64,000 bases of DNA from Acidimicrobiia bacterium. GTDB taxonomy: Bacteria > Actinomycetota > Acidimicrobiia > Spongiisociales > ZC4RG35. Numbering within the stretch: the first letter of the stretch is position 1; each line of letters opens with the position of its first letter. The stretch lies in the NCBI GenBank assembly GCA_036380875.1, contig DASVDX010000022.1:15753-79752 (forward strand), given 5' to 3'. Positions 1-64,000 of the stretch are shown one piece after another. The position numbers and the translations under genes were made by a program. Under the pieces are notes generated by a model, which had not been told where the DNA came from, ran no database searches, and saw only the letters and a list, made by a program, of their open reading frames with translations.

Positions 1-444
1 GACCGAAGCTCGGTCGAGCCATTGCGCATCCTCTACCAGACACAGCAGAGGCCGCTCATCGGCTGCAGCCGAGAGGAGATGCAGAACCCCGAGACCGACC
101 AGGAACTTGTCGGGTGCAGCTCCGCCTCGCAATCCCAGAGCGGTGCCCAGGGCGTCCTGTTGGGGCTCCGGCAGCAGGTCCAGGTGGTCCAACAGCGGAG
201 CGCACAACTGCTGGACGCCGGCGAAAGCGAGCTCCATCTCGGACTCGATTCCGACGGCGCGTTCCACGCGGAAGCTCGGATTGGCTTCCACGAGGTTCTC
301 CAGTAGGGTCGTCTTGCCGACGCCCGACTCACCCCTGACGATCAGCGCCTGAGCGTCGCCGCCCACCGCCCGGTCCATCGATCGCTGGAGCGACGCACGT
401 TCGGAATGACGGCCGTACAGGATCGGGGGATCCCTATCGGGCAC
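1..444 (-). CDS. LuxR-family large ATP-binding (LAL/AAA) transcriptional regulator, N-terminal about 148 aa; the rest lies beyond the left window edge
   Basis: Minus-strand translation VPDRDPPILYGRHSERASLQRSMDRAVGGDAQALIVRGESGVGKTTLLENLVEA...LLCLVDDAQWLDRAS carries a Walker A motif and a DD..W Walker B-like motif typical of LAL regulators. GTG start near 442-444 follows an in-frame TAG. It is absent from the ORF track because it runs off the edge. Confidence 0.7.
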   Translation of the reverse strand, partial: MPDRDPPILYGRHSERASLQRSMDRAVGGDAQALIVRGESGVGKTTLLENLVEANPSFRVERAVGIESEMELAFAGVQQLCAPLLDHLDLLPEPQQDALGTALGLRGGAAPDKFLVGLGVLHLLSAAADERPLLCLVEDAQWLDRASV

Positions 445-496
445 GTCGAACCACGACTTCCAACCCTACTCCTGCTCGCACGATACGTGGTCGGCC

Positions 497-1372
497 TCAG
501 GCGGGCGGGTTCGGTTCGAACGCAAACACCCGACGAGGAGCCGGGACTCCCTTGAGCTCATGGAGACCGCGATCGGTGAACGCCAGTCCCGCGCCGGAGC
601 TCAGCTCGTAGGTCGTGCTCGACACGAGTATGTCGCCCGCAGACGCCAGAGCGAGGATCCGTGCGGCTTCATGGACGGCGAGGCCCCGAACGTTGCCTGG
701 CACCAATTCGACCTCGCCGGTGTGGACAGCGACGCGGATGTCCAGTCCGATGGCCTCGAGCTCCTCGCGCATCGCGACGGCGGCGAGGACGGCGCGCCCC
801 GCTCCGTTGAATGTGGCGAGGAAGCCGTCGCCGGTCGTGTCGATCTCAGTTCCTCCGAATTCCTCCAGAGCCTCCCGGATGAGCGAGTTGTGGCGCTCCA
901 TGAGCTGATCCCACGCGGCGTCACCCACCCGGGCGGCATGAGCAGTGGAACCGGCGATGTCCGTGAACAAGAGCGTTGTCAGGATGCGGTTGCCGGTAGG
1001 GCTCTTGCCGAACCCTCGCCAGCCTCCCCATATCACCAGGACCGAGGGTTCGTCACCGACGACCCAGACATCGTGCCCGGCAGGTATGTCGAAGACATCG
1101 CCGGCCGTCACGCTGAACTCCGTTCCATCGTCCATGCGGAAGCGGAGCTCACCGCTCAACCCGACGCCGACATGATGGAACTGACAGGAGTCGGTGCCGG
1201 CGATGGGCTTGATCTGCTCGGCCCAATGCCAGCCTGGATTGCACACGATCTTGCCGATCACCAGGTCGCCGAGACGGACCGTCATGCCGGAGCCGTACGG
1301 GAACGCTTGGACCTCTTCGGCGTCGTCGAAACTCTGCGCGTATCGGATCGGTGGCCGAAGGGGAGTTTTCAC
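497..1372 (-). CDS. Cupin-domain / class III adenylate-guanylate cyclase fusion protein
   Basis: N-terminal cupin motifs (FHHVGVGLSGE...G.H) followed by cyclase motifs LLFTDIAGST, TTGDGFLATF and VRVAVHTGEV. Start is put at the GTG (VKTPLRPP) because GC3 falls to about 50% upstream of it. The stop of the preceding small ORF overlaps this start. Confidence 0.8.
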   Translation of the reverse strand: MKTPLRPPIRYAQSFDDAEEVQAFPYGSGMTVRLGDLVIGKIVCNPGWHWAEQIKPIAGTDSCQFHHVGVGLSGELRFRMDDGTEFSVTAGDVFDIPAGHDVWVVGDEPSVLVIWGGWRGFGKSPTGNRILTTLLFTDIAGSTAHAARVGDAAWDQLMERHNSLIREALEEFGGTEIDTTGDGFLATFNGAGRAVLAAVAMREELEAIGLDIRVAVHTGEVELVPGNVRGLAVHEAARILALASAGDILVSSTTYELSSGAGLAFTDRGLHELKGVPAPRRVFAFEPNPPA

Positions 1373-1620
1373 CCGGCGAGGTCCTGGGCTGGAGTGGACG
1401 GGCCCGGCTTCAGATCGACCAGCGTCTCCCACGCATGATCACGATCCAAGAACTTGGCCATCATGACGTCTTCGCCGTCGTTGACGACCCCGTGGATCAC
1501 CCAGTGATCGGCGGCGATCCGGACGATGTCGGAAGCGATGACCGCATGTTCGTCGATCATCCGTTCCAGGAATGCCTGCTGGGGGGAGAGGTCTTGCTCG
1601 AAGTCCGGGAAACGGTCCAT
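1369..1620 (-). CDS. Hypothetical small protein (about 83 aa), coupled upstream of the cupin-cyclase
   Basis: ORF MDRFPDFEQDLSPQQAFLERMIDEHAVIASDIVRIAADHWVIHGVVNDGEDVMMAKFLDRDHAWETLVDLK has high GC3 on the minus strand and lower GC3 in the overlapping plus-frame ORF. No domain recognised. Confidence 0.4.
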   Translation of the reverse strand: MDRFPDFEQDLSPQQAFLERMIDEHAVIASDIVRIAADHWVIHGVVNDGEDVMMAKFLDRDHAWETLVDLKPGPSTPAQDLAG

Positions 1621-1781
1621 GCCGCCATAGTGGCGATCAGTGCAGAGGGCTGCCTCCGTAGGAATCCCTAGTCGTGACCTCCGGGCGGAGGGCCACGTAG
1701 CGAATTGCCTCGCGGGATACTGCGTTTCTGGACGGAACACGACTCACCATCGACCGGAGGCTCGTCGACGCCACGCTGGCG

Positions 1782-2888
1782 GTGGCGTCGACAGCGGCAG
1801 TCGCTGCCGCCATCGCCGTCGCCCCCTCGCAGGGCGAGCCGCGCACCCTCGCCACCTACACCCTGGCGCCGGTGGTGGGTGCCCTGTCGCTCCTGCGGAG
1901 GCGATGGCCGCTCGGGGCGCTGCTCGTCTCGGCGGCGAGTCTCCAGATCTACAACCTGTTGGACAATCCCGGCATCTTCGCCGCCGTCCCCCTTTCGGTG
2001 ACGCTCGCTGCCGCCTGGGCGTCCGGACATCGACTGGTGTCGCTCGCCCTGGCGGTGTGGTTCGGCGTGAGCCCGGTCGTGTTCGCCCTGGTGGCCGACC
2101 TCCCGGAAGCGATGCGGACTCTGATCCTCGAGGGGGCGATTCCCGACGCAGCGCTGTTGGCTTCGGTCCTGCTGCTCGGGGAGGCCATCCGGAGCCGTCG
2201 CCAGCTGGACCGAGCCCACAACCTCCTCCTCGCCGAGCAGGACAGATCGGAGGCGCTCCTCCTCAACGTGCTTCCGGCCAGCATCGCCGACCGTCTCAAG
2301 CAGGACGAGAAAGTGATCGCCGACCAGTTCGACGACGTAACGGTGATGTTCGCCGACCTGGTGGGCTTCACCCAGGCCAGCCAGCAGGTCCGTCCCGACG
2401 AGTTGGTGGGGACGCTCGACGAGTTGTTCTCCACGTTCGACCGTCTCGTCGAACGCCACGGACTGGAGAAGATCAAGACCATCGGCGACGCCTACATGGT
2501 CGCCGGCGGGTTGCCCGACCCTAGACCCGATCATGCCGCGGCTGTTGCCGACATGGCGCTCGCACTGCGTCGCGCCGTCTCGGAGCGGGTCGACCCCGCC
2601 GGGCACCCGATGGACGTCCGGATCGGGATCGACACCGGTCCCGTGGTGGCCGGGGTGATCGGAAGACACAAGTTCGCCTACGACCTCTGGGGGGACACCG
2701 TCAACACCGCCAGCCGCATGGAATCCCACGGGGTGCCGGGCCGGATCCAAGTCACCGAGCGCACGTACCGCCGGCTGCGTGATGCGTACCTCTTCGAGCC
2801 GCGTGGACCCGTGGAGATCAAAGGGAAGGGAATCATGGACACGTGGTTCCTGCTCGGGAGATCGGGCGAAGACGAGCACGACGAATAG
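1782..2888 (+). CDS. Membrane-anchored class III adenylate/guanylate cyclase
   Basis: N-terminal about 170 aa of hydrophobic helices, then VTVMFADLVGFT...KTIGDAYMVAGG...VRIGIDTGPVVAGVIG...GDTVNTASRMES. GTG start, TAG stop at 2886-2888. Confidence 0.85.
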   Translation: MASTAAVAAAIAVAPSQGEPRTLATYTLAPVVGALSLLRRRWPLGALLVSAASLQIYNLLDNPGIFAAVPLSVTLAAAWASGHRLVSLALAVWFGVSPVVFALVADLPEAMRTLILEGAIPDAALLASVLLLGEAIRSRRQLDRAHNLLLAEQDRSEALLLNVLPASIADRLKQDEKVIADQFDDVTVMFADLVGFTQASQQVRPDELVGTLDELFSTFDRLVERHGLEKIKTIGDAYMVAGGLPDPRPDHAAAVADMALALRRAVSERVDPAGHPMDVRIGIDTGPVVAGVIGRHKFAYDLWGDTVNTASRMESHGVPGRIQVTERTYRRLRDAYLFEPRGPVEIKGKGIMDTWFLLGRSGEDEHDE

Positions 2889-2899
2889 AGGAGCCTCCA

Positions 2900-4279
2900 A
2901 TGGCCATGGCCATCGACCCCGTGTGCGGGATGAGGATCGACACCGACGATGCCGTCGCCCGCACCGAATACGAAGGAACCACGTACTACTTCTGCAGCCG
3001 GGTGTGTTACGAGGCGTTCGTCGCCGACCAGGGGCTGTACGCGATCGGGTCCGGGAGCGATCGCCTGGACGAAGAGGAGTTGGCGAAGCGCGGCTTCACG
3101 ACCCCCGAGCACGTCGCCCGGCTGGTCGAACTGGGGATCGTGGATCCGAAGGACGGAACATTCGACCAAGAGGACGTCATGCGGGTGCGGGTCGTCGCTC
3201 AGCTGCAGGAAGCAGGCATCGAGCTCGGAGCGCTGGCCGAGGCGCTACGCAGCGGCCACCTCACGCTGGGCTACATGCAGTCTTCGGCGAGGAAGCACCC
3301 GCGTTCCAAGGCGACCTTCGCCGGGGTAGCCGAAGAGATCGGGGTCGGCTTCGACGTCCTCGAACGCCTCTATCTGGCGATGGGGCTGGCGCGACCCGCC
3401 CCCGACGAGCCGGCGCGAGAAGAAGACAGGCAGGCTCTCCGGGGACTAGGGGTCTTGTTCGAGGCCGGCGTCGAGGTCGACGATGTCATTCGGATGGCAC
3501 GGCTGTGGGGAGACAGCGTCCGAAAGATCGCCCAATACGTCCCGCACTACTTCCACAACACCGTCGAGCAGCAGTACCGCAACCAGGGATTGTCCGACAA
3601 CCGGGCCTACGAGGAGGCACTACGCCAGGTCGGGTTGCGCATCGGGCGTTCCGGCGAAGACTTCCTCGGGTGGCTGTTCCGACGGCATACCGACAACTTT
3701 GCCGTCGCTCACCAGTTCGAGCACGTGGAGGCGGGTCTCGAGTTGGCCGGCGTGAGGCGGCGGTCGGAGCGGGGGATCGAGGCGGCGGTGTTCGCCGACC
3801 TGTCCGGGTTCACCGAGCTCACCGAACGTTCCGGCGACCGAGCCGCCGCCGACGTCGCCTTGTCTCTCGCCGAACTGGCCACGGAGGAGGCTGGGCGTCA
3901 TGGCGGAGAAGTCGTCAAGCTCCTCGGCGACGGTGTCCTCCTCCACCTACCTGACCCGACCGACGCCGTGCACGTCGCCCTGGCGATCGTCGACGGGGCC
4001 GACTCGTTGGGTCTTCCCCCCGCCCATGTCGGCGTCGAGGCCGGGTCGATGCTCTACGAGGGCGGCGACTACTTCGGGCGCACGGTCAACCTGGCCGCCC
4101 GCATCGCCTCGGAGGCGGGGCCGGGGCAGGTGTTCGTAGGGGAGGGGGTCGCCGCCAATGCCGCTGCCGAGGATTTCTCCCTCATCACAGCCGGTCATTT
4201 CACCCTGAAGGGCGTCTCCGGGAAGGTGGAGATCTTCGAGGTGACACGTGGCGCAACTCCGCCCCAGGGGACTGGTTGA
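2900..4279 (+). CDS. YHS/TRASH metal-binding domain + central domain + class III nucleotidyl cyclase domain protein
   Basis: N-terminus MAMAIDPVCGMRIDTDDAVARTEYEGTTYYFCSRVCYEAF matches the YHS/TRASH CGM...YYFCS..C motif. C-terminus AAVFADLSGFTEL...KLLGDGVLLH...GRTVNLAARIAS is a cyclase domain. RBS GAGGAG lies 7-9 nt upstream of the ATG at 2900. Confidence 0.85.
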   Translation: MAMAIDPVCGMRIDTDDAVARTEYEGTTYYFCSRVCYEAFVADQGLYAIGSGSDRLDEEELAKRGFTTPEHVARLVELGIVDPKDGTFDQEDVMRVRVVAQLQEAGIELGALAEALRSGHLTLGYMQSSARKHPRSKATFAGVAEEIGVGFDVLERLYLAMGLARPAPDEPAREEDRQALRGLGVLFEAGVEVDDVIRMARLWGDSVRKIAQYVPHYFHNTVEQQYRNQGLSDNRAYEEALRQVGLRIGRSGEDFLGWLFRRHTDNFAVAHQFEHVEAGLELAGVRRRSERGIEAAVFADLSGFTELTERSGDRAAADVALSLAELATEEAGRHGGEVVKLLGDGVLLHLPDPTDAVHVALAIVDGADSLGLPPAHVGVEAGSMLYEGGDYFGRTVNLAARIASEAGPGQVFVGEGVAANAAAEDFSLITAGHFTLKGVSGKVEIFEVTRGATPPQGTG

Positions 4280-4314
4280 CGGGGCGAGGGAGCCGGCTCT
4301 AAGGTGCGGCGGGT

Positions 4315-4330
4315 AATCGATTATCGAAGA
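4315..4330. promoter_or_regulatory. AT-rich palindrome AATCGATtATCGAAGA (core TCGATtATCGA) 40-55 bp upstream of the dikinase/GntR/Mo-hydroxylase operon start
   Basis: Perfect 5+1+5 inverted repeat in an otherwise 70% GC region. The identical core recurs at 13978-14000. Confidence 0.55.
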
Positions 4331-4370
4331 TAGGACCCGCGACCGGAGGCGAGCTGGAGAGGAGGACTCC

Positions 4371-6158
4371 GTGGCCGACAGCAGCCCTGTGATCAAGCAG
4401 TTCCTGGGAGACGAGAGCTTCCCGATCGAGTGGGAGTCCGAAGAGGAGAAGAAGCTCTTCTGGTTCTTCGACGACCTCCACTGTCCACAGCCTCTCTCGC
4501 CCATGTACTTCGACATCGGCGGATGGTGGCTGACCTGCGATCACATGTTCCGGCGATTCGGCACCCCGTTCGCCGTCGACTGGGTCGCCAAGAACGTCAA
4601 CGGCTATCTGTACACGGCTGCCATCCCGGCGGACCCCGACGTCCGCGTCGATGCCATGGAGTACGGGTACCGCTACGTGCCGCGGGTGCCGAAGGACGAC
4701 CCCAACTACGCCGCCGAGATGGGCGCCTACCTGAACGCCGTGCTCCCGGTGTACGGCCAGCACTTCGCCGACTGGTGGGAGAACCGCCTCGTCCCGGAGA
4801 TGAAGCGGAACTTCGCCTACCTCGAGGAGAAGATCGACAACTGGCAGGACATCTCTCTGATGGAGTGGGCGACGATCCTCGAGGACGCCATCGACATCCA
4901 CGATCGCCACTGGAAGATCCACTGGATGCTCAACTTCGCCCAGTTGTCCGCCACCTTGAACCTCGAGGCGACGATGCGCGAGGTGAAGGGTGAGGTAGAC
5001 CCGGAGATCCTCGGCCGCCTGCAGAACTCCGCCAAGGACCGCAACTGGGACTCGATCGAGGCCCTGTGGAAGATGAAGGAGGAGATCGTCGCCGACGAGG
5101 AGCTGTCGACGATCTTCGCCCGTGAGACCGGTGTCGACGTGATGGCGGCGCTCGAGGCCTCAGAGCGCGGCCGCCGCTTCATCGAGGAGCGACTCCGCCC
5201 CTACCAGCGCGAGTTCGGCTGGCATTCGGTGTGGAGCCACGAGTTCATCTTCCCCACTCGCTTCGAGCGTCCCGAGCCGATCCTCGAGGTGATCAAGGGC
5301 TACATCGAAACCGACTACGACTACCCGGCGCGGGTGGAGGAGCTGAGAAAGGACATCGAGGAGGCGTCCCGGCAGCTGCTCGAAGGCCTCGAGGGCGAAG
5401 CCCTCGAGAAGTTGCGGGCGGCGAACGAGATCAACCTGAAGATGGCGCCGCTCACGCCCGACCACCACTTCTACATCGACCAGGGCACCAACGCCCATCT
5501 CCGGGTCGTGCTGGTCTGCATCGGCCGAAAGCTCGTCGAAGCCGGTCATCTCGACGACCCCGAGGACGTGATCTTCCTGCGCTACAACGAGTTGCGCCGG
5601 TTCATGGCCGACCCGGAGAACTTCGACGCCCGCAGCATCGTGTCACAGCGCAAAGACGAGAGGGAGGCGGCCTACGACATCCGGCCCCGGGACTGGATCG
5701 GCACGGCCACGGAGCAGGCCCTCTCGTTCCCGTACCTCGGCCTGTGGGGCTTCCCCGAACGCCTGTACATGGAGCAGCCGGAAGCCGAGGACCAGGTCAA
5801 CGGCCTCGCGGCTTCTCCCGGCGTCGTCACCGGCACGGCCAAGGTCGTGTTGAGCGTGGACGAGTTCGACCAGGTCGAGAAGGGCGACATCCTCGTCTGC
5901 CAGATGACGAACCCGGCGTGGGTGGTGCTCTTCACCAAGATCTCCGGCCTCGTCACCGACGCGGGAGGCACCGCCTCGCATCCTGCCGTTCTCGCCCGCG
6001 AGTTCGGGATCCCCGCGGTCATCGGAACGTCCGTCGCCACGTCGCGGATCGAGTCGGGAGACAAGTTGCGCGTGAACGGATCGACCGGTGTGGTGGAGAT
6101 CCTCGGCGCCGACCACCAGGAGCGCGAGGCCCCCGCCAGCGACCTGTTCACTACATGA
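4371..6158 (+). CDS. PEP-synthase-like dikinase large subunit: about 480-aa N-terminal domain plus C-terminal PEP-utilizing swivel phospho-His domain (PpsA-like / RPH RD+HD-like)
   Basis: C-terminal motif GLVTDAGGTASHPAVLAREFGIPAVIGT is the PEP-utilizers mobile domain with the catalytic His. GTG start with RBS GGAGAGGAGG. Stop overlaps the GntR start (ATGA). Confidence 0.85.
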   Translation: MADSSPVIKQFLGDESFPIEWESEEEKKLFWFFDDLHCPQPLSPMYFDIGGWWLTCDHMFRRFGTPFAVDWVAKNVNGYLYTAAIPADPDVRVDAMEYGYRYVPRVPKDDPNYAAEMGAYLNAVLPVYGQHFADWWENRLVPEMKRNFAYLEEKIDNWQDISLMEWATILEDAIDIHDRHWKIHWMLNFAQLSATLNLEATMREVKGEVDPEILGRLQNSAKDRNWDSIEALWKMKEEIVADEELSTIFARETGVDVMAALEASERGRRFIEERLRPYQREFGWHSVWSHEFIFPTRFERPEPILEVIKGYIETDYDYPARVEELRKDIEEASRQLLEGLEGEALEKLRAANEINLKMAPLTPDHHFYIDQGTNAHLRVVLVCIGRKLVEAGHLDDPEDVIFLRYNELRRFMADPENFDARSIVSQRKDEREAAYDIRPRDWIGTATEQALSFPYLGLWGFPERLYMEQPEAEDQVNGLAASPGVVTGTAKVVLSVDEFDQVEKGDILVCQMTNPAWVVLFTKISGLVTDAGGTASHPAVLAREFGIPAVIGTSVATSRIESGDKLRVNGSTGVVEILGADHQEREAPASDLFTT

Positions 6159-6865
6159 CCGCAGAACGAGACGAAATCGAGCGAGACGACTTCGGACGCG
6201 AGGACCTCAACCGCGAGGTCCTCAGCGTTCAGGTGAAGGACCGGATCCTGCAGTGGATCATGGAGGGCGAGTTGCCGCCAGGCTCCCGCATCGTCGAGAC
6301 GCGGGTGGCCCGCCGCCTCGGGGTCAGCCAGGCCCCGGTCCGGGAGGCGCTGAGGGACCTCGCCAGCGTCGGCATCGTCCAGGTGGAGCCCTATAGGGGA
6401 GCGTTCGTTCGCGAGCCGAGCCGTGAGGAGCTCGTCGAGGCGATGACCCTGCGGGGGGAGCTCGAAGCGCTCGGCGCCCGATGGGCGGTGGAGCGCATCA
6501 CCGACGAGGACCTGGCCGAACTGCGGTGGCTGATCGGCGCCATGGAGGAAGCCGCCGAAGCCCACGACACCCACGCTCACGCCCTCCACAACACGAGATT
6601 CCACCAGCGGATCATGGAAGCCTCCGGCAATCGCTCGTTGTTGTGGGTGTGGTCGCTCCTCGAGCCCATGGCCCGCACCTACTACACGGCCGCCGTGTCG
6701 GGGGCAGACCTCGGCTGGCTCGGCCGCCGGCACGTAGCGATTCTCGAGGCGCTCGAGTCCCGTGACGCCGAGAAGGTGGCCGACGTGATGCGGGCCCACG
6801 CCATGGAGGCCGAAGAGATCGTTCTGTCCCACTACCCCGACACTGAAGGAGGAGACCCGCGGTGA
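6155..6865 (+). CDS. GntR-family (FadR/FCD subfamily) transcriptional regulator
   Basis: N-terminal wHTH (VETRVARRLGVSQAPVREALRDL) followed by an all-helical FCD-like C-terminal domain. 4-bp overlaps with both neighbouring genes (ATGA upstream, GTGA downstream). Confidence 0.85.
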   Translation: MTAERDEIERDDFGREDLNREVLSVQVKDRILQWIMEGELPPGSRIVETRVARRLGVSQAPVREALRDLASVGIVQVEPYRGAFVREPSREELVEAMTLRGELEALGARWAVERITDEDLAELRWLIGAMEEAAEAHDTHAHALHNTRFHQRIMEASGNRSLLWVWSLLEPMARTYYTAAVSGADLGWLGRRHVAILEALESRDAEKVADVMRAHAMEAEEIVLSHYPDTEGGDPR

Positions 6866-7806
6866 CCACCCAGGCAGACGCCATCCTGTGGTTCGACCAC
6901 GCCGACTGCCGGCGTGTCGAAGTCGCCGGCGGCAAGGGTGCCAGCCTGGCATCGATGACCGCCTTGGGGCTCCCGGTTCCGCCTGGATTCCTGGTGCCGG
7001 CTTCGGCACTCGACCGGGCGCTGCACCAATCCGGCCACGCCTCCGAGATGCTCTCGGTCCTCTCCTCGATCAAGGGGGAGAACGACGTCGAGCCCGCCTC
7101 GGAGCAGCTGCAGAGGCTCGTGCTGGACTCCCCGATCACCGGAACGCTGGCCGAAGCCATCGCCGATGCCTACGAGAGCCTCGATCAGGGCGGCGGGGTG
7201 GCGGTCCGCTCGAGCGCCTGTGCCGAAGACGGGGAGGTGGCCAGTTACGCCGGCCAGCAGGACACCTACCTCAACGTGAGAGGCGCCGACCAGGTGCTCC
7301 ACTACGTCAACCGTTGCTGGGCCTCGTTCTTCGGGACCCGTGCCCTCTTCTACCGCCGTCTCAAGGGGTCGCTCCAGGACCTGGGGATGGCCGTCGTCGT
7401 TCAACGCCAACTCGACGCCGACAAGGCGGGCGTCATGTTCACGATCGACCCGGTTCGGCGCCGCCGCGACCAGCTTCTCATCGAGGCGGCGTGGGGCCTG
7501 GGCGAGGCTGTCGTCTCCGGGGCGGTGATCCCTGACCAATACATCGTGGCCCGGGACGGCCGGCTCAAGAAGGCGCAGGTGTCGCGCCAGGACAAGATGG
7601 TCGTGCGCCGGGCCGACGGAGGGACGGAAGAGGTCGAGCTCTCCGAGGATCAGGCGACCAGCCAGGTCCTGGACGAAGCCGAACTGTCCCAGCTCGTCGA
7701 GCTGGGGCTGCGGGCCGAAGAGATCTTCGGCGGTCCCCAGGACGTGGAGTGGGCGTTCGAGAACGGAAGCCTCTACCTCCTCCAGTCCCGCCCTGTGACC
7801 GCCTGA
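6862..7806 (+). CDS. Pyruvate-phosphate-dikinase N-terminal (PPDK_N, ATP-grasp, PEP/pyruvate-binding) domain protein; dikinase ATP-binding subunit (PpsB-like / RPH AD-like)
   Basis: VEVAGGKGASLASM...GFLVPASAL...VAVRSSACAEDGEVASYAGQQDTYLNV...GVMFTIDP...QDVEWAF matches the PEP-synthase N-terminal ATP-binding domain. GTG start overlaps the GntR stop. Confidence 0.85.
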   Translation: MTTQADAILWFDHADCRRVEVAGGKGASLASMTALGLPVPPGFLVPASALDRALHQSGHASEMLSVLSSIKGENDVEPASEQLQRLVLDSPITGTLAEAIADAYESLDQGGGVAVRSSACAEDGEVASYAGQQDTYLNVRGADQVLHYVNRCWASFFGTRALFYRRLKGSLQDLGMAVVVQRQLDADKAGVMFTIDPVRRRRDQLLIEAAWGLGEAVVSGAVIPDQYIVARDGRLKKAQVSRQDKMVVRRADGGTEEVELSEDQATSQVLDEAELSQLVELGLRAEEIFGGPQDVEWAFENGSLYLLQSRPVTA

Positions 7807-7808
7807 TC

Positions 7809-8648
7809 GTGTTCGGTTACGCCCGACCCGAGTCACTTCCCGAAGCCCTCGAGCTCGTCGGCGCCGGGGCCCGCCCGCTCGCCGGCGGCACCGATCTCTT
7901 GGTCGGTCTGAGAAAAGGCAAGTTCACCGCGGACCGGGTGGTCGACCTGAAGGCGATCACGGAGCTCCAGCCAGCGATCTACGAGACCCATGGCGGTTGG
8001 GAGATCACCGCCGGCACGGTGATGAGTGACATCGTCGACCACCCGGGCGTCCGGGCGAGATATCCGGCGCTGGTCCAGGCGGCATCTGCGGTCGGCTCTA
8101 TCCAGATCCGCAACCGGGCGACGCTGGCCGGCAACGTGTGCAACGCCTCTCCCGCCGCCGACACGGCTCCGCCGCTCCTCGTCTACGACGCCTCCGTCGT
8201 GGTCGCGGGGGCCGACGGCGAGCGCACGATCTCGCTCGTCGACTTCTTCGTGGGTCCCGGCCAGACAGCCCTCCTCCCCGGCGAGCTGGTGACCCGTCTG
8301 GTGCTGCCGCCTCCCACACGGTCCGCCGCGTTCGCCCGCCTCACCCGGCGGCGAGGCGTCGACCTGGCGACGGTGAGCGTGTGCTGCGGGGTGGGTGACG
8401 ACGGCAGTGTCCGCTTCGCCCTCGGCGCCGCCGGACCGCGGCCGCTCGTGGTGGAGGACACAAGCGGGACGTTGGCGGACCCCGCCGCTCCGGAAGGGGA
8501 TGTCAGCGGCCGCATCGGCGAGCTCCTCGCAGTCGCCACTCCGATCTCCGATGTTCGCGCCGGCGCCGACTACCGCCGGGCGATGCTCGAAGTCCTCGCC
8601 CACCGGACTCTCGAGGCAGCGTTGGCCCAGAGGGAGGAGCGGCGATGA
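7809..8648 (+). CDS. Xanthine dehydrogenase family FAD-binding (medium, CoxM/XdhB-like) subunit
   Basis: FGYARPESLPEALELVG...AGGTDLLV and FAD-binding molybdopterin dehydrogenase motifs. GTG start 2 nt after the PPDK_N stop. Confidence 0.85.
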   Translation: MFGYARPESLPEALELVGAGARPLAGGTDLLVGLRKGKFTADRVVDLKAITELQPAIYETHGGWEITAGTVMSDIVDHPGVRARYPALVQAASAVGSIQIRNRATLAGNVCNASPAADTAPPLLVYDASVVVAGADGERTISLVDFFVGPGQTALLPGELVTRLVLPPPTRSAAFARLTRRRGVDLATVSVCCGVGDDGSVRFALGAAGPRPLVVEDTSGTLADPAAPEGDVSGRIGELLAVATPISDVRAGADYRRAMLEVLAHRTLEAALAQREERR

Positions 8649-9121
8649 CCCCGCAGACGATGAACATCACCCTGGTCGTCAACGGCCAGCACCATTCCCT
8701 CGACGTCGCCGTCCATCACTCGCTGCTCGACGTGCTCCGCAACGACCTGGACCTGACCGGGACGAAGGAGTGCTGTGCCGAAGGCGAGTGCGGCGCCTGC
8801 ACGGTGCGGATGGACGAAAAGGCCGTCAACGCCTGCCTGGTCCTCGCCGTGGAGGCCGACGGAAGAGACATAACCACCATCGAAGGTCTGGCGACTGAAG
8901 ACCATCTGAGCCCGGTGCAGCAGGCCTTCCTCGAGGAGGGGGCGGTCCAATGCGGCTTCTGCATCCCGGGAATGGTCATGTCGGCCGCCTATCTCCTCGA
9001 ACACAACGACGCGCCCACCGAGGAGGAGATCCGCGAAGCCCTCTCCGGCAACCTGTGCCGGTGCGCCGGCTACAAGCGGATCGTGCGGGCGGTGCAGCGG
9101 GCGGCGGAGGCGGGTAGATGA
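8645..9121 (+). CDS. (2Fe-2S)-binding small subunit of xanthine dehydrogenase family enzyme
   Basis: Cys motifs CAEGECGACTV and CGFC...CRCAGY. ATGA overlap upstream. Confidence 0.9.
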   Translation: MTPQTMNITLVVNGQHHSLDVAVHHSLLDVLRNDLDLTGTKECCAEGECGACTVRMDEKAVNACLVLAVEADGRDITTIEGLATEDHLSPVQQAFLEEGAVQCGFCIPGMVMSAAYLLEHNDAPTEEEIREALSGNLCRCAGYKRIVRAVQRAAEAGR

Positions 9122-11379
9122 CGACAGGAAACGTCGGCCGGCCCGCAGGACGCATCGGCGGACTCGACCGGGTCACCGGCCGCCAGCGTTACGTTGCCGA
9201 CCTCCGCCTCGACGACGCCCTCCACGTGAAGCTCGTGACGCTGCCCTGTGCCCGGGCCTGGATCGTGGACATCGACACGTCGAAGGCATGGGAGGTGCCG
9301 GGCGTGCGGACGATCTTCACCGCCGCCGACCTGCCGGACCCCATGCCCCGCTACGGAGTCCACTACGACGACCGTCCCGTCCTGGCGGTGGGCGAGACCA
9401 AGTTCCACGGCGAGCCCGTGGCGGCGGTGGCCGCCGACACCCTCGACGCCGCCCAGCGAGCCGCCGCCCTCGTGCAGGTCCAGTACGAGGAACTGCCCCC
9501 GGTCCTCGATGTGCGGGCTGCCCTCGACCCGGCGGCGCCGCTCGTCGTCGATCCCGTCCTGCGACCCGACGACCCTCTGGCGTCCACCAACATCCGCCGA
9601 GAGTTCCGTTACGCCTGGGGCGACGTCGACACGGCCACCGCGGACCTGGTGATCGAGAACACCTACACGTTCCCGATGGTCACCCATTTCGCCATCGAGC
9701 CGCACGGGTTCGTAGTCGCCGCCGACGAATCAGGCGTGACCGTGTGGAGTTCCATCCAGCACCCCTACATCCTCCAGCGGGTCATGGCCCGGGTCCTCGG
9801 GTTGCCGCTGTCGAGAGTGAGGGTCATCGCCCCCGACCCCGGCGGGGCATTCGGCGGGAAGGGCTACCCGAAATTCGAGCCTCTCCTGGCCTACATGGCC
9901 ATGGCCACCGGCCGCCCCTGCCGCCTCGTGCTCACGCTCGATGAGACGTTCCAGGCGGTGCGCCGCAACAACGCCGAGGTTCGTATACGCACCGGTTTCG
10001 ACTCCGACGGCACGATCCGCTTCCAGGACATCGAAGCCGACTTCCTGATGGGAGCCTACGTCGACATCTCTGCCCGGGTGATCTCGAAGAGCAGCCACCT
10101 CGCTGCCGGTCCCTATCGCGTCCCCAACGCCCGCATCCTCGCCCGGGCACTGCATTCCCACACCCCGCCGAGCACGGCCATGCGCGGCTTCGGCACTCCT
10201 CAGTTCAGCTGGGCCCTCGAGCAGCAGATGGACGAGGCCGCCCGTCGCCTCGACATGGATCGACTGGAGATCCGCCTCCGCAACCTCGCCCGCAAGGGCG
10301 AAGAGTTCATCCCGGGAGACACCCCCGCCGACGGCGACTGGTTCGAGTCGGTCCGGAGAGCTGCCGACGCCATCGGCTGGGGTGAGCCTCTACCCGACGG
10401 CCGGGGGAGAGGGCTGGCCGTCGGCATCAAGTCCTCCGCGACGGCCGGGGCGGCCTACTCCATCCTGCGTTTCCTCTACGACGGGAGCGTGTTCGTGCTC
10501 GTCGGCACGTCCGACATGGGTCAGGGAGCGCGCACCATCCTCACTCAGATCGTCTCCGACGAACTGGGTGTGCCGCCCGAAGCCGTCAACGTCGTCATGG
10601 GCGACACCGCCGCGGCACCCTTCGATTACTCGACATCGGCGAGCCGCTCCACCGTTTTCATGGGCGGGTCGGTGATGCGCGGATGCGCCGAGTTGAAAGA
10701 CCAAGTTCGAGAGATGGCCGCCCGCCTGCGCGGCTGCGAGCCAGAGGAGATCGAGATCGACCGGGGCGTGGTCACGTTCCCCGGCGGCGAGCAGAAGGGG
10801 ATCGTCGAGGTGGTCCAAGAAGGACTAGGCGCCGTCGGCGGCGAACTGATCGCCGTCGGGCTGATGCGGGGGGAGGCGGACCCGAATCACCCGATCGGGG
10901 GAAGGCCGTGGTTCTACGAGTTCAACTGCACGGCGGTCGAACTGGAAGTCGACCGCCGGACGGGCGAGGTTCTCATCCACAAGCATGTCACCGTGGCCGA
11001 CGTCGGAAAGGCCATCAACCCCCAGCACGTGGAGAGCCAGGACGAAGGGGCGGCGATCATGGGATTGGGGCACACGCTCATGGAGCACCTGGTGCTCGAC
11101 GAGCACGGGAGGATCGTGAACCTGGGAGCGCTCGACTATCGGATCCCCACCACCAAGGACATGCCGCTCGACCTCGAGTCGATCATCGTCGAAAACGGCG
11201 ACGGGCCCGGACCTCACGGCGCCAAGGGAGTGGGTGAGGGAGGGCTCTTGTGCGTCGCCGCCGCGGTCGCTTCGGCGGTGACCGACGCGACTGGCGTTGT
11301 GATCCGCGACTTGCCGCTCACCCCCGAGCGGATCTGGCGGGCGATCAACGAGGTCACACGGTCCGAGGTTTCTCCCTGA
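9118..11379 (+). CDS. Molybdopterin-binding large subunit of xanthine dehydrogenase / aldehyde oxidoreductase family enzyme
   Basis: 753 aa with an a/b hammerhead N-terminus, PDPGGAFGGK and AMRGFGTPQ active-site region. ATGA overlap with the FeS subunit. Confidence 0.9.
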   Translation: MTTGNVGRPAGRIGGLDRVTGRQRYVADLRLDDALHVKLVTLPCARAWIVDIDTSKAWEVPGVRTIFTAADLPDPMPRYGVHYDDRPVLAVGETKFHGEPVAAVAADTLDAAQRAAALVQVQYEELPPVLDVRAALDPAAPLVVDPVLRPDDPLASTNIRREFRYAWGDVDTATADLVIENTYTFPMVTHFAIEPHGFVVAADESGVTVWSSIQHPYILQRVMARVLGLPLSRVRVIAPDPGGAFGGKGYPKFEPLLAYMAMATGRPCRLVLTLDETFQAVRRNNAEVRIRTGFDSDGTIRFQDIEADFLMGAYVDISARVISKSSHLAAGPYRVPNARILARALHSHTPPSTAMRGFGTPQFSWALEQQMDEAARRLDMDRLEIRLRNLARKGEEFIPGDTPADGDWFESVRRAADAIGWGEPLPDGRGRGLAVGIKSSATAGAAYSILRFLYDGSVFVLVGTSDMGQGARTILTQIVSDELGVPPEAVNVVMGDTAAAPFDYSTSASRSTVFMGGSVMRGCAELKDQVREMAARLRGCEPEEIEIDRGVVTFPGGEQKGIVEVVQEGLGAVGGELIAVGLMRGEADPNHPIGGRPWFYEFNCTAVELEVDRRTGEVLIHKHVTVADVGKAINPQHVESQDEGAAIMGLGHTLMEHLVLDEHGRIVNLGALDYRIPTTKDMPLDLESIIVENGDGPGPHGAKGVGEGGLLCVAAAVASAVTDATGVVIRDLPLTPERIWRAINEVTRSEVSP

Positions 11380-12277
11380 CCGCCGCCGGCGGCTCGTCCA
11401 ACGGAACCAGCGTTCGCTGACGCTTCTCGAAACGCAGCCGATGGGTGTACCCCGCCTCGCGGGCGGCAGCCACCACCTCGGCATGACCCCAGGCGGCGTC
11501 GGCGGGCACGTGGGCGTCCGAGGCCAGCGTGATCGGAACACCGGCGTCGTGGAACATCTTCAGAAACCTCGGTCCCGGGTAGACCTCGGCAGCGGCCCGG
11601 CTCAGTCCGGCACTCGAGATCTCCACCGCGGTGCCGGTGGCGACGGCACCCTCGACGACCGGCTCGTAGAGGTCGTCGATGGGCCCATCGGGCCGGTAGC
11701 CGTTGCGCTTGATGATGTCGGCGTGAGCCAGCACGTCGACCATGCCGGAGGCGGCGAGCTGGGCCTCGAGGGCGAAGTACTGCTCGTAGACGGTCCGCAC
11801 GCCGCGGCGGGCGAACTCCTCGGCCACCAGGAATCGGTCGAACGACCAGGCGCCGATCCAGTGAACGGAGCCGATCAAGTAGTCCCAGGGGTAGTCGGCC
11901 AGCAGTTCGAGGACGGCTTCTTCGGTCCCGGGCTGGAAATCGACCTCGAGTCCCAGCTTCACGGGCAGCCCCCTGTCCTTGGCGTCGAGGACGACCTCGA
12001 CATATCGGTTGAGGGAGAGATTGCGCTCCTGGCGGATGAGATCGATCGCCCCGGCCCGCAAGTCCGGGTTGGGCTCGGACTCCCACCACTCGCCCAGCAC
12101 CGGCGCCGACTCCACACACCGGTAGAAGTGCTCGGTGAACCCCAACTCGGTGACACCCCTCTCCAGGGCGTGCTCCACGTACCGGTCGATATAGCCGGGC
12201 GGGTACTCGCCCGGCGGGGGAGCGTCCGAGCTGGGCCGATGGGTGTGGGGATGGAGGTGGAGGTGGTAGTCGCTCAT
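11354..12277 (-). CDS. PHP-family phosphatase (histidinol-phosphatase HisK-like)
   Basis: MSDYHLHLHPHTH...GFTEHF...LGLEVD...GSVHWI...ASDAHVP are the PHP-domain metal-binding His/Asp motifs. Confidence 0.8.
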   Translation of the reverse strand: MSDYHLHLHPHTHRPSSDAPPPGEYPPGYIDRYVEHALERGVTELGFTEHFYRCVESAPVLGEWWESEPNPDLRAGAIDLIRQERNLSLNRYVEVVLDAKDRGLPVKLGLEVDFQPGTEEAVLELLADYPWDYLIGSVHWIGAWSFDRFLVAEEFARRGVRTVYEQYFALEAQLAASGMVDVLAHADIIKRNGYRPDGPIDDLYEPVVEGAVATGTAVEISSAGLSRAAAEVYPGPRFLKMFHDAGVPITLASDAHVPADAAWGHAEVVAAAREAGYTHRLRFEKRQRTLVPLDEPPAAVREKPRTV

Positions 12278-12299
12278 CTAGTCGGCGCCGGGGCCCCCA

Positions 12300-13154
12300 T
12301 CACCCCTGTGTGAACTTGTCGTACAGGGAGGCGGCGTTGAGCGTCTGGATGTGGTCCATCATGTACTCCTGGCCGATGTCGACGGGGTAGCGATCCCGGA
12401 AGTGGACCCGCTCGATCGTCTCCTCCCGGCTCCAGCCCTTGGCCACCGCCGCCGCCACGGCTGCCTTCCACTCGAGGAGGACCGAGCGCTGCACCGCCAG
12501 ATAGCTCAGGTCAGTCACCTCCCCGTGCCCGGGCACCAAGTACTCGACATCCAGTTGGCGGATGCGTTCCAGTGCGGCGAGCCACTGGTCGACGTCGGAG
12601 GTCATCAGCCATGTCTGGCAGTCCTTGAACACCGTGTCGCCGGTGAACACCACCCGCTCCTCGGGCACGTAGACGGCCACCTGGCCGGGAGTGTGGCCGG
12701 GGGTGTGGAGCAGTTGGAAGGTGCGGTCGCCGACGTGGAGAGTCAGGTCTCCGGTGAACACGATGTCGCCCTTGTTGGGGTCGGCGTAGTAGGTGTCCCG
12801 GTCGGGGAAGATCGCCTCTCCTTCGGGGTCGTCGGTGGGGATCGCCTCGAGGGCGTAGGCGTAGGGGTCGAGATCGGGCGTCGGGACCATGAAATTGTCG
12901 TAGACCCCCTTGTGGTGGACGACCTGGCCGGCGCCTTTGAAGAAGTAGTTCCCGAAGATGTGGTCGACGTGGTGCTCGGTGTTGATCAGGTAGCGGATCG
13001 GCCCATGGGACTCGGCTTCCTCCCGCATGGCGACAGCCCGGGTCGGCAACTGGGGGGTGTCGATCACGACCACCCCGTCGGAGGTCACCACGTAGCTGGG
13101 GTTGCAGCCACGCAGCGTGGTGTTCGTGTAGACCCGGTCGGTAACTCGTTGCAT
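12300..13154 (-). CDS. MBL-fold metallo-hydrolase
   Basis: HHVDHIFGN and HTPGHTPG motifs. ATG (MQRVTDRV) preceded by an AGGAGA RBS. The long N-terminal extension in the ORF track was rejected as low-complexity. Confidence 0.8.
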   Translation of the reverse strand: MQRVTDRVYTNTTLRGCNPSYVVTSDGVVVIDTPQLPTRAVAMREEAESHGPIRYLINTEHHVDHIFGNYFFKGAGQVVHHKGVYDNFMVPTPDLDPYAYALEAIPTDDPEGEAIFPDRDTYYADPNKGDIVFTGDLTLHVGDRTFQLLHTPGHTPGQVAVYVPEERVVFTGDTVFKDCQTWLMTSDVDQWLAALERIRQLDVEYLVPGHGEVTDLSYLAVQRSVLLEWKAAVAAAVAKGWSREETIERVHFRDRYPVDIGQEYMMDHIQTLNAASLYDKFTQG

Positions 13155-13177
13155 CTTCCGTGGTCTCCTGTCTCGGA

Positions 13178-13963
13178 TCACTGGGTGGCCGTGAGGCCGC
13201 CGTCGATCGTCAATATCTGTCCGGTGATGAACGACGAGGCGTCGGAGCAGAACAACAGGGTGGCTCCGATCAGGTCCTCGGTCACGCCCACCCGCCGGAG
13301 CGGGATCCGGTTCACGAGGCGGGCCTTGAACTCGGGATCGTCGAGGAGCATCGCCACCTGGGGGGTGTCGACGAAGGTGGGCGAGATGGCGTTGACGGTG
13401 ATCCCGTAGCGGGCCCATTCGGTGGCCCATTGCCGGGTGAGGGAGTCGATGGCGCCTTTCGCCGCCACGTAGGCGGAGTAGCCGGCGTCGATTCCCAACT
13501 GGCCGCGGACCGAGGAGATGTTGAGGACGCGGCCACCCCGGCCCCCGTCGATCATCGCCTTGACCGCCGCCTGGGTGGGGAGGATGGTGGAACGGACATT
13601 GAGCTCGAAGATCCAGTCCCAGGCGTCCCGGGGGTACTCGTGGGCTGAATAGAGGACCTTCCCGGCGCCGCCGCCGACTGCGTTGACGATTATGTCCACC
13701 CGCCCGAACTGGTCGAGGGTCTCGTCGATGGCGCGCTGCGCCTCCTCTTCGGACGTCATGTCCCCGACCACCCCGTGGGCGCGGGCGCCATCGGCGACCA
13801 ACGACTTCGTGACCTCCTCGACCGTCTCGGGAGTGCGGCCGATGATCGTCACCGCCGCCCCCGCCTCGGCCAGTCCCGCCGCCAGGGCGGCGCCTATGGC
13901 GCCGTTTCCGCCCGGGACGACCGCCACGCGTCCTGTCAGGTCGAACCTATCCAGGTGCCCCAT
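13178..13963 (-). CDS. SDR-family oxidoreductase
   Basis: GGNGAIGAALA Rossmann motif, NAVG, and the S...Y..AAK catalytic triad region. RBS GGAGGA. Confidence 0.85.
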   Translation of the reverse strand: MGHLDRFDLTGRVAVVPGGNGAIGAALAAGLAEAGAAVTIIGRTPETVEEVTKSLVADGARAHGVVGDMTSEEEAQRAIDETLDQFGRVDIIVNAVGGGAGKVLYSAHEYPRDAWDWIFELNVRSTILPTQAAVKAMIDGGRGGRVLNISSVRGQLGIDAGYSAYVAAKGAIDSLTRQWATEWARYGITVNAISPTFVDTPQVAMLLDDPEFKARLVNRIPLRRVGVTEDLIGATLLFCSDASSFITGQILTIDGGLTATQ

Positions 13964-13977
13964 CGCTCCTCCGTGAG

Positions 13978-14000
13978 AAATGATCGATTATCGAGAATGA
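13978..14000. promoter_or_regulatory. Second copy of the palindrome (ATGATCGATtATCGAGAATGA) 15-37 bp upstream of the SDR/MBL/PHP-phosphatase operon (minus strand)
   Basis: Same TCGATtATCGA core as the 4315-4330 site. Lies just upstream of the GGAGGA RBS of the SDR gene. Confidence 0.55.
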
Positions 14001-14034
14001 CCCTACCCGGCGGATGTCGTGCCGGTCAAGGGAG

Positions 14035-15033
14035 TCAGGTCTCGCCCGTCACCCGGGCGTAGGCGGCGGCGACGAACACGATCATCGCCCCGAAGAGGAT
14101 CTGGCGGAGAGCCTCCGGGTACCCGAGCGAGGTGAGGAGGGAGGAGATCACGGTGAGGATGAGGGCACCGATGATCGTGCCGCCGTATCCGCCTCGGCCA
14201 CCGAGGATCGAGGTGCCGCCGATCACCGCCGCTGCCACCGAGGGGAGGAGGGAGGTGTCGACCAGTGTCACGCTCGCCACGTTGGTGAGCCCGGAGTAGA
14301 GGAACCCGGCGATCCCGGCGAGCACGGCCGAGATGACGTAGAGGACGATCAGCACCTGCCACGCCTTCACTCCGGCCAGGCGGGACGCCACCGGGTTGTC
14401 GCCGATGGCATAGAGGAGGCGCCCGTAACCGGTGCGGTTGAGCGTGATCAGCACCCAGGCGGCGACGGGGATGAAGACCACGAGGCTGTACGGGACGATG
14501 CCCTCGACCATGCCCGCCCCGAGACGGCGGAACAGGTCCGGCACGCCGGCGCCGGTCTGCACCATCTCCAACTGCCACACGTTGGCGAGGCCCAAGACGA
14601 CCAGGCTCATGCCGAGGGTCATGATCAGCGGGTGCACGCGGAACACGCCGACGCCGATGCCGTTGATGAGACCGGCGACGGCCGCCGCCGCCAGCGCAAC
14701 GGCGATCCCCACCCACAGCCCGGGGCCGTTGACCAGCGTCGCCACCACGAACCCGGACATCGAGGCGATGGCCGCCACCGACAGGTCGATGCCGCCGGTG
14801 AGCATCGTCATCGTCTGGCAGGCGGCGAGGATGGCCAGCGGGATGGCCGTCCGCACCATCACGCCCGCCCAGTTGAGGCTGACGATGCCGGGGCGGATGA
14901 TCTCGCTGAGGATCACGAGCAGGACCAGGATCACGAGCAAGGGGATGATCGGCCGCTCGCGGAACACCTTCACCCACGCCGACGGACGGAACCAGGAGGT
15001 GCGGGCTTCAGGAGTCGTTTCGGCGACGGTCAT
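14035..15033 (-). CDS. Sugar ABC transporter permease (CUT2 / RbsC-like)
   Basis: 332-aa polytopic protein with the AIGDNPVASRLAGV signature of ribose/xylose-type permeases. The track ORF was trimmed to the MTVAETTPE start. Confidence 0.8.
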   Translation of the reverse strand: MTVAETTPEARTSWFRPSAWVKVFRERPIIPLLVILVLLVILSEIIRPGIVSLNWAGVMVRTAIPLAILAACQTMTMLTGGIDLSVAAIASMSGFVVATLVNGPGLWVGIAVALAAAAVAGLINGIGVGVFRVHPLIMTLGMSLVVLGLANVWQLEMVQTGAGVPDLFRRLGAGMVEGIVPYSLVVFIPVAAWVLITLNRTGYGRLLYAIGDNPVASRLAGVKAWQVLIVLYVISAVLAGIAGFLYSGLTNVASVTLVDTSLLPSVAAAVIGGTSILGGRGGYGGTIIGALILTVISSLLTSLGYPEALRQILFGAMIVFVAAAYARVTGET

Positions 15034-16034
15034 CGGCGGCTCCTCCGCAACTGGATGAGGCTGCCCACCATGACGACCCCCACCAGGATGAAACCCTGCA
15101 CCACGGTGGCCAGGTTCGTGTTCACGTTGAGGAAGGTCATGATCGTGCGCAGCAGCGAGAGGATCACGACGGCGACGATCGGCCCGAAAACGCCGCCTCG
15201 GCCGCCGCTCAGGCTGACACCGCCGAGCACGACAGCGGCGACGCTCATCAGGGTGTAGGGGCCGGGGACCGGCGTGGCGATGCCGGTGGTGGCGGTGAGG
15301 CTCAGCCCGCCGAAGGCGGAGAACAGGCCGGTGAGCATGTAGGCGAAGATCTTCGTACGGCCCACCGAGATCCCGCTGCGAAACGCCGCCAGTGGCTCGC
15401 TGCCGATGGCGTAGAGGGACAGCCCCAATCGGGACCGCCGGATGGGCAGCCAGATCACGGCGACGATCAGGAGCATGACCACCGCCGCCTTCGGGATCCA
15501 GCTGCTGAGGAGCGGCCCGCTCGTGAGGCTGCGCAGCCATTGAGCGGAGGCGCCCCCCGGCGTTTCCATGACGAGGAGGGCGCATCCGGCCCACACGAAC
15601 AGCATCGCCAGGGTCACGACGATGTCCGGTACCCGGGTGACGACGATGAGCGTCCCGTTGACGGCTCCGAGCAGCAATCCGAGCAGCAGGACACCGAGGA
15701 CGATGCCGATGGCTGCGGTTTCGCTGCGGCCCTCCATCAGGGCGGCGGAGACGACGCTGGTCAGCGCCATCATCGAGCCGACCGAGAGGTCTATGCCTCG
15801 AGCGATGACCACCACCGCCTGGGCCACCGAAGCCAACGCCAGCGGCATCACCGAGATGGCCAGACCCTGGATTCCGGAGGCTCCGAACGTCGGCTGGATC
15901 GCTTTCGTGATCAGAAGGAGCACGGCGAGGATCCCGAGAAGGCTGATCGTCCATCCACTGCGGCGCAGGGCCGACACCAACGACGTCGACCACCCCGCCG
16001 AGGCTCGGGCGGAGGTAGATACGGCGGCGCTCAC
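15030..16034 (-). CDS. Sugar ABC transporter permease (CUT2 / RbsC-like), second permease
   Basis: Hydrophobic 334-aa protein with the AIGSEPLAAFRSGISV signature. 4-bp overlaps with its neighbours. Confidence 0.8.
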   Translation of the reverse strand: MSAAVSTSARASAGWSTSLVSALRRSGWTISLLGILAVLLLITKAIQPTFGASGIQGLAISVMPLALASVAQAVVVIARGIDLSVGSMMALTSVVSAALMEGRSETAAIGIVLGVLLLGLLLGAVNGTLIVVTRVPDIVVTLAMLFVWAGCALLVMETPGGASAQWLRSLTSGPLLSSWIPKAAVVMLLIVAVIWLPIRRSRLGLSLYAIGSEPLAAFRSGISVGRTKIFAYMLTGLFSAFGGLSLTATTGIATPVPGPYTLMSVAAVVLGGVSLSGGRGGVFGPIVAVVILSLLRTIMTFLNVNTNLATVVQGFILVGVVMVGSLIQLRRSRR

Positions 16035-17605
16035 GAGGGTGCCTCCTCTTCCTCGTCGGTCTCAGGGCCCAGCGGCACTGTTGTCGTCTCGCTGACCGCC
16101 TCGGCCATCTCCTTTTCGGTGCCGATGTTGTGGGCCGCCTTGAGGAGCGTCGGCTCGTCGGCGTGCCGGGCGTCCACCTCCCCGACGACCTCGCCACCGA
16201 AGATGACTATGGCGCGGTCGCAGACGAGCGGGATCTCGCTCAGCTCGGACGTATAGAGGAGGATCGCCGCTCCCGAGTCGGCCAGTTCCCGCAGCAGGAC
16301 GTATATCTGGTTCTTCGTTCGGATGTCGATGCCGCGGGTCGGGTCGAAGCACAGCAACGTCTCGACGCCGGAGGCCACCCAGCGGGCGATAGTCACCTTC
16401 TGCTGGTTGCCGCCCGACAGGCGACGGACCTCGCCCTGGGCCCGGGTGTCGATCTGGAGTTTCTCGATGGAGTGGGAGACCGTCTGATGCTCCTTCTTCT
16501 TCCTGATCCAACCCCATCGTGGTAGCCGGCTGGAGAAGGGGAGGGCGATGTTCTCGCGCACGGAGCGCTGCATCAGAAGCGCCTCGGCGCGGTCGGCCGG
16601 GACGAAGACGAGACCGGCCCGGATGGCGTCGGCGGGATGGCGGAACGACACCTGCTGTCCGTTGACGAAGATCTCCCCGGAGTGGGGTCGTTCCCATCCC
16701 GAGAGCACGTCGAACAACTCGTCCTGGCCCTGCCCTTCCAGGGCGACGACGCCCAGGACCTCACCTTCGTAGAGGTCGAAGGACACGTCCTTGAGACGGG
16801 TGTTGAGAGCCAGGTTGCGCACCGACACCCGGGGGGTGTGCTTGCGCTGCTCCGGAGCGACCACATGATGACGTTCGGCGAGAGCCTCCTGCTGGTCGAC
16901 CGCTTCGCCGAGCATCAACTCGACGATGCGCTCGGCCGAGCCCTCGCCCACGTCCACCACTCCCACCGTCTCGCCCTCCCGCAGGACCGTGGCGCGGTCG
17001 CACACCGACCCGATCTCGGTCATGCGGTGGGAGATGAAGATCACGCTGCTCGAGCCGCCCCGCATCCGGTTGAGGACCTCCAGTACCCGCTCGGTGAGGT
17101 TTGCCGGGAGGGCGGCGGTCATCTCGTCCAGCATCAGGACGTCGGGATCGATCGCCAGGGCTCGAGCGAGGTCGATGATGCGCAGTGATGCCAGCGGCAG
17201 GGTGCGGGCCATCGCCGACAGATCTAGGTCGGGCAATCCGAGCTCTTCGAGCCAGTGGCGGAAAGGTTCGATCGGCGTCTCCGTGAGACGCAAGTTGGAG
17301 AAGATGTCGAGGTCGGGGATCAGGGCGGGCTCCTGGTACACGGACACGAGGCCGCCCCGCCGGGCCTCGGCGGGAGAATGAGCGGTCCTCTCTCGTCCCC
17401 GGACCATGATCGTGCCGCCGTCGGGGCGCACCGCTCCGGTCAGGATCTTGACGAGGGTGCTCTTGCCGGCGCCGTTCGCTCCCATCAGCGCGTGGACCTC
17501 GCCCGGGCGGACGGCCAGAGAAGCCGAGCGCAAGGCCACGACGGCGCCGTAGTGCTTGGAGATGTCTTGAGCGTGGAGCAGGTAGTCGGTGGTGGTCGTT
17601 GTCAT
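16031..17605 (-). CDS. Sugar ABC transporter ATP-binding protein with duplicated NBD (RbsA/XylG-like)
   Basis: Two Walker A motifs (GANGAGKST, and the second NBD) plus LSGGNQQK and LSGG signatures. 524 aa. Confidence 0.85.
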   Translation of the reverse strand: MTTTTTDYLLHAQDISKHYGAVVALRSASLAVRPGEVHALMGANGAGKSTLVKILTGAVRPDGGTIMVRGRERTAHSPAEARRGGLVSVYQEPALIPDLDIFSNLRLTETPIEPFRHWLEELGLPDLDLSAMARTLPLASLRIIDLARALAIDPDVLMLDEMTAALPANLTERVLEVLNRMRGGSSSVIFISHRMTEIGSVCDRATVLREGETVGVVDVGEGSAERIVELMLGEAVDQQEALAERHHVVAPEQRKHTPRVSVRNLALNTRLKDVSFDLYEGEVLGVVALEGQGQDELFDVLSGWERPHSGEIFVNGQQVSFRHPADAIRAGLVFVPADRAEALLMQRSVRENIALPFSSRLPRWGWIRKKKEHQTVSHSIEKLQIDTRAQGEVRRLSGGNQQKVTIARWVASGVETLLCFDPTRGIDIRTKNQIYVLLRELADSGAAILLYTSELSEIPLVCDRAIVIFGGEVVGEVDARHADEPTLLKAAHNIGTEKEMAEAVSETTTVPLGPETDEEEEAPS

Positions 17606-17637
17606 CGGGTGGTCGAGGCGATCGTTACGGCTGGGAA

Positions 17638-17665
17638 GAAGGGGCCGCCTCTCGGCGGCCCCTTC
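17638..17665. terminator. GC-rich hairpin (12-bp perfect stem GAAGGGGCCGCC / GGCGGCCCCTTC, 4-nt loop) between the sugar SBP and ATPase genes; an intra-operon attenuator or mRNA-stabilising stem-loop
   Basis: Perfect inverted repeat in the 75-bp gap downstream of the SBP gene. No long U-tract, as expected in high-GC genomes. Confidence 0.5.
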
Positions 17666-17680
17666 CTGTTCGGCGTCTGA

Positions 17681-18895
17681 TCAGGCGCCGGGGCCTTCGC
17701 AGGCGATGGCCTGCTCGGGCGTGTAGCTCGTCCAGCCTTCGATCTGGAGGCCGAGCGGCCACAGCGGATCGAGCCCGTCCACCAGCCACGACTCCAGCGT
17801 GGCCCGTCCCTCGTCGGAGACGTTGTCGGCCAGCACCGGATCCAACAGGACCGTGTTGGGCTGGCTGGCGTCCGGAGCAGTCTCGACGGTCTCGCCGTTG
17901 AGCAGCTTGAGGGCGAGGTTGACGCCGGCACCACCGACGGCGGCGGTGTTGGTCACTGCCGCGCCGACGAGGCCCGGATAACCCTCCTCGTCCAGGAGCT
18001 GCTGCACGAACGCCCCGAGGTCGGCGCCGACGATCGGCACGAAGTCGAGGCCGGCATCGGCGATGGCATCCACGACCTGCGAGTCCATGCCGGAGGTCCA
18101 GATGCCGTCTATGCCCTGGTACTGGCCGGAGGCGATGAAGTCGTTGATCAGCTGGGTGGTCGTCGCCGGGTCCCAACCGGTGTGGACACCTTCGGGGCCG
18201 GGAACCACCTCGATGTTCGGGTACTCCTCCAACGCCATGTTGAAGCCGATGTGGCGGTCGTTGTCGGCCGGGTGGCCGGCGAAGCCCCGCATGTAGTAGA
18301 CGACACCTTCGCCGCCCAGCTGCTCGAACAGCCACTTGGCGCCGAGATAGGCGTACTGCACCTGGTTGTTGTACAGGTTGTAGGTGTCCTCGTGGGTCAC
18401 GTAGGCGTCGACCGACACGGTGATGATGCCGGCGGCGGCCGCCTCCTCGAGTGCCGGGTTGAGGGCGTCGGGGTCGTTCGGGTTGAAGACGATGGCGTCC
18501 ACGCCGGCGGCGATCAGGTCACGGATGTCGGACAACTGACCAGCGGCGTCGGTGTTCCGATGGATGGTGATCAGCTCGGTGACCTGCCCGGAGGCGAGAG
18601 CCTCGGCTTGCGCCGTGCACACCTGTTCCTCGCGGAAGCCGTTGCCGACACCGCCGCCGTTGGAGTAGCCGATGCGGAAACCCTCGCCGGCCGGCTCTTC
18701 GCCGACAGTGGTGTCGGGCGCGGCGGTTGTGTCGGGGGTCGTCTCTCCCGTCGTCTCGGGGGGAGTGGTCTCGGCGGCAGGTTCCGTCGCCGCCGTCGTC
18801 GTATCGGCGCTGCCGCCACCACCGCAAGCGGCGAGCAGCAAGGCCAGCACCAGGGTCAGGGCGATTCGCGCTGACCACTTTCGCTGTCTGGTCAT
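17681..18895 (-). CDS. Sugar ABC transporter substrate-binding lipoprotein (PBP type I)
   Basis: Signal peptide and lipobox LLLAACGGGG, a T/A/P/E-rich linker, then a periplasmic-binding-protein fold. RBS GGAGGAG. Confidence 0.8.
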   Translation of the reverse strand: MTRQRKWSARIALTLVLALLLAACGGGGSADTTTAATEPAAETTPPETTGETTPDTTAAPDTTVGEEPAGEGFRIGYSNGGGVGNGFREEQVCTAQAEALASGQVTELITIHRNTDAAGQLSDIRDLIAAGVDAIVFNPNDPDALNPALEEAAAAGIITVSVDAYVTHEDTYNLYNNQVQYAYLGAKWLFEQLGGEGVVYYMRGFAGHPADNDRHIGFNMALEEYPNIEVVPGPEGVHTGWDPATTTQLINDFIASGQYQGIDGIWTSGMDSQVVDAIADAGLDFVPIVGADLGAFVQQLLDEEGYPGLVGAAVTNTAAVGGAGVNLALKLLNGETVETAPDASQPNTVLLDPVLADNVSDEGRATLESWLVDGLDPLWPLGLQIEGWTSYTPEQAIACEGPGA

Positions 18896-18968
18896 GTTTG
18901 TCTCCTCCGTCTAACCGACCTGCCGGGCGGTAGTGTCACATCCCCCCGGCGGTTTGTCGAGTGCAATG

Positions 18969-18982
18969 TGTAACCGTTTTCC
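18969..18982. promoter_or_regulatory. LacI-type operator-like palindrome TGTAACCGTTTTCC upstream of the sugar ABC SBP gene
   Basis: Matches the LacI-family consensus TGnAAnCGnTTnCA with a central CG. Confidence 0.45.
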
Positions 18983-19079
18983 GTGCGCCTGTCCATCACA
19001 ACCGGGGGATTTTGTGACCCGGCGGCGGGATCGAGGGAACCGGTTGACCTCGCCGCCGGCCATGAGGTAGCCTCCTCAT

Positions 19080-19093
19080 GGAAAACGCTTGCC
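19080..19093. promoter_or_regulatory. LacI-type operator-like site GGAAAACGCTTGCC about 50 bp upstream of the LLM oxidoreductase gene
   Basis: AAnCGnTT core with GCC flank; same family as the other sites. Confidence 0.4.
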
Positions 19094-19141
19094 AGCCGGA
19101 TCGGTGTTGGCGGGCGGAGGAGAAGCGGCAAGGAAGGTCGT

Positions 19142-20152
19142 ATGCAAAACGTTGAGCGGTTCGGTGTGTTCCTGCCCTCGTTCATTTGGGCGGGCGACGG
19201 CCCGGAGCGAGCCCGGGGGATCAAGGACTTCGCTCGCCAGGTGGAGGACCTCGGATTCGATTCGATCTTCGTGACCGATCACTTGCTGGCTGCGAAGCAG
19301 TTCTACTCGGTGAACTTCCTCGAACCGATCTCGGCCTTGTCCGTCGCCGCCGGTGTCACGTCGCGGGTGAAGTTGGGCACCTCGGTCATGGTGCTCCCGA
19401 TCCGCGAGCCGGTGCTGCTCGCCAAGCAGCTGGCGACCTTGCACTTCCTCTCCGAGGGGAGGGCGATCCTCGGTGCCGGCATCGGCTGGTACCCGCCCGA
19501 ATACGCCGCCACCGGCGTGAAGAAGTCCGAGCGGGGGCCGCGCACCGACGAGATCCTCGACATCATCATCCCCGCCCTCGAAGGCAAGTCCGTCACCTAC
19601 AGCGGTCGCTTCTACCAGATCGAGGACGTGGAGATCGAGCCGCGCCTGCCCGAGCGTCCCGAGATCTGGATCGGTGGTGGCTCCCAGCTCGCCGATCCCG
19701 GCTCGCCCGACCTTCCCCGGTTCGTCGATGCGGTCAAGAAGCGCATCTTGCGCACGGAAGGGTGGATCCCCCGTCCCACGTGCCCGCCGGAGGACATCGC
19801 CCGGGACTGGGAGGAGCTGCAGGCATATCTCCGCGAGAACGGCCGTGACCCGTCGACCCTGACCGTGGCGCACGAGAACTTCATGCATCTCGTCCTGACC
19901 CAGGACCGGGAGAAGGCGCTGGCCGAGCAGCACGAGGCGTTCCTGCGGGTGATGAGCGAGGCCCGCGGGCGCGAGTACCTCGAGAAGGTGTACCTGTTCG
20001 GCACCCCCGACGACATCGTCGAGTCCCTGCAGGCGAGGATCGACGCCGGTGTGCAGCGTTTCATGCTCCACACCATGACGCCCGATCCGGGCCAGCTCGA
20101 GCATTGGATCACCGAGGTGATCGCCCACGTCCGGTTCCCGGACGAGGGATGA
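19142..20152 (+). CDS. LLM-class (luciferase-like) flavin/F420-dependent oxidoreductase
   Basis: GVFLP...GFDSIFVTDHL...LGTSVMVLPIREPVLLAKQLATL is the TIM-barrel LLM signature. RBS AAGGAAGG. Confidence 0.8.
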   Translation: MQNVERFGVFLPSFIWAGDGPERARGIKDFARQVEDLGFDSIFVTDHLLAAKQFYSVNFLEPISALSVAAGVTSRVKLGTSVMVLPIREPVLLAKQLATLHFLSEGRAILGAGIGWYPPEYAATGVKKSERGPRTDEILDIIIPALEGKSVTYSGRFYQIEDVEIEPRLPERPEIWIGGGSQLADPGSPDLPRFVDAVKKRILRTEGWIPRPTCPPEDIARDWEELQAYLRENGRDPSTLTVAHENFMHLVLTQDREKALAEQHEAFLRVMSEARGREYLEKVYLFGTPDDIVESLQARIDAGVQRFMLHTMTPDPGQLEHWITEVIAHVRFPDEG

Positions 20153-20158
20153 GGCCAG

Positions 20159-20199
20159 CACCTGCCGCGCCAACGTTGGCGGTCAGGTGGCGCGGCAGG
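20159..20199. terminator. Stem-loop after the LLM gene: 12-bp stem ACCTGCCGCGCC / GGCGCGGCAGGT with a 17-nt loop that itself contains the 14-bp palindrome CGCCAACGTTGGCG
   Basis: Nested inverted repeats in the 92-bp gap between the LLM and the NitT/TauT ATPase genes. Could act as a terminator/attenuator or as a protein-binding site. Confidence 0.45.
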
Positions 20200-20244
20200 T
20201 AGCGTGCGATCGGTAAGCGGTTTCCCTCCCCGAGGAGGCGGCTG

Positions 20245-21036
20245 GTGAGTCAACCGGAGGTCAGGTCGACCGTTGTGGATGAGGCGATCACGCTCCGGGG
20301 AGTCTCGAAGGTGTTCGGCACCGGCGACCGCGCCGTGACCGCTCTCCAGGCTCTGGACCTCGACATCGCCGCCGGCAGCTTCGTCTCTTTGCTCGGGCCG
20401 TCGGGCTGTGGGAAGACCACCCTGCTGCGCATGATCGGCGGCCTCGAAGAGCCCACCACGGGGACGATCGCCGTGGGCCGAGACTCGGTGGAGACCGCCC
20501 TGCGCAACCGCCTCTTCGGGTTCGTCTTCCAGGACGCCACCCTGCTGCCCTGGAGGACGGTCGAAGCCAACGCCTCGTTGCTCCTCGACGTCACGGGCCA
20601 GGGACCCGCCCGCCAGAAGGTGGCAGAGTTGCTGCGGCTCGTCGGACTCGCCGGCTTCGAACGCGCCTACCCGGACCAACTGTCGGGGGGGATGCGGCAG
20701 CGCGTCTCCCTCGCCCGGGCGCTGGCACTCGATCCCCGGGTGCTGCTCATGGACGAGCCCTTCGCCGCCCTCGACTCGATCACGCGGGACCGGATGGGTG
20801 AGGAGCTCCTGCGGATCTGGGATCGGTCGCGCACCGTGGTGTTCGTCACCCACTCGATCGCCGAAGCAGCCCTGCTGTCCGACCGGGTGCTCGTGTTGTC
20901 GGCCCGGCCCGGGCGGATCATCGCCGATGTGGCCATCGACCTCCCCCATCCCCGCACCGGGTCGGTACGGCAGACACCGGAGTTCTCGGAATACGTGCGG
21001 ATCCTGCGGTCCCACATCGAGGAGGCGTCTTCATGA
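20245..21036 (+). CDS. ABC transporter ATP-binding protein, NitT/TauT (SsuB/TauB-like) family
   Basis: Walker A GPSGCGKTT, LSGGMRQR signature and Walker B LLMDEPF. GTG start with RBS GAGGAGG. Confidence 0.85.
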   Translation: MSQPEVRSTVVDEAITLRGVSKVFGTGDRAVTALQALDLDIAAGSFVSLLGPSGCGKTTLLRMIGGLEEPTTGTIAVGRDSVETALRNRLFGFVFQDATLLPWRTVEANASLLLDVTGQGPARQKVAELLRLVGLAGFERAYPDQLSGGMRQRVSLARALALDPRVLLMDEPFAALDSITRDRMGEELLRIWDRSRTVVFVTHSIAEAALLSDRVLVLSARPGRIIADVAIDLPHPRTGSVRQTPEFSEYVRILRSHIEEASS

Positions 21037-21869
21037 CGGACGCCTCGGGCCTGCGGGTATCGACGGTCGACACCGAGGCGGCGGTCGTCCAGGCCGTCCG
21101 CCGCTCGGGTCTCTCGAATTGGCGGGCGTGGATCTATCCCAGCGCCTTCCTCGTTGCGCTCGTGCTGCTCTGGGAGTTGCTCGCCCGTCTGGAAGTGGTC
21201 GAGCCTTACATCCTCCCGGCGCCGACCGCGGTCCTCGACCGCATGGTGGCGGACTGGCCGGTCCTGTGGGACCACACGGTCACGACGCTGGCCGAGATCG
21301 GAGCGGGGTTCGGTCTCGGAGCCGTCGTCGGCATCGTGCTGGCGCTGCCCATCGCCTACTCGGCGGTCTTCCGCAACACCGTCTACCCGCTGATCGTCGC
21401 CTCCCAGGCGGTGCCGAAGATCGCCATCGCTCCCCTCCTCGTCCTCTGGCTCGGGTTCGGCATGTGGCCCAAGATCGTCATCACGGCGCTGATGGTCTTC
21501 TTCCCGGTGGTGGTGACCGCCGCCGAGGGCTTCGCCTCCGTCGACCGGTCCCTCCTCGAGTTGCTCCGCTCGGTCTCCGCGCCCCGCCACCAGATCTTTT
21601 CTCGCATCACCCTGCCCCACTCCCTGCCCCGAATCATGGCCGGTCTCAAGATCGGCATCACGCTGGCGGTCGTCGGCGCCATCGTCGGCGAGTGGGTCGG
21701 CGCCGACTCCGGCCTCGGGTACCTCCTCGTCTACGCCAACACCTTCCTCGACTCGACGCTTCTGTTCGCCTCGCTCGTGTTGCTCGTGGTGATCGGTGTC
21801 GTCCTGTTCATGCTCATCGGCGGTCTCGAGCGTCTGCTCATGCCCTGGCAGTACCGGTCCGGCAGGTGA
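21033..21869 (+). CDS. ABC transporter permease, NitT/TauT (SsuC/TauC-like) family
   Basis: Six hydrophobic segments and the permease EAA-like loop. ATGA overlap upstream. Confidence 0.8.
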   Translation: MTDASGLRVSTVDTEAAVVQAVRRSGLSNWRAWIYPSAFLVALVLLWELLARLEVVEPYILPAPTAVLDRMVADWPVLWDHTVTTLAEIGAGFGLGAVVGIVLALPIAYSAVFRNTVYPLIVASQAVPKIAIAPLLVLWLGFGMWPKIVITALMVFFPVVVTAAEGFASVDRSLLELLRSVSAPRHQIFSRITLPHSLPRIMAGLKIGITLAVVGAIVGEWVGADSGLGYLLVYANTFLDSTLLFASLVLLVVIGVVLFMLIGGLERLLMPWQYRSGR

Positions 21870-21911
21870 TCTCCGATGCCCCAACCTCCTTTCCTCGCTC
21901 CGGCCAACCCC

Positions 21912-21925
21912 AGTAAACGCTTGCC
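21912..21925. promoter_or_regulatory. LacI-type operator-like site AGTAAACGCTTGCC between the NitT/TauT permease and SBP genes
   Basis: AAnCGnTTGCC pattern. Confidence 0.4.
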
Positions 21926-21958
21926 GCCATGGTGGGCACGACCAACAGGGAGAGACAC

Positions 21959-23029
21959 ATGAGAAGCAAGAGAGCAGCACTCGCCATCGTTCTCGCGCTG
22001 GTGATCGCCGCCTGCGGTGGAGACGGGGGCGAGGCGACCACTACGGCCGCCGACGCCACGACCCCGCCGGCGACCGAGGCCACGACGCCCCCGGCCACCG
22101 AGGAGACGACTGCCACCAGCGCACCCGGGGAGACACCGACGGAGATGGCCTCGGTCAGGTTCCGTCTGAACTGGGTGATCGCCGGCAACCACGCCCCGTA
22201 CTTCCTGGCGAAGAAGGAAGGCTTTTGGGAGGCGTGTGGGCTCGACGTGACCCTCAACGCCGGCCAGGGCTCCGGCGACACCGCCCAACTCGTGGGAACC
22301 GGCGCCGAGGAGTTCGGGCTCACCGACGCGGTGTCGATCTCAGCGGGTCGCTCCCAGGGGCTTCCCATCAAGTCGATCGGCGTCATCTACCAGGACAACC
22401 CGTCGTCTCTCGTCTCCTACGTCGACACCGGGATCGAGGAGCTGGCCGACGTCGAGGGCAAGACCTACGGCGCGGTCCCGGGTGGCTCCCCTTATCTGCT
22501 CCTCCACGCCTTGTGGGAGGAGAACGGCATCGACGTCGACAGCATCCGCGAGGTGAGCGTGCCGGCACCGGGCATCGCCCAGCTCAAGACCCGCCAGGTC
22601 GACTTCATCACCTTCTTCGGCAACGAGGTGGTGAACATCGAAGCGGACACCAGCCTGCTCAACGTCCTCTTCTTCCGTGACTTCGGCCTGGAGAGCTACG
22701 GGTTGGCGCTGGCCGCCTCCGACGACTACATCGCCGAGAACCCCAACGCCGTGCAGTGCTTCGTCGACGGCGTCCGCCAGGGCTTCGAAGCCGCGGCGGC
22801 CGATCCCGAGGCGGCGCTGCAGGCCCTGTACGAAGCCGCTCCGGAGACGGAACAGGCTCCGGAGGTCCATCAGGCCATGCTCGAAGGTGCCTTCGAGTTC
22901 GCCGGTGACGACCTGCTCAGCCAGAACCTCGAGAAGTGGACCGCCACCCACGACTTCCTCTTCGAGGCAGGCGTGATCGAAGAGGCCGTGGACCCGGCGG
23001 AGCTGTTCACAGACGAGTTCGGTCAGTGA
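21959..23029 (+). CDS. ABC transporter substrate-binding lipoprotein, NMT1/SsuA/TauA-like
   Basis: Lipobox LVIAACGG, a T/A/P-rich linker, then the RLNWVIAGNHAPYFLA NMT1-like fold. A LacI-type palindrome lies 35 bp upstream. Confidence 0.8.
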   Translation: MRSKRAALAIVLALVIAACGGDGGEATTTAADATTPPATEATTPPATEETTATSAPGETPTEMASVRFRLNWVIAGNHAPYFLAKKEGFWEACGLDVTLNAGQGSGDTAQLVGTGAEEFGLTDAVSISAGRSQGLPIKSIGVIYQDNPSSLVSYVDTGIEELADVEGKTYGAVPGGSPYLLLHALWEENGIDVDSIREVSVPAPGIAQLKTRQVDFITFFGNEVVNIEADTSLLNVLFFRDFGLESYGLALAASDDYIAENPNAVQCFVDGVRQGFEAAAADPEAALQALYEAAPETEQAPEVHQAMLEGAFEFAGDDLLSQNLEKWTATHDFLFEAGVIEEAVDPAELFTDEFGQ

Positions 23030-23802
23030 CGGAGCCGACCGCCGTGTTCGACAACGCATTGGAAGGAAAGACCGTCCTGGTGACCGGCGGCAGCCGGGGC
23101 ATCGGTGCGGCCATCGCCACGGCCTGCGCCGATGCCGGCGCCGACGTGGCGGTCGGATACGTGGAGAATCGGGCCGGAGCCGAACGGACGGTCGAGGCCG
23201 TGGAGGAACGGGGTCGCAAGGCGGAGGCCTTCAAGGCCGACGTCAGCGACCCCGGCCAAGTGGCCGACATGGTCCGGGCCGTGACCGAGCGCTTCGGTCG
23301 CATCGACGCCCTCGTCAACAACGCCGGGATCATGCCCGAGTCCCCGGTCCTCGAGATGTCGGTCGAGGAGTGGAAGCGGGTCCTCGACGTCGACCTCACG
23401 GGTGCCTTCCTGTGCACTCGTGAGGTCGTCCCCGCGATGGTCGAGAGGGGTGAGGGATCGATCGTGATGATCGCTTCCCGTCTCGGCCAGATCGGCTTTG
23501 CCGGGGTAGCCCACTACGCCGCCGCCAAGGCGGGCGTCATTGGACTCACCAAGTCGCTCGCCAAGGAGCTCGGCCCCAAGGGAATCCGGGTCAACGCCGT
23601 GGCGCCCGGCGTGACCGTCACCGACATGGCGGCCGAAGTGATGCAAGGTGAAGTGGGCCAGAGGCGGCTCGCCGAACTCCCCGCCGGTCGCTTCGCCCGG
23701 CCCGAGGAAGTGGCAGCGAGCGTCGTGTTCCTGCTCTCTCCGGCCGCATCCATGTACTACGGGCAGACGCTGGCCCCCAACGGCGGGGGGTACATGGCAT
23801 GA
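23026..23802 (+). CDS. SDR-family oxidoreductase (FabG-like)
   Basis: TGGSRGIGAAIA, NNAG and YAAAKAG motifs. GTG start overlapping the SBP stop. Confidence 0.85.
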   Translation: MTEPTAVFDNALEGKTVLVTGGSRGIGAAIATACADAGADVAVGYVENRAGAERTVEAVEERGRKAEAFKADVSDPGQVADMVRAVTERFGRIDALVNNAGIMPESPVLEMSVEEWKRVLDVDLTGAFLCTREVVPAMVERGEGSIVMIASRLGQIGFAGVAHYAAAKAGVIGLTKSLAKELGPKGIRVNAVAPGVTVTDMAAEVMQGEVGQRRLAELPAGRFARPEEVAASVVFLLSPAASMYYGQTLAPNGGGYMA

Positions 23803-24575
23803 GCTCCGAACTGGTCGAGATCGAGGGCGGCCCCACCTCCATCCTGCGGCTCAACAACCCGCCGCTGAACCTCATCACGGTCGAGGTCACCCGCGCCCTC
23901 GATGCCGCCCTCGCCAGGCTCGAGGAGGATCCCGACGTCCGCGCCGTCGTGGTGACTGGCGCCGGCGATCGCGCATTCTGCGTCGGTTCCGACGTGAAGG
24001 AGTTCGAGTCGCTCAAGGGCCGCGTGGGCGAGGGCAAGCTCCTCCTCGAGAAGGCCGTCTACCGCCGGCTCGCCCGCCTCCCTGTGCCGACGATCGCCGC
24101 CATCGGCGGGGACGCATTGGGCGGCGGCCTGGAGCTCGCCCTGTGCTGCGACATCCTCGTCGCCGACGAGAACGCCCGCCTGGGCCTGCCCGAGGTGCGG
24201 CTCGGTGTGATGCCCGGGTCGGGCGGCACCCAACGCCTCCCGCGTCTCGTTGGGCTGGCCCGGGCCAAGGAGATGATCCTGACGGGCGAGATCTACGACG
24301 CCCACCAGGCCGAGAAGATGGGGCTCATCAACCGTGTCGCCGCCGCCGGCACCGCCCTCGAGGAGGCCCTGTCCATCGCCAGCACCATCGCCCAGCGCGG
24401 CCCGGTGGCGGTGCGGGAAGCCAAAAAGGTCATAGACCTGGCTCTCGACGTGCCTTTGGACCAGGGATTGGCGGCGGAACTGGACGCATCCGAGCGGGTG
24501 TTCCGGACCGAAGACATGCTCGAAGGAGCCCGCGCCTTCTTCGAAAAACGGCCCCCGGAGTTCAAGAACCGATGA
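23799..24575 (+). CDS. Enoyl-CoA hydratase/isomerase (crotonase) family protein
   Basis: Crotonase fold motifs [19 protein letters not shown] and [13 protein letters not shown]. Confidence 0.85.
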
Positions 24576-25441
24576 CAGCCGAAACGAGCACTCCGGCGAA
24601 GAGAGTGGCGCTGATCGGAAAGCCACTGCGCCGCCTCCACTCGCGGGTTATGCACAACGCCGCCTTTCGCCACTACGGGATCGAGGCCGATTACGAACTG
24701 GCCGAGATCGAGCCCGAGGAAGTCGGGGCCTTCGTCGCTTCCACACGGGCACCGGAGTGGTTCGGCTTCCAGATCACGGCTCCCTACAAGCAGGTGGTCG
24801 TCGAGCACCTCGACGAAGTGGAAGGGCCCGCCCGCGCCATCGGCGCAGTCAACTCGGTGGTTCGCGAGGCCGACGGTTCCCTGGTCGGGTTCAACACCGA
24901 CGCTCCCGGGTTCATCTCTGCCGTGAAAGGCGCGGGAGTGGACATCGCCGGCGTCCGCGCGGTGGTCGCCGGGGCGGGCGGGGCGGCACGAGCCGTGGTG
25001 TGGGGCCTCCTCGACGAGGGCGCCGCCGAGGTGACTGTCCTCAACCGGACACTGGAGCGCGCCGAGGCCCTGGCCGAGTCGATGGCGTCGGTGGGGACGG
25101 TCACGGCGCTCAGCGCGGAAGACCCCCGGGCGGCGGAGGCTCTATCCGGCTGCGGGATGGCGGTGAATGCGACCACCGTGGGGATGACCACTCCGGGGAC
25201 GGCCTTCGACGTCGAACTGCTGCCTGTCGACGCCGCCGTCTTCGACCTCGTCTACGTGCCTCCGATGACCCCGCTCGTGGAGGCGGCCAGCCGACGCGGT
25301 CTCGTGGTCCGCAACGGCCTCGACATGCTCGTCGCCCAAGCCGAGATCGCCTTCGGGCGCTGGACCGGCATCAGCGACGCCGGGCCTGTGATGCGCCGGG
25401 CGCTGGACGAGTGGGAAGGGCTGGAGAGCGGACAAGCCTGA
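24572..25441 (+). CDS. Shikimate/quinate 5-dehydrogenase family protein (AroE-like)
   Basis: NAAF...GFQITAPYK...VNSVV...GFNTDAPGF...VAGAGGAARAV...LNRT motifs. Start chosen at the ATG overlapping the crotonase stop; the 597-aa track ORF N-terminus was rejected. Confidence 0.8.
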   Translation: MTAETSTPAKRVALIGKPLRRLHSRVMHNAAFRHYGIEADYELAEIEPEEVGAFVASTRAPEWFGFQITAPYKQVVVEHLDEVEGPARAIGAVNSVVREADGSLVGFNTDAPGFISAVKGAGVDIAGVRAVVAGAGGAARAVVWGLLDEGAAEVTVLNRTLERAEALAESMASVGTVTALSAEDPRAAEALSGCGMAVNATTVGMTTPGTAFDVELLPVDAAVFDLVYVPPMTPLVEAASRRGLVVRNGLDMLVAQAEIAFGRWTGISDAGPVMRRALDEWEGLESGQA

Positions 25442-25442
25442 T

Positions 25443-26645
25443 ATGCGGCCCATCGAGCGAACACTCGCCGACGCTGGCCTCCCGCCTCTCGGCCGCACGG
25501 CCTGGGTCGAAGTCGACACCGACCAACTGACCGAAAACGCCCGGCGACTGGCCGCCTTCGTCGCCCCCCTCCAACTGGGGGCGGTCGTGAAAGCCGACGG
25601 GTACGGCCACGGTCTGGAGGTGGCGGCCCGGTGCGCGGTGCGGGGCGGGGCGACATGGCTGTGCACCGCCACCCTCGAGGAGGCGGTGCGGCTGCGCCTC
25701 GACGGATACGAAGGCAGGGTGTTCGTCCTCTATCCGATCCCCGCTTCCCAGGCGGCCGTCGCCCGCCAACGGGACATCGACGTGTCGATCGGTTCCCTCG
25801 CCGACCTGCGGCGGATCGAGGAGGTCGAAGGCCTGGCGGTTCACATAGAAGTCGACACCGGCATGACCCGGGGAGGCTGCCGTCCCGACGCCTTCGATCG
25901 CCTCCTCGCCGCCGTCCACGGCTCGGCGGTACGGCTCGTCGGGGTGTGGACGCATCTCGCTTCGCCCGAGGATCCGGCCGTCACGGAGCGGCAACTCGAC
26001 ATCTTCCATGAGGTGACCGACCCCGTCCCGGCCGACGTCCTCCGCCACACCGCCGCCTCGGGAGGGATCCTCGCCGCCGACCTCGCCGGGCAGCACCTGG
26101 TCCGAGCCGGCCTCGTCTACTACGGCTACCACCCGGGGACCGCAGAGGGCCTGCCGGAAGGTGTGGCTCCGGCCCTCGAGATCAAGGCCCATCCGGTGCG
26201 GGTGGCGGATGTCGACGAGGGAACAGGGGTGGGCTACGCCTCCACGTGGGTGGCGGCTCGCCCGTCTCGCATCGCAACCGTCCCGATGGGGTACGCCGAC
26301 GGGTGGGCGCGTGTCTTGTCCCCGGGATCGTCCGCCCTCGCCGGAGGTCGCCGTGTCCCCCTGGTGGGACGGATCTCCTCCGATGCCATCACCATCGATG
26401 TCACCGACGTGCCTGGAGTGGACGACGACACCGAAATCTGTTTGCTGGGCCGACAAGGCGGCGAATCCGTCACCGCCGACGAGATCGCCCGGCTCCGGGG
26501 ATCGATTTCCTGGGAGGTGCTTCAGCAACTCGGAGCCCGGCTTCCACGGGTCTACATCGCCGGCGGGCAGGCCGTGGGCGTCCGACCCGAGTTCGCCCGC
26601 CAGGTCACCTACGCCGCTTCTGGCGCCCTCTCCTATCGAGTCTGA
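25443..26645 (+). CDS. Alanine racemase family PLP enzyme
   Basis: AVVKADGYGHG PLP-lysine motif and the C-terminal alanine-racemase domain. 400 aa. Confidence 0.8.
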   Translation: MRPIERTLADAGLPPLGRTAWVEVDTDQLTENARRLAAFVAPLQLGAVVKADGYGHGLEVAARCAVRGGATWLCTATLEEAVRLRLDGYEGRVFVLYPIPASQAAVARQRDIDVSIGSLADLRRIEEVEGLAVHIEVDTGMTRGGCRPDAFDRLLAAVHGSAVRLVGVWTHLASPEDPAVTERQLDIFHEVTDPVPADVLRHTAASGGILAADLAGQHLVRAGLVYYGYHPGTAEGLPEGVAPALEIKAHPVRVADVDEGTGVGYASTWVAARPSRIATVPMGYADGWARVLSPGSSALAGGRRVPLVGRISSDAITIDVTDVPGVDDDTEICLLGRQGGESVTADEIARLRGSISWEVLQQLGARLPRVYIAGGQAVGVRPEFARQVTYAASGALSYRV

Positions 26646-26718
26646 TGGGCGCTTGCTCGGCTCGGCGGATCTCCTTATCCTGGGTCGTGGATAACGGTTT
26701 CCATCGGAAGGGGTAACC

Positions 26719-27885
26719 ATGGCGGCTCGGGTCAGGATTCCAACCGAAGACGGTTCGGCGATCGTCTACGAACTGGGCGAGCCGGTCGACTACCCCCGGC
26801 CGACGGCGCCCCTCACCAGTCGGCGCGCCTTTTCGGCGGTCCACGTCGTTGCCGACCCACTCGCCGAGAACAACGCCACCTCGGGAGCCAACATCGACTG
26901 GGACGCCACCTTGGCGTTCCGCCGCCACATCTGGTCGTGGGGCTTGTCCGTCGCCGATGCCATGGACACCGCCCAGCGGGGGATGGGGCTCGACTGGCCC
27001 GCCATCCAGGAACTTTGCCGCCGATCCGTCGCCGAGTCGAAGGCCGAGGGTGGTGACATCGCCTGTGGCATCAACACCGACCAGATCACCGAGCCGACTG
27101 CGTCGCTCGAGCAGATCATCGCCGCCTACCACGAGCAGTTGGACCTCGTCGAAGGGGAGGGCGGCCAGGCCGTGGTAATGGCCAGCCGCCATCTGGCCGC
27201 CGTCGCCCGGTCCCGGGAGGACTACGAGAGGGTGTACGCCGAGGTGCTGGCGGAGGCGCGCAGGCCGGTGATCATCCACTGGCTGGGCGACATGTTCGAC
27301 CCGCTCCTCGCCGGGTACTGGGGCTCAGAGGACCTCGACGTCGCCGCCGAGGCCTTCTTGGACATCCTCGCCGCCAACCGGGAGAAGATCGACGGCGTGA
27401 AGATCTCGCTCCTCGACAAGGACCGCGAGATCGAGTTGCGCCGGAGGCTCCCCGAGGGCCTGCGCATGTACACCGGCGACGACTTCAACTACCCCGAGCT
27501 GATCCGCGGCGACGGGACCCACCACAGCGATGCCTTCCTCGGAGCATTCGACGTGATCGCTCCCGCTGCTTCGGCCGCGATCCAGGCGCTCGACGCCGGG
27601 GAGGAAGAGCAGTTCGAGAAGATCCTGGCGCCGACGGTGCCGCTGGCCCGCCACGTCTTCGCGGCGCCCACCTTCTACTACAAGACGGGCGTCGTGTTCC
27701 AGGCGTACCTCAACGGTCTCCAGGACCACTTCCGGATGGTCTATGGGCTGGAGAGCGCCCGCTCGGTGGTCCACCTCGCCCGCCAGTTCGTGCTCGCCGA
27801 CCAGGCGGGGCTGCTCACCGACCCCGAGCTGGCGGCCCACCGCATGGCGCTGGTGCTCGAGCTCGCCGGATTCAGTCAGGACTGA
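26719..27885 (+). CDS. Hypothetical TIM-barrel-like protein (possibly DUF993 / DHDPS-like family)
   Basis: 388-aa ORF with high GC3 and no motif I can assign with certainty. It is the last gene of the SDR-crotonase-AroE-Alr operon. Confidence 0.55.
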   Translation: MAARVRIPTEDGSAIVYELGEPVDYPRPTAPLTSRRAFSAVHVVADPLAENNATSGANIDWDATLAFRRHIWSWGLSVADAMDTAQRGMGLDWPAIQELCRRSVAESKAEGGDIACGINTDQITEPTASLEQIIAAYHEQLDLVEGEGGQAVVMASRHLAAVARSREDYERVYAEVLAEARRPVIIHWLGDMFDPLLAGYWGSEDLDVAAEAFLDILAANREKIDGVKISLLDKDREIELRRRLPEGLRMYTGDDFNYPELIRGDGTHHSDAFLGAFDVIAPAASAAIQALDAGEEEQFEKILAPTVPLARHVFAAPTFYYKTGVVFQAYLNGLQDHFRMVYGLESARSVVHLARQFVLADQAGLLTDPELAAHRMALVLELAGFSQD

Positions 27886-27895
27886 CAGCTTCTCG

Positions 27896-28627
27896 TCAGG
27901 CGAGAGCGTCGAGCAGCATCTTCAGGGCGGACAGGGCCAGCACGCCCATGACGAGCCGGTTGAACACCGCCGGCGGGACACGGATCGCCAGCCGGGTGCC
28001 GAAGATCAGGACCGCGGTGGCGGCGACGGCGGCGACGATGCTGGCGACGATGGTGTCGGGGGTGTACATCCCGGCGGCGACGAATCCAACACCTTGGACG
28101 AGAGCGAACACCTGGAAGAGGGTCGAGATCGTGAACACGAACGCCCGGGGCGACACACCGAGAGCGTGGATGTAGGAGGCGAGGACGACCGACGACAGGC
28201 CGGTGGCACCCTGGAGCACCCCTCCCGCCAAGCCCACCGGCACGGCGGCCCACCGGGCCGTTTTGGGCGAGAGCTTCAGGTCGGGTCGGCGCCACTGGAC
28301 GAGGATGTAGGCGATCACCGTGACCGCCAGGATCACCCCAACGGTCGTCGTGTCGACGGTTGCCAATGCATAGACGCCGATAGGGGCCCCGATCGTCCCG
28401 GCGACGAGCATCGCCGGGAGGTTCTTTGCTTCCCGGGCGGCGTCTCGATAGGCCCACATCAGGTAGGTGTTGGTGACGATCGTCGACAACGTGACGATCA
28501 CCACGGCGTCCTGCGGACCGACGAACAGGGCGAGCACCGGGATGACGATCGGCGGCAAGCCCATTCCCGTGATCGATTTGATCAGTGCGCCGATGAGGAC
28601 GGCGACGCCGACGGCGAGGATCTCCAT
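27896..28627 (-). CDS. Sulfite exporter TauE/SafE family membrane protein
   Basis: About 243 aa with 7-8 hydrophobic helices and GxGGG-type motifs (SITGMGLPP, GGVLQGATG). Start placed at MEILAVGV; the upstream N-terminal extension is low-complexity. Confidence 0.75.
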   Translation of the reverse strand: MEILAVGVAVLIGALIKSITGMGLPPIVIPVLALFVGPQDAVVIVTLSTIVTNTYLMWAYRDAAREAKNLPAMLVAGTIGAPIGVYALATVDTTTVGVILAVTVIAYILVQWRRPDLKLSPKTARWAAVPVGLAGGVLQGATGLSSVVLASYIHALGVSPRAFVFTISTLFQVFALVQGVGFVAAGMYTPDTIVASIVAAVAATAVLIFGTRLAIRVPPAVFNRLVMGVLALSALKMLLDALA

Positions 28628-28960
28628 CACAGCGTCACCCGGCCATTCGATGCAGGCCGAGCCCGCGAGACTCCCGCCACGAACGTGTCGCGACGTCGAG
28701 GCGGGTGGACTCCTCGCCAGGCGGCTCGTACTCCGGCTTCTCGAGGAAGCACATATCCGCTCCATTCATGACAACGCAGATCGATGGCTCGGCCACCGGA
28801 AGATCTTCGAGCCAAGAGACTCGTACCGGCTCGGAGGGGGATGCAAATTCGACGCCCCGTCCCTTCCTGGTCGCCTCGTTGGGGGATCGATCGCTCTGAT
28901 CGCCGACGAAAGTCGAGCTCTTTCCGGACAGCGAAGCCCCGGCGGATTAGGGTCCTGGGC

Positions 28961-30016
28961 GTGACTTCCACAGCCCGCGACGCCAAGAACGACGGAATCA
29001 AGATCGCCTCGCTCCGGGACGTCGCCCGCACCGCAGGAGTCTCCGTGTCCACGGCCTCCCGGGTTCTGTCCGGGTCGTCCCACCCGGTGAGCGAACCGAC
29101 CCGACGACGTGTCCTCGAAGCGGCCGAGCGGCTCGGCTTCGAACCCAACCGGCTCGCCCGGGCCCTCGCCACCGCCCGGTCACGCACGATCGGTGTCGTC
29201 GTCCACGACGTCTCCGACCCGTACTACGCCGAGATCGTGCGCGGCTTGGAGGACGCCGCCGGGAGCCGGGACCATGCGCTCTTCGTCTCCAGCTCCGACC
29301 GCGACGTCGACAAGGAACTGGCGGTGATGAGGGCATTCGTCGCCAACCAGGTCGATGCGATCGTGCTGGTCGCTTCGGCCATCGACGACCCCCGCTACCT
29401 GGCGGAGGCTACGGCCATCCTCGACCGGTTCCGGGCGCTCGGCGGGGTGGTCGTGACGTTGTCGGAGCATGGGTACACCGCACCCCGGGTCGGGTACGGG
29501 AATCGAGAGGGCACGCAGCTGCTCGTCACCCACCTGCTCGATCTGGGCCACACCCGCATCGGCTACATCACCGGGCCGCCCTATTTGATGGTCACGAAGG
29601 CGCGCCGCAGCGGATACGAGACGGCCATGACCGAGCGGGGCCTGCGAGTCGATCCGGAACTGGTCATCGCCGGGGACTTCACGATCGAAGGCGGTGCGAG
29701 AGCGGCCGAGAAGCTGATGGCGGCGAATCCGACCGCCATCGTGGCCGCCAACGACATGATGGCGATCGGGGCGATCAGGTACCTGCTCGACCAAGGGAGC
29801 CGGGTCCCGGACGAGGTGTCGGTGGCAGGGTTCGACGACATCGAGTTCGCCGCTTACGCCGCGGTACCCCTCACCACCGTCCACGTGCCTCTGGGCGAGC
29901 TCGGACAGGTCGGGGGCCGGCTCGTGCTGGACCTCCTCGAAGGGAACCCGCCGGAGCAGTGGCCGCGGATCGACTTCCAATTGGTGATCCGCGAGTCGAC
30001 CGCGCCGCCCCGGTGA
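28961..30016 (+). CDS. LacI-family transcriptional regulator
   Basis: HTH IASLRDVARTAGVSVSTASRVLSG followed by a periplasmic-binding-protein-like effector domain. GTG start chosen about 10 aa before the HTH, so the start is uncertain. Confidence 0.75.
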   Translation: MTSTARDAKNDGIKIASLRDVARTAGVSVSTASRVLSGSSHPVSEPTRRRVLEAAERLGFEPNRLARALATARSRTIGVVVHDVSDPYYAEIVRGLEDAAGSRDHALFVSSSDRDVDKELAVMRAFVANQVDAIVLVASAIDDPRYLAEATAILDRFRALGGVVVTLSEHGYTAPRVGYGNREGTQLLVTHLLDLGHTRIGYITGPPYLMVTKARRSGYETAMTERGLRVDPELVIAGDFTIEGGARAAEKLMAANPTAIVAANDMMAIGAIRYLLDQGSRVPDEVSVAGFDDIEFAAYAAVPLTTVHVPLGELGQVGGRLVLDLLEGNPPEQWPRIDFQLVIRESTAPPR

Positions 30017-30032
30017 GAATCCCGGGCCGCCC

Positions 30033-31055
30033 CTAATCCCAGTCGAGCCAGGCCGGGAGCCGGTTGCGTTCGCGCAGGGTGCCGACGATCCCCAGCGGGA
30101 AGAACAGGAGCGTGACGACGAGGAGCAGGCCGGTCACGGCCAGGTTGAGCTCGGTCTGACCGAGGAGGGACACCGATGCCTCGTCGATGGCGATGATCAG
30201 GACGGCGCCGATGACAGGCCCCGCCACCGTGCCCCGGCCGCCGACGATCGACATCAGCACCATCCGGGCGGCCACGGAGATGATGAGGAAGATCACCGGG
30301 CGCAGGTACGACAGGTTGTAGCCCCACAGCGCTCCCACCACACCGGGGAAGAAGGCGCTGATCGAGAAGGCCATGACCTTGTACAGGCGGGTGTTGATGC
30401 CGGCCATCTCCGCCTTCACCTCGTCGGAGGCGATGGCGCGCAACGCCAGCCCGAACTTCGAATGCTGCACCCGATGACCGAGGATCACCGCACCGACCGC
30501 CGCCACCAGCATGGCGTAGTAGAACGGCACCTTCAGCCAGGACGGGTCGAACCCGGGCAAGGGGAGGCTGAGGCCGTTGGATCCGCCGAGATAACTCCAG
30601 TTGTCCATGAGAAGCGACACGACGAGCAGCAAAGCCACGGTTGAGATGATGAAGGACGTGCCGTGCGCCCGGTAGGTGATCAGGCCGGCCACGAGGCCGA
30701 GGGCCATGGCCACCAGACCCGCCAGCGGGGCGGTGGCGAACGGAGACCAGCCGAGCTCGAGGAGGAGCATGCCGGCTACGTATCCGCCTACGGCGAAGAA
30801 CACGTTGTGCCCGAGCGAGATGTAGCCCGTGTAGCCGCCGAGGATGTTCCAGCTCGAGGCCAGGGCGATCCACATCAGCGCGATCATTCCGAGCTGGAGC
30901 ACGTAGTTGTACGAGCCGAGGAAGCGGGCGAAGGGCAAGGCGATCGCGAGTGCCAGCACGGCTCCCAGCACCCACCACCGGCTGGGCCGCGGGATGTGCT
31001 CCTCTGTGGCGGCGGGAGCGCTGGCTTCGTCGACAGTGCGGACGTCTGTCATCAC
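30033..31055 (-). CDS. Branched-chain amino acid-type ABC transporter permease (LivM-like)
   Basis: Hydrophobic 340-aa protein with LivM signatures (ALSWNILGGYTGYISLGH). Confidence 0.8.
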   Translation of the reverse strand: MMTDVRTVDEASAPAATEEHIPRPSRWWVLGAVLALAIALPFARFLGSYNYVLQLGMIALMWIALASSWNILGGYTGYISLGHNVFFAVGGYVAGMLLLELGWSPFATAPLAGLVAMALGLVAGLITYRAHGTSFIISTVALLLVVSLLMDNWSYLGGSNGLSLPLPGFDPSWLKVPFYYAMLVAAVGAVILGHRVQHSKFGLALRAIASDEVKAEMAGINTRLYKVMAFSISAFFPGVVGALWGYNLSYLRPVIFLIISVAARMVLMSIVGGRGTVAGPVIGAVLIIAIDEASVSLLGQTELNLAVTGLLLVVTLLFFPLGIVGTLRERNRLPAWLDWD

Positions 31056-31927
31056 GCTCTCGCTTTCTTGCCGAACAGGCCTTCAGGCTTGACCATCAAG
31101 ACCACGAACAGGGCGCCGAAGAAGGTGATCGGGGCCCACACCGCACCCACGTGGGTGCTGACGAACGACGAGATGACGGCCAGGCCCAGGGCGCCGATGA
31201 CCGCACCCTTCAGGCTGCCCATTCCTCCCAGGACCACGAGCGCCAAGAGGATGGCGATCCACTGCCAGTGGCGGGAGGGATAGAAGGGGAAGATGAAGCT
31301 GATCAGGGCACCCGCCGCCCCGGCCAGAGCCATCCCGAGCCCGAACGCCACCGTCGAGACTCGCCGCACGTCCACTCCGACGAGCTGGGCGGCGTCGCGG
31401 TTCTGCATCGTCGCCCGCACGCCGTAGCCCGTCCGGGTGTACTTGAGGAACGCCCACAGGGCGACGAGGAACACGATGCTGGTGATGGCGGCGTAGAACT
31501 GGGCGGTGGGGACGTACAGATCGCCCAACAGGATGGCGTCCTGGGCGTAGGACGGTTTCGTCTGGCGGAAGATGCCGGTGAAGAAATGGGACATCACGCC
31601 TTCGGCGATGAAGGCGAATCCGAACGTCATCAGCACCGTCATCTCGGTGAAGCGCGGGGAGCCCTCGATCCGAGGGAAGACCAGCCGGTACAGCACCATT
31701 CCGAACACGAAGAACACCGGCACGGTGATGACGAGCGATACCAGCGGGTCGATCCCCAGCCCTTCCCACAGGAAGAAGCTCAGGAACGACGCCAGGACGA
31801 TGAAGGCGGCGTGAGCCAGGTTGACGACCCGCATGACACCGAACAGGAGCGTGAGACCCGACGCCATCAGGGCGTAGACGCCTCCCAGCAGGAGACCGAG
31901 GATGAGGACCTGGATGGAGTTGGTCAT
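31052..31927 (-). CDS. Branched-chain amino acid-type ABC transporter permease (LivH-like)
   Basis: 291 aa with the LivH signature GVMRVVNLAHAAF. Trimmed from the long track ORF to the MTNSIQVL start. Confidence 0.8.
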   Translation of the reverse strand: MTNSIQVLILGLLLGGVYALMASGLTLLFGVMRVVNLAHAAFIVLASFLSFFLWEGLGIDPLVSLVITVPVFFVFGMVLYRLVFPRIEGSPRFTEMTVLMTFGFAFIAEGVMSHFFTGIFRQTKPSYAQDAILLGDLYVPTAQFYAAITSIVFLVALWAFLKYTRTGYGVRATMQNRDAAQLVGVDVRRVSTVAFGLGMALAGAAGALISFIFPFYPSRHWQWIAILLALVVLGGMGSLKGAVIGALGLAVISSFVSTHVGAVWAPITFFGALFVVLMVKPEGLFGKKARA

Positions 31928-32676
31928 GACGTCTCCTCCGACTCCTTGGCGGCTTCGGCCAGTGACCCGAGGTACAGGTCGCGGATCCGTGGGTCGTCGA
32001 GGATCTCGTCGGCGGAGCCTTCGAATCGGCACGTGCCCAGGTCGAGGACGAAGGCCCAGTCGGCAACGTCGAGGCCTTTCTTCACGTTCTGCTCGATCAG
32101 AAGCACGGTGATGCCCATCTCGCTCGTGAGCGACCGGATGATGTCGAAGATCTGGCTGGAGACCTGGGGGGCGAGGCCGAGGCTGGGCTCGTCGATCATC
32201 ATCAGCCGCGGCTGGATCATGAGAGCGCGTGCCATGACGAGCATCTGTTGTTCGCCGCCCGACATCGTCTGGGCGAGCTGGGACGCGCGCTCGGCGAGCC
32301 GGGGGAACCGGTCCATGAGCTCGTCCACCCGCTGTTCGACCAGCTTCCTGTCGCGGAGCAGGAATCCGCCCATCACCAGGTTCTCGCGGACCGTCATCTG
32401 CGGGAAGATCGTGCGGTCTTGGGGGACGAAACACACCCCGGCGGCGAGCACCTGGTCGGGTCGTCGTCCGGCGATGCTCTGGCCGTCGAAGACGATGCCG
32501 CCGTCGCGGGGCGTGAGCAGCCCGGCGATTGTCTTCAGGAGGGTCGACTTGCCGGCGCCGTTGGGGCCGATGATGCAGTACGTGCGGCCCTCTTCGACGT
32601 CTATCGAGATGTCGGTGAGGATGTCGGGGCCGGCCCCGTACCCGGCGCGGACGTTGCGGACTTCGAGCAGCGCCAT
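31924..32676 (-). CDS. ABC transporter ATP-binding protein (LivF-like)
   Basis: GPNGAGKSTLL, MSGGEQQML and MIDEPSLGLAP motifs. 1-nt TGATG overlap with livG-like. Confidence 0.85.
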   Translation of the reverse strand: MALLEVRNVRAGYGAGPDILTDISIDVEEGRTYCIIGPNGAGKSTLLKTIAGLLTPRDGGIVFDGQSIAGRRPDQVLAAGVCFVPQDRTIFPQMTVRENLVMGGFLLRDRKLVEQRVDELMDRFPRLAERASQLAQTMSGGEQQMLVMARALMIQPRLMMIDEPSLGLAPQVSSQIFDIIRSLTSEMGITVLLIEQNVKKGLDVADWAFVLDLGTCRFEGSADEILDDPRIRDLYLGSLAEAAKESEETS

Positions 32677-33410
32677 CAGACGTCCCCCAGATAGGCGTCG
32701 AGGACACGCTGGTCTTCTCGCACTTCGGCGGGGCTGCCCTGGAGGATGACCTGGCCGTGCGCCATCACGATGATCGAATGGCTCAGGCGCATGACCACGT
32801 CCATGTTGTGCTCGACGATCAGGAACGTCGTGCCTTGGCGATTGATCTCCTCGATCCGGTCCATGATCCGCTCGAGGAGAGCGGGGTTCACGCCGCCGGC
32901 GGGCTCGTCGAGAAGCACGAGCCGCGGGTCGGTCATCAGGACCGATGCGAACTCCAAGAGCTTTCGCTGGCCGTAGGAGAGGCGCTTGGCCGGCTGGTGG
33001 GCGAGGCGATCGATGCCCACGAAGCGCAGCAGGTCCATCGCCTTCTCCCGCTCGGCAGGGTCGATCCTCTTGCCGAGCAGCGCCTTGAGGCTGTTGGGGA
33101 CCCGGGAGATGACCATGTTCTCGAGGACGGTCATGTCTCCGAGTTCCCGGGTGATCTGAAACGTGCGGCCGATGCCGGCCTTGTTGATCACATGGGACAT
33201 CAGCCCGGTGATGTCCTGCCCGTCGAACGTGATTCGGCCGCTGTCCGGCACCACTACTCCGCAGATCGTGTCGAATGCGGTTGTCTTGCCGGCGCCATTG
33301 GGGCCGATGAGGGCGGTGATGGTGCCTTCTTCCACGTCGAAGGAAGCGTGATTGACGGCGACGATCCCGCCGTAGGACTTCACAACGTCGCGGACTTCGA
33401 GAAGGGCCAT
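32676..33410 (-). CDS. ABC transporter ATP-binding protein (LivG-like)
   Basis: GPNGAGKTT, LSYGQRKLLE and LLDEPAGG motifs. Confidence 0.85.
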   Translation of the reverse strand: MALLEVRDVVKSYGGIVAVNHASFDVEEGTITALIGPNGAGKTTAFDTICGVVVPDSGRITFDGQDITGLMSHVINKAGIGRTFQITRELGDMTVLENMVISRVPNSLKALLGKRIDPAEREKAMDLLRFVGIDRLAHQPAKRLSYGQRKLLEFASVLMTDPRLVLLDEPAGGVNPALLERIMDRIEEINRQGTTFLIVEHNMDVVMRLSHSIIVMAHGQVILQGSPAEVREDQRVLDAYLGDV

Positions 33411-33451
33411 CAGGTGGGGGTCTTAGGGAGTCGGGCCATCTTATGGGAGGT

Positions 33452-33478
33452 GGGGGGACCTGGCTGGCGGGTCCCCCC
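33452..33478. terminator. Hairpin (9-bp stem GGGGGGACC / GGTCCCCCC, 9-nt loop) between the Liv-type SBP and livG-like genes
   Basis: Inverted repeat in the 82-bp intergenic gap downstream of the SBP gene. Confidence 0.45.
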
Positions 33479-33492
33479 ATTCATCTGAGTCT

Positions 33493-34899
33493 CTACCACT
33501 CGGGCTTCGGGTGGATGAGATCCACCGTGCCTTCGAACTCGCCGACCGGGAAGACGAACTCCAACTCGCCGTTCTGCCACTGGTTGACGAGGAAGCTCTT
33601 CCCCTCGGGGAGGCCCTTCTCGTCCCAGACGAAGTCGCCGAGGATCGTGCGCACCGGCTCTTCGGGCGTGCGGGAGTGCATCCATTCGCTCAGCTCGAGG
33701 TTGTCGGTGGTGCCGGTGGCCCGGATGGCTTGCTCGACGCCCTGGCACACGGCGAAGGGGATCGCCTCGTCCTCGTCCGGCGCGGTGCCCTTGGCTTCCG
33801 TGTAGTTGTTCACGAAGTCGGCGTTCGTGTAGGGCTCTCCCGCGAGCTCGCCCTCGAAGTTGGCGAGCGGGCTCCACACCGAGTGGATCAGGATGCCTTC
33901 GGCAGCGTCACCCAGTGCCTCCTGGAACTCGGACTGGGCGCCCTGGGCGGTGTAGAGGACATCGGGGTTGTAGCCGATGGTCTGCAGCGCCTGGACCAGG
34001 GCGATGACCTCGTCGACCGATGCGCTGGACACGATGAGCATGTCGGCGTCGGCGGTGCGGATCGAGTTCGCGAGCGTGATCCAGTCGGTGTAGCCGACGG
34101 GCCAGACCTCCTCGAGGACCAACTCGATGTCGTTGTCGGCGAGGAAGCCGGGCGCCAGCGAGATGACCTCTCCGGTGTCGGGGATCTCCACCTCTCCGCC
34201 GACGAGGCCCGTGGCGATCGAGGCGGCGAAGAAGTCGTCGGCGTACACGACCGCCGCCGTCTGCGGCATCTCTCCCACGATCCCCTGCTCGTTGTAGTGA
34301 GCGAGGGTGTCGAGGATCGCCTTGCCGGTGTACTCGCCGGGCAGGGCCTGGAAGTAGAAGATGTGGTTGTACCCGCGCTCCCACACCCGCAGGGCGGCCG
34401 ACGACGGCATCGGGTAGATCATGTTGTTCTGCTCCGCCACCGTCGAGGCGGGGAAGCCGAGGAGGCTGGAGAAAGTCCCGAGCAGCACGTCGGCCTGCTC
34501 GACGTTGATGAACCGCTCCATCTGCGTGACGATCACCTCGGTGTCCGAGCGGTTGTCCTCCACCAGCAATTCCACCGGCCGGCCGAGGATGCCACCCCGG
34601 GCGTTGATTTCGTCCACGCAGAACTGGTAGCCGTCGCGGTGCTTGGCGCCGGTGATCGAGAACTCGCCCGTCAGAGGCAGCGACGAGGCGAACACGATCG
34701 GGTCGCCTTCCGGCGCCTCGCCTCCGGTGGTCTCGGTCGTTTCGCCACCGGTGGTCGCCGGAGCCGTTGGCTCGGTGGCCCCTTCGGTGGTGGGGGTGGT
34801 GTCGGCGCCGGCCGTGGTCGTACTCGCCCCGTCGCCGCCACAGGCAGCGAGGATCAGGGCGAGCGCTGCCACCAGCGCTGTCCATCTGAGTCTCCTCAT
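33493..34899 (-). CDS. Liv-type (branched-chain amino acid/amide) ABC transporter substrate-binding lipoprotein
   Basis: Lipobox LILAACGGDG, a T/A/P/E-rich linker ending EAPEGDP, then a PBP type I fold. Start at MRRLRW with RBS GAGGAGA. Confidence 0.8.
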   Translation of the reverse strand: MRRLRWTALVAALALILAACGGDGASTTTAGADTTPTTEGATEPTAPATTGGETTETTGGEAPEGDPIVFASSLPLTGEFSITGAKHRDGYQFCVDEINARGGILGRPVELLVEDNRSDTEVIVTQMERFINVEQADVLLGTFSSLLGFPASTVAEQNNMIYPMPSSAALRVWERGYNHIFYFQALPGEYTGKAILDTLAHYNEQGIVGEMPQTAAVVYADDFFAASIATGLVGGEVEIPDTGEVISLAPGFLADNDIELVLEEVWPVGYTDWITLANSIRTADADMLIVSSASVDEVIALVQALQTIGYNPDVLYTAQGAQSEFQEALGDAAEGILIHSVWSPLANFEGELAGEPYTNADFVNNYTEAKGTAPDEDEAIPFAVCQGVEQAIRATGTTDNLELSEWMHSRTPEEPVRTILGDFVWDEKGLPEGKSFLVNQWQNGELEFVFPVGEFEGTVDLIHPKPEW

Positions 34900-35014
34900 C
34901 GAGGTTCTCCTCACGTCGGTGTCCTCCTCTTCGGTCGGCACAGAAGCGGCCCCGGTCGGCCCGCCCCTGCGTCAACCGGTTTCCATGCTACGCCCTAGAT
35001 CTGCAACCGGCCAT

Positions 35015-35028
35015 CACAAACGATTGCG
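35015..35028. promoter_or_regulatory. LacI-type operator-like site CACAAACGATTGCG upstream of Liv-type operon 1 (minus strand)
   Basis: Half-site CACAAA/ATTGCG also occurs at 36231 and 51745. An adjacent AT-rich palindrome GCAATATTTGC lies at about 35038-35048. Confidence 0.45.
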
Positions 35029-35079
35029 ACGAAGGCGCCGCAATATTTGCACGTCTGCGGTCTTCGCGCCAAAGAAGGA

Positions 35080-36108
35080 TCAAACGGCCGACCGGGGCGG
35101 GGCGGTGGACCCGCGGACCACGAGGGTGGGCGTGAGCAGCTTCGTGCCCTTGTGGTACTCGGTGCCGGCGATCATGGCCAGGAGGGTCGACGCCGCCTCG
35201 GCTCCCATCTGGCGGTGCGGCACTCGCACCGCCGTCATCGGCGGCTGCATGAGATCGAGGAGCGGGATGTCGTTGTAGCCGGTCACCGAGATGTCAGGGC
35301 CGACTTCCTTGCCCAACGACCGGATCGTCCGATAGCACCCCAGGGCCAGGAGGTCGTTGGCAGCGACGATGGCCGTCATGTCCGGATGGCGATCCAAGAG
35401 CGCTGCCGAGGCGTTGGCGCCCGGTTCGACTTGGTACCACTCCGCCTCTTCGATCACATCGGGCCCGGCGTCGAGGCCGTGGCGCTCCATGGCTGCCACG
35501 AAGGCGTCGCGGCGGCCGATGCCGGTAGACACCCACGAGGGCCCGGCGACGTGGCCGATGCGCCGGTGACCCAGGGACACCAGGTGGTCGACGGCGAGAG
35601 CGATGCCGGCATGGTCGTCGCCTACGATCGCCGGGACGTCGCCTTTGTCGACGGTGCGGTTGACGAGGACGATGGGAATCCCCTGCGAGCCGGCCATCGC
35701 CATCTGACCGTCGTCGCGGGTGGCGGTGGCGAGGATCAGGCCGTCCACGTGCCGTTCGATCATGTCCTCGATCACCGCCTCGGCGTGTTCCACGCCGCGA
35801 TCGGCGTTGCCGATCAGGAGCGAATAGCCATCCTCGACGAGGACGGATTCGGCGCCCGCCACGATCGGGCCGAACAGCGGGTTCTCGACATCGGGGATGA
35901 CCATCCCGATGGACATCGTCTGGTTGGTGCGCAGACCCCGGGCGAGCGGGTGCGGCCGATACCCCAGTCGCTCAGCAGCTTCGACGACCCGCTTCAGCGT
36001 CTCCGGGTTGACCACCGAAGACGTGGCAGGGTTGAGCGCCCGTGAGGCGGTGGAAACATGGACCCCGGCCTCGCGGGCAACATCTTTGAGTGTGGGTCGG
36101 CCGTTCAC
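35080..36108 (-). CDS. LacI-family transcriptional regulator
   Basis: HTH PTLKDVAREAGVHVSTASRALN followed by a sugar-binding domain. GTG start; the upstream part of the track ORF was rejected. Confidence 0.75.
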   Translation of the reverse strand: MNGRPTLKDVAREAGVHVSTASRALNPATSSVVNPETLKRVVEAAERLGYRPHPLARGLRTNQTMSIGMVIPDVENPLFGPIVAGAESVLVEDGYSLLIGNADRGVEHAEAVIEDMIERHVDGLILATATRDDGQMAMAGSQGIPIVLVNRTVDKGDVPAIVGDDHAGIALAVDHLVSLGHRRIGHVAGPSWVSTGIGRRDAFVAAMERHGLDAGPDVIEEAEWYQVEPGANASAALLDRHPDMTAIVAANDLLALGCYRTIRSLGKEVGPDISVTGYNDIPLLDLMQPPMTAVRVPHRQMGAEAASTLLAMIAGTEYHKGTKLLTPTLVVRGSTAPPRSAV

Positions 36109-36230
36109 GTTTTTCCAACATAATGCGCAGTGTCTGACGCGCGGCGTCAAGCAGCACTCGAGCGCACAATCGAAACTGCCGCAGGTGCCGATATCGAAAA
36201 CTTTGCGCTCGTCGTGAAAAAACACGATAC

Positions 36231-36244
36231 TACAAACGATTGCG
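36231..36244. promoter_or_regulatory. LacI-type operator-like site TACAAACGATTGCG in the divergent region between the LacI gene (35080-36108) and the HIBADH/SSADH/RidA operon
   Basis: Near-identical to the 35015 site. Confidence 0.45.
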
Positions 36245-36302
36245 TCGACGGGGTCGGCCAGACCGTTGGTTTGTTCGACGAGACGAGAGGAGTGAGGTCT
36301 CG

Positions 36303-37238
36303 ATGACGGATGCGAAGTTCCCCCACAAAGTGGGATGGATCGGTACAGGGAGGATGGGGTTCGAGCTGGCCAGCCGCCTCCTCGACGCCGGTGTGGACCT
36401 GTGGGTGTGGAACCGGACCCGTTCCAAGGCCGAACCTCTCGCCGAGAAGGGGGCCAAGGTGGTCGACTCGCCGGCAGAGCTGGCGGGGAGAGACATCGTG
36501 TTCACGATGGTGGCCGGGCCCCAGGACGTGCTGGAGGTGACGTTCGGGGACAACGGCGTCCTCGCCGGTGAGACCCGGCCCGGGATCATCGTCGACTCGA
36601 CGACCATAGATCCGCCCACGTCGCAGGAGCTGACCCGCCGGGCAGCCGAGGTGGGGACGTCGGTGCTGGCGGCGCCGGTGTCAGGCAATCCCAAGGTGGT
36701 GAAGTCGGGGAAGCTGACTTCAGTGGTGTCAGGCCCGCGAGACGCGTGGGAGACGGCCCGGCCCTACATCGAGCTCTTCGGACGACGGGCCACCTATGTC
36801 GGTGAAGGCGACGCGGCGCGTCTCGTCAAGATCTGCCACAACCTGATGCTGGGCGTGGTCGCCCAGATGATGGCCGAGGTCACCCTGCTCGCCGAGGCCT
36901 ACGGCGTTTCCCGCTACGACTTCCTCGAGTTCCTGAACGACAGCGTCATGGGCTCGACCTTCACCCGGTACAAGACCCCGGCGTTCGTGAACCTGGAGTA
37001 CGAGCCGCCCACGTTCACTTGGCATCTCCTCCGCAAGGACCTGGAGCTCGGCCTCGCCGCCGGGCGCGATCTCGATGTCCCCCTGCCGACGACGGCCCTC
37101 GTCCACCAGATCTTGGTCGACGGCATCGGCCAGGGCTATGGCGACCTCGACTTCGCGGCGTTGCTCTCGCGGCTCGCCGCCGGTGCCGGTCGTAAGATCG
37201 AACCCGAGAATCGAGAAGTCTCCGACGGATTGAGCTGA
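36303..37238 (+). CDS. NAD(P)-dependent 3-hydroxyacid dehydrogenase family protein (HIBADH / 6PGDH NAD-binding)
   Basis: VGWIGTGRMGFELASRL Rossmann motif and the 6PGDH NAD-binding C-terminal domain. RBS GAGAGGAG. Confidence 0.8.
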   Translation: MTDAKFPHKVGWIGTGRMGFELASRLLDAGVDLWVWNRTRSKAEPLAEKGAKVVDSPAELAGRDIVFTMVAGPQDVLEVTFGDNGVLAGETRPGIIVDSTTIDPPTSQELTRRAAEVGTSVLAAPVSGNPKVVKSGKLTSVVSGPRDAWETARPYIELFGRRATYVGEGDAARLVKICHNLMLGVVAQMMAEVTLLAEAYGVSRYDFLEFLNDSVMGSTFTRYKTPAFVNLEYEPPTFTWHLLRKDLELGLAAGRDLDVPLPTTALVHQILVDGIGQGYGDLDFAALLSRLAAGAGRKIEPENREVSDGLS

Positions 37239-37239
37239 C

Positions 37240-38706
37240 ATGACCGAGAACCCCGTCCTCGAACAGTTGAAGAAGCAGGGCCACGATCGTCTGCTGATCG
37301 GTGGCGAGTGGCGCGAGGCCTCCGACGGCGCCGAGATCGAGGTCCTCGATCCGTCGACGGGGGAGCCGGTGGCGTCGGTGCCGAGCGCTTCGGTCGACGA
37401 CGTCCTCGCCGCCGTGGACGCGGCGGAGGCTGCATCGGAGGCGTGGGCGGCGACGCCGCCTCGTCAACGGGGCGAGATCCTGCGGCGGGCCTTCGAGATG
37501 ATGATCGACCGGGCCGACGATCTCGCCTCCCTGATCGTGTTGGAGATGGGCAAGACCTTCGCCGAGTCGAAGGCGGAGATCGCGTATGCCGCCGAGTTCT
37601 ATCGCTGGTTCTCCGAGGAGGCGGTTCGCAACGACGGCTCGATCACGTTGGCGCCGGCCGGCGACAAGCGCATCATCGCCATCGGCCAGCCGATCGGGAT
37701 CTCGGTCCTGATCACCCCCTGGAACTTCCCGGCGGCGATGGCCACCCGCAAGATCGGCCCGGCACTCGCCGCCGGATGCACCGTGATCCTCAAGCCCGCC
37801 TCGGACACCCCGCTGACGGCCCTGGCGATCGCCGAGGTGATGGAGGAGGCAGGGGTGCCGGCGGGTGTCATCAACGTGGTGCCCTCTCGGCGTTCGTCGG
37901 AGGTCGTGCCCGCCATGCTGGGGGATCCCCGGGTGCGCAAGCTCTCTTTCACCGGCTCCACCGAGGTCGGCCGCACGCTCCTCGAGCAGGCGGCGGAGAG
38001 GATCATCTCCACGTCGATGGAACTCGGCGGCAATGCCCCGTTTTTGGTGTTCGAGGACGCCGACATCGACGCTGCGGTCGAGGGGGCGATGGTGGCGAAG
38101 ATGCGAAATGGCGGCCAGTCCTGCATCGCCGCCAACCGCTTCCTCGTGCACGAATCCGTGGCCGACGCGTTCGCGGCGGCGTTCGCCGAGCGGATGCGGG
38201 CGGTGAAGGTCGGTCCCGGCATGGAACCGGGCGTCGACCTCGGTCCGCTCATCAACAAGGGCGCCCAGGAGGACATGATCGAGTCGGTGGAACTGGCCAC
38301 TGAGTCCGGCGGCGATGTCCTCGCCGGCGGGAAGGCGCCGGACCGTCCCGGCTTCTTCTTTGAGCCGACGGTGCTGGCCAAGTTGCCCGCCGACGCCCCG
38401 GTTCTCGAGCGCGAGATCTTCGGCCCGGTGGCGCCCATCGTCACCTTCACCAGCGACGAAGAGGCAGTGGCCTTGGCCAACGACACCATCCATGGCCTCG
38501 CTGCCTACCTCTACAGCTCGGACTTGAGCCGGGGGCTGCGGGTGGCCGAGGCGTTGGAGTCGGGAATGGTCGGCATCAACCGGGGTCTGATCTCCGACCC
38601 GGCGGCACCGTTCGGCGGCGTGAAGCAGTCCGGTATCGGCCGCGAGGGCGGCCACGAGGGCATCAAAGAGTTCCTCGAGATCAAGTACATCGCTGCCTCT
38701 TGGTGA
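37240..38706 (+). CDS. NAD-dependent aldehyde dehydrogenase, succinate-semialdehyde dehydrogenase (GabD)-like
   Basis: Catalytic-region motifs ITPWNFP, GQSCIAANR and ELGGNAP. 488 aa. Confidence 0.85.
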   Translation: MTENPVLEQLKKQGHDRLLIGGEWREASDGAEIEVLDPSTGEPVASVPSASVDDVLAAVDAAEAASEAWAATPPRQRGEILRRAFEMMIDRADDLASLIVLEMGKTFAESKAEIAYAAEFYRWFSEEAVRNDGSITLAPAGDKRIIAIGQPIGISVLITPWNFPAAMATRKIGPALAAGCTVILKPASDTPLTALAIAEVMEEAGVPAGVINVVPSRRSSEVVPAMLGDPRVRKLSFTGSTEVGRTLLEQAAERIISTSMELGGNAPFLVFEDADIDAAVEGAMVAKMRNGGQSCIAANRFLVHESVADAFAAAFAERMRAVKVGPGMEPGVDLGPLINKGAQEDMIESVELATESGGDVLAGGKAPDRPGFFFEPTVLAKLPADAPVLEREIFGPVAPIVTFTSDEEAVALANDTIHGLAAYLYSSDLSRGLRVAEALESGMVGINRGLISDPAAPFGGVKQSGIGREGGHEGIKEFLEIKYIAASW

Positions 38707-38713
38707 GCAGGCC

Positions 38714-39115
38714 GTGCCCAAGACACACTCGAACCCCCCGTCCGTTCACCGGCCCAACAACGACGCCTACAGCCACGTCGTCGTGGTCGAAGGCGGCCGT
38801 CTGTTGTTCGTCTCCGGTCAGGTGGGGCTCGACCCCGACTTCAACCTCGTGGGCGACGACGTCTACACCCAGGCCCGCCAGGCTTTCGAGAACCTGCGGG
38901 CGGTGCTCGAAGCCCACGGGGCGACGCCGGCCGACATCATCAAGCTGACCACCTTCGTCGTGGGCGAGGCCCACACTCATCTGCCGGCGCTGGGGAGGGC
39001 CCGAGCCGAGATCCTCGACTTGGAGGTGCCACCCGCTTCGACCCTCGTCGGGGTCCAGTCGCTGGCGATCGAGGGTCTCCTGGTCGAGGTGGAGGCGGTC
39101 GCCGTCGTGGACTGA
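38714..39115 (+). CDS. RidA (YjgF/L-PSP) family enamine/imine deaminase
   Basis: 133-aa protein with the fold signature VSGQVGLDPD...ARAEI....STLVGVQSLAIEGLLVEVE. Confidence 0.8.
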   Translation: MPKTHSNPPSVHRPNNDAYSHVVVVEGGRLLFVSGQVGLDPDFNLVGDDVYTQARQAFENLRAVLEAHGATPADIIKLTTFVVGEAHTHLPALGRARAEILDLEVPPASTLVGVQSLAIEGLLVEVEAVAVVD

Positions 39116-39145
39116 TCCGGGCGGGCACTCCTGGTCGGCCCCCTC

Positions 39146-39159
39146 TACAAGCGTTTGCC
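39146..39159. promoter_or_regulatory. LacI-type operator-like site TACAAGCGTTTGCC upstream of the LacI gene at 39238
   Basis: AAnCGnTTGCC pattern. Confidence 0.4.
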
Positions 39160-39237
39160 GAAACTCCGACACGGGCAAACGCCGTGTGGAACAATGCCGC
39201 CACCACCGCCGGAGGAGGAGGTTCTGCCGACGTGAGC

Positions 39238-40239
39238 ATGCCGACGCTCGACGATGTCGCCCGGGAGGTGGGTGTCCACCCCTCCACCGTGTCGCGCGCT
39301 CTCAACCCGAATCGGGCCCAACTCGTCAACCCGGAGACGCGCAAGGCAGTCGAAGAGGCGGCCCGGCGGCTCGGCTATCGCCCGCACATGGTCGCCCGCG
39401 GGCTGCAGAGCGGCCGGACGGCCACCATCGGCGTCGTGGCCGCTGACCTCGGCAATCCCTTCGTCACCCCGATCATCCACGGCATCACCGCCTCTCTCGA
39501 GATCGGCGAGATCATGCCGGTCATCGCCGAGACCCAGGACGAGCACGAGCGTTTCTCCCGGATCCTCGATCACATGCTCTCCCGGCGCGTCGACGCCGTG
39601 ATCTCTCTCGCAACGCGCGCCGGCGACCGTCGGATACTCGAAGACGCCGCCCGCATCGCCCCGGTCGTGATCGCCGCCCGTCCCCTGCCGGAGAGCGATC
39701 TGCCCCAGGTGGTCCATGACGACGGCGGCGGCGCCACCATGGCCGCCGAGCACCTCCACCAGCTCGGGCACCGTCGGGTAGCCCAGCTCCGCGGCCCGCT
39801 CGACGTGGCCAACTTCTCCCATCGCGCCGAGGCCTTCACCGCCGCCTGTGCCCGACTCGGCATGACCGAGATCGAGGTCCCCGAGATGGCAGCTGTTCCC
39901 ACGATCGCCGAGGGGCGCCGCCTCACCGAGGCGCTTCTGGGAAGGGAGAAGGAGCCTCCGACCGCCATCTTCGCCCACAACGACCTCATGGCGATGGGCA
40001 CCCTGGCGGCACTCCGGGAAGCCGGGCTGCGCGTCCCCGACGACGTCTCCCTGATCGGGTACAACGACCTGCCGATGATGGATCTCGTCACCCCGGCCTT
40101 GACCACCATCCGCTATCCCAGCCGGGAGATCGGCCTCGCCGCGGGGGAATTGGTCATCGAGATACTGGCTGGGGAGGAGGTGAAGAACGTCTGCCTCCAG
40201 CCCGCCCTGGTGGTGCGGGACTCGACGCGCCCGATCTGA
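39238..40239 (+). CDS. LacI-family transcriptional regulator
   Basis: HTH MPTLDDVAREVGVHPSTVSRALN followed by an effector domain. Confidence 0.8.
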   Translation: MPTLDDVAREVGVHPSTVSRALNPNRAQLVNPETRKAVEEAARRLGYRPHMVARGLQSGRTATIGVVAADLGNPFVTPIIHGITASLEIGEIMPVIAETQDEHERFSRILDHMLSRRVDAVISLATRAGDRRILEDAARIAPVVIAARPLPESDLPQVVHDDGGGATMAAEHLHQLGHRRVAQLRGPLDVANFSHRAEAFTAACARLGMTEIEVPEMAAVPTIAEGRRLTEALLGREKEPPTAIFAHNDLMAMGTLAALREAGLRVPDDVSLIGYNDLPMMDLVTPALTTIRYPSREIGLAAGELVIEILAGEEVKNVCLQPALVVRDSTRPI

Positions 40240-40274
40240 TCCGGTCTTGGTAGGCTCTCGGCTACGTTCGAGCC

Positions 40275-40288
40275 TGCAAACGTTTGAA
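40275..40288. promoter_or_regulatory. LacI-type operator-like site TGCAAACGTTTGAA upstream of the SDR gene at 40323
   Basis: Near-perfect palindrome TGCAAACGTTTG. Confidence 0.5.
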
Positions 40289-40322
40289 GGCAGGAGGCGA
40301 GTCGACTCGTGAGGAGGCGTCG

Positions 40323-41021
40323 ATGAGTGGAAGCGTTGTCGTCATCGGGGGATCGTCCGGGCTGGGCAAGGCAGTCGCCGCCCATTACGCCGCCCAGGGC
40401 CGGCAGGTCGTCGTCACCAGCCGGGACGAGGAGAGGGCGGAAGAAGCCGCCCGCGAGATCGGCGGGTCGACGACCGGGATCGCCGTCGACATCAGTCGCC
40501 CGGCCGAGGTCGCCTCGGCCCTGGCCGGGGTCGGGCCCGTCCAGTACCTGGTGATCGCCGCCATCGAGCGCGACGAGAACACGATCCGTGACTACGCCGT
40601 CGACCGCGCCATCGACCTGGCGACGCTCAAGCTGGTCGGTTATCCGGCGGTGATCCACGCCCTCCACGACCGGTTCACCGATGACGCCGCCGTCGTCCTC
40701 TTCGGAGGTCTGGCCAAGGACAGGCCGTATCCCGGGTCCACGATGGTGAGCACGGTCAACGGGGGAATCTCCACCTTGATCAACACGCTGGCCCTCGAAC
40801 TGGCGCCCTTGCGCTTCAACGCCATCCACCCGGCGGTCGTCGGGGACACCCCCTACTGGCAGGCGAAGCCAGCCGAGGTGCTGGAGGGAATCCGGTCGCG
40901 CACGCCCACCGGGCGGCTGGTGACCACCGCCGACATCGTCCATGCGGTGGCGTTCCTCCTCGAGAACCAGGGCGTGAACGCCATCAACCTGGTGGTCGAC
41001 GGCGGGTCGCTGTTGAAGTGA
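40323..41021 (+). CDS. SDR-family oxidoreductase
   Basis: VIGGSSGLGKAVA Rossmann motif. 232 aa. Confidence 0.8.
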   Translation: MSGSVVVIGGSSGLGKAVAAHYAAQGRQVVVTSRDEERAEEAAREIGGSTTGIAVDISRPAEVASALAGVGPVQYLVIAAIERDENTIRDYAVDRAIDLATLKLVGYPAVIHALHDRFTDDAAVVLFGGLAKDRPYPGSTMVSTVNGGISTLINTLALELAPLRFNAIHPAVVGDTPYWQAKPAEVLEGIRSRTPTGRLVTTADIVHAVAFLLENQGVNAINLVVDGGSLLK

Positions 41022-41032
41022 GTGGGCGGCCG

Positions 41033-42067
41033 TCAGCCTTCGACGGCCGCCAACAAGATATCGAGATTGTCGGGGTCGGGGCGTAGCTCCCCCGCCTCGA
41101 TCCGACGAGCGACATCGACGACGGCCCGGTTCACCGGGGTGGCGACGCCGTGTCCGGCGCCGAGGCGGACCACGTTGCCGTTGATGTCGTGCACCTCCGA
41201 ACGCCGGCCCTTCATCCAGTCCTGGAGCACCGTGGTCTTCGTCTCGGGGAGCACGAAACCTTCGAGCAGTGTGTCCAGGAGGAACTCGGCCAGGTCGTAG
41301 GAGTCGTCGGGCATCTCGTCTCGGGTCACACCGAAGATCGGCAGGACGGGGTAACCGACCGCTTCGCCGACCTGCAGTGCCTCGTCGCTGGAGCGGATCA
41401 TGAGGCGACGCATCGCCGGGATGTGTGCGGCCTCGAGCATCGGCAATCCGAGGATGGCGGTGGTGACGAGCGTCGCCGCATTGCTCACCAACTTCATCCA
41501 CTTGGCGGCGAGGATCTCGTCCATGATCTCCACGGTCCCGGAATGCCGGAGCAGCGAGGCGACCTCCTCCTCCCGGCCACGGGTGCTCGGATGGAGGCTG
41601 CCGACGGCGAACCAGGAGCGTTCCGGGGGCGAGTTGCGCTCGACCACCCCCGGCTCCCACATCATCGAGGAGACCTCGATGACACAGCCGAGTGTTCGGT
41701 TCGGGCCCACCACTTCGGCGATCGTCTCGGCGGTCATGCCGTTCTGGACCCCGACGAGCAGTCCATCGGGTTTCAGGTAGGGCTCGATCAAATGGGCGGC
41801 CCAACGCGAGTCGTAGGCCTTCATCAGCATCAGGACGACGTCGAAGCGGTCGCGGAACGTCGCCACGTCGCACAGGTGGAACACGCGCACGTCCTGGGTC
41901 AGGGTCCGGTTCGGCATCTCGATGCGGATGCCGTTCTTCCGCATCGCCTCCACGTGCTCGGGCCACTGCTCGATCAGCACGACATCGACACCGGCGGCCG
42001 CGAGGTCGGCCCCGATCGATGCCCCGTTGGCTCCGGCTCCCAACACCGCGATCTTCGGCTGGCTCAC
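41033..42067 (-). CDS. Ketopantoate reductase (PanE/ApbA) family oxidoreductase, paralog A
   Basis: KIAVLGAGANGASIGADL N-terminal Rossmann motif and the PanE C-terminal domain. Confidence 0.8.
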   Translation of the reverse strand: MSQPKIAVLGAGANGASIGADLAAAGVDVVLIEQWPEHVEAMRKNGIRIEMPNRTLTQDVRVFHLCDVATFRDRFDVVLMLMKAYDSRWAAHLIEPYLKPDGLLVGVQNGMTAETIAEVVGPNRTLGCVIEVSSMMWEPGVVERNSPPERSWFAVGSLHPSTRGREEEVASLLRHSGTVEIMDEILAAKWMKLVSNAATLVTTAILGLPMLEAAHIPAMRRLMIRSSDEALQVGEAVGYPVLPIFGVTRDEMPDDSYDLAEFLLDTLLEGFVLPETKTTVLQDWMKGRRSEVHDINGNVVRLGAGHGVATPVNRAVVDVARRIEAGELRPDPDNLDILLAAVEG

Positions 42068-42210
42068 GTAGTCGATCCTCCTTCGTCTGCGCGGACGCTA
42101 CCAGCCGCCGTTTCAGCGTCGCTCGACAGCGCCCACCCCTGGTTGCCGGGCAATGCGGTTCGCGTATAGCGTCACTGAACACACCGCGCAGCGCGACTCG
42201 AGGAGGGACA

Positions 42211-43242
42211 GTGGACAAGAAGATCGCGGTCCTCGGCACGGGAGCCAACGGCGCCGGGATAGGCGCCGACATGGTGCGAGCCGGGCTGGACGTCACGTTC
42301 ATCGAGCAGTGGCCGGCTCACGTCGAGGCCATGCGGGCCGACGGCATCCGGGTCGTGATGCCCGACGAGACCACGGTGACGCCGGTGAGGGCGATCCACC
42401 TGTGTGAGGTGGCGACCTTGCGGGAGAAGTTCGACATCGTGTTCGTGGTGTTGAAGGCCTACGACACCCGGTGGGGCTGCGAGTTGATCAAACCGGTCCT
42501 CGCCGACGACGGTCTCGTCGTCGGCCTGCAGAACGGCATGTCGATCGACGACATCGCCGCCGCCGTGTCTCCGCAGCGGACGATCGGCGCCGTGATCGAG
42601 ATGGCGTCGAACATGTTCGATCCGGGCACGGTCGTGCGGGAGACGCCCCCGTCGGGATGCTGGTTCACGGTCGGCGCCATCCACCCCGACACGGTGGGAC
42701 GCGAGGACGAAGTGGTGGAGGTGCTGTCGCACTCGGGGGCGGTCGAGGTGTCCGAAGACATCCGCTCCTCGAAGTGGATGAAGCTCGTCGCCAACGCTGC
42801 CGAGCTCGTCCCGTCGGCCATCCTCAACCTGCCCTTGGCCGATGCCGTCCAGGTGCCGGGAATGCGCCAGTTCATGGACCGCAACGCGGTGGAGGCAATC
42901 GAAACCGCCATCGCCCTCGGCAACCGTCCCATGCCGATCTTCGGCCTGACCGAAGTCGGGTTGCCTCCGGCCGAGTATGCCATCCAACTCTTCGACATCG
43001 TGCTGGAGCGCTTCTCCACGCCCACGACCAGGACCACCGTCCTCCAGGACTGGCTGAAAGGACGTCGAGCCGAGATCCACGAGATCAATGGCCTCGTCGT
43101 CAGGGAGAGTGAGCGCCTCGGACGGCAGGCGCCGGCCAATACCCGTACGGTCGAGGTCGCCCGGCGGATCGAAGCCGGGGAGATCGAGGCTCACCCCGAC
43201 AACGTCGCCTTGTTGCTCGCCGACGATCTCGCCGCCGTGTGA
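42211..43242 (+). CDS. Ketopantoate reductase (PanE/ApbA) family oxidoreductase, paralog B
   Basis: KIAVLGTGANGAGIGADM motif. About 60% identical to paralog A and divergently transcribed from it. GTG start with RBS GAGGAGGG. Confidence 0.8.
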   Translation: MDKKIAVLGTGANGAGIGADMVRAGLDVTFIEQWPAHVEAMRADGIRVVMPDETTVTPVRAIHLCEVATLREKFDIVFVVLKAYDTRWGCELIKPVLADDGLVVGLQNGMSIDDIAAAVSPQRTIGAVIEMASNMFDPGTVVRETPPSGCWFTVGAIHPDTVGREDEVVEVLSHSGAVEVSEDIRSSKWMKLVANAAELVPSAILNLPLADAVQVPGMRQFMDRNAVEAIETAIALGNRPMPIFGLTEVGLPPAEYAIQLFDIVLERFSTPTTRTTVLQDWLKGRRAEIHEINGLVVRESERLGRQAPANTRTVEVARRIEAGEIEAHPDNVALLLADDLAAV

Positions 43243-43292
43243 AGTCTCCCGATCCCGCTTGACGACGCGCTCGCCCGTGTGGGAACATCGAT

Positions 43293-43306
43293 TGCAAGCG
43301 CCTGCA
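43293..43306. promoter_or_regulatory. LacI-type operator-like site TGCAAGCGCCTGCA upstream of the Liv-type SBP gene at 43426
   Basis: TGCAAnCGnnTGCA pattern. Confidence 0.45.
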
Positions 43307-43425
43307 AAGGTTTGGGCAGACGCCGCCGGCGACGAGGCGGGCCTCTCCAAGGGGGTCGCGGACGCGTCGGGTTCTCGTGTCTGAAGGGTTCGCCGTCCGG
43401 GCGAATGAACAGAGGAGGAACCTTG

Positions 43426-44811
43426 ATGAGAGGCAGAACCGGAACGCTCGGTGCGACCGGCAATCGTTTACTGGCCAGATGGGCACGACTGCTCGCCGCA
43501 GTGACGGCCCTGCTGCTGGTCCTCACCGCGTGTGGGGGAGCCGGCGGCGGTGACACCACCGCGGCTACGACCGGTGACACCCCAGCCGACACGACCGCCG
43601 AGACCACGGCGGAGACGACAGCCGACACGACCGCCGACACCACTGCCGATACCACCGCTACGACCGACGGAGGCGAGGCGCCTTCCGGTGACCCGATCAA
43701 GATCGGCGGCACTCTCGGCCTGACCGGCATCTACTCCGGTCCGTCCGCCGGTTACCAGATCGCCTACAACTACTGGGCCGATCAGGTCAACGCCAGCGGC
43801 GGCCTCCTGGGTCGTCCGGTCGAGCTGATCATCTACGACGACGAGAGCACGCCTCAGGTCGCTCAGCAGCTCTACCAGCGGCTGATCAACGAGGACCAGG
43901 TGGATCTCTTGTTCGCTCCCTACACCACCGCCGTCGGCGGCGCGGTGATCCCGATCACCGAGCGGGCCGGCAAGCTCGTGGTGAACGCCGGCTTCGTCGG
44001 CAAGGAGATCCACATGCAGTCGGAGCTCCTCGTGAGCACCTGGCCGTACCAGGACAACGAGTACCCGCGGCCTCTCTTCGAGTTCATCAAGACTCTCCCC
44101 GAGGACGAGCGGCCGCAGACCGTTGCCATTGCGACCGCCCAGAACCCGTTCACACTCGTCGCCCGTGACGGCGTCGACGGTGAAGGCGGCGTGATCAACT
44201 ACGCCGAGGAAGCCGGGCTCGAGGTGGTCGTCAACGAGGAGTACGACCAGACCGCCACCGACCTGTCCAGCCTGATCCAGCGGGTCCAGCAGTCGGACGC
44301 CGACGTGTTCGTGGCGCTCAGCCTGCCCAACGACGCCGCGCTGATCGCCAACACCGTCTACCAGGCCGGCTACAACCCGCAGATCTACTGCCAGTGCGGC
44401 TCTCAGGTCACCACCCTGCCCAACTGGCCGGACCTGGGGGAGGCCGGGATCAACGTGTTCGCCACCACGACGGCCTGGCCGACGCTGGACTACAACGGGC
44501 TGGCCGAGTTGACCGACTATCTGCTCGACGAGCTGGGTGTCCCCGTGCTCCCCGCCTACGCCGCCGCCGGTTACGCCGCCGGCCAGATCATCCAGCAGGC
44601 GGTGGAAGGCACGGGCAGCCTCGACTCCCAGGAGTTGCGCGAGTACATCGCCAACAACACCTTCGACACCGCCGTCGGCCAGATCAGCTACAACGAGGAC
44701 GGCACGGTGGCGTTCAACGCCCTGCTGCTCCAGTACCAGGAGGACGGCAACCAGGTGATCTGGCCCGAGAACGAGGCCACCGGCGAAGCGGTGATGCCGC
44801 TGCGTCCGTGA
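43426..44811 (+). CDS. Liv-type ABC transporter substrate-binding lipoprotein
   Basis: Lipobox LVLTACGGAGG, a (T-T-A-D/E)x6 linker ending EAPSGDP, then a PBP type I fold. RBS AGGAGGA 6 nt upstream. Confidence 0.8.
   Translation: MRGRTGTLGATGNRLLARWARLLAAVTALLLVLTACGGAGGGDTTAATTGDTPADTTAETTAETTADTTADTTADTTATTDGGEAPSGDPIKIGGTLGLTGIYSGPSAGYQIAYNYWADQVNASGGLLGRPVELIIYDDESTPQVAQQLYQRLINEDQVDLLFAPYTTAVGGAVIPITERAGKLVVNAGFVGKEIHMQSELLVSTWPYQDNEYPRPLFEFIKTLPEDERPQTVAIATAQNPFTLVARDGVDGEGGVINYAEEAGLEVVVNEEYDQTATDLSSLIQRVQQSDADVFVALSLPNDAALIANTVYQAGYNPQIYCQCGSQVTTLPNWPDLGEAGINVFATTTAWPTLDYNGLAELTDYLLDELGVPVLPAYAAAGYAAGQIIQQAVEGTGSLDSQELREYIANNTFDTAVGQISYNEDGTVAFNALLLQYQEDGNQVIWPENEATGEAVMPLRP
43589..43660 (+). 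repeat. Six tandem copies of a 12-nt unit (GACACGACCGCC-like) inside the SBP gene, encoding a (D/E-T-T-A)x6 linker
   Basis: gacacgaccgcc gagaccacggcg gagacgacagcc gacacgaccgcc gacaccactgcc gataccaccgct read directly from the sequence. Confidence 0.7.
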
Positions 44812-44832
44812 GGGCCGGAAGGTAGCGAGCCG

Positions 44833-45573
44833 ATGGGCCCGGTGATCGAAGCCGAGAAGCTGGTCAAACGGTTCGGCGGGATGACGGCTGTCGACGAGGC
44901 GTCGTTCACCGTCGAAGCGGGTGCGCTTCTCGGAGTCATCGGGCCCAACGGCTCCGGCAAGACCACGACGCTCAACATCCTCAACGGGGCGATCCGCCCT
45001 GACGACGGCGTCGTGCGCGTCAACGGCAAGGAGATGCAGGGCAAGGCGAGTACGGCGTTCGTCGGAGCCGGGGTGAGCCGGACCTTCCAGAACCCGCGGG
45101 TGTTCACGACGATCACCGCCCTGGAGAACATGCTCGTGCCTGTCCTCCACCAAAAGGGCAAGGGAGTGGACTGGCGCGAAAAGGCCTTGGAGCTGCTCGC
45201 CTTCGTGGGGCTGGAGGACCACCGCGACACCCCGGCGAGTGAGCTCTCCGGGGGCCAGCAGAAGCTGCTCGAGTTCGTACGGGCGCTGATGACCGACCCC
45301 TCGGTGGTCCTGATGGACGAGCCCTTTGCCGGAGTGCACCCGAGCGTGAAGGAGCTCATGCGCCAGCGAATCCTCGACCGCAACCGGGAGGGGACGGCGT
45401 TCGTGATCGTCAGTCACGAGATCCCCGACCTGACGCGCCTCTGCCCCCAGATCCTCTGCATGTCGAGTGGCAAGGTCGTCGCCTACGGCCCGCCTTCCGA
45501 AGTCACCTCCGACCCGCACGTCATCGAGGCCTACCTGGGCCACGGTCCGTCCGCCGGGAACGGTTCGTCATGA
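44833..45573 (+). CDS. ABC transporter ATP-binding protein (LivG-like)
   Basis: GPNGSGKTT, LSGGQQKLLE and LMDEPFAG motifs. Confidence 0.85.
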   Translation: MGPVIEAEKLVKRFGGMTAVDEASFTVEAGALLGVIGPNGSGKTTTLNILNGAIRPDDGVVRVNGKEMQGKASTAFVGAGVSRTFQNPRVFTTITALENMLVPVLHQKGKGVDWREKALELLAFVGLEDHRDTPASELSGGQQKLLEFVRALMTDPSVVLMDEPFAGVHPSVKELMRQRILDRNREGTAFVIVSHEIPDLTRLCPQILCMSSGKVVAYGPPSEVTSDPHVIEAYLGHGPSAGNGSS

Positions 45574-46316
45574 CCGTCGCCCAGACCGCCACCACCGCCC
45601 CCGAGCTGGTGCTCGACGATGTGACCGCCGGCTATTTCGACCACGATATCGTGCTCGACGGTGTGTCGATGCGGGTCACGCCCGGCAAGGTCACCGCCGT
45701 GCTGGGACCGAATGGGTCGGGGAAGTCGACCTCACTGCGGGTCCTGTCGGGCTTCCTAGTCCCCCGCCAGGGCGCGGTGCGGCTCGGCGACGAGGACATC
45801 ACACACCTCTCGCCAGGCGAACGCCTGGCTCGAGGCGTGGCGGTGTTGCCGCAGGGCCGCTCGGTCTTCCCCCAGCTCACCATCGACGAGAACCTGCGTC
45901 TCGGCGCCTGGCAGCTGCGCAAGGACAAGGCTCGCCTCGAGGATGCGGTCGAGGCGATGCTCGACCGCTACCCGATCCTGCGTCCGATCCGCAGCAAGCC
46001 GGCCGGAGCGTTGAGCGGCGGCCAGGCGCGGCTGCTCGAGTTCGCCCGGACGCTGATCCTCGACCCGAAGGTGCTCCTGATCGATGAGCCCTCCGTGGGG
46101 CTCGCCCCGGTTCTCGTCGACGAGGTCTACGAGGAACTCGGCCGCCTCAAGGAGGAAGGCCGCACCATCCTCCTCGTGGACCAGAACGTGCAGGCTGCGG
46201 TGGGCCTCGCCGACTACGTCTACACCCTCGCCTACGGGCGCAACCACCTGGAGGGCGCTCGTGACCAGTTCGCCGGCGAGCTCGACTCGCTGATCAAACA
46301 ATGGCTGAGCCTGTGA
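45570..46316 (+). CDS. ABC transporter ATP-binding protein (LivF-like)
   Basis: GPNGSGKST, LSGGQARLLE and LIDEPSVGLAP motifs. Confidence 0.85.
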   Translation: MTVAQTATTAPELVLDDVTAGYFDHDIVLDGVSMRVTPGKVTAVLGPNGSGKSTSLRVLSGFLVPRQGAVRLGDEDITHLSPGERLARGVAVLPQGRSVFPQLTIDENLRLGAWQLRKDKARLEDAVEAMLDRYPILRPIRSKPAGALSGGQARLLEFARTLILDPKVLLIDEPSVGLAPVLVDEVYEELGRLKEEGRTILLVDQNVQAAVGLADYVYTLAYGRNHLEGARDQFAGELDSLIKQWLSL

Positions 46317-46326
46317 GGGTGGCCCG

Positions 46327-47205
46327 ATGAGCTGGAGAGAGCTGGCCCAGGCGCTCATCAACGGATCGCTTCTCGGCGGTGTCTACGGCGGAGTGGCGAT
46401 GGGCCTCAGCCTGGTCCTCGGCGTCTTGCGGATCATCAACCTGGCTCACAGCGCGGTTCTGATCTTCGGGGCGCTCGTCTACTGGGAGCTGGTCAACGGG
46501 CTGGGCCTCGACCCCCTCCTGATGATCCTCCCGGTTGCCATCGGCGGCTATCTGTTCGGTCTCGTCGTCCATCGCGGCCTCACCCAATACCTGGCCCGGG
46601 AGAGCGACTCCACGGTGCTGCTCGGGTTCTTCGGCCTGATGGTGGTGATCGAGAGCATCGCCATCATGATCTGGACCACCGACACCCGCACGGTGAACAT
46701 CGGCTACCTCTCCGACGTCCTCCGCTTCGGTGGCATCGGGGTCCCGGTGGCCCGCATCGTCGCCGCCGTCATCACCGTGGTGGTGCTCGTCGCTCTCCAT
46801 CTGTTCCTCACCCGCACCCTCACCGGGGCGGCCGTCCGAGGGATGGCGGAGAACCCGGATGTGGCGACTCTCGTCGGCATCGAGGTGGGGACGCTGTCCC
46901 GGCGCATCTTCGCCGTCGGCATCGCCCTGGCGGCCTTCGGCGGGACGGTGCTGTCCCTCGTCCAGTCCTTCAATCCCCAAGAGCACGTTCGCTGGCTGGC
47001 CTGGGCGTTCCTCGTCGTGATCCTCGGTGGCCTCGGCTCGGCGATGCGCACCCTCGTCGCCGGCGTCTTCGTTGGCATCTTCGAGACCGTCGTCGGCCTC
47101 CTCGTCCCGTTCCAGTACACGTACCTGGCTCTCTACGCCCTGCTCGCCATCGCCCTCCTCGTCCGCAACGAAGGACTGGGCGCCGTCAGACTGAGGACGA
47201 TCTGA
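46327..47205 (+). CDS. ABC transporter permease (LivH-like)
   Basis: GVLRIINLAHSAV signature. 292 aa, hydrophobic. Confidence 0.8.
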   Translation: MSWRELAQALINGSLLGGVYGGVAMGLSLVLGVLRIINLAHSAVLIFGALVYWELVNGLGLDPLLMILPVAIGGYLFGLVVHRGLTQYLARESDSTVLLGFFGLMVVIESIAIMIWTTDTRTVNIGYLSDVLRFGGIGVPVARIVAAVITVVVLVALHLFLTRTLTGAAVRGMAENPDVATLVGIEVGTLSRRIFAVGIALAAFGGTVLSLVQSFNPQEHVRWLAWAFLVVILGGLGSAMRTLVAGVFVGIFETVVGLLVPFQYTYLALYALLAIALLVRNEGLGAVRLRTI

Positions 47206-48266
47206 TGTCGGCCGAGCCCGAACCGAAAGTGACCGAAGCGCCCGTCGAAGACATCGCCCTCGCCGGGGCGCGGGCCACCTATCGCGGGAAGAAGTTGCCC
47301 GCCTGGGTGATGCCGGTGATCGCCCTCGTGATTCTCGGGGCGCTCGGGGTGCTCGGTCTCGTCACTGACATGGGCATGCTCACCACCCTCACCAGCGTGC
47401 TCTTCTACATGGTGATCGCCCAGGGGTGGAACCTGCTCGGCGGCTACGGCGGGTACCTCAACTTCGGAGCCGCCATATTCGCCGGCAGCGGCGCTTACGC
47501 CGCCGCCTGGCTCTCCAACGAGTTCGGCTGGTCGATGTGGCAGACGTTCCTGCCCGCAGCGATCGCCGCGGTGCTCGTCTCTCTCGTCCTCGGGTACGCC
47601 ACGCTGCGCCTCCGCAGCCACTACTTCGCCATCTTCACGATCGTCTTCACTTTCCTGGCGATGGTCATCGTCAAGAACACGCCGGCGCTCGGCGGGTCGC
47701 TGGGCCTCTACGTTTTCCTCGATACAGATCTCGACGCCCGCGGACTGGCGCTGCTCTTCTACTACTCGTTGTTCGGGTTCGCGGTCCTCGCCACAGTGGT
47801 CGCCTACTTCGTCGACCACTCCAACTTCGGCTATGCCCTGCGGGCCATCAGCGAAGACGAACCGGCGGCGCAGGTGCTGGGCGTGAAGACGGTGTCGGTG
47901 AAGCTGCGGGCACTCGTCATCGGTGCCGCCTTCGGAGGTGTCGCCGGCAGTGTCTACGCCTTCCAGACCGGCTACATCGAACCGGCGGGCACATTCAGCC
48001 TCGACCTGGCACTCGACATCGTCCTCGTGTGTGTCATCGGCGGGCTCGCCACGTGGGTGGGGCCGATGATCGGTGCCGTGATCGTCGTGGTCCTCGAGCA
48101 GTGGCTGCGGGTGTTCGTTCCCCGGCTCGAATTCTTCGGGGTGGGGGTTCCGGCGGAGGCCAACCGCCTGGTCCTCGGGATCCTCCTCATCGTGTTCGCC
48201 CTCTTCATCCGTCGAGGGATCGTGGGGCTGTTCGTCGAGCGCCGCGGGCGGCGCATCACCGTCTGA
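47205..48266 (+). CDS. ABC transporter permease (LivM-like)
   Basis: AQGWNLLGGYGGYLNFG signature. 353 aa. Confidence 0.8.
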   Translation: MSAEPEPKVTEAPVEDIALAGARATYRGKKLPAWVMPVIALVILGALGVLGLVTDMGMLTTLTSVLFYMVIAQGWNLLGGYGGYLNFGAAIFAGSGAYAAAWLSNEFGWSMWQTFLPAAIAAVLVSLVLGYATLRLRSHYFAIFTIVFTFLAMVIVKNTPALGGSLGLYVFLDTDLDARGLALLFYYSLFGFAVLATVVAYFVDHSNFGYALRAISEDEPAAQVLGVKTVSVKLRALVIGAAFGGVAGSVYAFQTGYIEPAGTFSLDLALDIVLVCVIGGLATWVGPMIGAVIVVVLEQWLRVFVPRLEFFGVGVPAEANRLVLGILLIVFALFIRRGIVGLFVERRGRRITV

Positions 48267-48267
48267 G

Positions 48268-49296
48268 TCAGAGCCGGGGGTCGATCAGGACTTTCCCCGC
48301 CACCTGCCCGGCGGCCATCTCGTCCAACGTGTCCGGGATGGCCGACAGAGGACGCACCGAATCCACCAACTCTTCCGCCAGCTTCGTCTCACACAGGAGG
48401 TCGAGCGCCGCCGGCAAGTCCTCTTCGATGACCAGGGCGACGGTGGTGTCGATGGTTATCTCGTTGAACACGACATGGTGGACGTCGATCTCAGCCCGCC
48501 GGGCGGGCATACCCACCGCCAGCACCCGCCCTCCCGGACGGACCAACTCGGTGGCCCGGGTCAGCAGTTCGGGGACGCCCGCCGCCTCGATCGCCAAGTC
48601 GGCGCCCTCGAGGTCACGGAGGTCCTCCCGGCCATCGACAGTGGCGTCGGCGCCGAGCCGGGCGGCCCTCTCCAGCCGGGAACCGTCGACATCGACCACT
48701 GTGATGTATAGCCCGTCTGCCAGGTGGCGGAGACCCGAGAGCACGAACGTCCCGATGGACCCGGCGCCAAACAACACGACGCGGTCGCCTGGGCGGGCGC
48801 CGGCCCGGCGGGCGGCGTGGACGCCCACGGCCAACGGCTGGGCGATGCCGGCGGCGTCGATCGAAAGCCCTTCTGGCAGCGGGACGAACGAAGGTGCCGG
48901 TCCGGCCACGTACTCGGCATGGCTCCCTGGAGCGTTCAGGCCCAGGCTGTAGAGGCGCTGGCAGATGTTCGTGCGGCCCTCGCGGCAGCGGTCGCATTCC
49001 CAGCACGGCACCGAGGCCGCTCCGGCGACGAGCGTGCCTGGCTCTACCTCCGGGGATTTGCTCTCCACCACCCGGCCCACCATCTCGTGACCGGGGATCA
49101 TCGGGCCCATGTGACCCGAGTTCGGGTGGCGGGAATGGAGCGGGATCAGCTTCGGTCCCGCCACCCACTCGGTCACGTCGGTGCCGCACAGACCCGATCG
49201 CAGCACCTCGATCAGCACCTCACCCTCGCCCGGGCTCGGCACCGGCACCTCTTCCAGCCGGATGTCGCGGGGCCCGTGGTAGACCGCTGCCCGCAT
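48268..49296 (-). CDS. Zinc-binding alcohol dehydrogenase (MDR family, sorbitol/threonine dehydrogenase-like)
   Basis: GLCGTDV...GHEMVG zinc site, second zinc C..C..C motif (CWECDRCREGRTNIC), and GAGSIG Rossmann. Start at MRAAVYHG. Confidence 0.8.
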   Translation of the reverse strand: MRAAVYHGPRDIRLEEVPVPSPGEGEVLIEVLRSGLCGTDVTEWVAGPKLIPLHSRHPNSGHMGPMIPGHEMVGRVVESKSPEVEPGTLVAGAASVPCWECDRCREGRTNICQRLYSLGLNAPGSHAEYVAGPAPSFVPLPEGLSIDAAGIAQPLAVGVHAARRAGARPGDRVVLFGAGSIGTFVLSGLRHLADGLYITVVDVDGSRLERAARLGADATVDGREDLRDLEGADLAIEAAGVPELLTRATELVRPGGRVLAVGMPARRAEIDVHHVVFNEITIDTTVALVIEEDLPAALDLLCETKLAEELVDSVRPLSAIPDTLDEMAAGQVAGKVLIDPRL

Positions 49297-49307
49297 GACA
49301 GCAGGCG

Positions 49308-50213
49308 TCAACCCGACTGCTCCGACAGCCTGTCCGTGAGGTACTTCCAGTCGCGGGCGAACCTGTACGAGTGGCGCGGTGGGGGAGCGGGAGTGGCGGT
49401 CTCCAGCCAACGCACCCGCTCGGTGCCCGGATTGGCGAACTCGTGCACGCATCCCACTCCGGCGAATGCGAAGTCACCCGCTTCGAGCCGGTACTCGTGG
49501 CCGTCGAAGCGGGCGTCCACCCCGCCGTCGAGGATGAGGTACGACTCCTCCAGCGGATGATCGTGGGCTCCGGCGAAGCCGTTCGGCTCGTACTGCACCA
49601 TGAACATCGTGTGGAGCTGGGCCCCGAGGTCCGAGTCGACCATCATCTTCACGGTGATCCCGCTGTAGACGAGCAGCGCGGTGCGCATGCTGGCAGACAC
49701 CGCCAGCCGGTCCTGGGTCTGCTTGTCGACGTCCATGTTCTCGGGATCTATGTGCCCGTAGTTGCGGGTCCGGGGATCGCGGACGTCGACCGAAATCGGG
49801 TCGGGCGCCTCGAAGGCAGGCACGAAATAGGTGTCGCCGTTGTGGCTCGACCGTGGCTGGGGGGCGAGCATCTCCGCCCAACGCGCCGGAGCCGAACCGG
49901 TGTTGCGGAACCGATGCTCGACACCCACAGGCACGAATCCGTAGTCGCCCTCACGCAGGGTGACGGCGCCGCCCGGTGTCTCGCACACGACTTCTCCCTC
50001 CAGCACGAGGAAACTCTCCTCGAAGGAATGGACGTGGGCGTCGATGGTGCCGCCGGGCTCGAGGCGGCATACACCGAAGCCGGTGTGCACCGCCGCCGGG
50101 TGGCTGTCGTCGGCCACGGTCCAGCGAGTGAAGCCTTCGCTGTGGCCGCGGTAGATGTCGGGTTCGATGTAGGCGGCGTCGGCCGCCCGGGCGATGATGT
50201 GACGTGACTGCAT
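49308..50213 (-). CDS. Bicupin protein (two cupin domains; possible dioxygenase or aminohydrolase-like)
   Basis: Two copies of G.....H.H...E......G / P.G..H...N-type cupin motifs (HVHSFEESFLVLEGE...VEHRFRN and AHDHPLEESYLILDG...VHEFANPG). Confidence 0.7.
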   Translation of the reverse strand: MQSRHIIARAADAAYIEPDIYRGHSEGFTRWTVADDSHPAAVHTGFGVCRLEPGGTIDAHVHSFEESFLVLEGEVVCETPGGAVTLREGDYGFVPVGVEHRFRNTGSAPARWAEMLAPQPRSSHNGDTYFVPAFEAPDPISVDVRDPRTRNYGHIDPENMDVDKQTQDRLAVSASMRTALLVYSGITVKMMVDSDLGAQLHTMFMVQYEPNGFAGAHDHPLEESYLILDGGVDARFDGHEYRLEAGDFAFAGVGCVHEFANPGTERVRWLETATPAPPPRHSYRFARDWKYLTDRLSEQSG

Positions 50214-50219
50214 GTGCTC

Positions 50220-51590
50220 CTATCCGATCGGAAGCCACTCGGGCTTGCGGTTCTGGTTCTGGCTGACGAGGTAGTCGCGCGACTGAGAGACGAGGTCGAC
50301 CGCTCGGGCCACATCGGCCACCAGCTTGCCGTCTCGCTTGTGGATCTCGCCGTCGATGATGACCGTGTCCACGTTGGAGACGTCGGCAGCCAACACGACA
50401 ACCGCCACCGGGTCGATCACCGGAGCGGTGTTGATGTCGTCCCCCCGGATCACGACGACATCGGCGGCTTTGCCCGGCGTCAGCGACCCGGTGCGATCCT
50501 CGAGGCCCACCGTGTAGGCGCCGTTGATCGTCGCCATCTCGAGGCACTCGCGGGCCGTGATCGTGTCCTCGGGTATGGGGCAGTCCTCCTTCCACGCCTC
50601 GGCGTTGACCAGCACCCGTTCTGCCCCGAACACGGCGCGCATCTGCGTGAACATGTCGCCCGGCACGGTCGTGACCACGTCGATCGAGAGGCTGGGGCGC
50701 AACTGGTTCAGGCGGCAGGGGGCGACGGGAGGCTGGCCATGGCCCATCTGCAGCTCGACCTGGGCGGCGATCGAGATGGTCCCACCGGTGTCCTTCACCA
50801 TCTGCCACTCCTCGTCGCTCAGGTAGCAGGAGTGGATGTAGGTGGTGTCTGCCCCGAGCAGCCCCATGTCCGACAGTTGCTCGACCATGCCGAAGCGGCC
50901 GGCGAGACGTCCCATGCCGACATGGACGGTGATCGGAATCCCCAGTTCCCGGGCGAGGTTCCACTCGGCCTGCACCACCTCGGGCTTGCAGAATCCCGGG
51001 CCCCGGGTCGCCAGGGCCATCGTCAGCTTCCCGTCGTCGGACGAGAAGTACGTCTCCTTCACCCGGCGGACGTCGTCGGCGGGGATAGCGATGGAGCTCT
51101 CGAACCAGTAGTCGGCGAGCGACGTGTTGGCGCTGCCGTAGGCGTACACCGCCCGGATCCCGCTGTCCTTCAGGCCCTGGATGGCAGCGTCGGGATGTTC
51201 GGGAGTGTTGTTGATGTGGGACCAGTCGAGCAGCGTGGTGATCCCGGCGTTGATGCATTCGAGGGCGCCGGCCAGGTTGGAGGCGTAGACGTCCTCGGGG
51301 CGATAGAGCGGCGCGAACGAGTCGAGGATCTCGACGAAGTAGTCGTCGAGGGTGGCATTGGGAGCCGATCCGCGGATGGCGGTCTCCCACGTGTGGCGGT
51401 GGCTGTCGATGAAGCCGGGGATGACGATGTCTCCCGTGACGTCTATCACCTCGGCGTCGGCCGCCTCCAGGTCCGGCCCCACCGCGGCGATCTTGGAGCC
51501 TTCGATCAGCACATCTCCACGGGGGAAGTCGCCCAATTGCGGGTCCATGGTGATGACGTGACCACCTTTGAGCAGCATGCGGTTGGCCAT
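50220..51590 (-). CDS. Amidohydrolase-superfamily deaminase/chlorohydrolase-like enzyme (TrzA/AtzA/SsnA/cytosine-deaminase class)
   Basis: Metal-binding motifs GFIDSHRHTWE, HVG and HSCYL. 456 aa. Confidence 0.8.
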   Translation of the reverse strand: MANRMLLKGGHVITMDPQLGDFPRGDVLIEGSKIAAVGPDLEAADAEVIDVTGDIVIPGFIDSHRHTWETAIRGSAPNATLDDYFVEILDSFAPLYRPEDVYASNLAGALECINAGITTLLDWSHINNTPEHPDAAIQGLKDSGIRAVYAYGSANTSLADYWFESSIAIPADDVRRVKETYFSSDDGKLTMALATRGPGFCKPEVVQAEWNLARELGIPITVHVGMGRLAGRFGMVEQLSDMGLLGADTTYIHSCYLSDEEWQMVKDTGGTISIAAQVELQMGHGQPPVAPCRLNQLRPSLSIDVVTTVPGDMFTQMRAVFGAERVLVNAEAWKEDCPIPEDTITARECLEMATINGAYTVGLEDRTGSLTPGKAADVVVIRGDDINTAPVIDPVAVVVLAADVSNVDTVIIDGEIHKRDGKLVADVARAVDLVSQSRDYLVSQNQNRKPEWLPIG

Positions 51591-51639
51591 CGCTCCTCCT
51601 TCCTCCGTCTACGCCCCCTGCGTCAGGCGATCGTATCTT

Positions 51640-51653
51640 TGCAAGCGCTTGCT
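51640..51653. promoter_or_regulatory. LacI-type operator-like perfect palindrome TGCAAGCGCTTGCT in the amidohydrolase / SBP divergent region
   Basis: GCAAGCGCTTGC is a perfect 12-bp palindrome. First of three sites in this 200-bp region. Confidence 0.5.
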
Positions 51654-51700
51654 GGCAAGAGGGGTAGGGCGAGGTGGTCCCGCGGAAAGAATGCTGCGGA

Positions 51701-51714
51701 TTCAAGCGATTGCT
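51701..51714. promoter_or_regulatory. LacI-type operator-like site TTCAAGCGATTGCT (second site in the same divergent region)
   Basis: AAnCGnTTGC core. Confidence 0.4.
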
Positions 51715-51744
51715 GGGTCGATTGCTGTAATGTGCCGACGGCCC

Positions 51745-51758
51745 CACAAACGGTTGCA
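51745..51758. promoter_or_regulatory. LacI-type operator-like site CACAAACGGTTGCA (third site, about 40 bp upstream of the SBP start)
   Basis: CACAAA half-site as at 35015 and 36231. Confidence 0.45.
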
Positions 51759-51794
51759 AGGCCGGATGGAGCCGAAGGAACGAGGAGGGAAGGG

Positions 51795-53147
51795 ATGAAG
51801 CGAGTGATCGCTCTTGTGGCCGTGCTGGCGATGGTCCTCGTCGCCTGTGGAGGTGGGGGAGGACAGGCCACGACCGCGGCTCCCGACACCACCGCCGGGC
51901 CTGCCACGACGCCGGCGGCTGAGGAGCCCGCCACGACGGCCGAAACGGAAGGCGACGGGGAGGCCGAAGCGCCTTCCGGCGATCCCATCGTCATCGGCAG
52001 CACGCTGGCGCTCACCGGGCCGCTGGCGCCGACGGCGGCCATACACAAGGTGGCCGGTGATCTGTTCGTGGAGCGGCTGAACGCCGGCGGTGGGTTGTTG
52101 GGACGGCCGGTCGAGTGGCGGGTGCTCGACGACGAGTCCGTGGCCGACCAGGCGGCGGCACTGTACGAGCGGCTCATCACCGAGGACCAGGTGGACCTCA
52201 TCATGGGTCCCTACGGCACCGGTGCGATCGCAGCCGCCATCCAGGTGGCGGAGCGATACGGATACGTGTACCCGCAGCACACCGGGAGCCTGACGTATGC
52301 CTTCGGCTACGAATGTCATTTCCCCTCGTGGCCGACGGGCCGGTACCCCAACCAGACCAACCCGTCGCTCGTGTACGACGCGCTGGAGTCGACGGGCAAC
52401 CCGCCTGAGACGATCGCCTTCGTGATCAACCAGTTCCCCGGCTCGATGTTCGTGGCCTACGGCAACCCAGACACGGGAGATCCCAACGACGCCACGGGGG
52501 CAAAGCAGATCGCCGAAGAGCGCGGTTACGAGGTGGTGCTCGACGTCCAGTATCCGCTCGACATCAGCGACTGGGGACCGATCGCCGCCCAGGTCCGTGA
52601 CGCCGATCCCGATTTCGTCTATCTGGGCGCTCTGGGGGTGGACGGCCCCAACCTGATCGCGGCGCTCGACGCGTTGAACTACCGGCCGGCCGGCATGTTC
52701 ATGCAGTGGCCCGCTCCCGGCCCGGTCCTCGGCGCCGGGGAGAGCGCCGAAGGTGTGCTGTCGGTGACGGCCTTCGAGTCGCATCCGCCCTTCACGGACG
52801 ACCCGGAGAATGCCGAGATCGCCGATGCGTTCAGGGAGGCGGCCACCGCAGCCGGGATCCCCTATCCGGAGATGGAGACCCAGGCCAGCGCCTCGTGGGC
52901 GGCTTGGCAGACCTTGGTGCAGGGCGTCGAGGGCGCTGGGTCGCTCGATCACGAGCAGATCTGCGACTACCTGCGGAACAACACTGTCAGGACGATCTTC
53001 GGTGAGTACCAATACGGCACCGAGGAGAACAACTACTACGGCGACTTGTCGTACGTGAAGCAGGTCCAGGACGGCGACTGGTGGGTCGTCTACCCCGAGG
53101 AGAAGGCGGCGCCGGACCGCACTCTGGAATACTCGCCGGACAACTAG
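51795..53147 (+). CDS. Liv-type/amide-type ABC transporter substrate-binding lipoprotein
   Basis: Lipobox LVACGGGGG, a T/A/P/E linker ending EAPSGDP, then a PBP type I fold. RBS GAGGAGGGAAGGG. Trimmed from the 977-aa track ORF. Confidence 0.8.
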   Translation: MKRVIALVAVLAMVLVACGGGGGQATTAAPDTTAGPATTPAAEEPATTAETEGDGEAEAPSGDPIVIGSTLALTGPLAPTAAIHKVAGDLFVERLNAGGGLLGRPVEWRVLDDESVADQAAALYERLITEDQVDLIMGPYGTGAIAAAIQVAERYGYVYPQHTGSLTYAFGYECHFPSWPTGRYPNQTNPSLVYDALESTGNPPETIAFVINQFPGSMFVAYGNPDTGDPNDATGAKQIAEERGYEVVLDVQYPLDISDWGPIAAQVRDADPDFVYLGALGVDGPNLIAALDALNYRPAGMFMQWPAPGPVLGAGESAEGVLSVTAFESHPPFTDDPENAEIADAFREAATAAGIPYPEMETQASASWAAWQTLVQGVEGAGSLDHEQICDYLRNNTVRTIFGEYQYGTEENNYYGDLSYVKQVQDGDWWVVYPEEKAAPDRTLEYSPDN

Positions 53148-53158
53148 CCGATGAAGTC

Positions 53159-53186
53159 GGAGGAGGCGCCGCTCGGCGCCTCCTCC
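53159..53186. terminator. Hairpin (12-bp perfect stem GGAGGAGGCGCC / GGCGCCTCCTCC, 4-nt loop) between the SBP and first permease of Liv-type operon 3
   Basis: Perfect inverted repeat immediately after the SBP stop codon. Confidence 0.5.
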
Positions 53187-53211
53187 CCGACCTGCAGGAG
53201 TAGTCCGCCCC

Positions 53212-54081
53212 GTGTCACTCTGGGCACAATCCATCGTGTCGGGGCTCCTCAGCGGGGGCCTCTACGCGATGATGTCCCTCGGCATGTCCCTTTCCTGGGG
53301 CGTGCTGAAGATCATCAACCTGGCGCACTTCTCCTTCATCCTCTTCTCCGGGTACATCACCTACCAGTTGGCCTTCTCTTATGGGTGGGACCCGTTCCTC
53401 GCCATCGTCGTGTGCGTCCCTGTGTTCGCCTTGGCCGGCATGGCCCTGCAGTGGGTCTTCGACAAGCTGCGTATCTCCGAGTTCGAGTCTCTGCTCCTGA
53501 CCTTCGGGCTGTTCATCATCTTCGAGAGCGTGACCTCCGCCATCTGGACCGCCGACTTCCGCCGTATGGACACCGTCCAGAACCCGTACCAGTCGCAGTC
53601 GGTGTGGCTGGGTGATCTCGCCCTGCCGGTGCCGCAACTCGCCGCGTTCCTCGTGGCCCTCGTGATCGCCCTCGGCACCCGTTACTTGATGGACCGGACG
53701 GATTTCGGCCGGGCGGTACGCGCCCTGTCCCAGGACCGCGACATCGCTCGAGCCTTCGGCATCGATCCACACCGGGTGGCGATGCAGCTCGCCGGGTTGG
53801 CAGCGGGTTTCGCAGCGATCGCCGGCGTCTTCGTGGCCATGAGCCGGGCGCTGTTCCCGGGCCTGGCCGTCGAGTGGTTCGGCATCGTCTTCTCGGTCGT
53901 GATCCTCGGCGGCCTGGGAAGCACCCTGGGGACTCTGATCGCCGCCGCCATCGTCGGGGTGGTGGGAGGCATTGCCACCGTGATCGGGGGACCGCCGCTG
54001 GCGCCCCTGGCGATCTTCCTCGTTCTCATCGCCACCTTGCTGTTCCGGCCCCAGGGGATCATGGGGAGGTCTGCGACGTGA
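53212..54081 (+). CDS. ABC transporter permease (LivH-like)
   Basis: GVLKIINLAHFSF signature. Confidence 0.8.
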   Translation: MSLWAQSIVSGLLSGGLYAMMSLGMSLSWGVLKIINLAHFSFILFSGYITYQLAFSYGWDPFLAIVVCVPVFALAGMALQWVFDKLRISEFESLLLTFGLFIIFESVTSAIWTADFRRMDTVQNPYQSQSVWLGDLALPVPQLAAFLVALVIALGTRYLMDRTDFGRAVRALSQDRDIARAFGIDPHRVAMQLAGLAAGFAAIAGVFVAMSRALFPGLAVEWFGIVFSVVILGGLGSTLGTLIAAAIVGVVGGIATVIGGPPLAPLAIFLVLIATLLFRPQGIMGRSAT

Positions 54082-55232
54082 AAAAGCCGCGGCCGTGGCT
54101 GGCGCCCGCCGCCACCCTCGTGATCGCGGTGGCGATGTGGTTCTACCCCGACCTCGTGGACGCTGCCGGCTGGCCGATCTTCTATCTGCTCTTCGCCTAC
54201 ACGGTCTTCTTCTGGACCGCCCAGGCTTCGTCGTGGAATCTGTTCACCGGGTTCTCCGGCTATTTCAGCTTCGGGCAGGGCGCTTTCTACGGCGTCGGCG
54301 TCTACACGGTCGGCGTGATGGTTGTGAAACGCGGATGGCCGCTCCTGCCCACCTTCCTCGTGGGGGGGATCCTGGCGGCGGCCCTCGGGTTGTCCATCGG
54401 CCTGGTGGTGTTCCGGCTCCGACGGCTTCGGGGCGAGATCTTCGCTCTCATGACACTCGCTGTGGCATTCGTGCTCGGTGCGGTCGCCCGCATCAGCTCC
54501 ACGATCGACGGGGGGCAAGGCATCCCGCTGTCGTCTGTTCCCACCCCCGAAGCGCTCGGCACCCACCCGCAGATGATCTTCCGGCTGGGCCTCATCACTG
54601 CCGTGCTGGCCGTGGTCGTCGCCCAGGTGGTCCAGCACTCGCGTCTCGGATGGGGCCTGTTCTCGATCCGTGACGACGAGGACGTCGCCGAGACTCTGGG
54701 GGTGCCCACCTTCAGGTTCAAGATGATCGCCCTCGGCCTGACCGGGTTCCTGGCGGGCCTGTCGGGCGCGGTCCATGCCCTCCAGGTGAGCTACGTCACC
54801 ATCGAAGAGGTATTCAACATCCGGGTGCCGCTGATGGTGATCCTCATGAGCATTCTCGGCGGTACCCGCCACTGGATGGGCCCCGTCCTCGGGGCTCTCG
54901 TCGTGCACACGATGAGCGATCGGCTCAACCGAGCCGGCCTCGAGGCGGTGAGCGACATCATCGTCGGCGCCCTCCTGATCCTGATGATCGTGGCCATGAA
55001 GGAAGGCCTGTACCTGAGGATGCGCCAGCGGCCGCTCATCACCGCCATCGGCGCCGCGGTCGGAGTGGCGGGGGGTTTCGTGCTGGGGCCGCTCGACTCG
55101 GCCGTCACCCATCTCGGCTACACGCTCTTGGGGGCGGTACTGGGGGCGATGATCCCGGTGGGTAGTCGCCGGCAGCGGCCCGAGCGGGGAGCGCCCGCCG
55201 CCCAGGCGATCGAGGAGGTGGTCGGTGGCTGA
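54078..55232 (+). CDS. ABC transporter permease (LivM-like)
   Basis: AQASSWNLFTGFSGYFSFGQ signature. GTGA overlap with the preceding permease. Confidence 0.75.
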   Translation: MKKPRPWLAPAATLVIAVAMWFYPDLVDAAGWPIFYLLFAYTVFFWTAQASSWNLFTGFSGYFSFGQGAFYGVGVYTVGVMVVKRGWPLLPTFLVGGILAAALGLSIGLVVFRLRRLRGEIFALMTLAVAFVLGAVARISSTIDGGQGIPLSSVPTPEALGTHPQMIFRLGLITAVLAVVVAQVVQHSRLGWGLFSIRDDEDVAETLGVPTFRFKMIALGLTGFLAGLSGAVHALQVSYVTIEEVFNIRVPLMVILMSILGGTRHWMGPVLGALVVHTMSDRLNRAGLEAVSDIIVGALLILMIVAMKEGLYLRMRQRPLITAIGAAVGVAGGFVLGPLDSAVTHLGYTLLGAVLGAMIPVGSRRQRPERGAPAAQAIEEVVGG

Positions 55233-55956
55233 CCTCCGCTTCGAGAACCTCGTCAAGCATTTCGGTGGCGTCCACGCCCTCGATGGGGTGAGCGGCCACG
55301 TCGGCGAAGGCGAGATCGTCGGTCTCGTCGGCCCCAACGGGTCCGGGAAGTCGACTCTGATCAACGTCCTCAGCGGCCACTACGAGGCGGACAGCGGAAA
55401 GATCGTCCTCGACGGCGAGGACATCACGGACCGCCCGGCCCACCGGATCATCGAGATGGGCCTGGCCCGCACGTACCAGATCCCGCGCCCGTTCTCCACC
55501 ATGACCGCACTGGAGAACGTGTCTGTGCCGCTCATGTTCGGCAGCGAGCCGATGAGCCCCGGCGCCGCCCGGGAGGCGGCCCTCGAGTGGCTCGAGTTCA
55601 CCGGACTCGACGCCTACGCCGACGAACCCGTGTCGAGCCTCAACCTCCACCAACTCAAGTACCTGGAACTGGCGCGGGCCCTGGCGGCCCGCCCGAGACT
55701 CGTCTTCTTGGACGAGGTCTTGTCGGGCCTCAACCCGGCCGAGGTGAACGAGTCGATCGAGATGGTGAGACGCATCCATGCCTCAGGGATCACGATCGTC
55801 ATCGTCGAGCACCTGGTCCGGGTGGTGACGTCGCTCGCCACGCGGATCATGGTCCTCGATCGGGGCAGGGTCATCGCCGACGGCGACCCCACGGAGGTCA
55901 TGCGTCAGCCGGAGGTAGTGACCGCCTATCTCGGAAAGCGAGCGCAGAGTGCTTGA
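55225..55956 (+). CDS. ABC transporter ATP-binding protein (LivG-like)
   Basis: GPNGSGKSTL Walker A and Walker B LVFLDEVLSGL. Confidence 0.85.
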   Translation: MADLRFENLVKHFGGVHALDGVSGHVGEGEIVGLVGPNGSGKSTLINVLSGHYEADSGKIVLDGEDITDRPAHRIIEMGLARTYQIPRPFSTMTALENVSVPLMFGSEPMSPGAAREAALEWLEFTGLDAYADEPVSSLNLHQLKYLELARALAARPRLVFLDEVLSGLNPAEVNESIEMVRRIHASGITIVIVEHLVRVVTSLATRIMVLDRGRVIADGDPTEVMRQPEVVTAYLGKRAQSA

Positions 55957-56653
55957 GGTCGATTCGGTCAGCGCCGGCTACGGGAAGGCTCGAGCCCTCT
56001 GGGACGTGACGCTCCGGGTGGGCGACGGCGAGATCATCACGATCATCGGGCCGAACGGCGCCGGGAAGAGCACGTTGGTCAACGTCCTCGCCGGTATCCA
56101 CCCCGCCTGGGGAGGCCGGATCGTCTTCGACGGGACCGAGATCACATCTCTCGAGCCGTACGAAGTTTGCGCAGCCGGGATCGCGGTGGTCCCCGAAGGG
56201 CGGCAGGTCTTCGCCGATATGACGGTCTCGGACAACCTGCTGATCGGCGGTTACCACGCGGCGGCTCGGGCCCGGCGCAAGGAGAACTATGAGCGGGTCT
56301 GCGAGATCTTTCCGATCCTGGCCGAGCGGTCCAACCAACTCGCTGGCAGTCTGAGCGGCGGCGAGCAACAGATGCTCGCCATCGGCCGGGCGCTCATGGC
56401 CGAGCCCCGTCTCCTCCTCCTGGACGAGCCGTCACTCGGGCTCGCCCCGGTGATCGTCGACACGATCTTCGAAGTCCTCCAGCACATCAACGCCGAAGGC
56501 ACGTCGGTCCTGGTGGTGGAGCAGAACGTGGTCGAAGCGCTCGAACTGGCGTCGCGGGGATACGTACTTGAGCAGGGGAGGATCGTGAAGGAGGGGGCGG
56601 CTGCCGACTTGCTCGACGACCCCGACGTGCGCACCGCCTATCTGGGCGTCTGA
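55949..56653 (+). CDS. ABC transporter ATP-binding protein (LivF-like)
   Basis: GPNGAGKSTL, LSGGEQQML and LLDEPSLGLAP motifs. Confidence 0.85.
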   Translation: MLEVDSVSAGYGKARALWDVTLRVGDGEIITIIGPNGAGKSTLVNVLAGIHPAWGGRIVFDGTEITSLEPYEVCAAGIAVVPEGRQVFADMTVSDNLLIGGYHAAARARRKENYERVCEIFPILAERSNQLAGSLSGGEQQMLAIGRALMAEPRLLLLDEPSLGLAPVIVDTIFEVLQHINAEGTSVLVVEQNVVEALELASRGYVLEQGRIVKEGAAADLLDDPDVRTAYLGV

Positions 56654-56680
56654 ACTTCCCGTCGAACGTCCGCTTCGTGA

Positions 56681-56694
56681 GAAAAGCGTTTGAA
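56681..56694. promoter_or_regulatory. LacI-type operator-like site GAAAAGCGTTTGAA upstream of doxX-marR
   Basis: Shares the TTTGAAGG right half with the 40275 and 60632 sites. Confidence 0.35.
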
Positions 56695-56695
56695 G

Positions 56696-56714
56696 GTAGT
56701 TAGAGTTCTAACTA
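56696..56714. promoter_or_regulatory. AT-rich perfect inverted repeat TAGTTAGA-gt-TCTAACTA upstream of doxX-marR (candidate MarR operator)
   Basis: 8-bp perfect arms with a 2-bp spacer, in the lowest-GC stretch of the window, immediately upstream of the operon. Confidence 0.5.
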
Positions 56715-56718
56715 GTTT

Positions 56719-56733
56719 GTCTCATCATGAGAC
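56719..56733. promoter_or_regulatory. Second palindrome GTCTCATcATGAGAC overlapping the doxX start codon
   Basis: 7-bp perfect arms; the ATG of doxX lies inside the right arm. Confidence 0.4.
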
Positions 56734-57107
56734 GTGCAGACTTGCTCAGGTACGCCGGGTGGGCGCTCCTTTTGGCAGCCGCGGTGTTCTTCGTCCAAAA
56801 CGGCATCCAGAAGCTCATCGGAACGGAGCCGATGGTCCAGTTGTTTGCTGCCCTCGGTTACCCGGGTTGGGTGCGGTACGGGGTGGGTGTAGTCGAGATC
56901 GTCGGCGGAGCGTGCCTTCTAGTGCCACGGCTCAAGTCGTGGGCTGCTGCCGCCCTCGGCGGACTGATGGCCGGAGCGGCGGCGTCCGAGCTCCGGGCTG
57001 GGCACTCTTTCGAGGTCCTGATCCCGATGCAGTGGCTGGTCTTCTTCGGCCTCGTCGTCTGGCTCCACAGCCGCCGCCGTCGCCACGTCGATGAGCGACC
57101 GGCATGA
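56727..57107 (+). CDS. DoxX-family membrane protein
   Basis: 126 aa with hydrophobic helices and the DoxX motif LIGTEPMVQLFAALGYPGWVRYGVGVVEIVGG. Confidence 0.75.
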   Translation: MRRADLLRYAGWALLLAAAVFFVQNGIQKLIGTEPMVQLFAALGYPGWVRYGVGVVEIVGGACLLVPRLKSWAAAALGGLMAGAAASELRAGHSFEVLIPMQWLVFFGLVVWLHSRRRRHVDERPA

Positions 57108-57565
57108 CGCTCCCGGAGGCCTCGGTGGCGTGGGATTGGGAGCACGGTCCCACCGGGCGACTGTTGAAGATCGCTTACACGGCGGTGCGGCGAGAGTTGG
57201 ACAAGCTGGCCCGGGCGGAGGGCCTCACTTCCGCCCAATGGAGCGCCCTGGGTGTGCTCCTCCACTTCCCTGGCGCCACCAACTCGGATCTCGAGGCGAT
57301 CCTCCTCGTCGAGCGGCCGAGCGTGACGAGCCTCATCAAGGGGTTGGAGCGTCACGGTTGGGTGGTGCGCCGGGACCATCCCGAGGACGCCCGCTCCAAG
57401 CAGTTCTTCCTCACTGAAAGGGGGCGAGAGCTGGCCGAGCGCACCCGCACCCTCGCCGAGGAGGCGGACCGGCGCATCCTGGGAAGCCTGGCCGACCGCG
57501 AAACCCGACAGCTGCGCCGGCTCCTGGCCAAGGTGGTCCGAGCCAGCGGGGTGCCTCTGCCGTGA
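57104..57565 (+). CDS. MarR-family transcriptional regulator
   Basis: wHTH LTSAQWSALGVLLHFPGATNSDLEAILLVERPSVTSLIKGLERHGWVVRRDHPEDARSK. ATGA overlap with doxX. Confidence 0.85.
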   Translation: MTLPEASVAWDWEHGPTGRLLKIAYTAVRRELDKLARAEGLTSAQWSALGVLLHFPGATNSDLEAILLVERPSVTSLIKGLERHGWVVRRDHPEDARSKQFFLTERGRELAERTRTLAEEADRRILGSLADRETRQLRRLLAKVVRASGVPLP

Positions 57566-57605
57566 TCCGGCTTCGATCGGTCGTCACGATGATGGTTCCT
57601 AGAAT

Positions 57606-57619
57606 CTGCAACCGATTGC
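57606..57619. promoter_or_regulatory. LacI-type operator-like site TGCAACCGATTGCA upstream of the PPOX/amidohydrolase operon
   Basis: Perfect TGCAA/TTGCA half-sites around a central CG. Confidence 0.5.
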
Positions 57620-57641
57620 AGGCTTTGGTAGGCTCGCAGTC

Positions 57642-58025
57642 ATGCTGGATTCCAAGGCCATCGATCTCCTCCGCGGGGCGAACTACGCCGCCCTCACCAC
57701 CCTCATGCCCGACGGCCACCCGCAGACCCAGATCGTGTGGGTCGACACCGACGGTGAGCACGTCCTGGTGAACACCGAGCGGCATCGGCAGAAGGCACGT
57801 AACGTGCAGCGCGACCCGCGGGTGACGGTGTTGGTGTGGGACCGCAACGACATGTGGAAACGCGCCGAGATCCGCGGCGAGGTGGTGGAGATCGTCGGGG
57901 GCCCGGAAGGCCGAGAGATGATCGATCGACTTTCGAACAAGTACCTGGGTCACGACTATCGCAACCCGATCCAGACAGAGCGGGTCACCCTGAAGATCGC
58001 TCCCCGCCGCGTCCTGGTGTCGTGA
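57642..58025 (+). CDS. PPOX-class (pyridoxamine 5-phosphate oxidase-like) probable F420-dependent enzyme
   Basis: 127 aa; LLRGANYAALTTLMPDGHPQTQIVWV and VLVNTERHRQKARNVQRDPRVTV are the split-barrel signature. Confidence 0.8.
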   Translation: MLDSKAIDLLRGANYAALTTLMPDGHPQTQIVWVDTDGEHVLVNTERHRQKARNVQRDPRVTVLVWDRNDMWKRAEIRGEVVEIVGGPEGREMIDRLSNKYLGHDYRNPIQTERVTLKIAPRRVLVS

Positions 58026-59608
58026 CTCCGGATCTCCTCGTTGCCGGCGGTCCGATCTGGACCGGTTCTCGAACGGTCGAGGCGGTCGGGATCTCCGGCG
58101 GCCGGGTCGTCGCTGCCGGGGCGAGGGACGACGTCCAGTCGGCGCTCCGCAGGGGCTGGCAGGAGATCGACCTCCAAGGTCGGCGCGCCATCCCGGGGCT
58201 CATCGACTCCCACGTCCACGTGCTGCGGGCCGGGCTGACGTGGAACGACATCGTCCGCTGGGATGACATCACATCACTGGCGGCAGGTTTGGAGCGGATC
58301 CGAGAGGCGGCCGAGTCTCGCCCCGGATCCACCTGGATTCGCGTGCTGGGCGGATGGCACCCGGGCCGCTTCGCCGAAGGGAGAGGGCCAACCCGGGGTG
58401 AGCTCGACTCCGTCGGGGGCGAGCATCCCGTCTACGTCCAGCTCCTGTACGAGGAGGGAGTCCTCAACTCGAAAGGGCTCGAGCTGGTCCTCGCCGATGG
58501 GGAGGTGCCCGGTGTGGAGCGCGACGACGAGGGTCGGCCGACCGGCAAGATCACCGGTCAGCCGGCGTTCGGCCGGGTGCTCTCGCTCTTCGAGCGCCCC
58601 AGCTTCTCCGAGCAGAAGGCATCCACGCAGGCGCTGGTGGCCGACTTCCTGTCACGAGGTGTCACCGGTGCCATCGACCCTGGCGGCTTCGGGATCACCC
58701 CGGAGTCGTACAACGCCATGTTCGATCTGTGGCGCAACGACCAACTCGACATGCGCATCCGGCTCTACCTGGTGCCGCAGGGCCGGGGCAACGAACTCGC
58801 CGACGTTCGCAACTGGGTCCGCTACGTCCAGCCCGGCTTCGGGGACGACATGCTCCGCTACGTCGGGATGGGAGAGATCGTCAGCTTCGCCTGCCACGAC
58901 ATGGAGGGTGTGCGACCCTTCGAGGTGACCGAGGAGGCGAAACGGGAGCTCCTCGAGGCGGTCGACGTGCTGGCCGAGCACGGCTGGCCGGTCCACCTCC
59001 ACGCCATCTTCGACACCACGATCTCGGCGGTGCTGGACGTCCTCGAAGAGGTCGACCGCAAGCACGGTCTTCCGGGACGGCGGTTCTCCCTGGCTCACGC
59101 CGAGGCGATCAGCCGCCCGAACCTGGAACGGGTCCGGCGCCTGGGGATGGGACTCGCCATCCAGAACCGCCTCATCTACCGCTGCGCCGATTCCGCCGCC
59201 CTGTGGGGAGAAGAAGCGGCGGCGAACGCTCCGCCGCTCGGGGATGTCCTCGAGATGGGCATCCCGCTCGGGGCCGGCACCGACGCCACCGTCGTCACCC
59301 CGCACGACCCGTGGCTGGCGATCTGGTGGCTCGTCACCGGGGAGTCGTTCGACGGCGCCCCGCCCCGGGCCGCCCGTCACCGCCTGTCGACAGAGCAGGC
59401 TCTCGTGGCCTACACGCGGGGGAGTGCCTGGTTCAGCTTCGAAGAAGGCCAGCGGGGCCACTTGGAGCCGGGGGCTTTGGCTGATGTCGCCGTGTTGTCG
59501 GCCGACCCCTTCGAAGTCGATCCGGCCGATCTGCCGAGCATCTACTCGGAGTTGACGCTGGTGGGAGGAAAGCCAGTCCACACCGGCCCGGCCTACGCCG
59601 GCCTATGA
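58022..59608 (+). CDS. Amidohydrolase family 3 (YtcJ/N-substituted formamide deformylase-like) metal-dependent hydrolase
   Basis: GLIDSHVHV and HLHAIFDT motifs plus a C-terminal amidohydrolase_3 region. GTGA overlap with the PPOX gene. Confidence 0.8.
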   Translation: MTPDLLVAGGPIWTGSRTVEAVGISGGRVVAAGARDDVQSALRRGWQEIDLQGRRAIPGLIDSHVHVLRAGLTWNDIVRWDDITSLAAGLERIREAAESRPGSTWIRVLGGWHPGRFAEGRGPTRGELDSVGGEHPVYVQLLYEEGVLNSKGLELVLADGEVPGVERDDEGRPTGKITGQPAFGRVLSLFERPSFSEQKASTQALVADFLSRGVTGAIDPGGFGITPESYNAMFDLWRNDQLDMRIRLYLVPQGRGNELADVRNWVRYVQPGFGDDMLRYVGMGEIVSFACHDMEGVRPFEVTEEAKRELLEAVDVLAEHGWPVHLHAIFDTTISAVLDVLEEVDRKHGLPGRRFSLAHAEAISRPNLERVRRLGMGLAIQNRLIYRCADSAALWGEEAAANAPPLGDVLEMGIPLGAGTDATVVTPHDPWLAIWWLVTGESFDGAPPRAARHRLSTEQALVAYTRGSAWFSFEEGQRGHLEPGALADVAVLSADPFEVDPADLPSIYSELTLVGGKPVHTGPAYAGL

Positions 59609-60492
59609 CCTCCCTCCCGCAACAGAGCGGCCAGGCCGCTCATGTCGTCGGGCCCCATCCCGGCGTCGACCGCTCGTCTCGTCAATTCGGCGGTGGCGGC
59701 GAGTTGCTCCACAGGGGCGCCGACCCGCTCGGCCAGACCGAGGATGAGCTCGAGATCCTTCGCCACCAGATCGAGGCTGAACGCCACCGGCACCTCGCCC
59801 GGCCGTTCGAACGCCTGCCGCTTGTACAGGAGAAACGGCGACGCCGCGGCGCTGTTGGCGAACACCTCGTAGGCCTTCTCGCGTTCGACGCCTGCCTTCT
59901 CCGCCAGGACGAGCGCCTCGGAGATGGCGAGGTTGGTGGCGTGGACGAGGGAGTTCACTGCGAGCTTTATCGTCGCTCCCGTGCCGTTGGCGCCGAGGTG
60001 GAACACTGTCTTCGAGTAGGTGTCGATGACGGGTTTCGCCTTGTCCAGAGCTGTGGCGTCGCCGCCCACCATCGACGTGAGGGCTCCCTGTTCGAGGAGC
60101 GACACGCTTCCCGACACCGGGGCGTCCAAGAGCCACGCTCCCGCCTCCCGGTAGCGGGGCGCGATGGAGGTGATCGTCTCGGGGTCCACGGTGCTCGTCT
60201 CCACCACCACCGCTCCGGACCCGATGCCGTCGAGGATCCCTCCCGCTCCGGCGTGGGCTGCCTCCAGAGCGGCGTCGTCGGCCAGGCTGCACACCACGAC
60301 CTCGGCCGAGGCGGCGGCGTCAGCGGCGCTGCCCGCCACCTCGGCGCCGATCTCCTCTGCCACGGCGGCAGCTCTCTCGGGCGTTCGGTTCCACACCACC
60401 GTCTGGAAGCCGGCGCCGGCGATACGGCGGGCCATCGCCGACCCCATGCGCCCCATCCCGATGACGCTCACGGTGCCGATTTCGTCGGTCAT
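59593..60492 (-). CDS. NAD(P)-dependent oxidoreductase, 6PGDH NAD-binding / HIBADH family
   Basis: VSVIGMGRMGSAMARRI Rossmann motif and the HIBADH C-terminal domain. Start at MTDEIG. Confidence 0.8.
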   Translation of the reverse strand: MTDEIGTVSVIGMGRMGSAMARRIAGAGFQTVVWNRTPERAAAVAEEIGAEVAGSAADAAASAEVVVCSLADDAALEAAHAGAGGILDGIGSGAVVVETSTVDPETITSIAPRYREAGAWLLDAPVSGSVSLLEQGALTSMVGGDATALDKAKPVIDTYSKTVFHLGANGTGATIKLAVNSLVHATNLAISEALVLAEKAGVEREKAYEVFANSAAASPFLLYKRQAFERPGEVPVAFSLDLVAKDLELILGLAERVGAPVEQLAATAELTRRAVDAGMGPDDMSGLAALLREGGHRPA

Positions 60493-60552
60493 CTCGCCTC
60501 TCCTTTGGTCGTTGTCTGCCCGGGTTCGCCGTGCCACGTTCTCCCCAGGAGC

Positions 60553-60566
60553 CGCAAGCGATTGCA
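60553..60566. promoter_or_regulatory. LacI-type operator-like site CGCAAGCGATTGCA in the 6PGDH-like / M24 peptidase divergent region
   Basis: GCAAnCGnTTGCA pattern. Confidence 0.45.
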
Positions 60567-60631
60567 GCCCGGTCTATCCTCTGGGAGCGGCACTTGCCGG
60601 AGGGAACCACATTTGTCCTGATCCGGGGAAC

Positions 60632-60645
60632 GGCAAACGTTTGAA
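60632..60645. promoter_or_regulatory. LacI-type operator-like site GGCAAACGTTTGAA about 40 bp upstream of the M24 peptidase gene
   Basis: CAAACGTTTG perfect core. Confidence 0.45.
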
Positions 60646-60683
60646 GTCATTAGAGTGCAACCTTAGAGAGAAGGAGATGAACC

Positions 60684-61937
60684 ATGTCTGAGTTCCCCGT
60701 TGCTACAACTCCCGCTCCCGGCGTGATGGCGGTGGACTGGGAGCAGCGGGTCGACTTCGAGCGCCTTCGCCAATACCGGCTCGACCGGGCGCGTCGTCAG
60801 ATGGAAGAAGACGACCTGGGTGCTCTGCTCCTCTTCGAGACTTCGAACATCCGTTACGTGACGTCCACCCAGATCGGCTACTGGGCGTTCAACAAGGGCG
60901 AACGCTGGGCGCTCTTGACTCGCAACGGTCGGCCTCGGATCTGGGACTTCGGCTCGGCGGCCAAGGCCCATCGCATCCAACTTCCTCACATGTTCGACCA
61001 GGAGAACTCGGTGGGCGGCAACACCGGTCTCCAGGGAGCCATCGGCCCCGAGGCCGGGCTCCACGCCCGGGCCGCCAAGGAGATCGCCGACGTCCTCCGC
61101 GACGAGGGCCTCGAGAACGAGAGACTCGGCGTCGACATGGCCGAGACTGCCGTCTTCCTCGCCCTGCAGAAGGAAGGTCTCAACGTCGTCGACGGCCAGC
61201 AGACCATGATGAAGGCCCGGGAGATCAAGAGCCCAGACGAGATCGTCCTCCTCACCCAGGCCTCGGCGATGGTCGATGGCGTCTACCAGGACATCTTCGA
61301 GGCGCTGAAGCCGGGGGTCCGCGAGTCCGATATCGTCGCCCTCGCCCACGCCCGCCTCTTCGAGATGGGATCGGAGTTCGTCGAGGCGATCAACTCGATC
61401 GCCGGGGAGCGTTGCTCGCCGCATCCGCACGTGTTCTCCGACCGGATGATCCGCCCAGGAGACCAGGCTTACTTCGACATCATCCACGCCTACAACGGCT
61501 ACCGCACCTGCTACTACCGGACGTTCGTGGTGGGGCGGGCCACCCAGGCCCAGCGCGACGCCTTCAAGCAGGCTCGGGAGTGGATGGACGCTGCCATCGA
61601 ACTGGTGCGGCCGGGCAACACCACCGACATGATCGCCAAGGTGTGGCCCGAGGCCCACGAGTTCGGCTTCCAGGACGAGATGGACGCCTTCGGCCTCCAG
61701 TTCGGCCACGGTGTGGGCGTCGGCCTCCACGAACGGCCGATCATCAGCCGCCTCAACTCGATCGACGACCCGATCGAGATCAAGGAGGGCATGTACTTCG
61801 CCCTCGAGACGTATGCTCCCGCCAAGGACGGTAGGTCGGCGGCTCGTATCGAGGAGATGATGGTGGTCACCAAGGACGGACCGCAGATCACCACCCTGTT
61901 CCCATGCGAGGAGTTGATGGTCGCCAATGAGTACTGA
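60684..61937 (+). CDS. M24-family metallopeptidase (creatinase/prolidase N-domain + M24; Xaa-Pro peptidase-like)
   Basis: Creatinase_N region, then M24 metal ligands (HGVGVGLHE and the D..D/H/E/E pattern). RBS AAGGAG. Confidence 0.8.
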   Translation: MSEFPVATTPAPGVMAVDWEQRVDFERLRQYRLDRARRQMEEDDLGALLLFETSNIRYVTSTQIGYWAFNKGERWALLTRNGRPRIWDFGSAAKAHRIQLPHMFDQENSVGGNTGLQGAIGPEAGLHARAAKEIADVLRDEGLENERLGVDMAETAVFLALQKEGLNVVDGQQTMMKAREIKSPDEIVLLTQASAMVDGVYQDIFEALKPGVRESDIVALAHARLFEMGSEFVEAINSIAGERCSPHPHVFSDRMIRPGDQAYFDIIHAYNGYRTCYYRTFVVGRATQAQRDAFKQAREWMDAAIELVRPGNTTDMIAKVWPEAHEFGFQDEMDAFGLQFGHGVGVGLHERPIISRLNSIDDPIEIKEGMYFALETYAPAKDGRSAARIEEMMVVTKDGPQITTLFPCEELMVANEY

Positions 61938-63000
61938 GACGTTCGACCCGCAGCTGCTCGACTACGCCAACCGTCCGCCGCGGCTGCCATCGCCTCCCAA
62001 CGAAGAGAACGATCGGCTCGACATCCCCCTCGACCAGAGGATCCGCATGTACGAGTTGCAGCAAGAGCTGCGGCAGTTCGAGAAGCGGGCCTACGACCTG
62101 TTCATGCAGAACCTGGTCAAGGGAACCAGCCACCTCTCATTGGGAATGGAGGCGGTGGCGACGGGCTTCGCCATGGCGATGCGGCCCGACGACTACACCT
62201 TCGCCACCTACCGCGGTCATGCGCACACGCTCGCCCGCGGCGTGCCCATGGGCCCGGTGATGGCCGAGCTGTTGGGCCGCCGCAGCGGCCTGCTGGGCGG
62301 AAAGGGCGGGTCCATGCACCTCACCTCGGTGGAACACGGGATGATGGGCTCGTACGCCATCATTGGGGCCCACCTGTGCATCGCCAACGGTGCCGCCTGG
62401 TCGGCCCAGATGCGGGGAAGCGACCAGGTCACGGTGGCGTTCTTCGGCGACGGAACCACCAACATCGGCGCCTTCCACGAGGCGGTGAACTTCGCCGCGG
62501 TCTGGAACCTTCCGATCGTGTTCGTGTGCGAGAACAACCTCTACATGGAGTACACGCCGATCGACCTGGTGACGCCGGTGAAGAACCCTGCCGCCGACCG
62601 GGCCTCTGCCTACGGGCTGGAGCGGATCGTTGTCGACGGCAACGACGCCGATGAGGTGTACGTCACCGCCAAGCGTCTGATCGAGCAGGCTCGCTCCGGT
62701 GGCGGACCTTCGATGGTGGAGGCCGTCACGTACCGTCATGGCGGTCACTCCCGGGCCGACCCAGGCAAGTACCGTCCCAAGGAAGAGGTCGAGGCCTGGC
62801 TGCAGCGCGACCCCCTGACTATCTACCACCAGCGGCTTCTCCGGCTCGGAGTCCCTGAGATCGACTTGACCAACATCGCTCAGGACGTAGCCCGCCGCGT
62901 CGACGAAGCGACCGAGTTCGCCAAGTCGAGCCCGCCCCCGAGCCCGGAGAGCCTCATGACCGACGTGTGGGCCGATGGAGGTTCTTCATGGCGGAGATGA
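61927..63000 (+). CDS. TPP-dependent 2-oxoacid dehydrogenase E1 component alpha subunit (pyruvate/acetoin/branched-chain family)
   Basis: GDGTTNIGAFHEAVNFAAVWNLPIVFVCENN matches the TPP-binding GDG...N motif. Confidence 0.85.
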   Translation: MSTETFDPQLLDYANRPPRLPSPPNEENDRLDIPLDQRIRMYELQQELRQFEKRAYDLFMQNLVKGTSHLSLGMEAVATGFAMAMRPDDYTFATYRGHAHTLARGVPMGPVMAELLGRRSGLLGGKGGSMHLTSVEHGMMGSYAIIGAHLCIANGAAWSAQMRGSDQVTVAFFGDGTTNIGAFHEAVNFAAVWNLPIVFVCENNLYMEYTPIDLVTPVKNPAADRASAYGLERIVVDGNDADEVYVTAKRLIEQARSGGGPSMVEAVTYRHGGHSRADPGKYRPKEEVEAWLQRDPLTIYHQRLLRLGVPEIDLTNIAQDVARRVDEATEFAKSSPPPSPESLMTDVWADGGSSWRR

Positions 63001-63962
63001 GCTATCGCGATGCGGTCGCGTACGGGATCGCCCAGGAGATGCGGCGGGATCCCCGCCTGGTGATGCTGGGCGAGGACATCGCTGCCGCCGGAGGCGTGTT
63101 CAAGACCACCGTCGGGTTGCTCGAGCAGTTCGGGCCCGACCGGATCCGTGACACCCCGATCGCCGAGCAGGCCATCCTCGGCGCGGCGATGGGGGCGGCC
63201 ATGACCGGCATCCCGGTGATCGCCGAGATCATGTTCTCGGACTTCATCGCCGTCTGCTTCGACATCCTCGCCAATCAGATGGCCAAGACCCGCTACATGA
63301 CCGGCGGGCAGGTGACGGTCCCGGTCGTGATCCGGACCCACAACGGCGGCGGCTCCCGCTTCGGGGCTCAGCACTCCCAGTCGGTGGAGAACTGGTGCAT
63401 GATGATCCCCGGGCTCAAAGTCGTCGCTCCGTCGACACCCCGGGACGTCGTGGGCCTGCTCGCGGCTTCGGTGCGTGACCCGGACCCCGTCGTGTTCCTC
63501 GAGCACAAGTCGCTGCTCGCCACCAAGGGCGAAGTGCCCGAGGGAGAGATCGTCGACGAGTTGGGTGTGGCCAAGGTCGTCCGCGAGGGCACCGACTGCA
63601 CGATCGCCGCTCTCGCTCTCATGGTGCCCCGTGCGCTGCAAGCGGCAGAGCGTCTCGCCGAGGAAGGGATCTCCGCCGAGGTGATCGACGTGCGGACTCT
63701 CGTTCCCCTCGACACCCAGACCATCCTCGACTCGGTGGCCAAGACCAGCCGGCTCTTCACGGTCGAGGAGAACCCGCGCCTGTGCGGCTGGGGAGCCGAG
63801 GTGGCTTCGATCGTCAGCCATGAGGCGTTCTGGGATCTCGACGGGCCGGTCGTGCGGATCACCACTCCCCACATCCCGCTGCCTGCGGCCGAGACACTGG
63901 AGGACATGGCCATCCCCAGCGTCGACCGGATCTACAAAGAGATCGTCGAGGCGATGGACTGA
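62988..63962 (+). CDS. 2-oxoacid dehydrogenase E1 component beta subunit
   Basis: Transketolase-like pyrimidine-binding region MTGIPVIAEIMFSDF and C-terminal domain. RBS GGAGG. Overlaps the E1 alpha 3-prime end. Confidence 0.85.
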   Translation: MAEMSYRDAVAYGIAQEMRRDPRLVMLGEDIAAAGGVFKTTVGLLEQFGPDRIRDTPIAEQAILGAAMGAAMTGIPVIAEIMFSDFIAVCFDILANQMAKTRYMTGGQVTVPVVIRTHNGGGSRFGAQHSQSVENWCMMIPGLKVVAPSTPRDVVGLLAASVRDPDPVVFLEHKSLLATKGEVPEGEIVDELGVAKVVREGTDCTIAALALMVPRALQAAERLAEEGISAEVIDVRTLVPLDTQTILDSVAKTSRLFTVEENPRLCGWGAEVASIVSHEAFWDLDGPVVRITTPHIPLPAAETLEDMAIPSVDRIYKEIVEAMD

Positions 63963-64000
63963 CCCGGGTTCATCCGTAGAGGACCACGACAGCCAGCGGG

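Follow-up and report, generated by a model that had tools for sequence, protein, structure and literature searches.

Putative LacI-family operators of three sequence variants in a transport and catabolic gene cluster of an uncultured Acidimicrobiia bacterium

Gene content of the locus

The stretch of DNA analysed here (the window) covers about 64 kb of the genome of an uncultured Acidimicrobiia bacterium (Actinomycetota). Pfam assignments identified a sugar ABC system, three Liv-type ABC systems (A to C), a NitT/TauT-type SBP, dehydrogenases, an M24 peptidase and PNPOx/amidohydrolase genes, and so confirmed the target genes named in an earlier, sequence-only reading of this locus. Three LacI-family regulators are encoded among them: LacI#1 (28961..30016, plus strand, 351 aa; Pfam LacI HTH and Peripla_BP_1/3/4), LacI#2 (35080..36108, minus strand, 342 aa) and LacI#3 (39232..40239, plus strand, 335 aa), the latter two with HTH_LacI and Peripla_BP domains. 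LacI#2 and LacI#3 share 40% identity overall and have very similar DNA-binding domains. The LacI#2 gene was called on 18 metagenome contigs.

Enrichment, location and conservation of the palindromes

Against an expectation of 3.9, the window contains 21 copies of the palindromic core AANCGNTT, a number reached by none of 100 shuffles. After correction of gene starts, intergenic DNA makes up 3,136 bp or 4.9% of the window and holds 18 of these copies (binomial p = 3e-21). A first-order Markov simulation from pooled intergenic DNA predicted 0.57 cores, and no other palindromic pattern of equal shape was enriched likewise in this comparison. Conservation reaches bases beyond the selected core, giving (T/G)GCAA...TTGC(A/C). 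The full 14-mer TGCAANCGNTTGCA was matched 10 times with at most two mismatches (1.07 expected), always at 36–61 kb; with at most three mismatches the 17 matches (13.9 expected) were not significant, so that the sites at 18969, 19080, 21912 and 35015 rest on core and location and not on the 14-mer. A PWM scan returned 22 matches, 20 of them intergenic, where the corrected start of SBP-B puts 43459 in coding sequence.

Of the 18 intergenic gaps measuring 20 bp or more in the 18.8–61 kb interval, 13 hold a site. Start codons follow 22–130 bp downstream, and −35/−10-like elements are often overlapped; TAnnnT elements abut the operators at 36231, 34971, 57607, 60632 and 56681. These promoter elements are consensus-like only; a sigma-70 promoter scan found almost nothing. 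Neither in the window nor in related loci do the sites extend beyond the limits of the gene cluster.

All 15 positions reported by the sequence-only reading proved to be CG-centred palindrome-like 14-mers, located to within 1 bp (57606 is in fact 57607). The core said to be present in all is exact in 14 and carries one mismatch at 43293 (TGCAAGCGCCTGCA). The statement that none lies inside a coding sequence holds for those 15, but three further cores do (38131, 43459 and 44863). Three sites in the amidohydrolase/SBP divergent region (204 bp) and two in the 6PGDH-like/M24 divergent region (146 bp) were correctly described, and its list lacked 19035, 20212, 34971 and 26689 (one core mismatch), as well as 4312, which lies beyond the range it covered.

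Fifteen related Acidimicrobiia loci (L numbers below) carry the same sites in the same intergenic regions, with diverged flanks. In L062, L063, L065–L071 and L072–L073 the corresponding regions hold sites at similar distances, and both the three-site SBP-C/amidohydrolase and the two-site M24/HIBADH2 arrangements recur within this set. On L064, a distant contig that serves as a negative control, with M24-amidohydrolase-bicupin-SDR genes beside an HTH_3-cupin regulator, no LacI gene and no intergenic site was found across 21 kb. By the sequence-only reading, its proposal would fall if a genome scan showed no intergenic enrichment or if related genomes showed no conservation; the enrichment (in the window) and the conservation (in related loci) are both present. 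As even palindromes with a central CG, promoter-proximal and adjoining three genuine LacI-family genes, the sites are real, conserved, putative LacI-type repressor operators.

Type A sites and LacI#2

The sites fall into three sequence variants. Type A (consensus yGCAATCGwTTGTr) tracks LacI#2, its proposed binder. Operator CGCAATCGTTTGTA (36231..36244, read on the minus strand) lies in the divergent region between LacI#2 and a HIBADH-like/Aldedh/RidA operon and overlaps a −10-like TAGTAT that faces LacI#2. A nine-genome alignment of this region has 13 invariant columns, 12 of which are the 12 specified bases of the operator (CGCAAnCGnTTGTA), and the LacI#2 gene adjoins CGCAAwCGwTTGTA in 10/10 orthologous loci. 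From here LacI#2 would control its own promoter as well as the HIBADH-like/aldehyde dehydrogenase/RidA operon on the other side. A second operator, CGCAATCGTTTGTG (35015..35028, minus strand), is located 122 bp upstream of SBP-A and 44 bp from a type C site at 34971; its orthologous place is taken by CGCAATCGATTGTG in L011, L014, L018 and L019, and the same variant also precedes a Mo-enzyme gene in L012 and L013. LacI#2 is the sole LacI within 10 kb in L013, where both sites are type A. The A-like operator TGCAATCGCTTGCG (60553..60566, read towards the gene), with an AATCG centre, lies 22 bp upstream of the second HIBADH-like gene (59593–60537, minus strand) and has orthologues in L065 (TGCAATCGATTGTT) and L066 (TGCAATCGATTGTA). 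Liv-type ABC operon A (via 35015) and the second HIBADH-like gene (via 60553) would be further targets of LacI#2.

Type B sites and LacI#3

Type B (consensus TGCAArCGyTTGmA) tracks LacI#3, which is proposed to bind it. Orthologues of LacI#3 down to 61% identity still adjoin SDR, amidohydrolase, bicupin or M24 genes with type B sites, and in L070, where LacI#3 is the only LacI, 4/4 cluster sites are of this type. The operator TACAAGCGTTTGCC (39146..39159), 80 bp upstream of LacI#3, is ambiguous between A and B, having an ACAA half-site and an AAGCG centre; L011 and L018 have it unchanged, and L066 has a variant of it. Forty-two bp upstream of the SDR gene (40323–41021), TGCAAACGTTTGAA (40275..40288) is kept in L011, L014, L062, L063, L065, L066 and L067, and L069 and L070 also have SDR-proximal type B sites. 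The amidohydrolase-bicupin-Zn-ADH operon is preceded at 56 bp by AGCAAGCGCTTGCA (51640..51653, read towards the gene), located within the spacer of a promoter-like site (−35 TTGCCA / −10 TACGAT; promoter scan) and kept in L062, L063, L065, L066, L067 and L069. The same amidohydrolase/SBP-C divergent region contains the middle operator of the three, TTCAAGCGATTGCT (51701..51714), for which L063, L065 and L066 also have a third, middle site, though of varying sequence, and CACAAACGGTTGCA (51745..51758), 44 bp upstream of the Liv-type SBP-C (51795–53147). The SBP-C-proximal site reads TTCAAGCGTTTGCA in L063, L065 and L066 and CACAAACGCTTGCA in L069.

Further downstream, the perfect palindrome TGCAACCGATTGCA (57607..57620) lies 28 bp upstream of PNPOx-like/Amidohydro_3; next comes a −10-like TAGGCT, located 7 nt before the ATG. 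L066 has TGCAAGCGATTGCA upstream of PNPOx. Operator GGCAAACGTTTGAA (60632..60645), 46 bp upstream of the M24 (creatinase-like)-E1 alpha/beta operon and followed by a −10-like TAGAGT, has the counterparts TGCAAGCGTTTGAA in L065 and L066 and TACAAACGTTTGCG in L070. It shares a TTTGAA-N5/6-TAGAGT layout with a possible operator, GAAAAGCGTTTGAA (56681..56694), 40 bp upstream of DoxX-MarR and likewise followed by TAGAGT; related loci lack DoxX-MarR. The 14-mer at 43293..43306, 126 bp upstream of the Liv-type SBP-B (start 43426), is a possible degenerate type B operator of low to medium confidence, kept only in the approximately 90% relatives L011 and L067, with a promoter-like pair (TTGACG-18 nt-GAACAT) just before it. 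Both 43293 and 56681 probably belong to the LacI#3 set. The predicted targets of LacI#3 are the SDR gene (40275), the amidohydrolase-bicupin-ADH operon (51640), Liv-type ABC operon C (51701, 51745), PNPOx/Amidohydro_3 (57607) and M24-E1 (60632).

Type C sites and LacI#1

Type C (GGwAAnCGnTTdCm) probably tracks LacI#1; its consensus by itself is only marginally enriched (7 matches against 2.7 expected, with 6/100 shuffles reaching 7). Operator TGTAACCGTTTTCC (18969..18982, exact core), 80 bp upstream of the sugar-ABC SBP gene (17681–18895, minus strand), is kept at −80 and near-identical in L072 (GGCAAACGGTTACA) and L073 (TGTAAACGTTTGCC). Operator GGAAAACGCTTGCC (19080..19093, exact core) lies 56 bp upstream of a luciferase-like gene, just 3' of a −35 TTGACC / −10 TAGCCT-like pair, and its 14-mer is identical in L072 with differing flanks. 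The PWM scan added GGATAACGGTTTCC (26689..26702), a probable operator of lower confidence with one core mismatch, 24 bp upstream of a DUF993 gene and identical, with diverged flanks, in the close relatives L018 and L072. Directly preceded by a −10-like TAGCAT, GGAAACCGGTTGAC (34971..34984, read towards the gene) is located 78 bp upstream of the Liv-type SBP-A gene and kept in L011, L018, L019 and L014. LacI#1 might act on the sugar ABC operon (18969), the luciferase-like/NitT-ABC operon (19080) and DUF993 (26689), and on Liv operon A (34971) jointly with LacI#2.

The remaining core matches of this region are weak and not conserved. The match GGGAACCGGTTGAC (19035..19048) overlaps the −35 TTGACC of the luciferase-like gene and is probably not an operator; in the 90% relative L072 the core is destroyed and TTGACC is kept. 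Neither GGTAAGCGGTTTCC (20212..20225), between the luciferase-like and ABC ATPase genes, nor AGTAAACGCTTGCC (21912..21925), 38 bp upstream of the NMT1-type SBP (true start 21956), is supported as an operator: in L072 the counterpart of the former intergenic region is unrelated sequence that holds no site, and at the latter (ACAGATGCTTGCC) the core is lost. The match at 43459, in coding sequence, is weak as well.

Pairing of variants and regulators

The sequence-only reading had proposed one large regulon under a global catabolite-type regulator, possibly one of the three LacI proteins. This is not supported: the sites split into variants that sort by window position and by the adjacent LacI orthologue, and within the roughly 64 kb of this genome covered they are confined to the cluster. 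In the window, CAA in both halves is found in 0/7 sites below 35 kb versus 10/12 above it (Fisher p = 7e-4), and across 14 loci an AATCG centre is found in 21/21 LacI#2-context versus 3/30 LacI#3-context sites (p = 2e-11; 6e-6 on distinct sequences), Fisher p-values that overstate the evidence because orthologous sites are phylogenetically non-independent. In the same 14 loci an ACAA half-site is present in 20/21 LacI#2-context versus 4/30 LacI#3-context sites; the CACAAA half-site previously noted at 35015, 36231 and 51745 is real in the form ACAAA and is a mark of the LacI#2 variant. Types A and B do not separate cleanly: features are mixed at 39146, 51745, 60553 and 57607, and AATCG is present at three SDR-proximal sites. 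Cross-binding between LacI#2 and LacI#3 is plausible given their similarity.

The variants differ mainly at NT-2, the second base from the centre, which is T in type A, A/G in type B and A/C in type C. This base has been linked to residues AA-55, AA-15 and AA-5 (GalR numbering), and the G at NT-6 to Arg-20 (Camas et al. 2010, PMC2978694). At AA-55/AA-15/AA-5 the paralogues have A/V/R (LacI#1, with S at AA-16), R/V/K (LacI#2) and Q/P/D (LacI#3), while Arg-20, Ala-51 and Leu-54 are present in all three. AA-15 and AA-55 are kept within each orthologous group (V/I and R for LacI#2, which also conserves K at AA-5; P and Q for LacI#3), and AA-5 is N or H in those LacI#3 orthologues that are most distant. 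The differences at NT-2 agree with those at the published NT-2-determining residues.

LacI#1 as binder of type C is the least certain of the three proposed assignments. In L073 its orthologue (53% identity, against 32% to LacI#2) adjoins the sugar ABC operon, and the 14-mer GGCAAACGTTTACA is found at the sugar SBP as well as at the LacI gene, which is consistent with this pairing. The type C regulator could be something other than LacI#1: L018 has a fourth LacI paralogue, absent from the window, that carries AACCGGTT palindromes. In the window no operator was found in the 330 bp upstream of LacI#1 itself.

The palindromes are best read as putative operators of three LacI paralogues rather than of one global regulon. 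At a probability of roughly two in three, we consider the locus a supercluster of transport and catabolic operons jointly controlled by three neighbouring LacI paralogues, each with its own operator variant. Binding itself, repression as opposed to activation, the regulator-to-variant pairing and the effectors are all in silico predictions. The presumed mechanism is classical: a LacI dimer would bind the operator by way of its HTH, insert the hinge-helix leucine into the central CG and occlude RNA polymerase until released by a pathway metabolite.

Comparison with known LacI-family systems

None of the three LacI proteins is an equivalent of CcpA or PurR, as the equivalog cut-offs were not reached. 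Regulation at this locus is of an ordinary kind, with unusually dense packing of the sites, and is of modest interest for its targets other than sugar genes and for its layout with three paralogues. Among LacI-family motifs, 1173/1303 have a central CG, 75% of sites lie between −140 and −30 with <1% in coding sequence, and 72% of the regulators are autoregulated (Ravcheev 2014, PMC4052901). The operators in the window match these statistics and, with their regulators, are further examples of well-known LacI-family regulation.

Gene organization of the window

A gene map of the window, which has a G+C content of 67.2%, was built from GC3 and annotated with Pfam. Gene starts were corrected from ribosome-binding-site (RBS) and signal-peptide evidence for the substrate-binding proteins (SBPs) of two Liv-type ABC operons (SBP-A, 34899; SBP-B, 43426), an SDR (40323) and the NMT1 SBP (21956). 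A sugar ABC operon on the minus strand (14003-18895) is followed at 19142-26645 by genes for a luciferase-like protein, a NitT-type ABC system, the NMT1 SBP, an SDR, an ECH, a shikimate-DH-like protein and an Ala racemase. DUF993 and then TauE lie between this group and the first of three LacI-family genes, LacI#1 (28961-30016). Liv-type ABC operon A (30033-34899) and LacI#2 (35080-36108), both on the minus strand, come next, and HIBADH-like, Aldedh and RidA genes separate LacI#2 from LacI#3 (39232-40239). Beyond LacI#3 are found an SDR, two ApbA genes and Liv-type ABC operon B, then Zn-ADH, bicupin and amidohydrolase genes on the minus strand, then Liv-type ABC operon C, DoxX-MarR and PNPOx-like/Amidohydro_3 genes, and finally a second HIBADH-like gene (HIBADH2, minus strand) and M24-E1 alpha/beta.

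The three LacI proteins all match PF00356 and PF00532/PF13377 and carry the hinge A-R-x-L motif and Arg-20, so that the HTH_LacI domain, the hinge helix and the periplasmic-binding-protein-like effector domain are all present. An identical LacI#2 is encoded on 18 metagenome contigs, of which ERZ4232226 NODE_517 (70 kb) is the longest, and its relatives at 70-90% identity belong to Acidimicrobiia MAGs, one at 70% being labelled Acidobacteriota. The N-terminal 70 residues of LacI#2 and LacI#3 have an unusual common signature, with a His before the recognition helix (GVH[VP]ST) and a DNA-binding-domain loop (ALNPxxxxxVNPET) one residue longer than in LacI#1 or classical family members.

All five SBPs (17681-18895, 21956-23029, 33493-34899, 43426-44811 and 51795-53147) are predicted lipoproteins with an L-x-A-C lipobox, each with a long low-complexity linker rich in Thr, Ala, Glu and Pro after the lipid-anchor cysteine. 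At 497-4279, three consecutive genes encode adenylate/guanylate cyclase catalytic domains, one with an N-terminal YHS domain.

CG-centred palindromes in intergenic DNA

The sequence-only reading had pointed to multiple LacI-type palindromes in intergenic DNA, and this was borne out. The core AANCGNTT occurs 21 times in the window against 3.9 expected, and its proposed enrichment in intergenic over coding DNA, checked within the window, was found: 18 of the 21 cores fall in 3,136 bp of intergenic DNA, 4.9% of the window (p=3e-21). When the pooled intergenic DNA was simulated as a first-order Markov chain, only 0.57 intergenic cores were expected, and no other palindrome of the same shape was enriched alike in the same intergenic test. 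All sites are CG-centred with AA/TT at ±3 and ±4, giving the symmetrised profile (T/G)GCAAnCGnTTGC(A/C), and the GCAA/TTGC bases outside the selected core are also conserved. An even palindrome of about 14-20 bp around a CG step is typical of LacI/GalR-family operators. The sites lie 22-130 bp upstream of start codons, and of the 18 intergenic gaps in the stretch from 18.8 to 61 kb, 13 contain at least one. Between 18.9 and 61 kb, 17 sites were counted in 2,455 bp of intergenic DNA, versus one atypical site in 643 bp in the first 18.9 kb. Reading the sites as LacI-type operators is supported, with binding predicted from sequence.

Fourteen of the 15 palindromes listed previously have the exact core, with one mismatch at 43293; the sites at 34971, 26689, 19035 and 20212 had been missed. 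The 14-mer then proposed is enriched at up to 2 mismatches and not at up to 3 (17 vs 13.9). In the five site-free intergenic gaps, including that upstream of LacI#1, a search for weak sites gave nothing credible. An Rfam scan found no RNA family at the sites. Direct repeats were detected only between paralogous coding segments, and no repeat element covers the sites, among which similarity ends at about 16 bp.

Core matches in coding DNA number three (38131, 43459 and 44863). The AAsCGrTT core at 38131-38144 falls within the aldehyde dehydrogenase gene; every orthologue from the related loci retains it (L011 7104, L014 6495, L062 4980, L063 8053, L066 15511), and it is most simply a conserved coding sequence, not an operator. 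The match at 43459 was rejected as an operator; with translation beginning at 43426, a start that has RBS support, it reads as G-N-R-L-L within the signal peptide. The match at 19035 was reinterpreted as the -35 element TTGACC and fails conservation in the 90% relative L072, as do 20212 and 21912. A perfect-core, CG-centred palindrome with flanks unlike the GCAA types, GGTAATCGATTATC (4312-4325), lies 52 bp upstream of an operon (4371-11379) encoding a PEP-utilising enzyme, a GntR(FCD) regulator, PPDK_N and a three-subunit Mo-hydroxylase, and may serve a further regulator as its operator.

Conservation in related loci

Fifteen related Acidimicrobiia loci were collected via five query genes: LacI#2 (L011-L014), LacI#1 (L018, L019), LacI#3 (L069-L071), the amidohydrolase (L062, L063, L065-L068) and the sugar SBP (L072, L073). 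Because a metagenome scan gave only three LacI#1 orthologues, the link for this regulator was drawn from the sugar-SBP neighbours.

The sites proved conserved in orthologous regions of these 15 loci, as the sequence-only reading had suggested checking. L065 and L066 each hold a single compact cluster, about 17 kb long, that runs from M24 to LacI#2. Its sites fall in the intergenic regions that also carry them in the window: the M24/HIBADH2 gap has two and the SBP-C/amidohydrolase gap three, and PNPOx, SDR and LacI#2 are each preceded by one. An alignment of nine LacI#2/HIBADH divergent regions left 13 invariant columns, and the 12 specified bases of the operator CGCAAnCGnTTGTA make up 12 of these. 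A phylogenetic footprint was found for 18969, 19080, 34971, 35015, 36231, 39146, 40275, 51640, 51745, 57607, 60553 and 60632. Site 51701 is conserved in position only, and conservation of 26689 and 43293 is weak, seen among close relatives only.

Over the 64 kb of this genome and the ±10 kb of the relatives, the sites end at the cluster borders, and in L012, L013, L062 and L070 the DNA flanking the cluster is essentially free of sites. A natural negative control is provided by L064, a more distant actinobacterial contig in which M24, the PRK08204 amidohydrolase, bicupin and SDR form a single operon (8579-12967) adjoining an HTH_3-cupin regulator. This contig has no LacI gene and no intergenic site; the pathway genes appear to be the same with the regulator replaced.

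In the close relative L018 (87%), a fourth LacI paralogue (8888-9922), absent from the window, lies directly upstream of the LacI#1 orthologue and is preceded by a 26-bp double palindrome, TGTAACCGGTTTCGAAACCGGTTACA (8852-8877). No site was found in the 330 bp upstream of LacI#1 in the window.

Three operator variants

Comparison of the loci showed that the version of the motif is particular to each orthologous position and is maintained there. Type A, yGCAATCGwTTGTr, is the version found at HIBADH2, in the promoter of LacI#2 and at the distal of the two Liv-A sites; in L012 and L013 it precedes a Mo-enzyme gene. Type B, TGCAArCGyTTGmA, precedes the SDR gene, the amidohydrolase, SBP-C and M24. 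The proximal Liv-A site is of type C, GGwAAnCGnTTdCm, as are the sites upstream of the sugar SBP, luciferase-like and DUF993 genes. The AATCG centre is present in 21/21 A-context versus 3/30 B-context sites (p=2e-11; 6e-6 on distinct sequences), and the ACAA half-site in 20/21 versus 4/30. Within the window, CAA in both half-sites is seen in none of the 7 sites below 35 kb and in 10 of the 12 above (p=7e-4).

The variants follow the neighbouring regulators. Locus L013, with only LacI#2 within 10 kb, has type A sites only; L012, where LacI#2 is likewise the only one of the regulators nearby, has a B-like site besides two of type A; and in L070, with LacI#3 only, all four cluster sites are type B. 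In L073 an orthologue of LacI#1 (53% identity; 32% to LacI#2) adjoins a sugar ABC operon, and the 14-mer GGCAAACGTTTACA stands 80 bp upstream of the SBP gene and again at the 5' end of the LacI gene. The three LacI regulators are encoded near the operators, and two of them have a site at their own promoter: 36231 for LacI#2 and 39146, 80 bp upstream, for LacI#3. For LacI#1 no own-promoter site was found in the window; its L073 orthologue has one.

The sites are best explained as three paralogue-specific regulons, to which we assign a probability of about 0.65 from sequence comparison, with types A, B and C the putative operators of LacI#2, LacI#3 and LacI#1, respectively. Cross-talk between LacI#2 and LacI#3 would be possible, as between the paralogues GalR and GalS.

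In the more distant Acidimicrobiia, A-like sites (AATCG, TTGT) in L069 (12053-15139, 19792) and L071 (9809-9878, 15193, 15867) precede Amidohydro_2/cupin, DAO and 2-hydroxyacid-DH-creatininase operons adjoining type B-controlled genes, which hints at a larger type A regulon, variable between lineages.

LacI residues and operator bases

In the LacI family, operator positions NT-5 and NT-4 (counted from the centre) co-vary with residues AA-15 and AA-16 (GalR numbering), Arg-20 goes with G at NT-6, AA-55, AA-15 and AA-5 co-vary with NT-2, and Ala-51 and Leu-54 go with a central CG (Camas et al. 2010, PMC2978694). Arg-20, Ala-51 and Leu-54 are present in all three paralogues, and the operators have G at NT-6 and the central CG. 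Residues AA-55/AA-15/AA-5 are A/V/R in LacI#1, R/V/K in LacI#2 and Q/P/D in LacI#3; AA-15 and AA-55 are constant within each orthologous group, and AA-5 is replaced by N or H in those LacI#3 orthologues that are most distant. NT-2 is the main position at which the operator variants differ, being T in type A, A/G in type B and A/C in type C. The paralogues seem to discriminate mainly via NT-2 and one half-site (ACAA vs GCAA/TCAA).

Promoter layout

Since sigma-70 promoter scans gave one match in 45 kb and were not useful for this lineage, -10-like TAnnnT elements were read by eye. Site 51640 lies inside the spacer of a -35/-10-like pair (TTGCCA/TACGAT), and 36231 overlaps a conserved TAGTAT facing LacI#2. 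TAGGCT or TAGAGT follows within 5-6 nt of 57607, 60632 and 56681, and 40275 and 19080 are just downstream of -10-like elements. At Liv-A the type A site covers the -35 region and the type C site starts directly after TAGCAT. This layout is as expected for repression by promoter occlusion, the predicted mode of control, and it agrees with the LacI-family statistics of Ravcheev et al. 2014 (PMC4052901). A fixed looping geometry or helical phasing was rejected, because the 44-bp spacing between the A and C sites at Liv-A is kept only in close relatives (69 bp in L014) and because spacings in the three-site region vary widely, from 33 to 320 bp.

The -10-like TAGGCT or TAGAGT recurs beside several operators (40250, 56701, 60651). 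The PNPOx-like gene looks leaderless, with TAGGCT 7 nt before its ATG and no RBS found (57621-57644). Just past the LacI#2 stop codon a hairpin, ATTGCG-N10-CGCAAT (35023-35044, minus strand), has as its 3' arm the left half of operator 35015; it may act as a terminator-like stem or provide an additional half-site.

Alternative explanations

A compositional artefact, -35-like TTGAC/TTGCA boxes or copies of a small REP/MITE-like repeat could in principle produce such palindromes: intergenic DNA is slightly AT-richer (63.5% vs 67.2% GC), a -35 box accounts for the match at 19035, and three matches lack conservation. This non-regulatory origin is effectively refuted by the Markov simulation, in which no other palindrome of this shape compares, by the LacI#2/HIBADH alignment, where the sites are exact amid diverged flanks, and by the repeat search, with similarity confined to about 16 bp and no repeat family over the sites; moreover, sites are missing where another regulator replaces LacI. 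The earlier proposal of one large regulon under a global catabolite-type regulator is not supported: the variants track the LacI genes, type C probably so, and within the 64 kb of this genome and the ±10 kb of the relatives the sites end at the cluster borders. A CcpA/cre-like or PurR-like regulator with sites genome-wide, of which the window would be a dense patch, would fit the consensus skeleton of cre, TGWAANCGNTNWCA (PMC5263246), and the PurR-box core GCAAACGTTTGC in type B (PMC3159470), and with at least 13 intergenic regions and about 40 genes it would exceed the size criterion for 'global' (Ravcheev 2014). It is nevertheless very improbable: the three LacI proteins score far below the CcpA and PurR cut-offs, the first 18.9 kb of the window and the cluster flanks in L012, L013, L062 and L070 are nearly or essentially free of sites, L064 is entirely so, and the sites travel with local LacI genes.

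Two further readings were weighed. One LacI-family regulator, among the three or encoded elsewhere, might bind all sites, the variants only tuning promoter affinity; the core is common to all sites, the flanks are mostly GCAA/TTGC, several sites mix A and B features, and in L065 and L066 the regulated genes sit together in a single conserved supercluster. We consider this quite unlikely, as the variant-specific bases are maintained between orthologous sites and change in step with the LacI orthologue next to them, loci with LacI#2 only (L013) or LacI#3 only (L070) carry just the matching variant, the paralogues differ at the published NT-2-determining residues, and three LacI genes, two with own-promoter sites, would otherwise be left without operators. 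LacI#2 and LacI#3 might instead both bind all GCAA-type sites in a GalR/GalS-like manner, making 35-61 kb a shared regulon with two sensors and type C separate. Their DNA-binding domains are very similar, including the same one-residue loop insertion, their genes are adjacent in most loci, the sites at 39146, 51745, 60553 and 57607 are mixed, and A-like and B-like sites occur together in divergent regions. Such overlapping control is unlikely given the strong statistical separation of the AATCG and ACAA features by context, the hinge and recognition-helix differences that are constant within each group, and the single variant each in L070 and L013. Three paralogue-specific regulons remain the preferred explanation.

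Targets and significance

In NCBIfam and PDB, no equivalog or close solved homologue was found for the regulators or for the amidohydrolase, bicupin and M24 enzymes, and PDB matches of the regulated enzymes were no better than 1e-29. The amidohydrolase belongs to the 'hypothetical' subfamily PRK08204 and is 73% identical even in Streptomyces. LacI#2 and LacI#3 could, tentatively and at somewhat less than even odds, be an Acidimicrobiia-wide pair of non-carbohydrate regulons over a conserved, uncharacterised catabolic pathway for an N-compound, with some promoters integrating two LacI sensors. The pathway would comprise the PRK08204-type amidohydrolase, the bicupin, an SDR, a creatinase-like M24 enzyme with E1 subunits, HIBADH-like and succinate-semialdehyde-type dehydrogenases, RidA and two or three dedicated Liv-type ABC importers. 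If this is true, the operators would be a ready-made guide to its full gene set.

A full-text search of the literature collection consulted found no paper describing a regulon in this Acidimicrobiia lineage. The analysis offers a testable regulator-operator-target map for an uncultured lineage and groups about 15 operons in two or three functional units, which aids in finding roles for widespread uncharacterised enzymes. With its three paralogues, the cluster is also naturally suited to testing the published LacI recognition code at NT-2.

Comparison with known systems

The sites are regarded as local LacI regulons because the CcpA and PurR equivalog thresholds are not reached and, in the DNA covered, the sites end at the cluster borders. 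Scores against the CcpA model TIGR01481 are 152, 171 and 201 bits (cut-off 442), and those against the PurR model NF007979 are 162-182 bits (cut-off 501); the targets are ABC transporters and catabolic enzymes. The cre consensus of Firmicutes has the same skeleton, type C GGAAAnCGnTTACA being closest, but no CcpA equivalog was found, the sites are confined to one gene cluster and the lineage is Actinomycetota. Type B, TGCAAACGTTTGCA, has the core of the purMN and xanP PurR boxes of E. coli, and protein fold and DNA-binding mode are the same. PurR, however, controls purine biosynthesis and requires a corepressor, whereas the targets here are catabolic and transport genes, and the window proteins are far under its cut-off.

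Regulons of the LacI family have even palindromes with a central CG, mostly at -140 to -30 and almost never in coding sequence; 96% of groups with an assigned pathway serve carbohydrate use and 69% of described regulons comprise one or two operons (Ravcheev et al. 2014, PMC4052901). The window sites match these statistics of palindrome, CG, position and rarity in coding sequence, and, as in such local regulons, the regulator is encoded beside its targets and often autoregulated, repression being presumably relieved by a small-molecule effector. Paralogues such as RbsR/PurR and AglR/ThuR are likewise encoded near homologous target operons, with motifs differing at few positions (Ravcheev 2014); unlike these and GalR/GalS, three paralogues share one locus here. 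The putative LacI#2 and LacI#3 targets also differ in being non-carbohydrate genes, namely Liv-type (amino-acid/amide-type) ABC systems, amidohydrolases, a bicupin, an M24 enzyme, an aldehyde dehydrogenase and HIBADH-like dehydrogenases; each of these two regulators would have about 4-7 operons; and the three proposed regulons are interleaved in 42 kb, the Liv-A promoter carrying two different variants. The general understanding of LacI-family regulation is unchanged by the finding. What is unusual is the combination of non-carbohydrate targets, 4-7 operons per regulator and three interleaved regulons, in what is otherwise a known kind of regulation.
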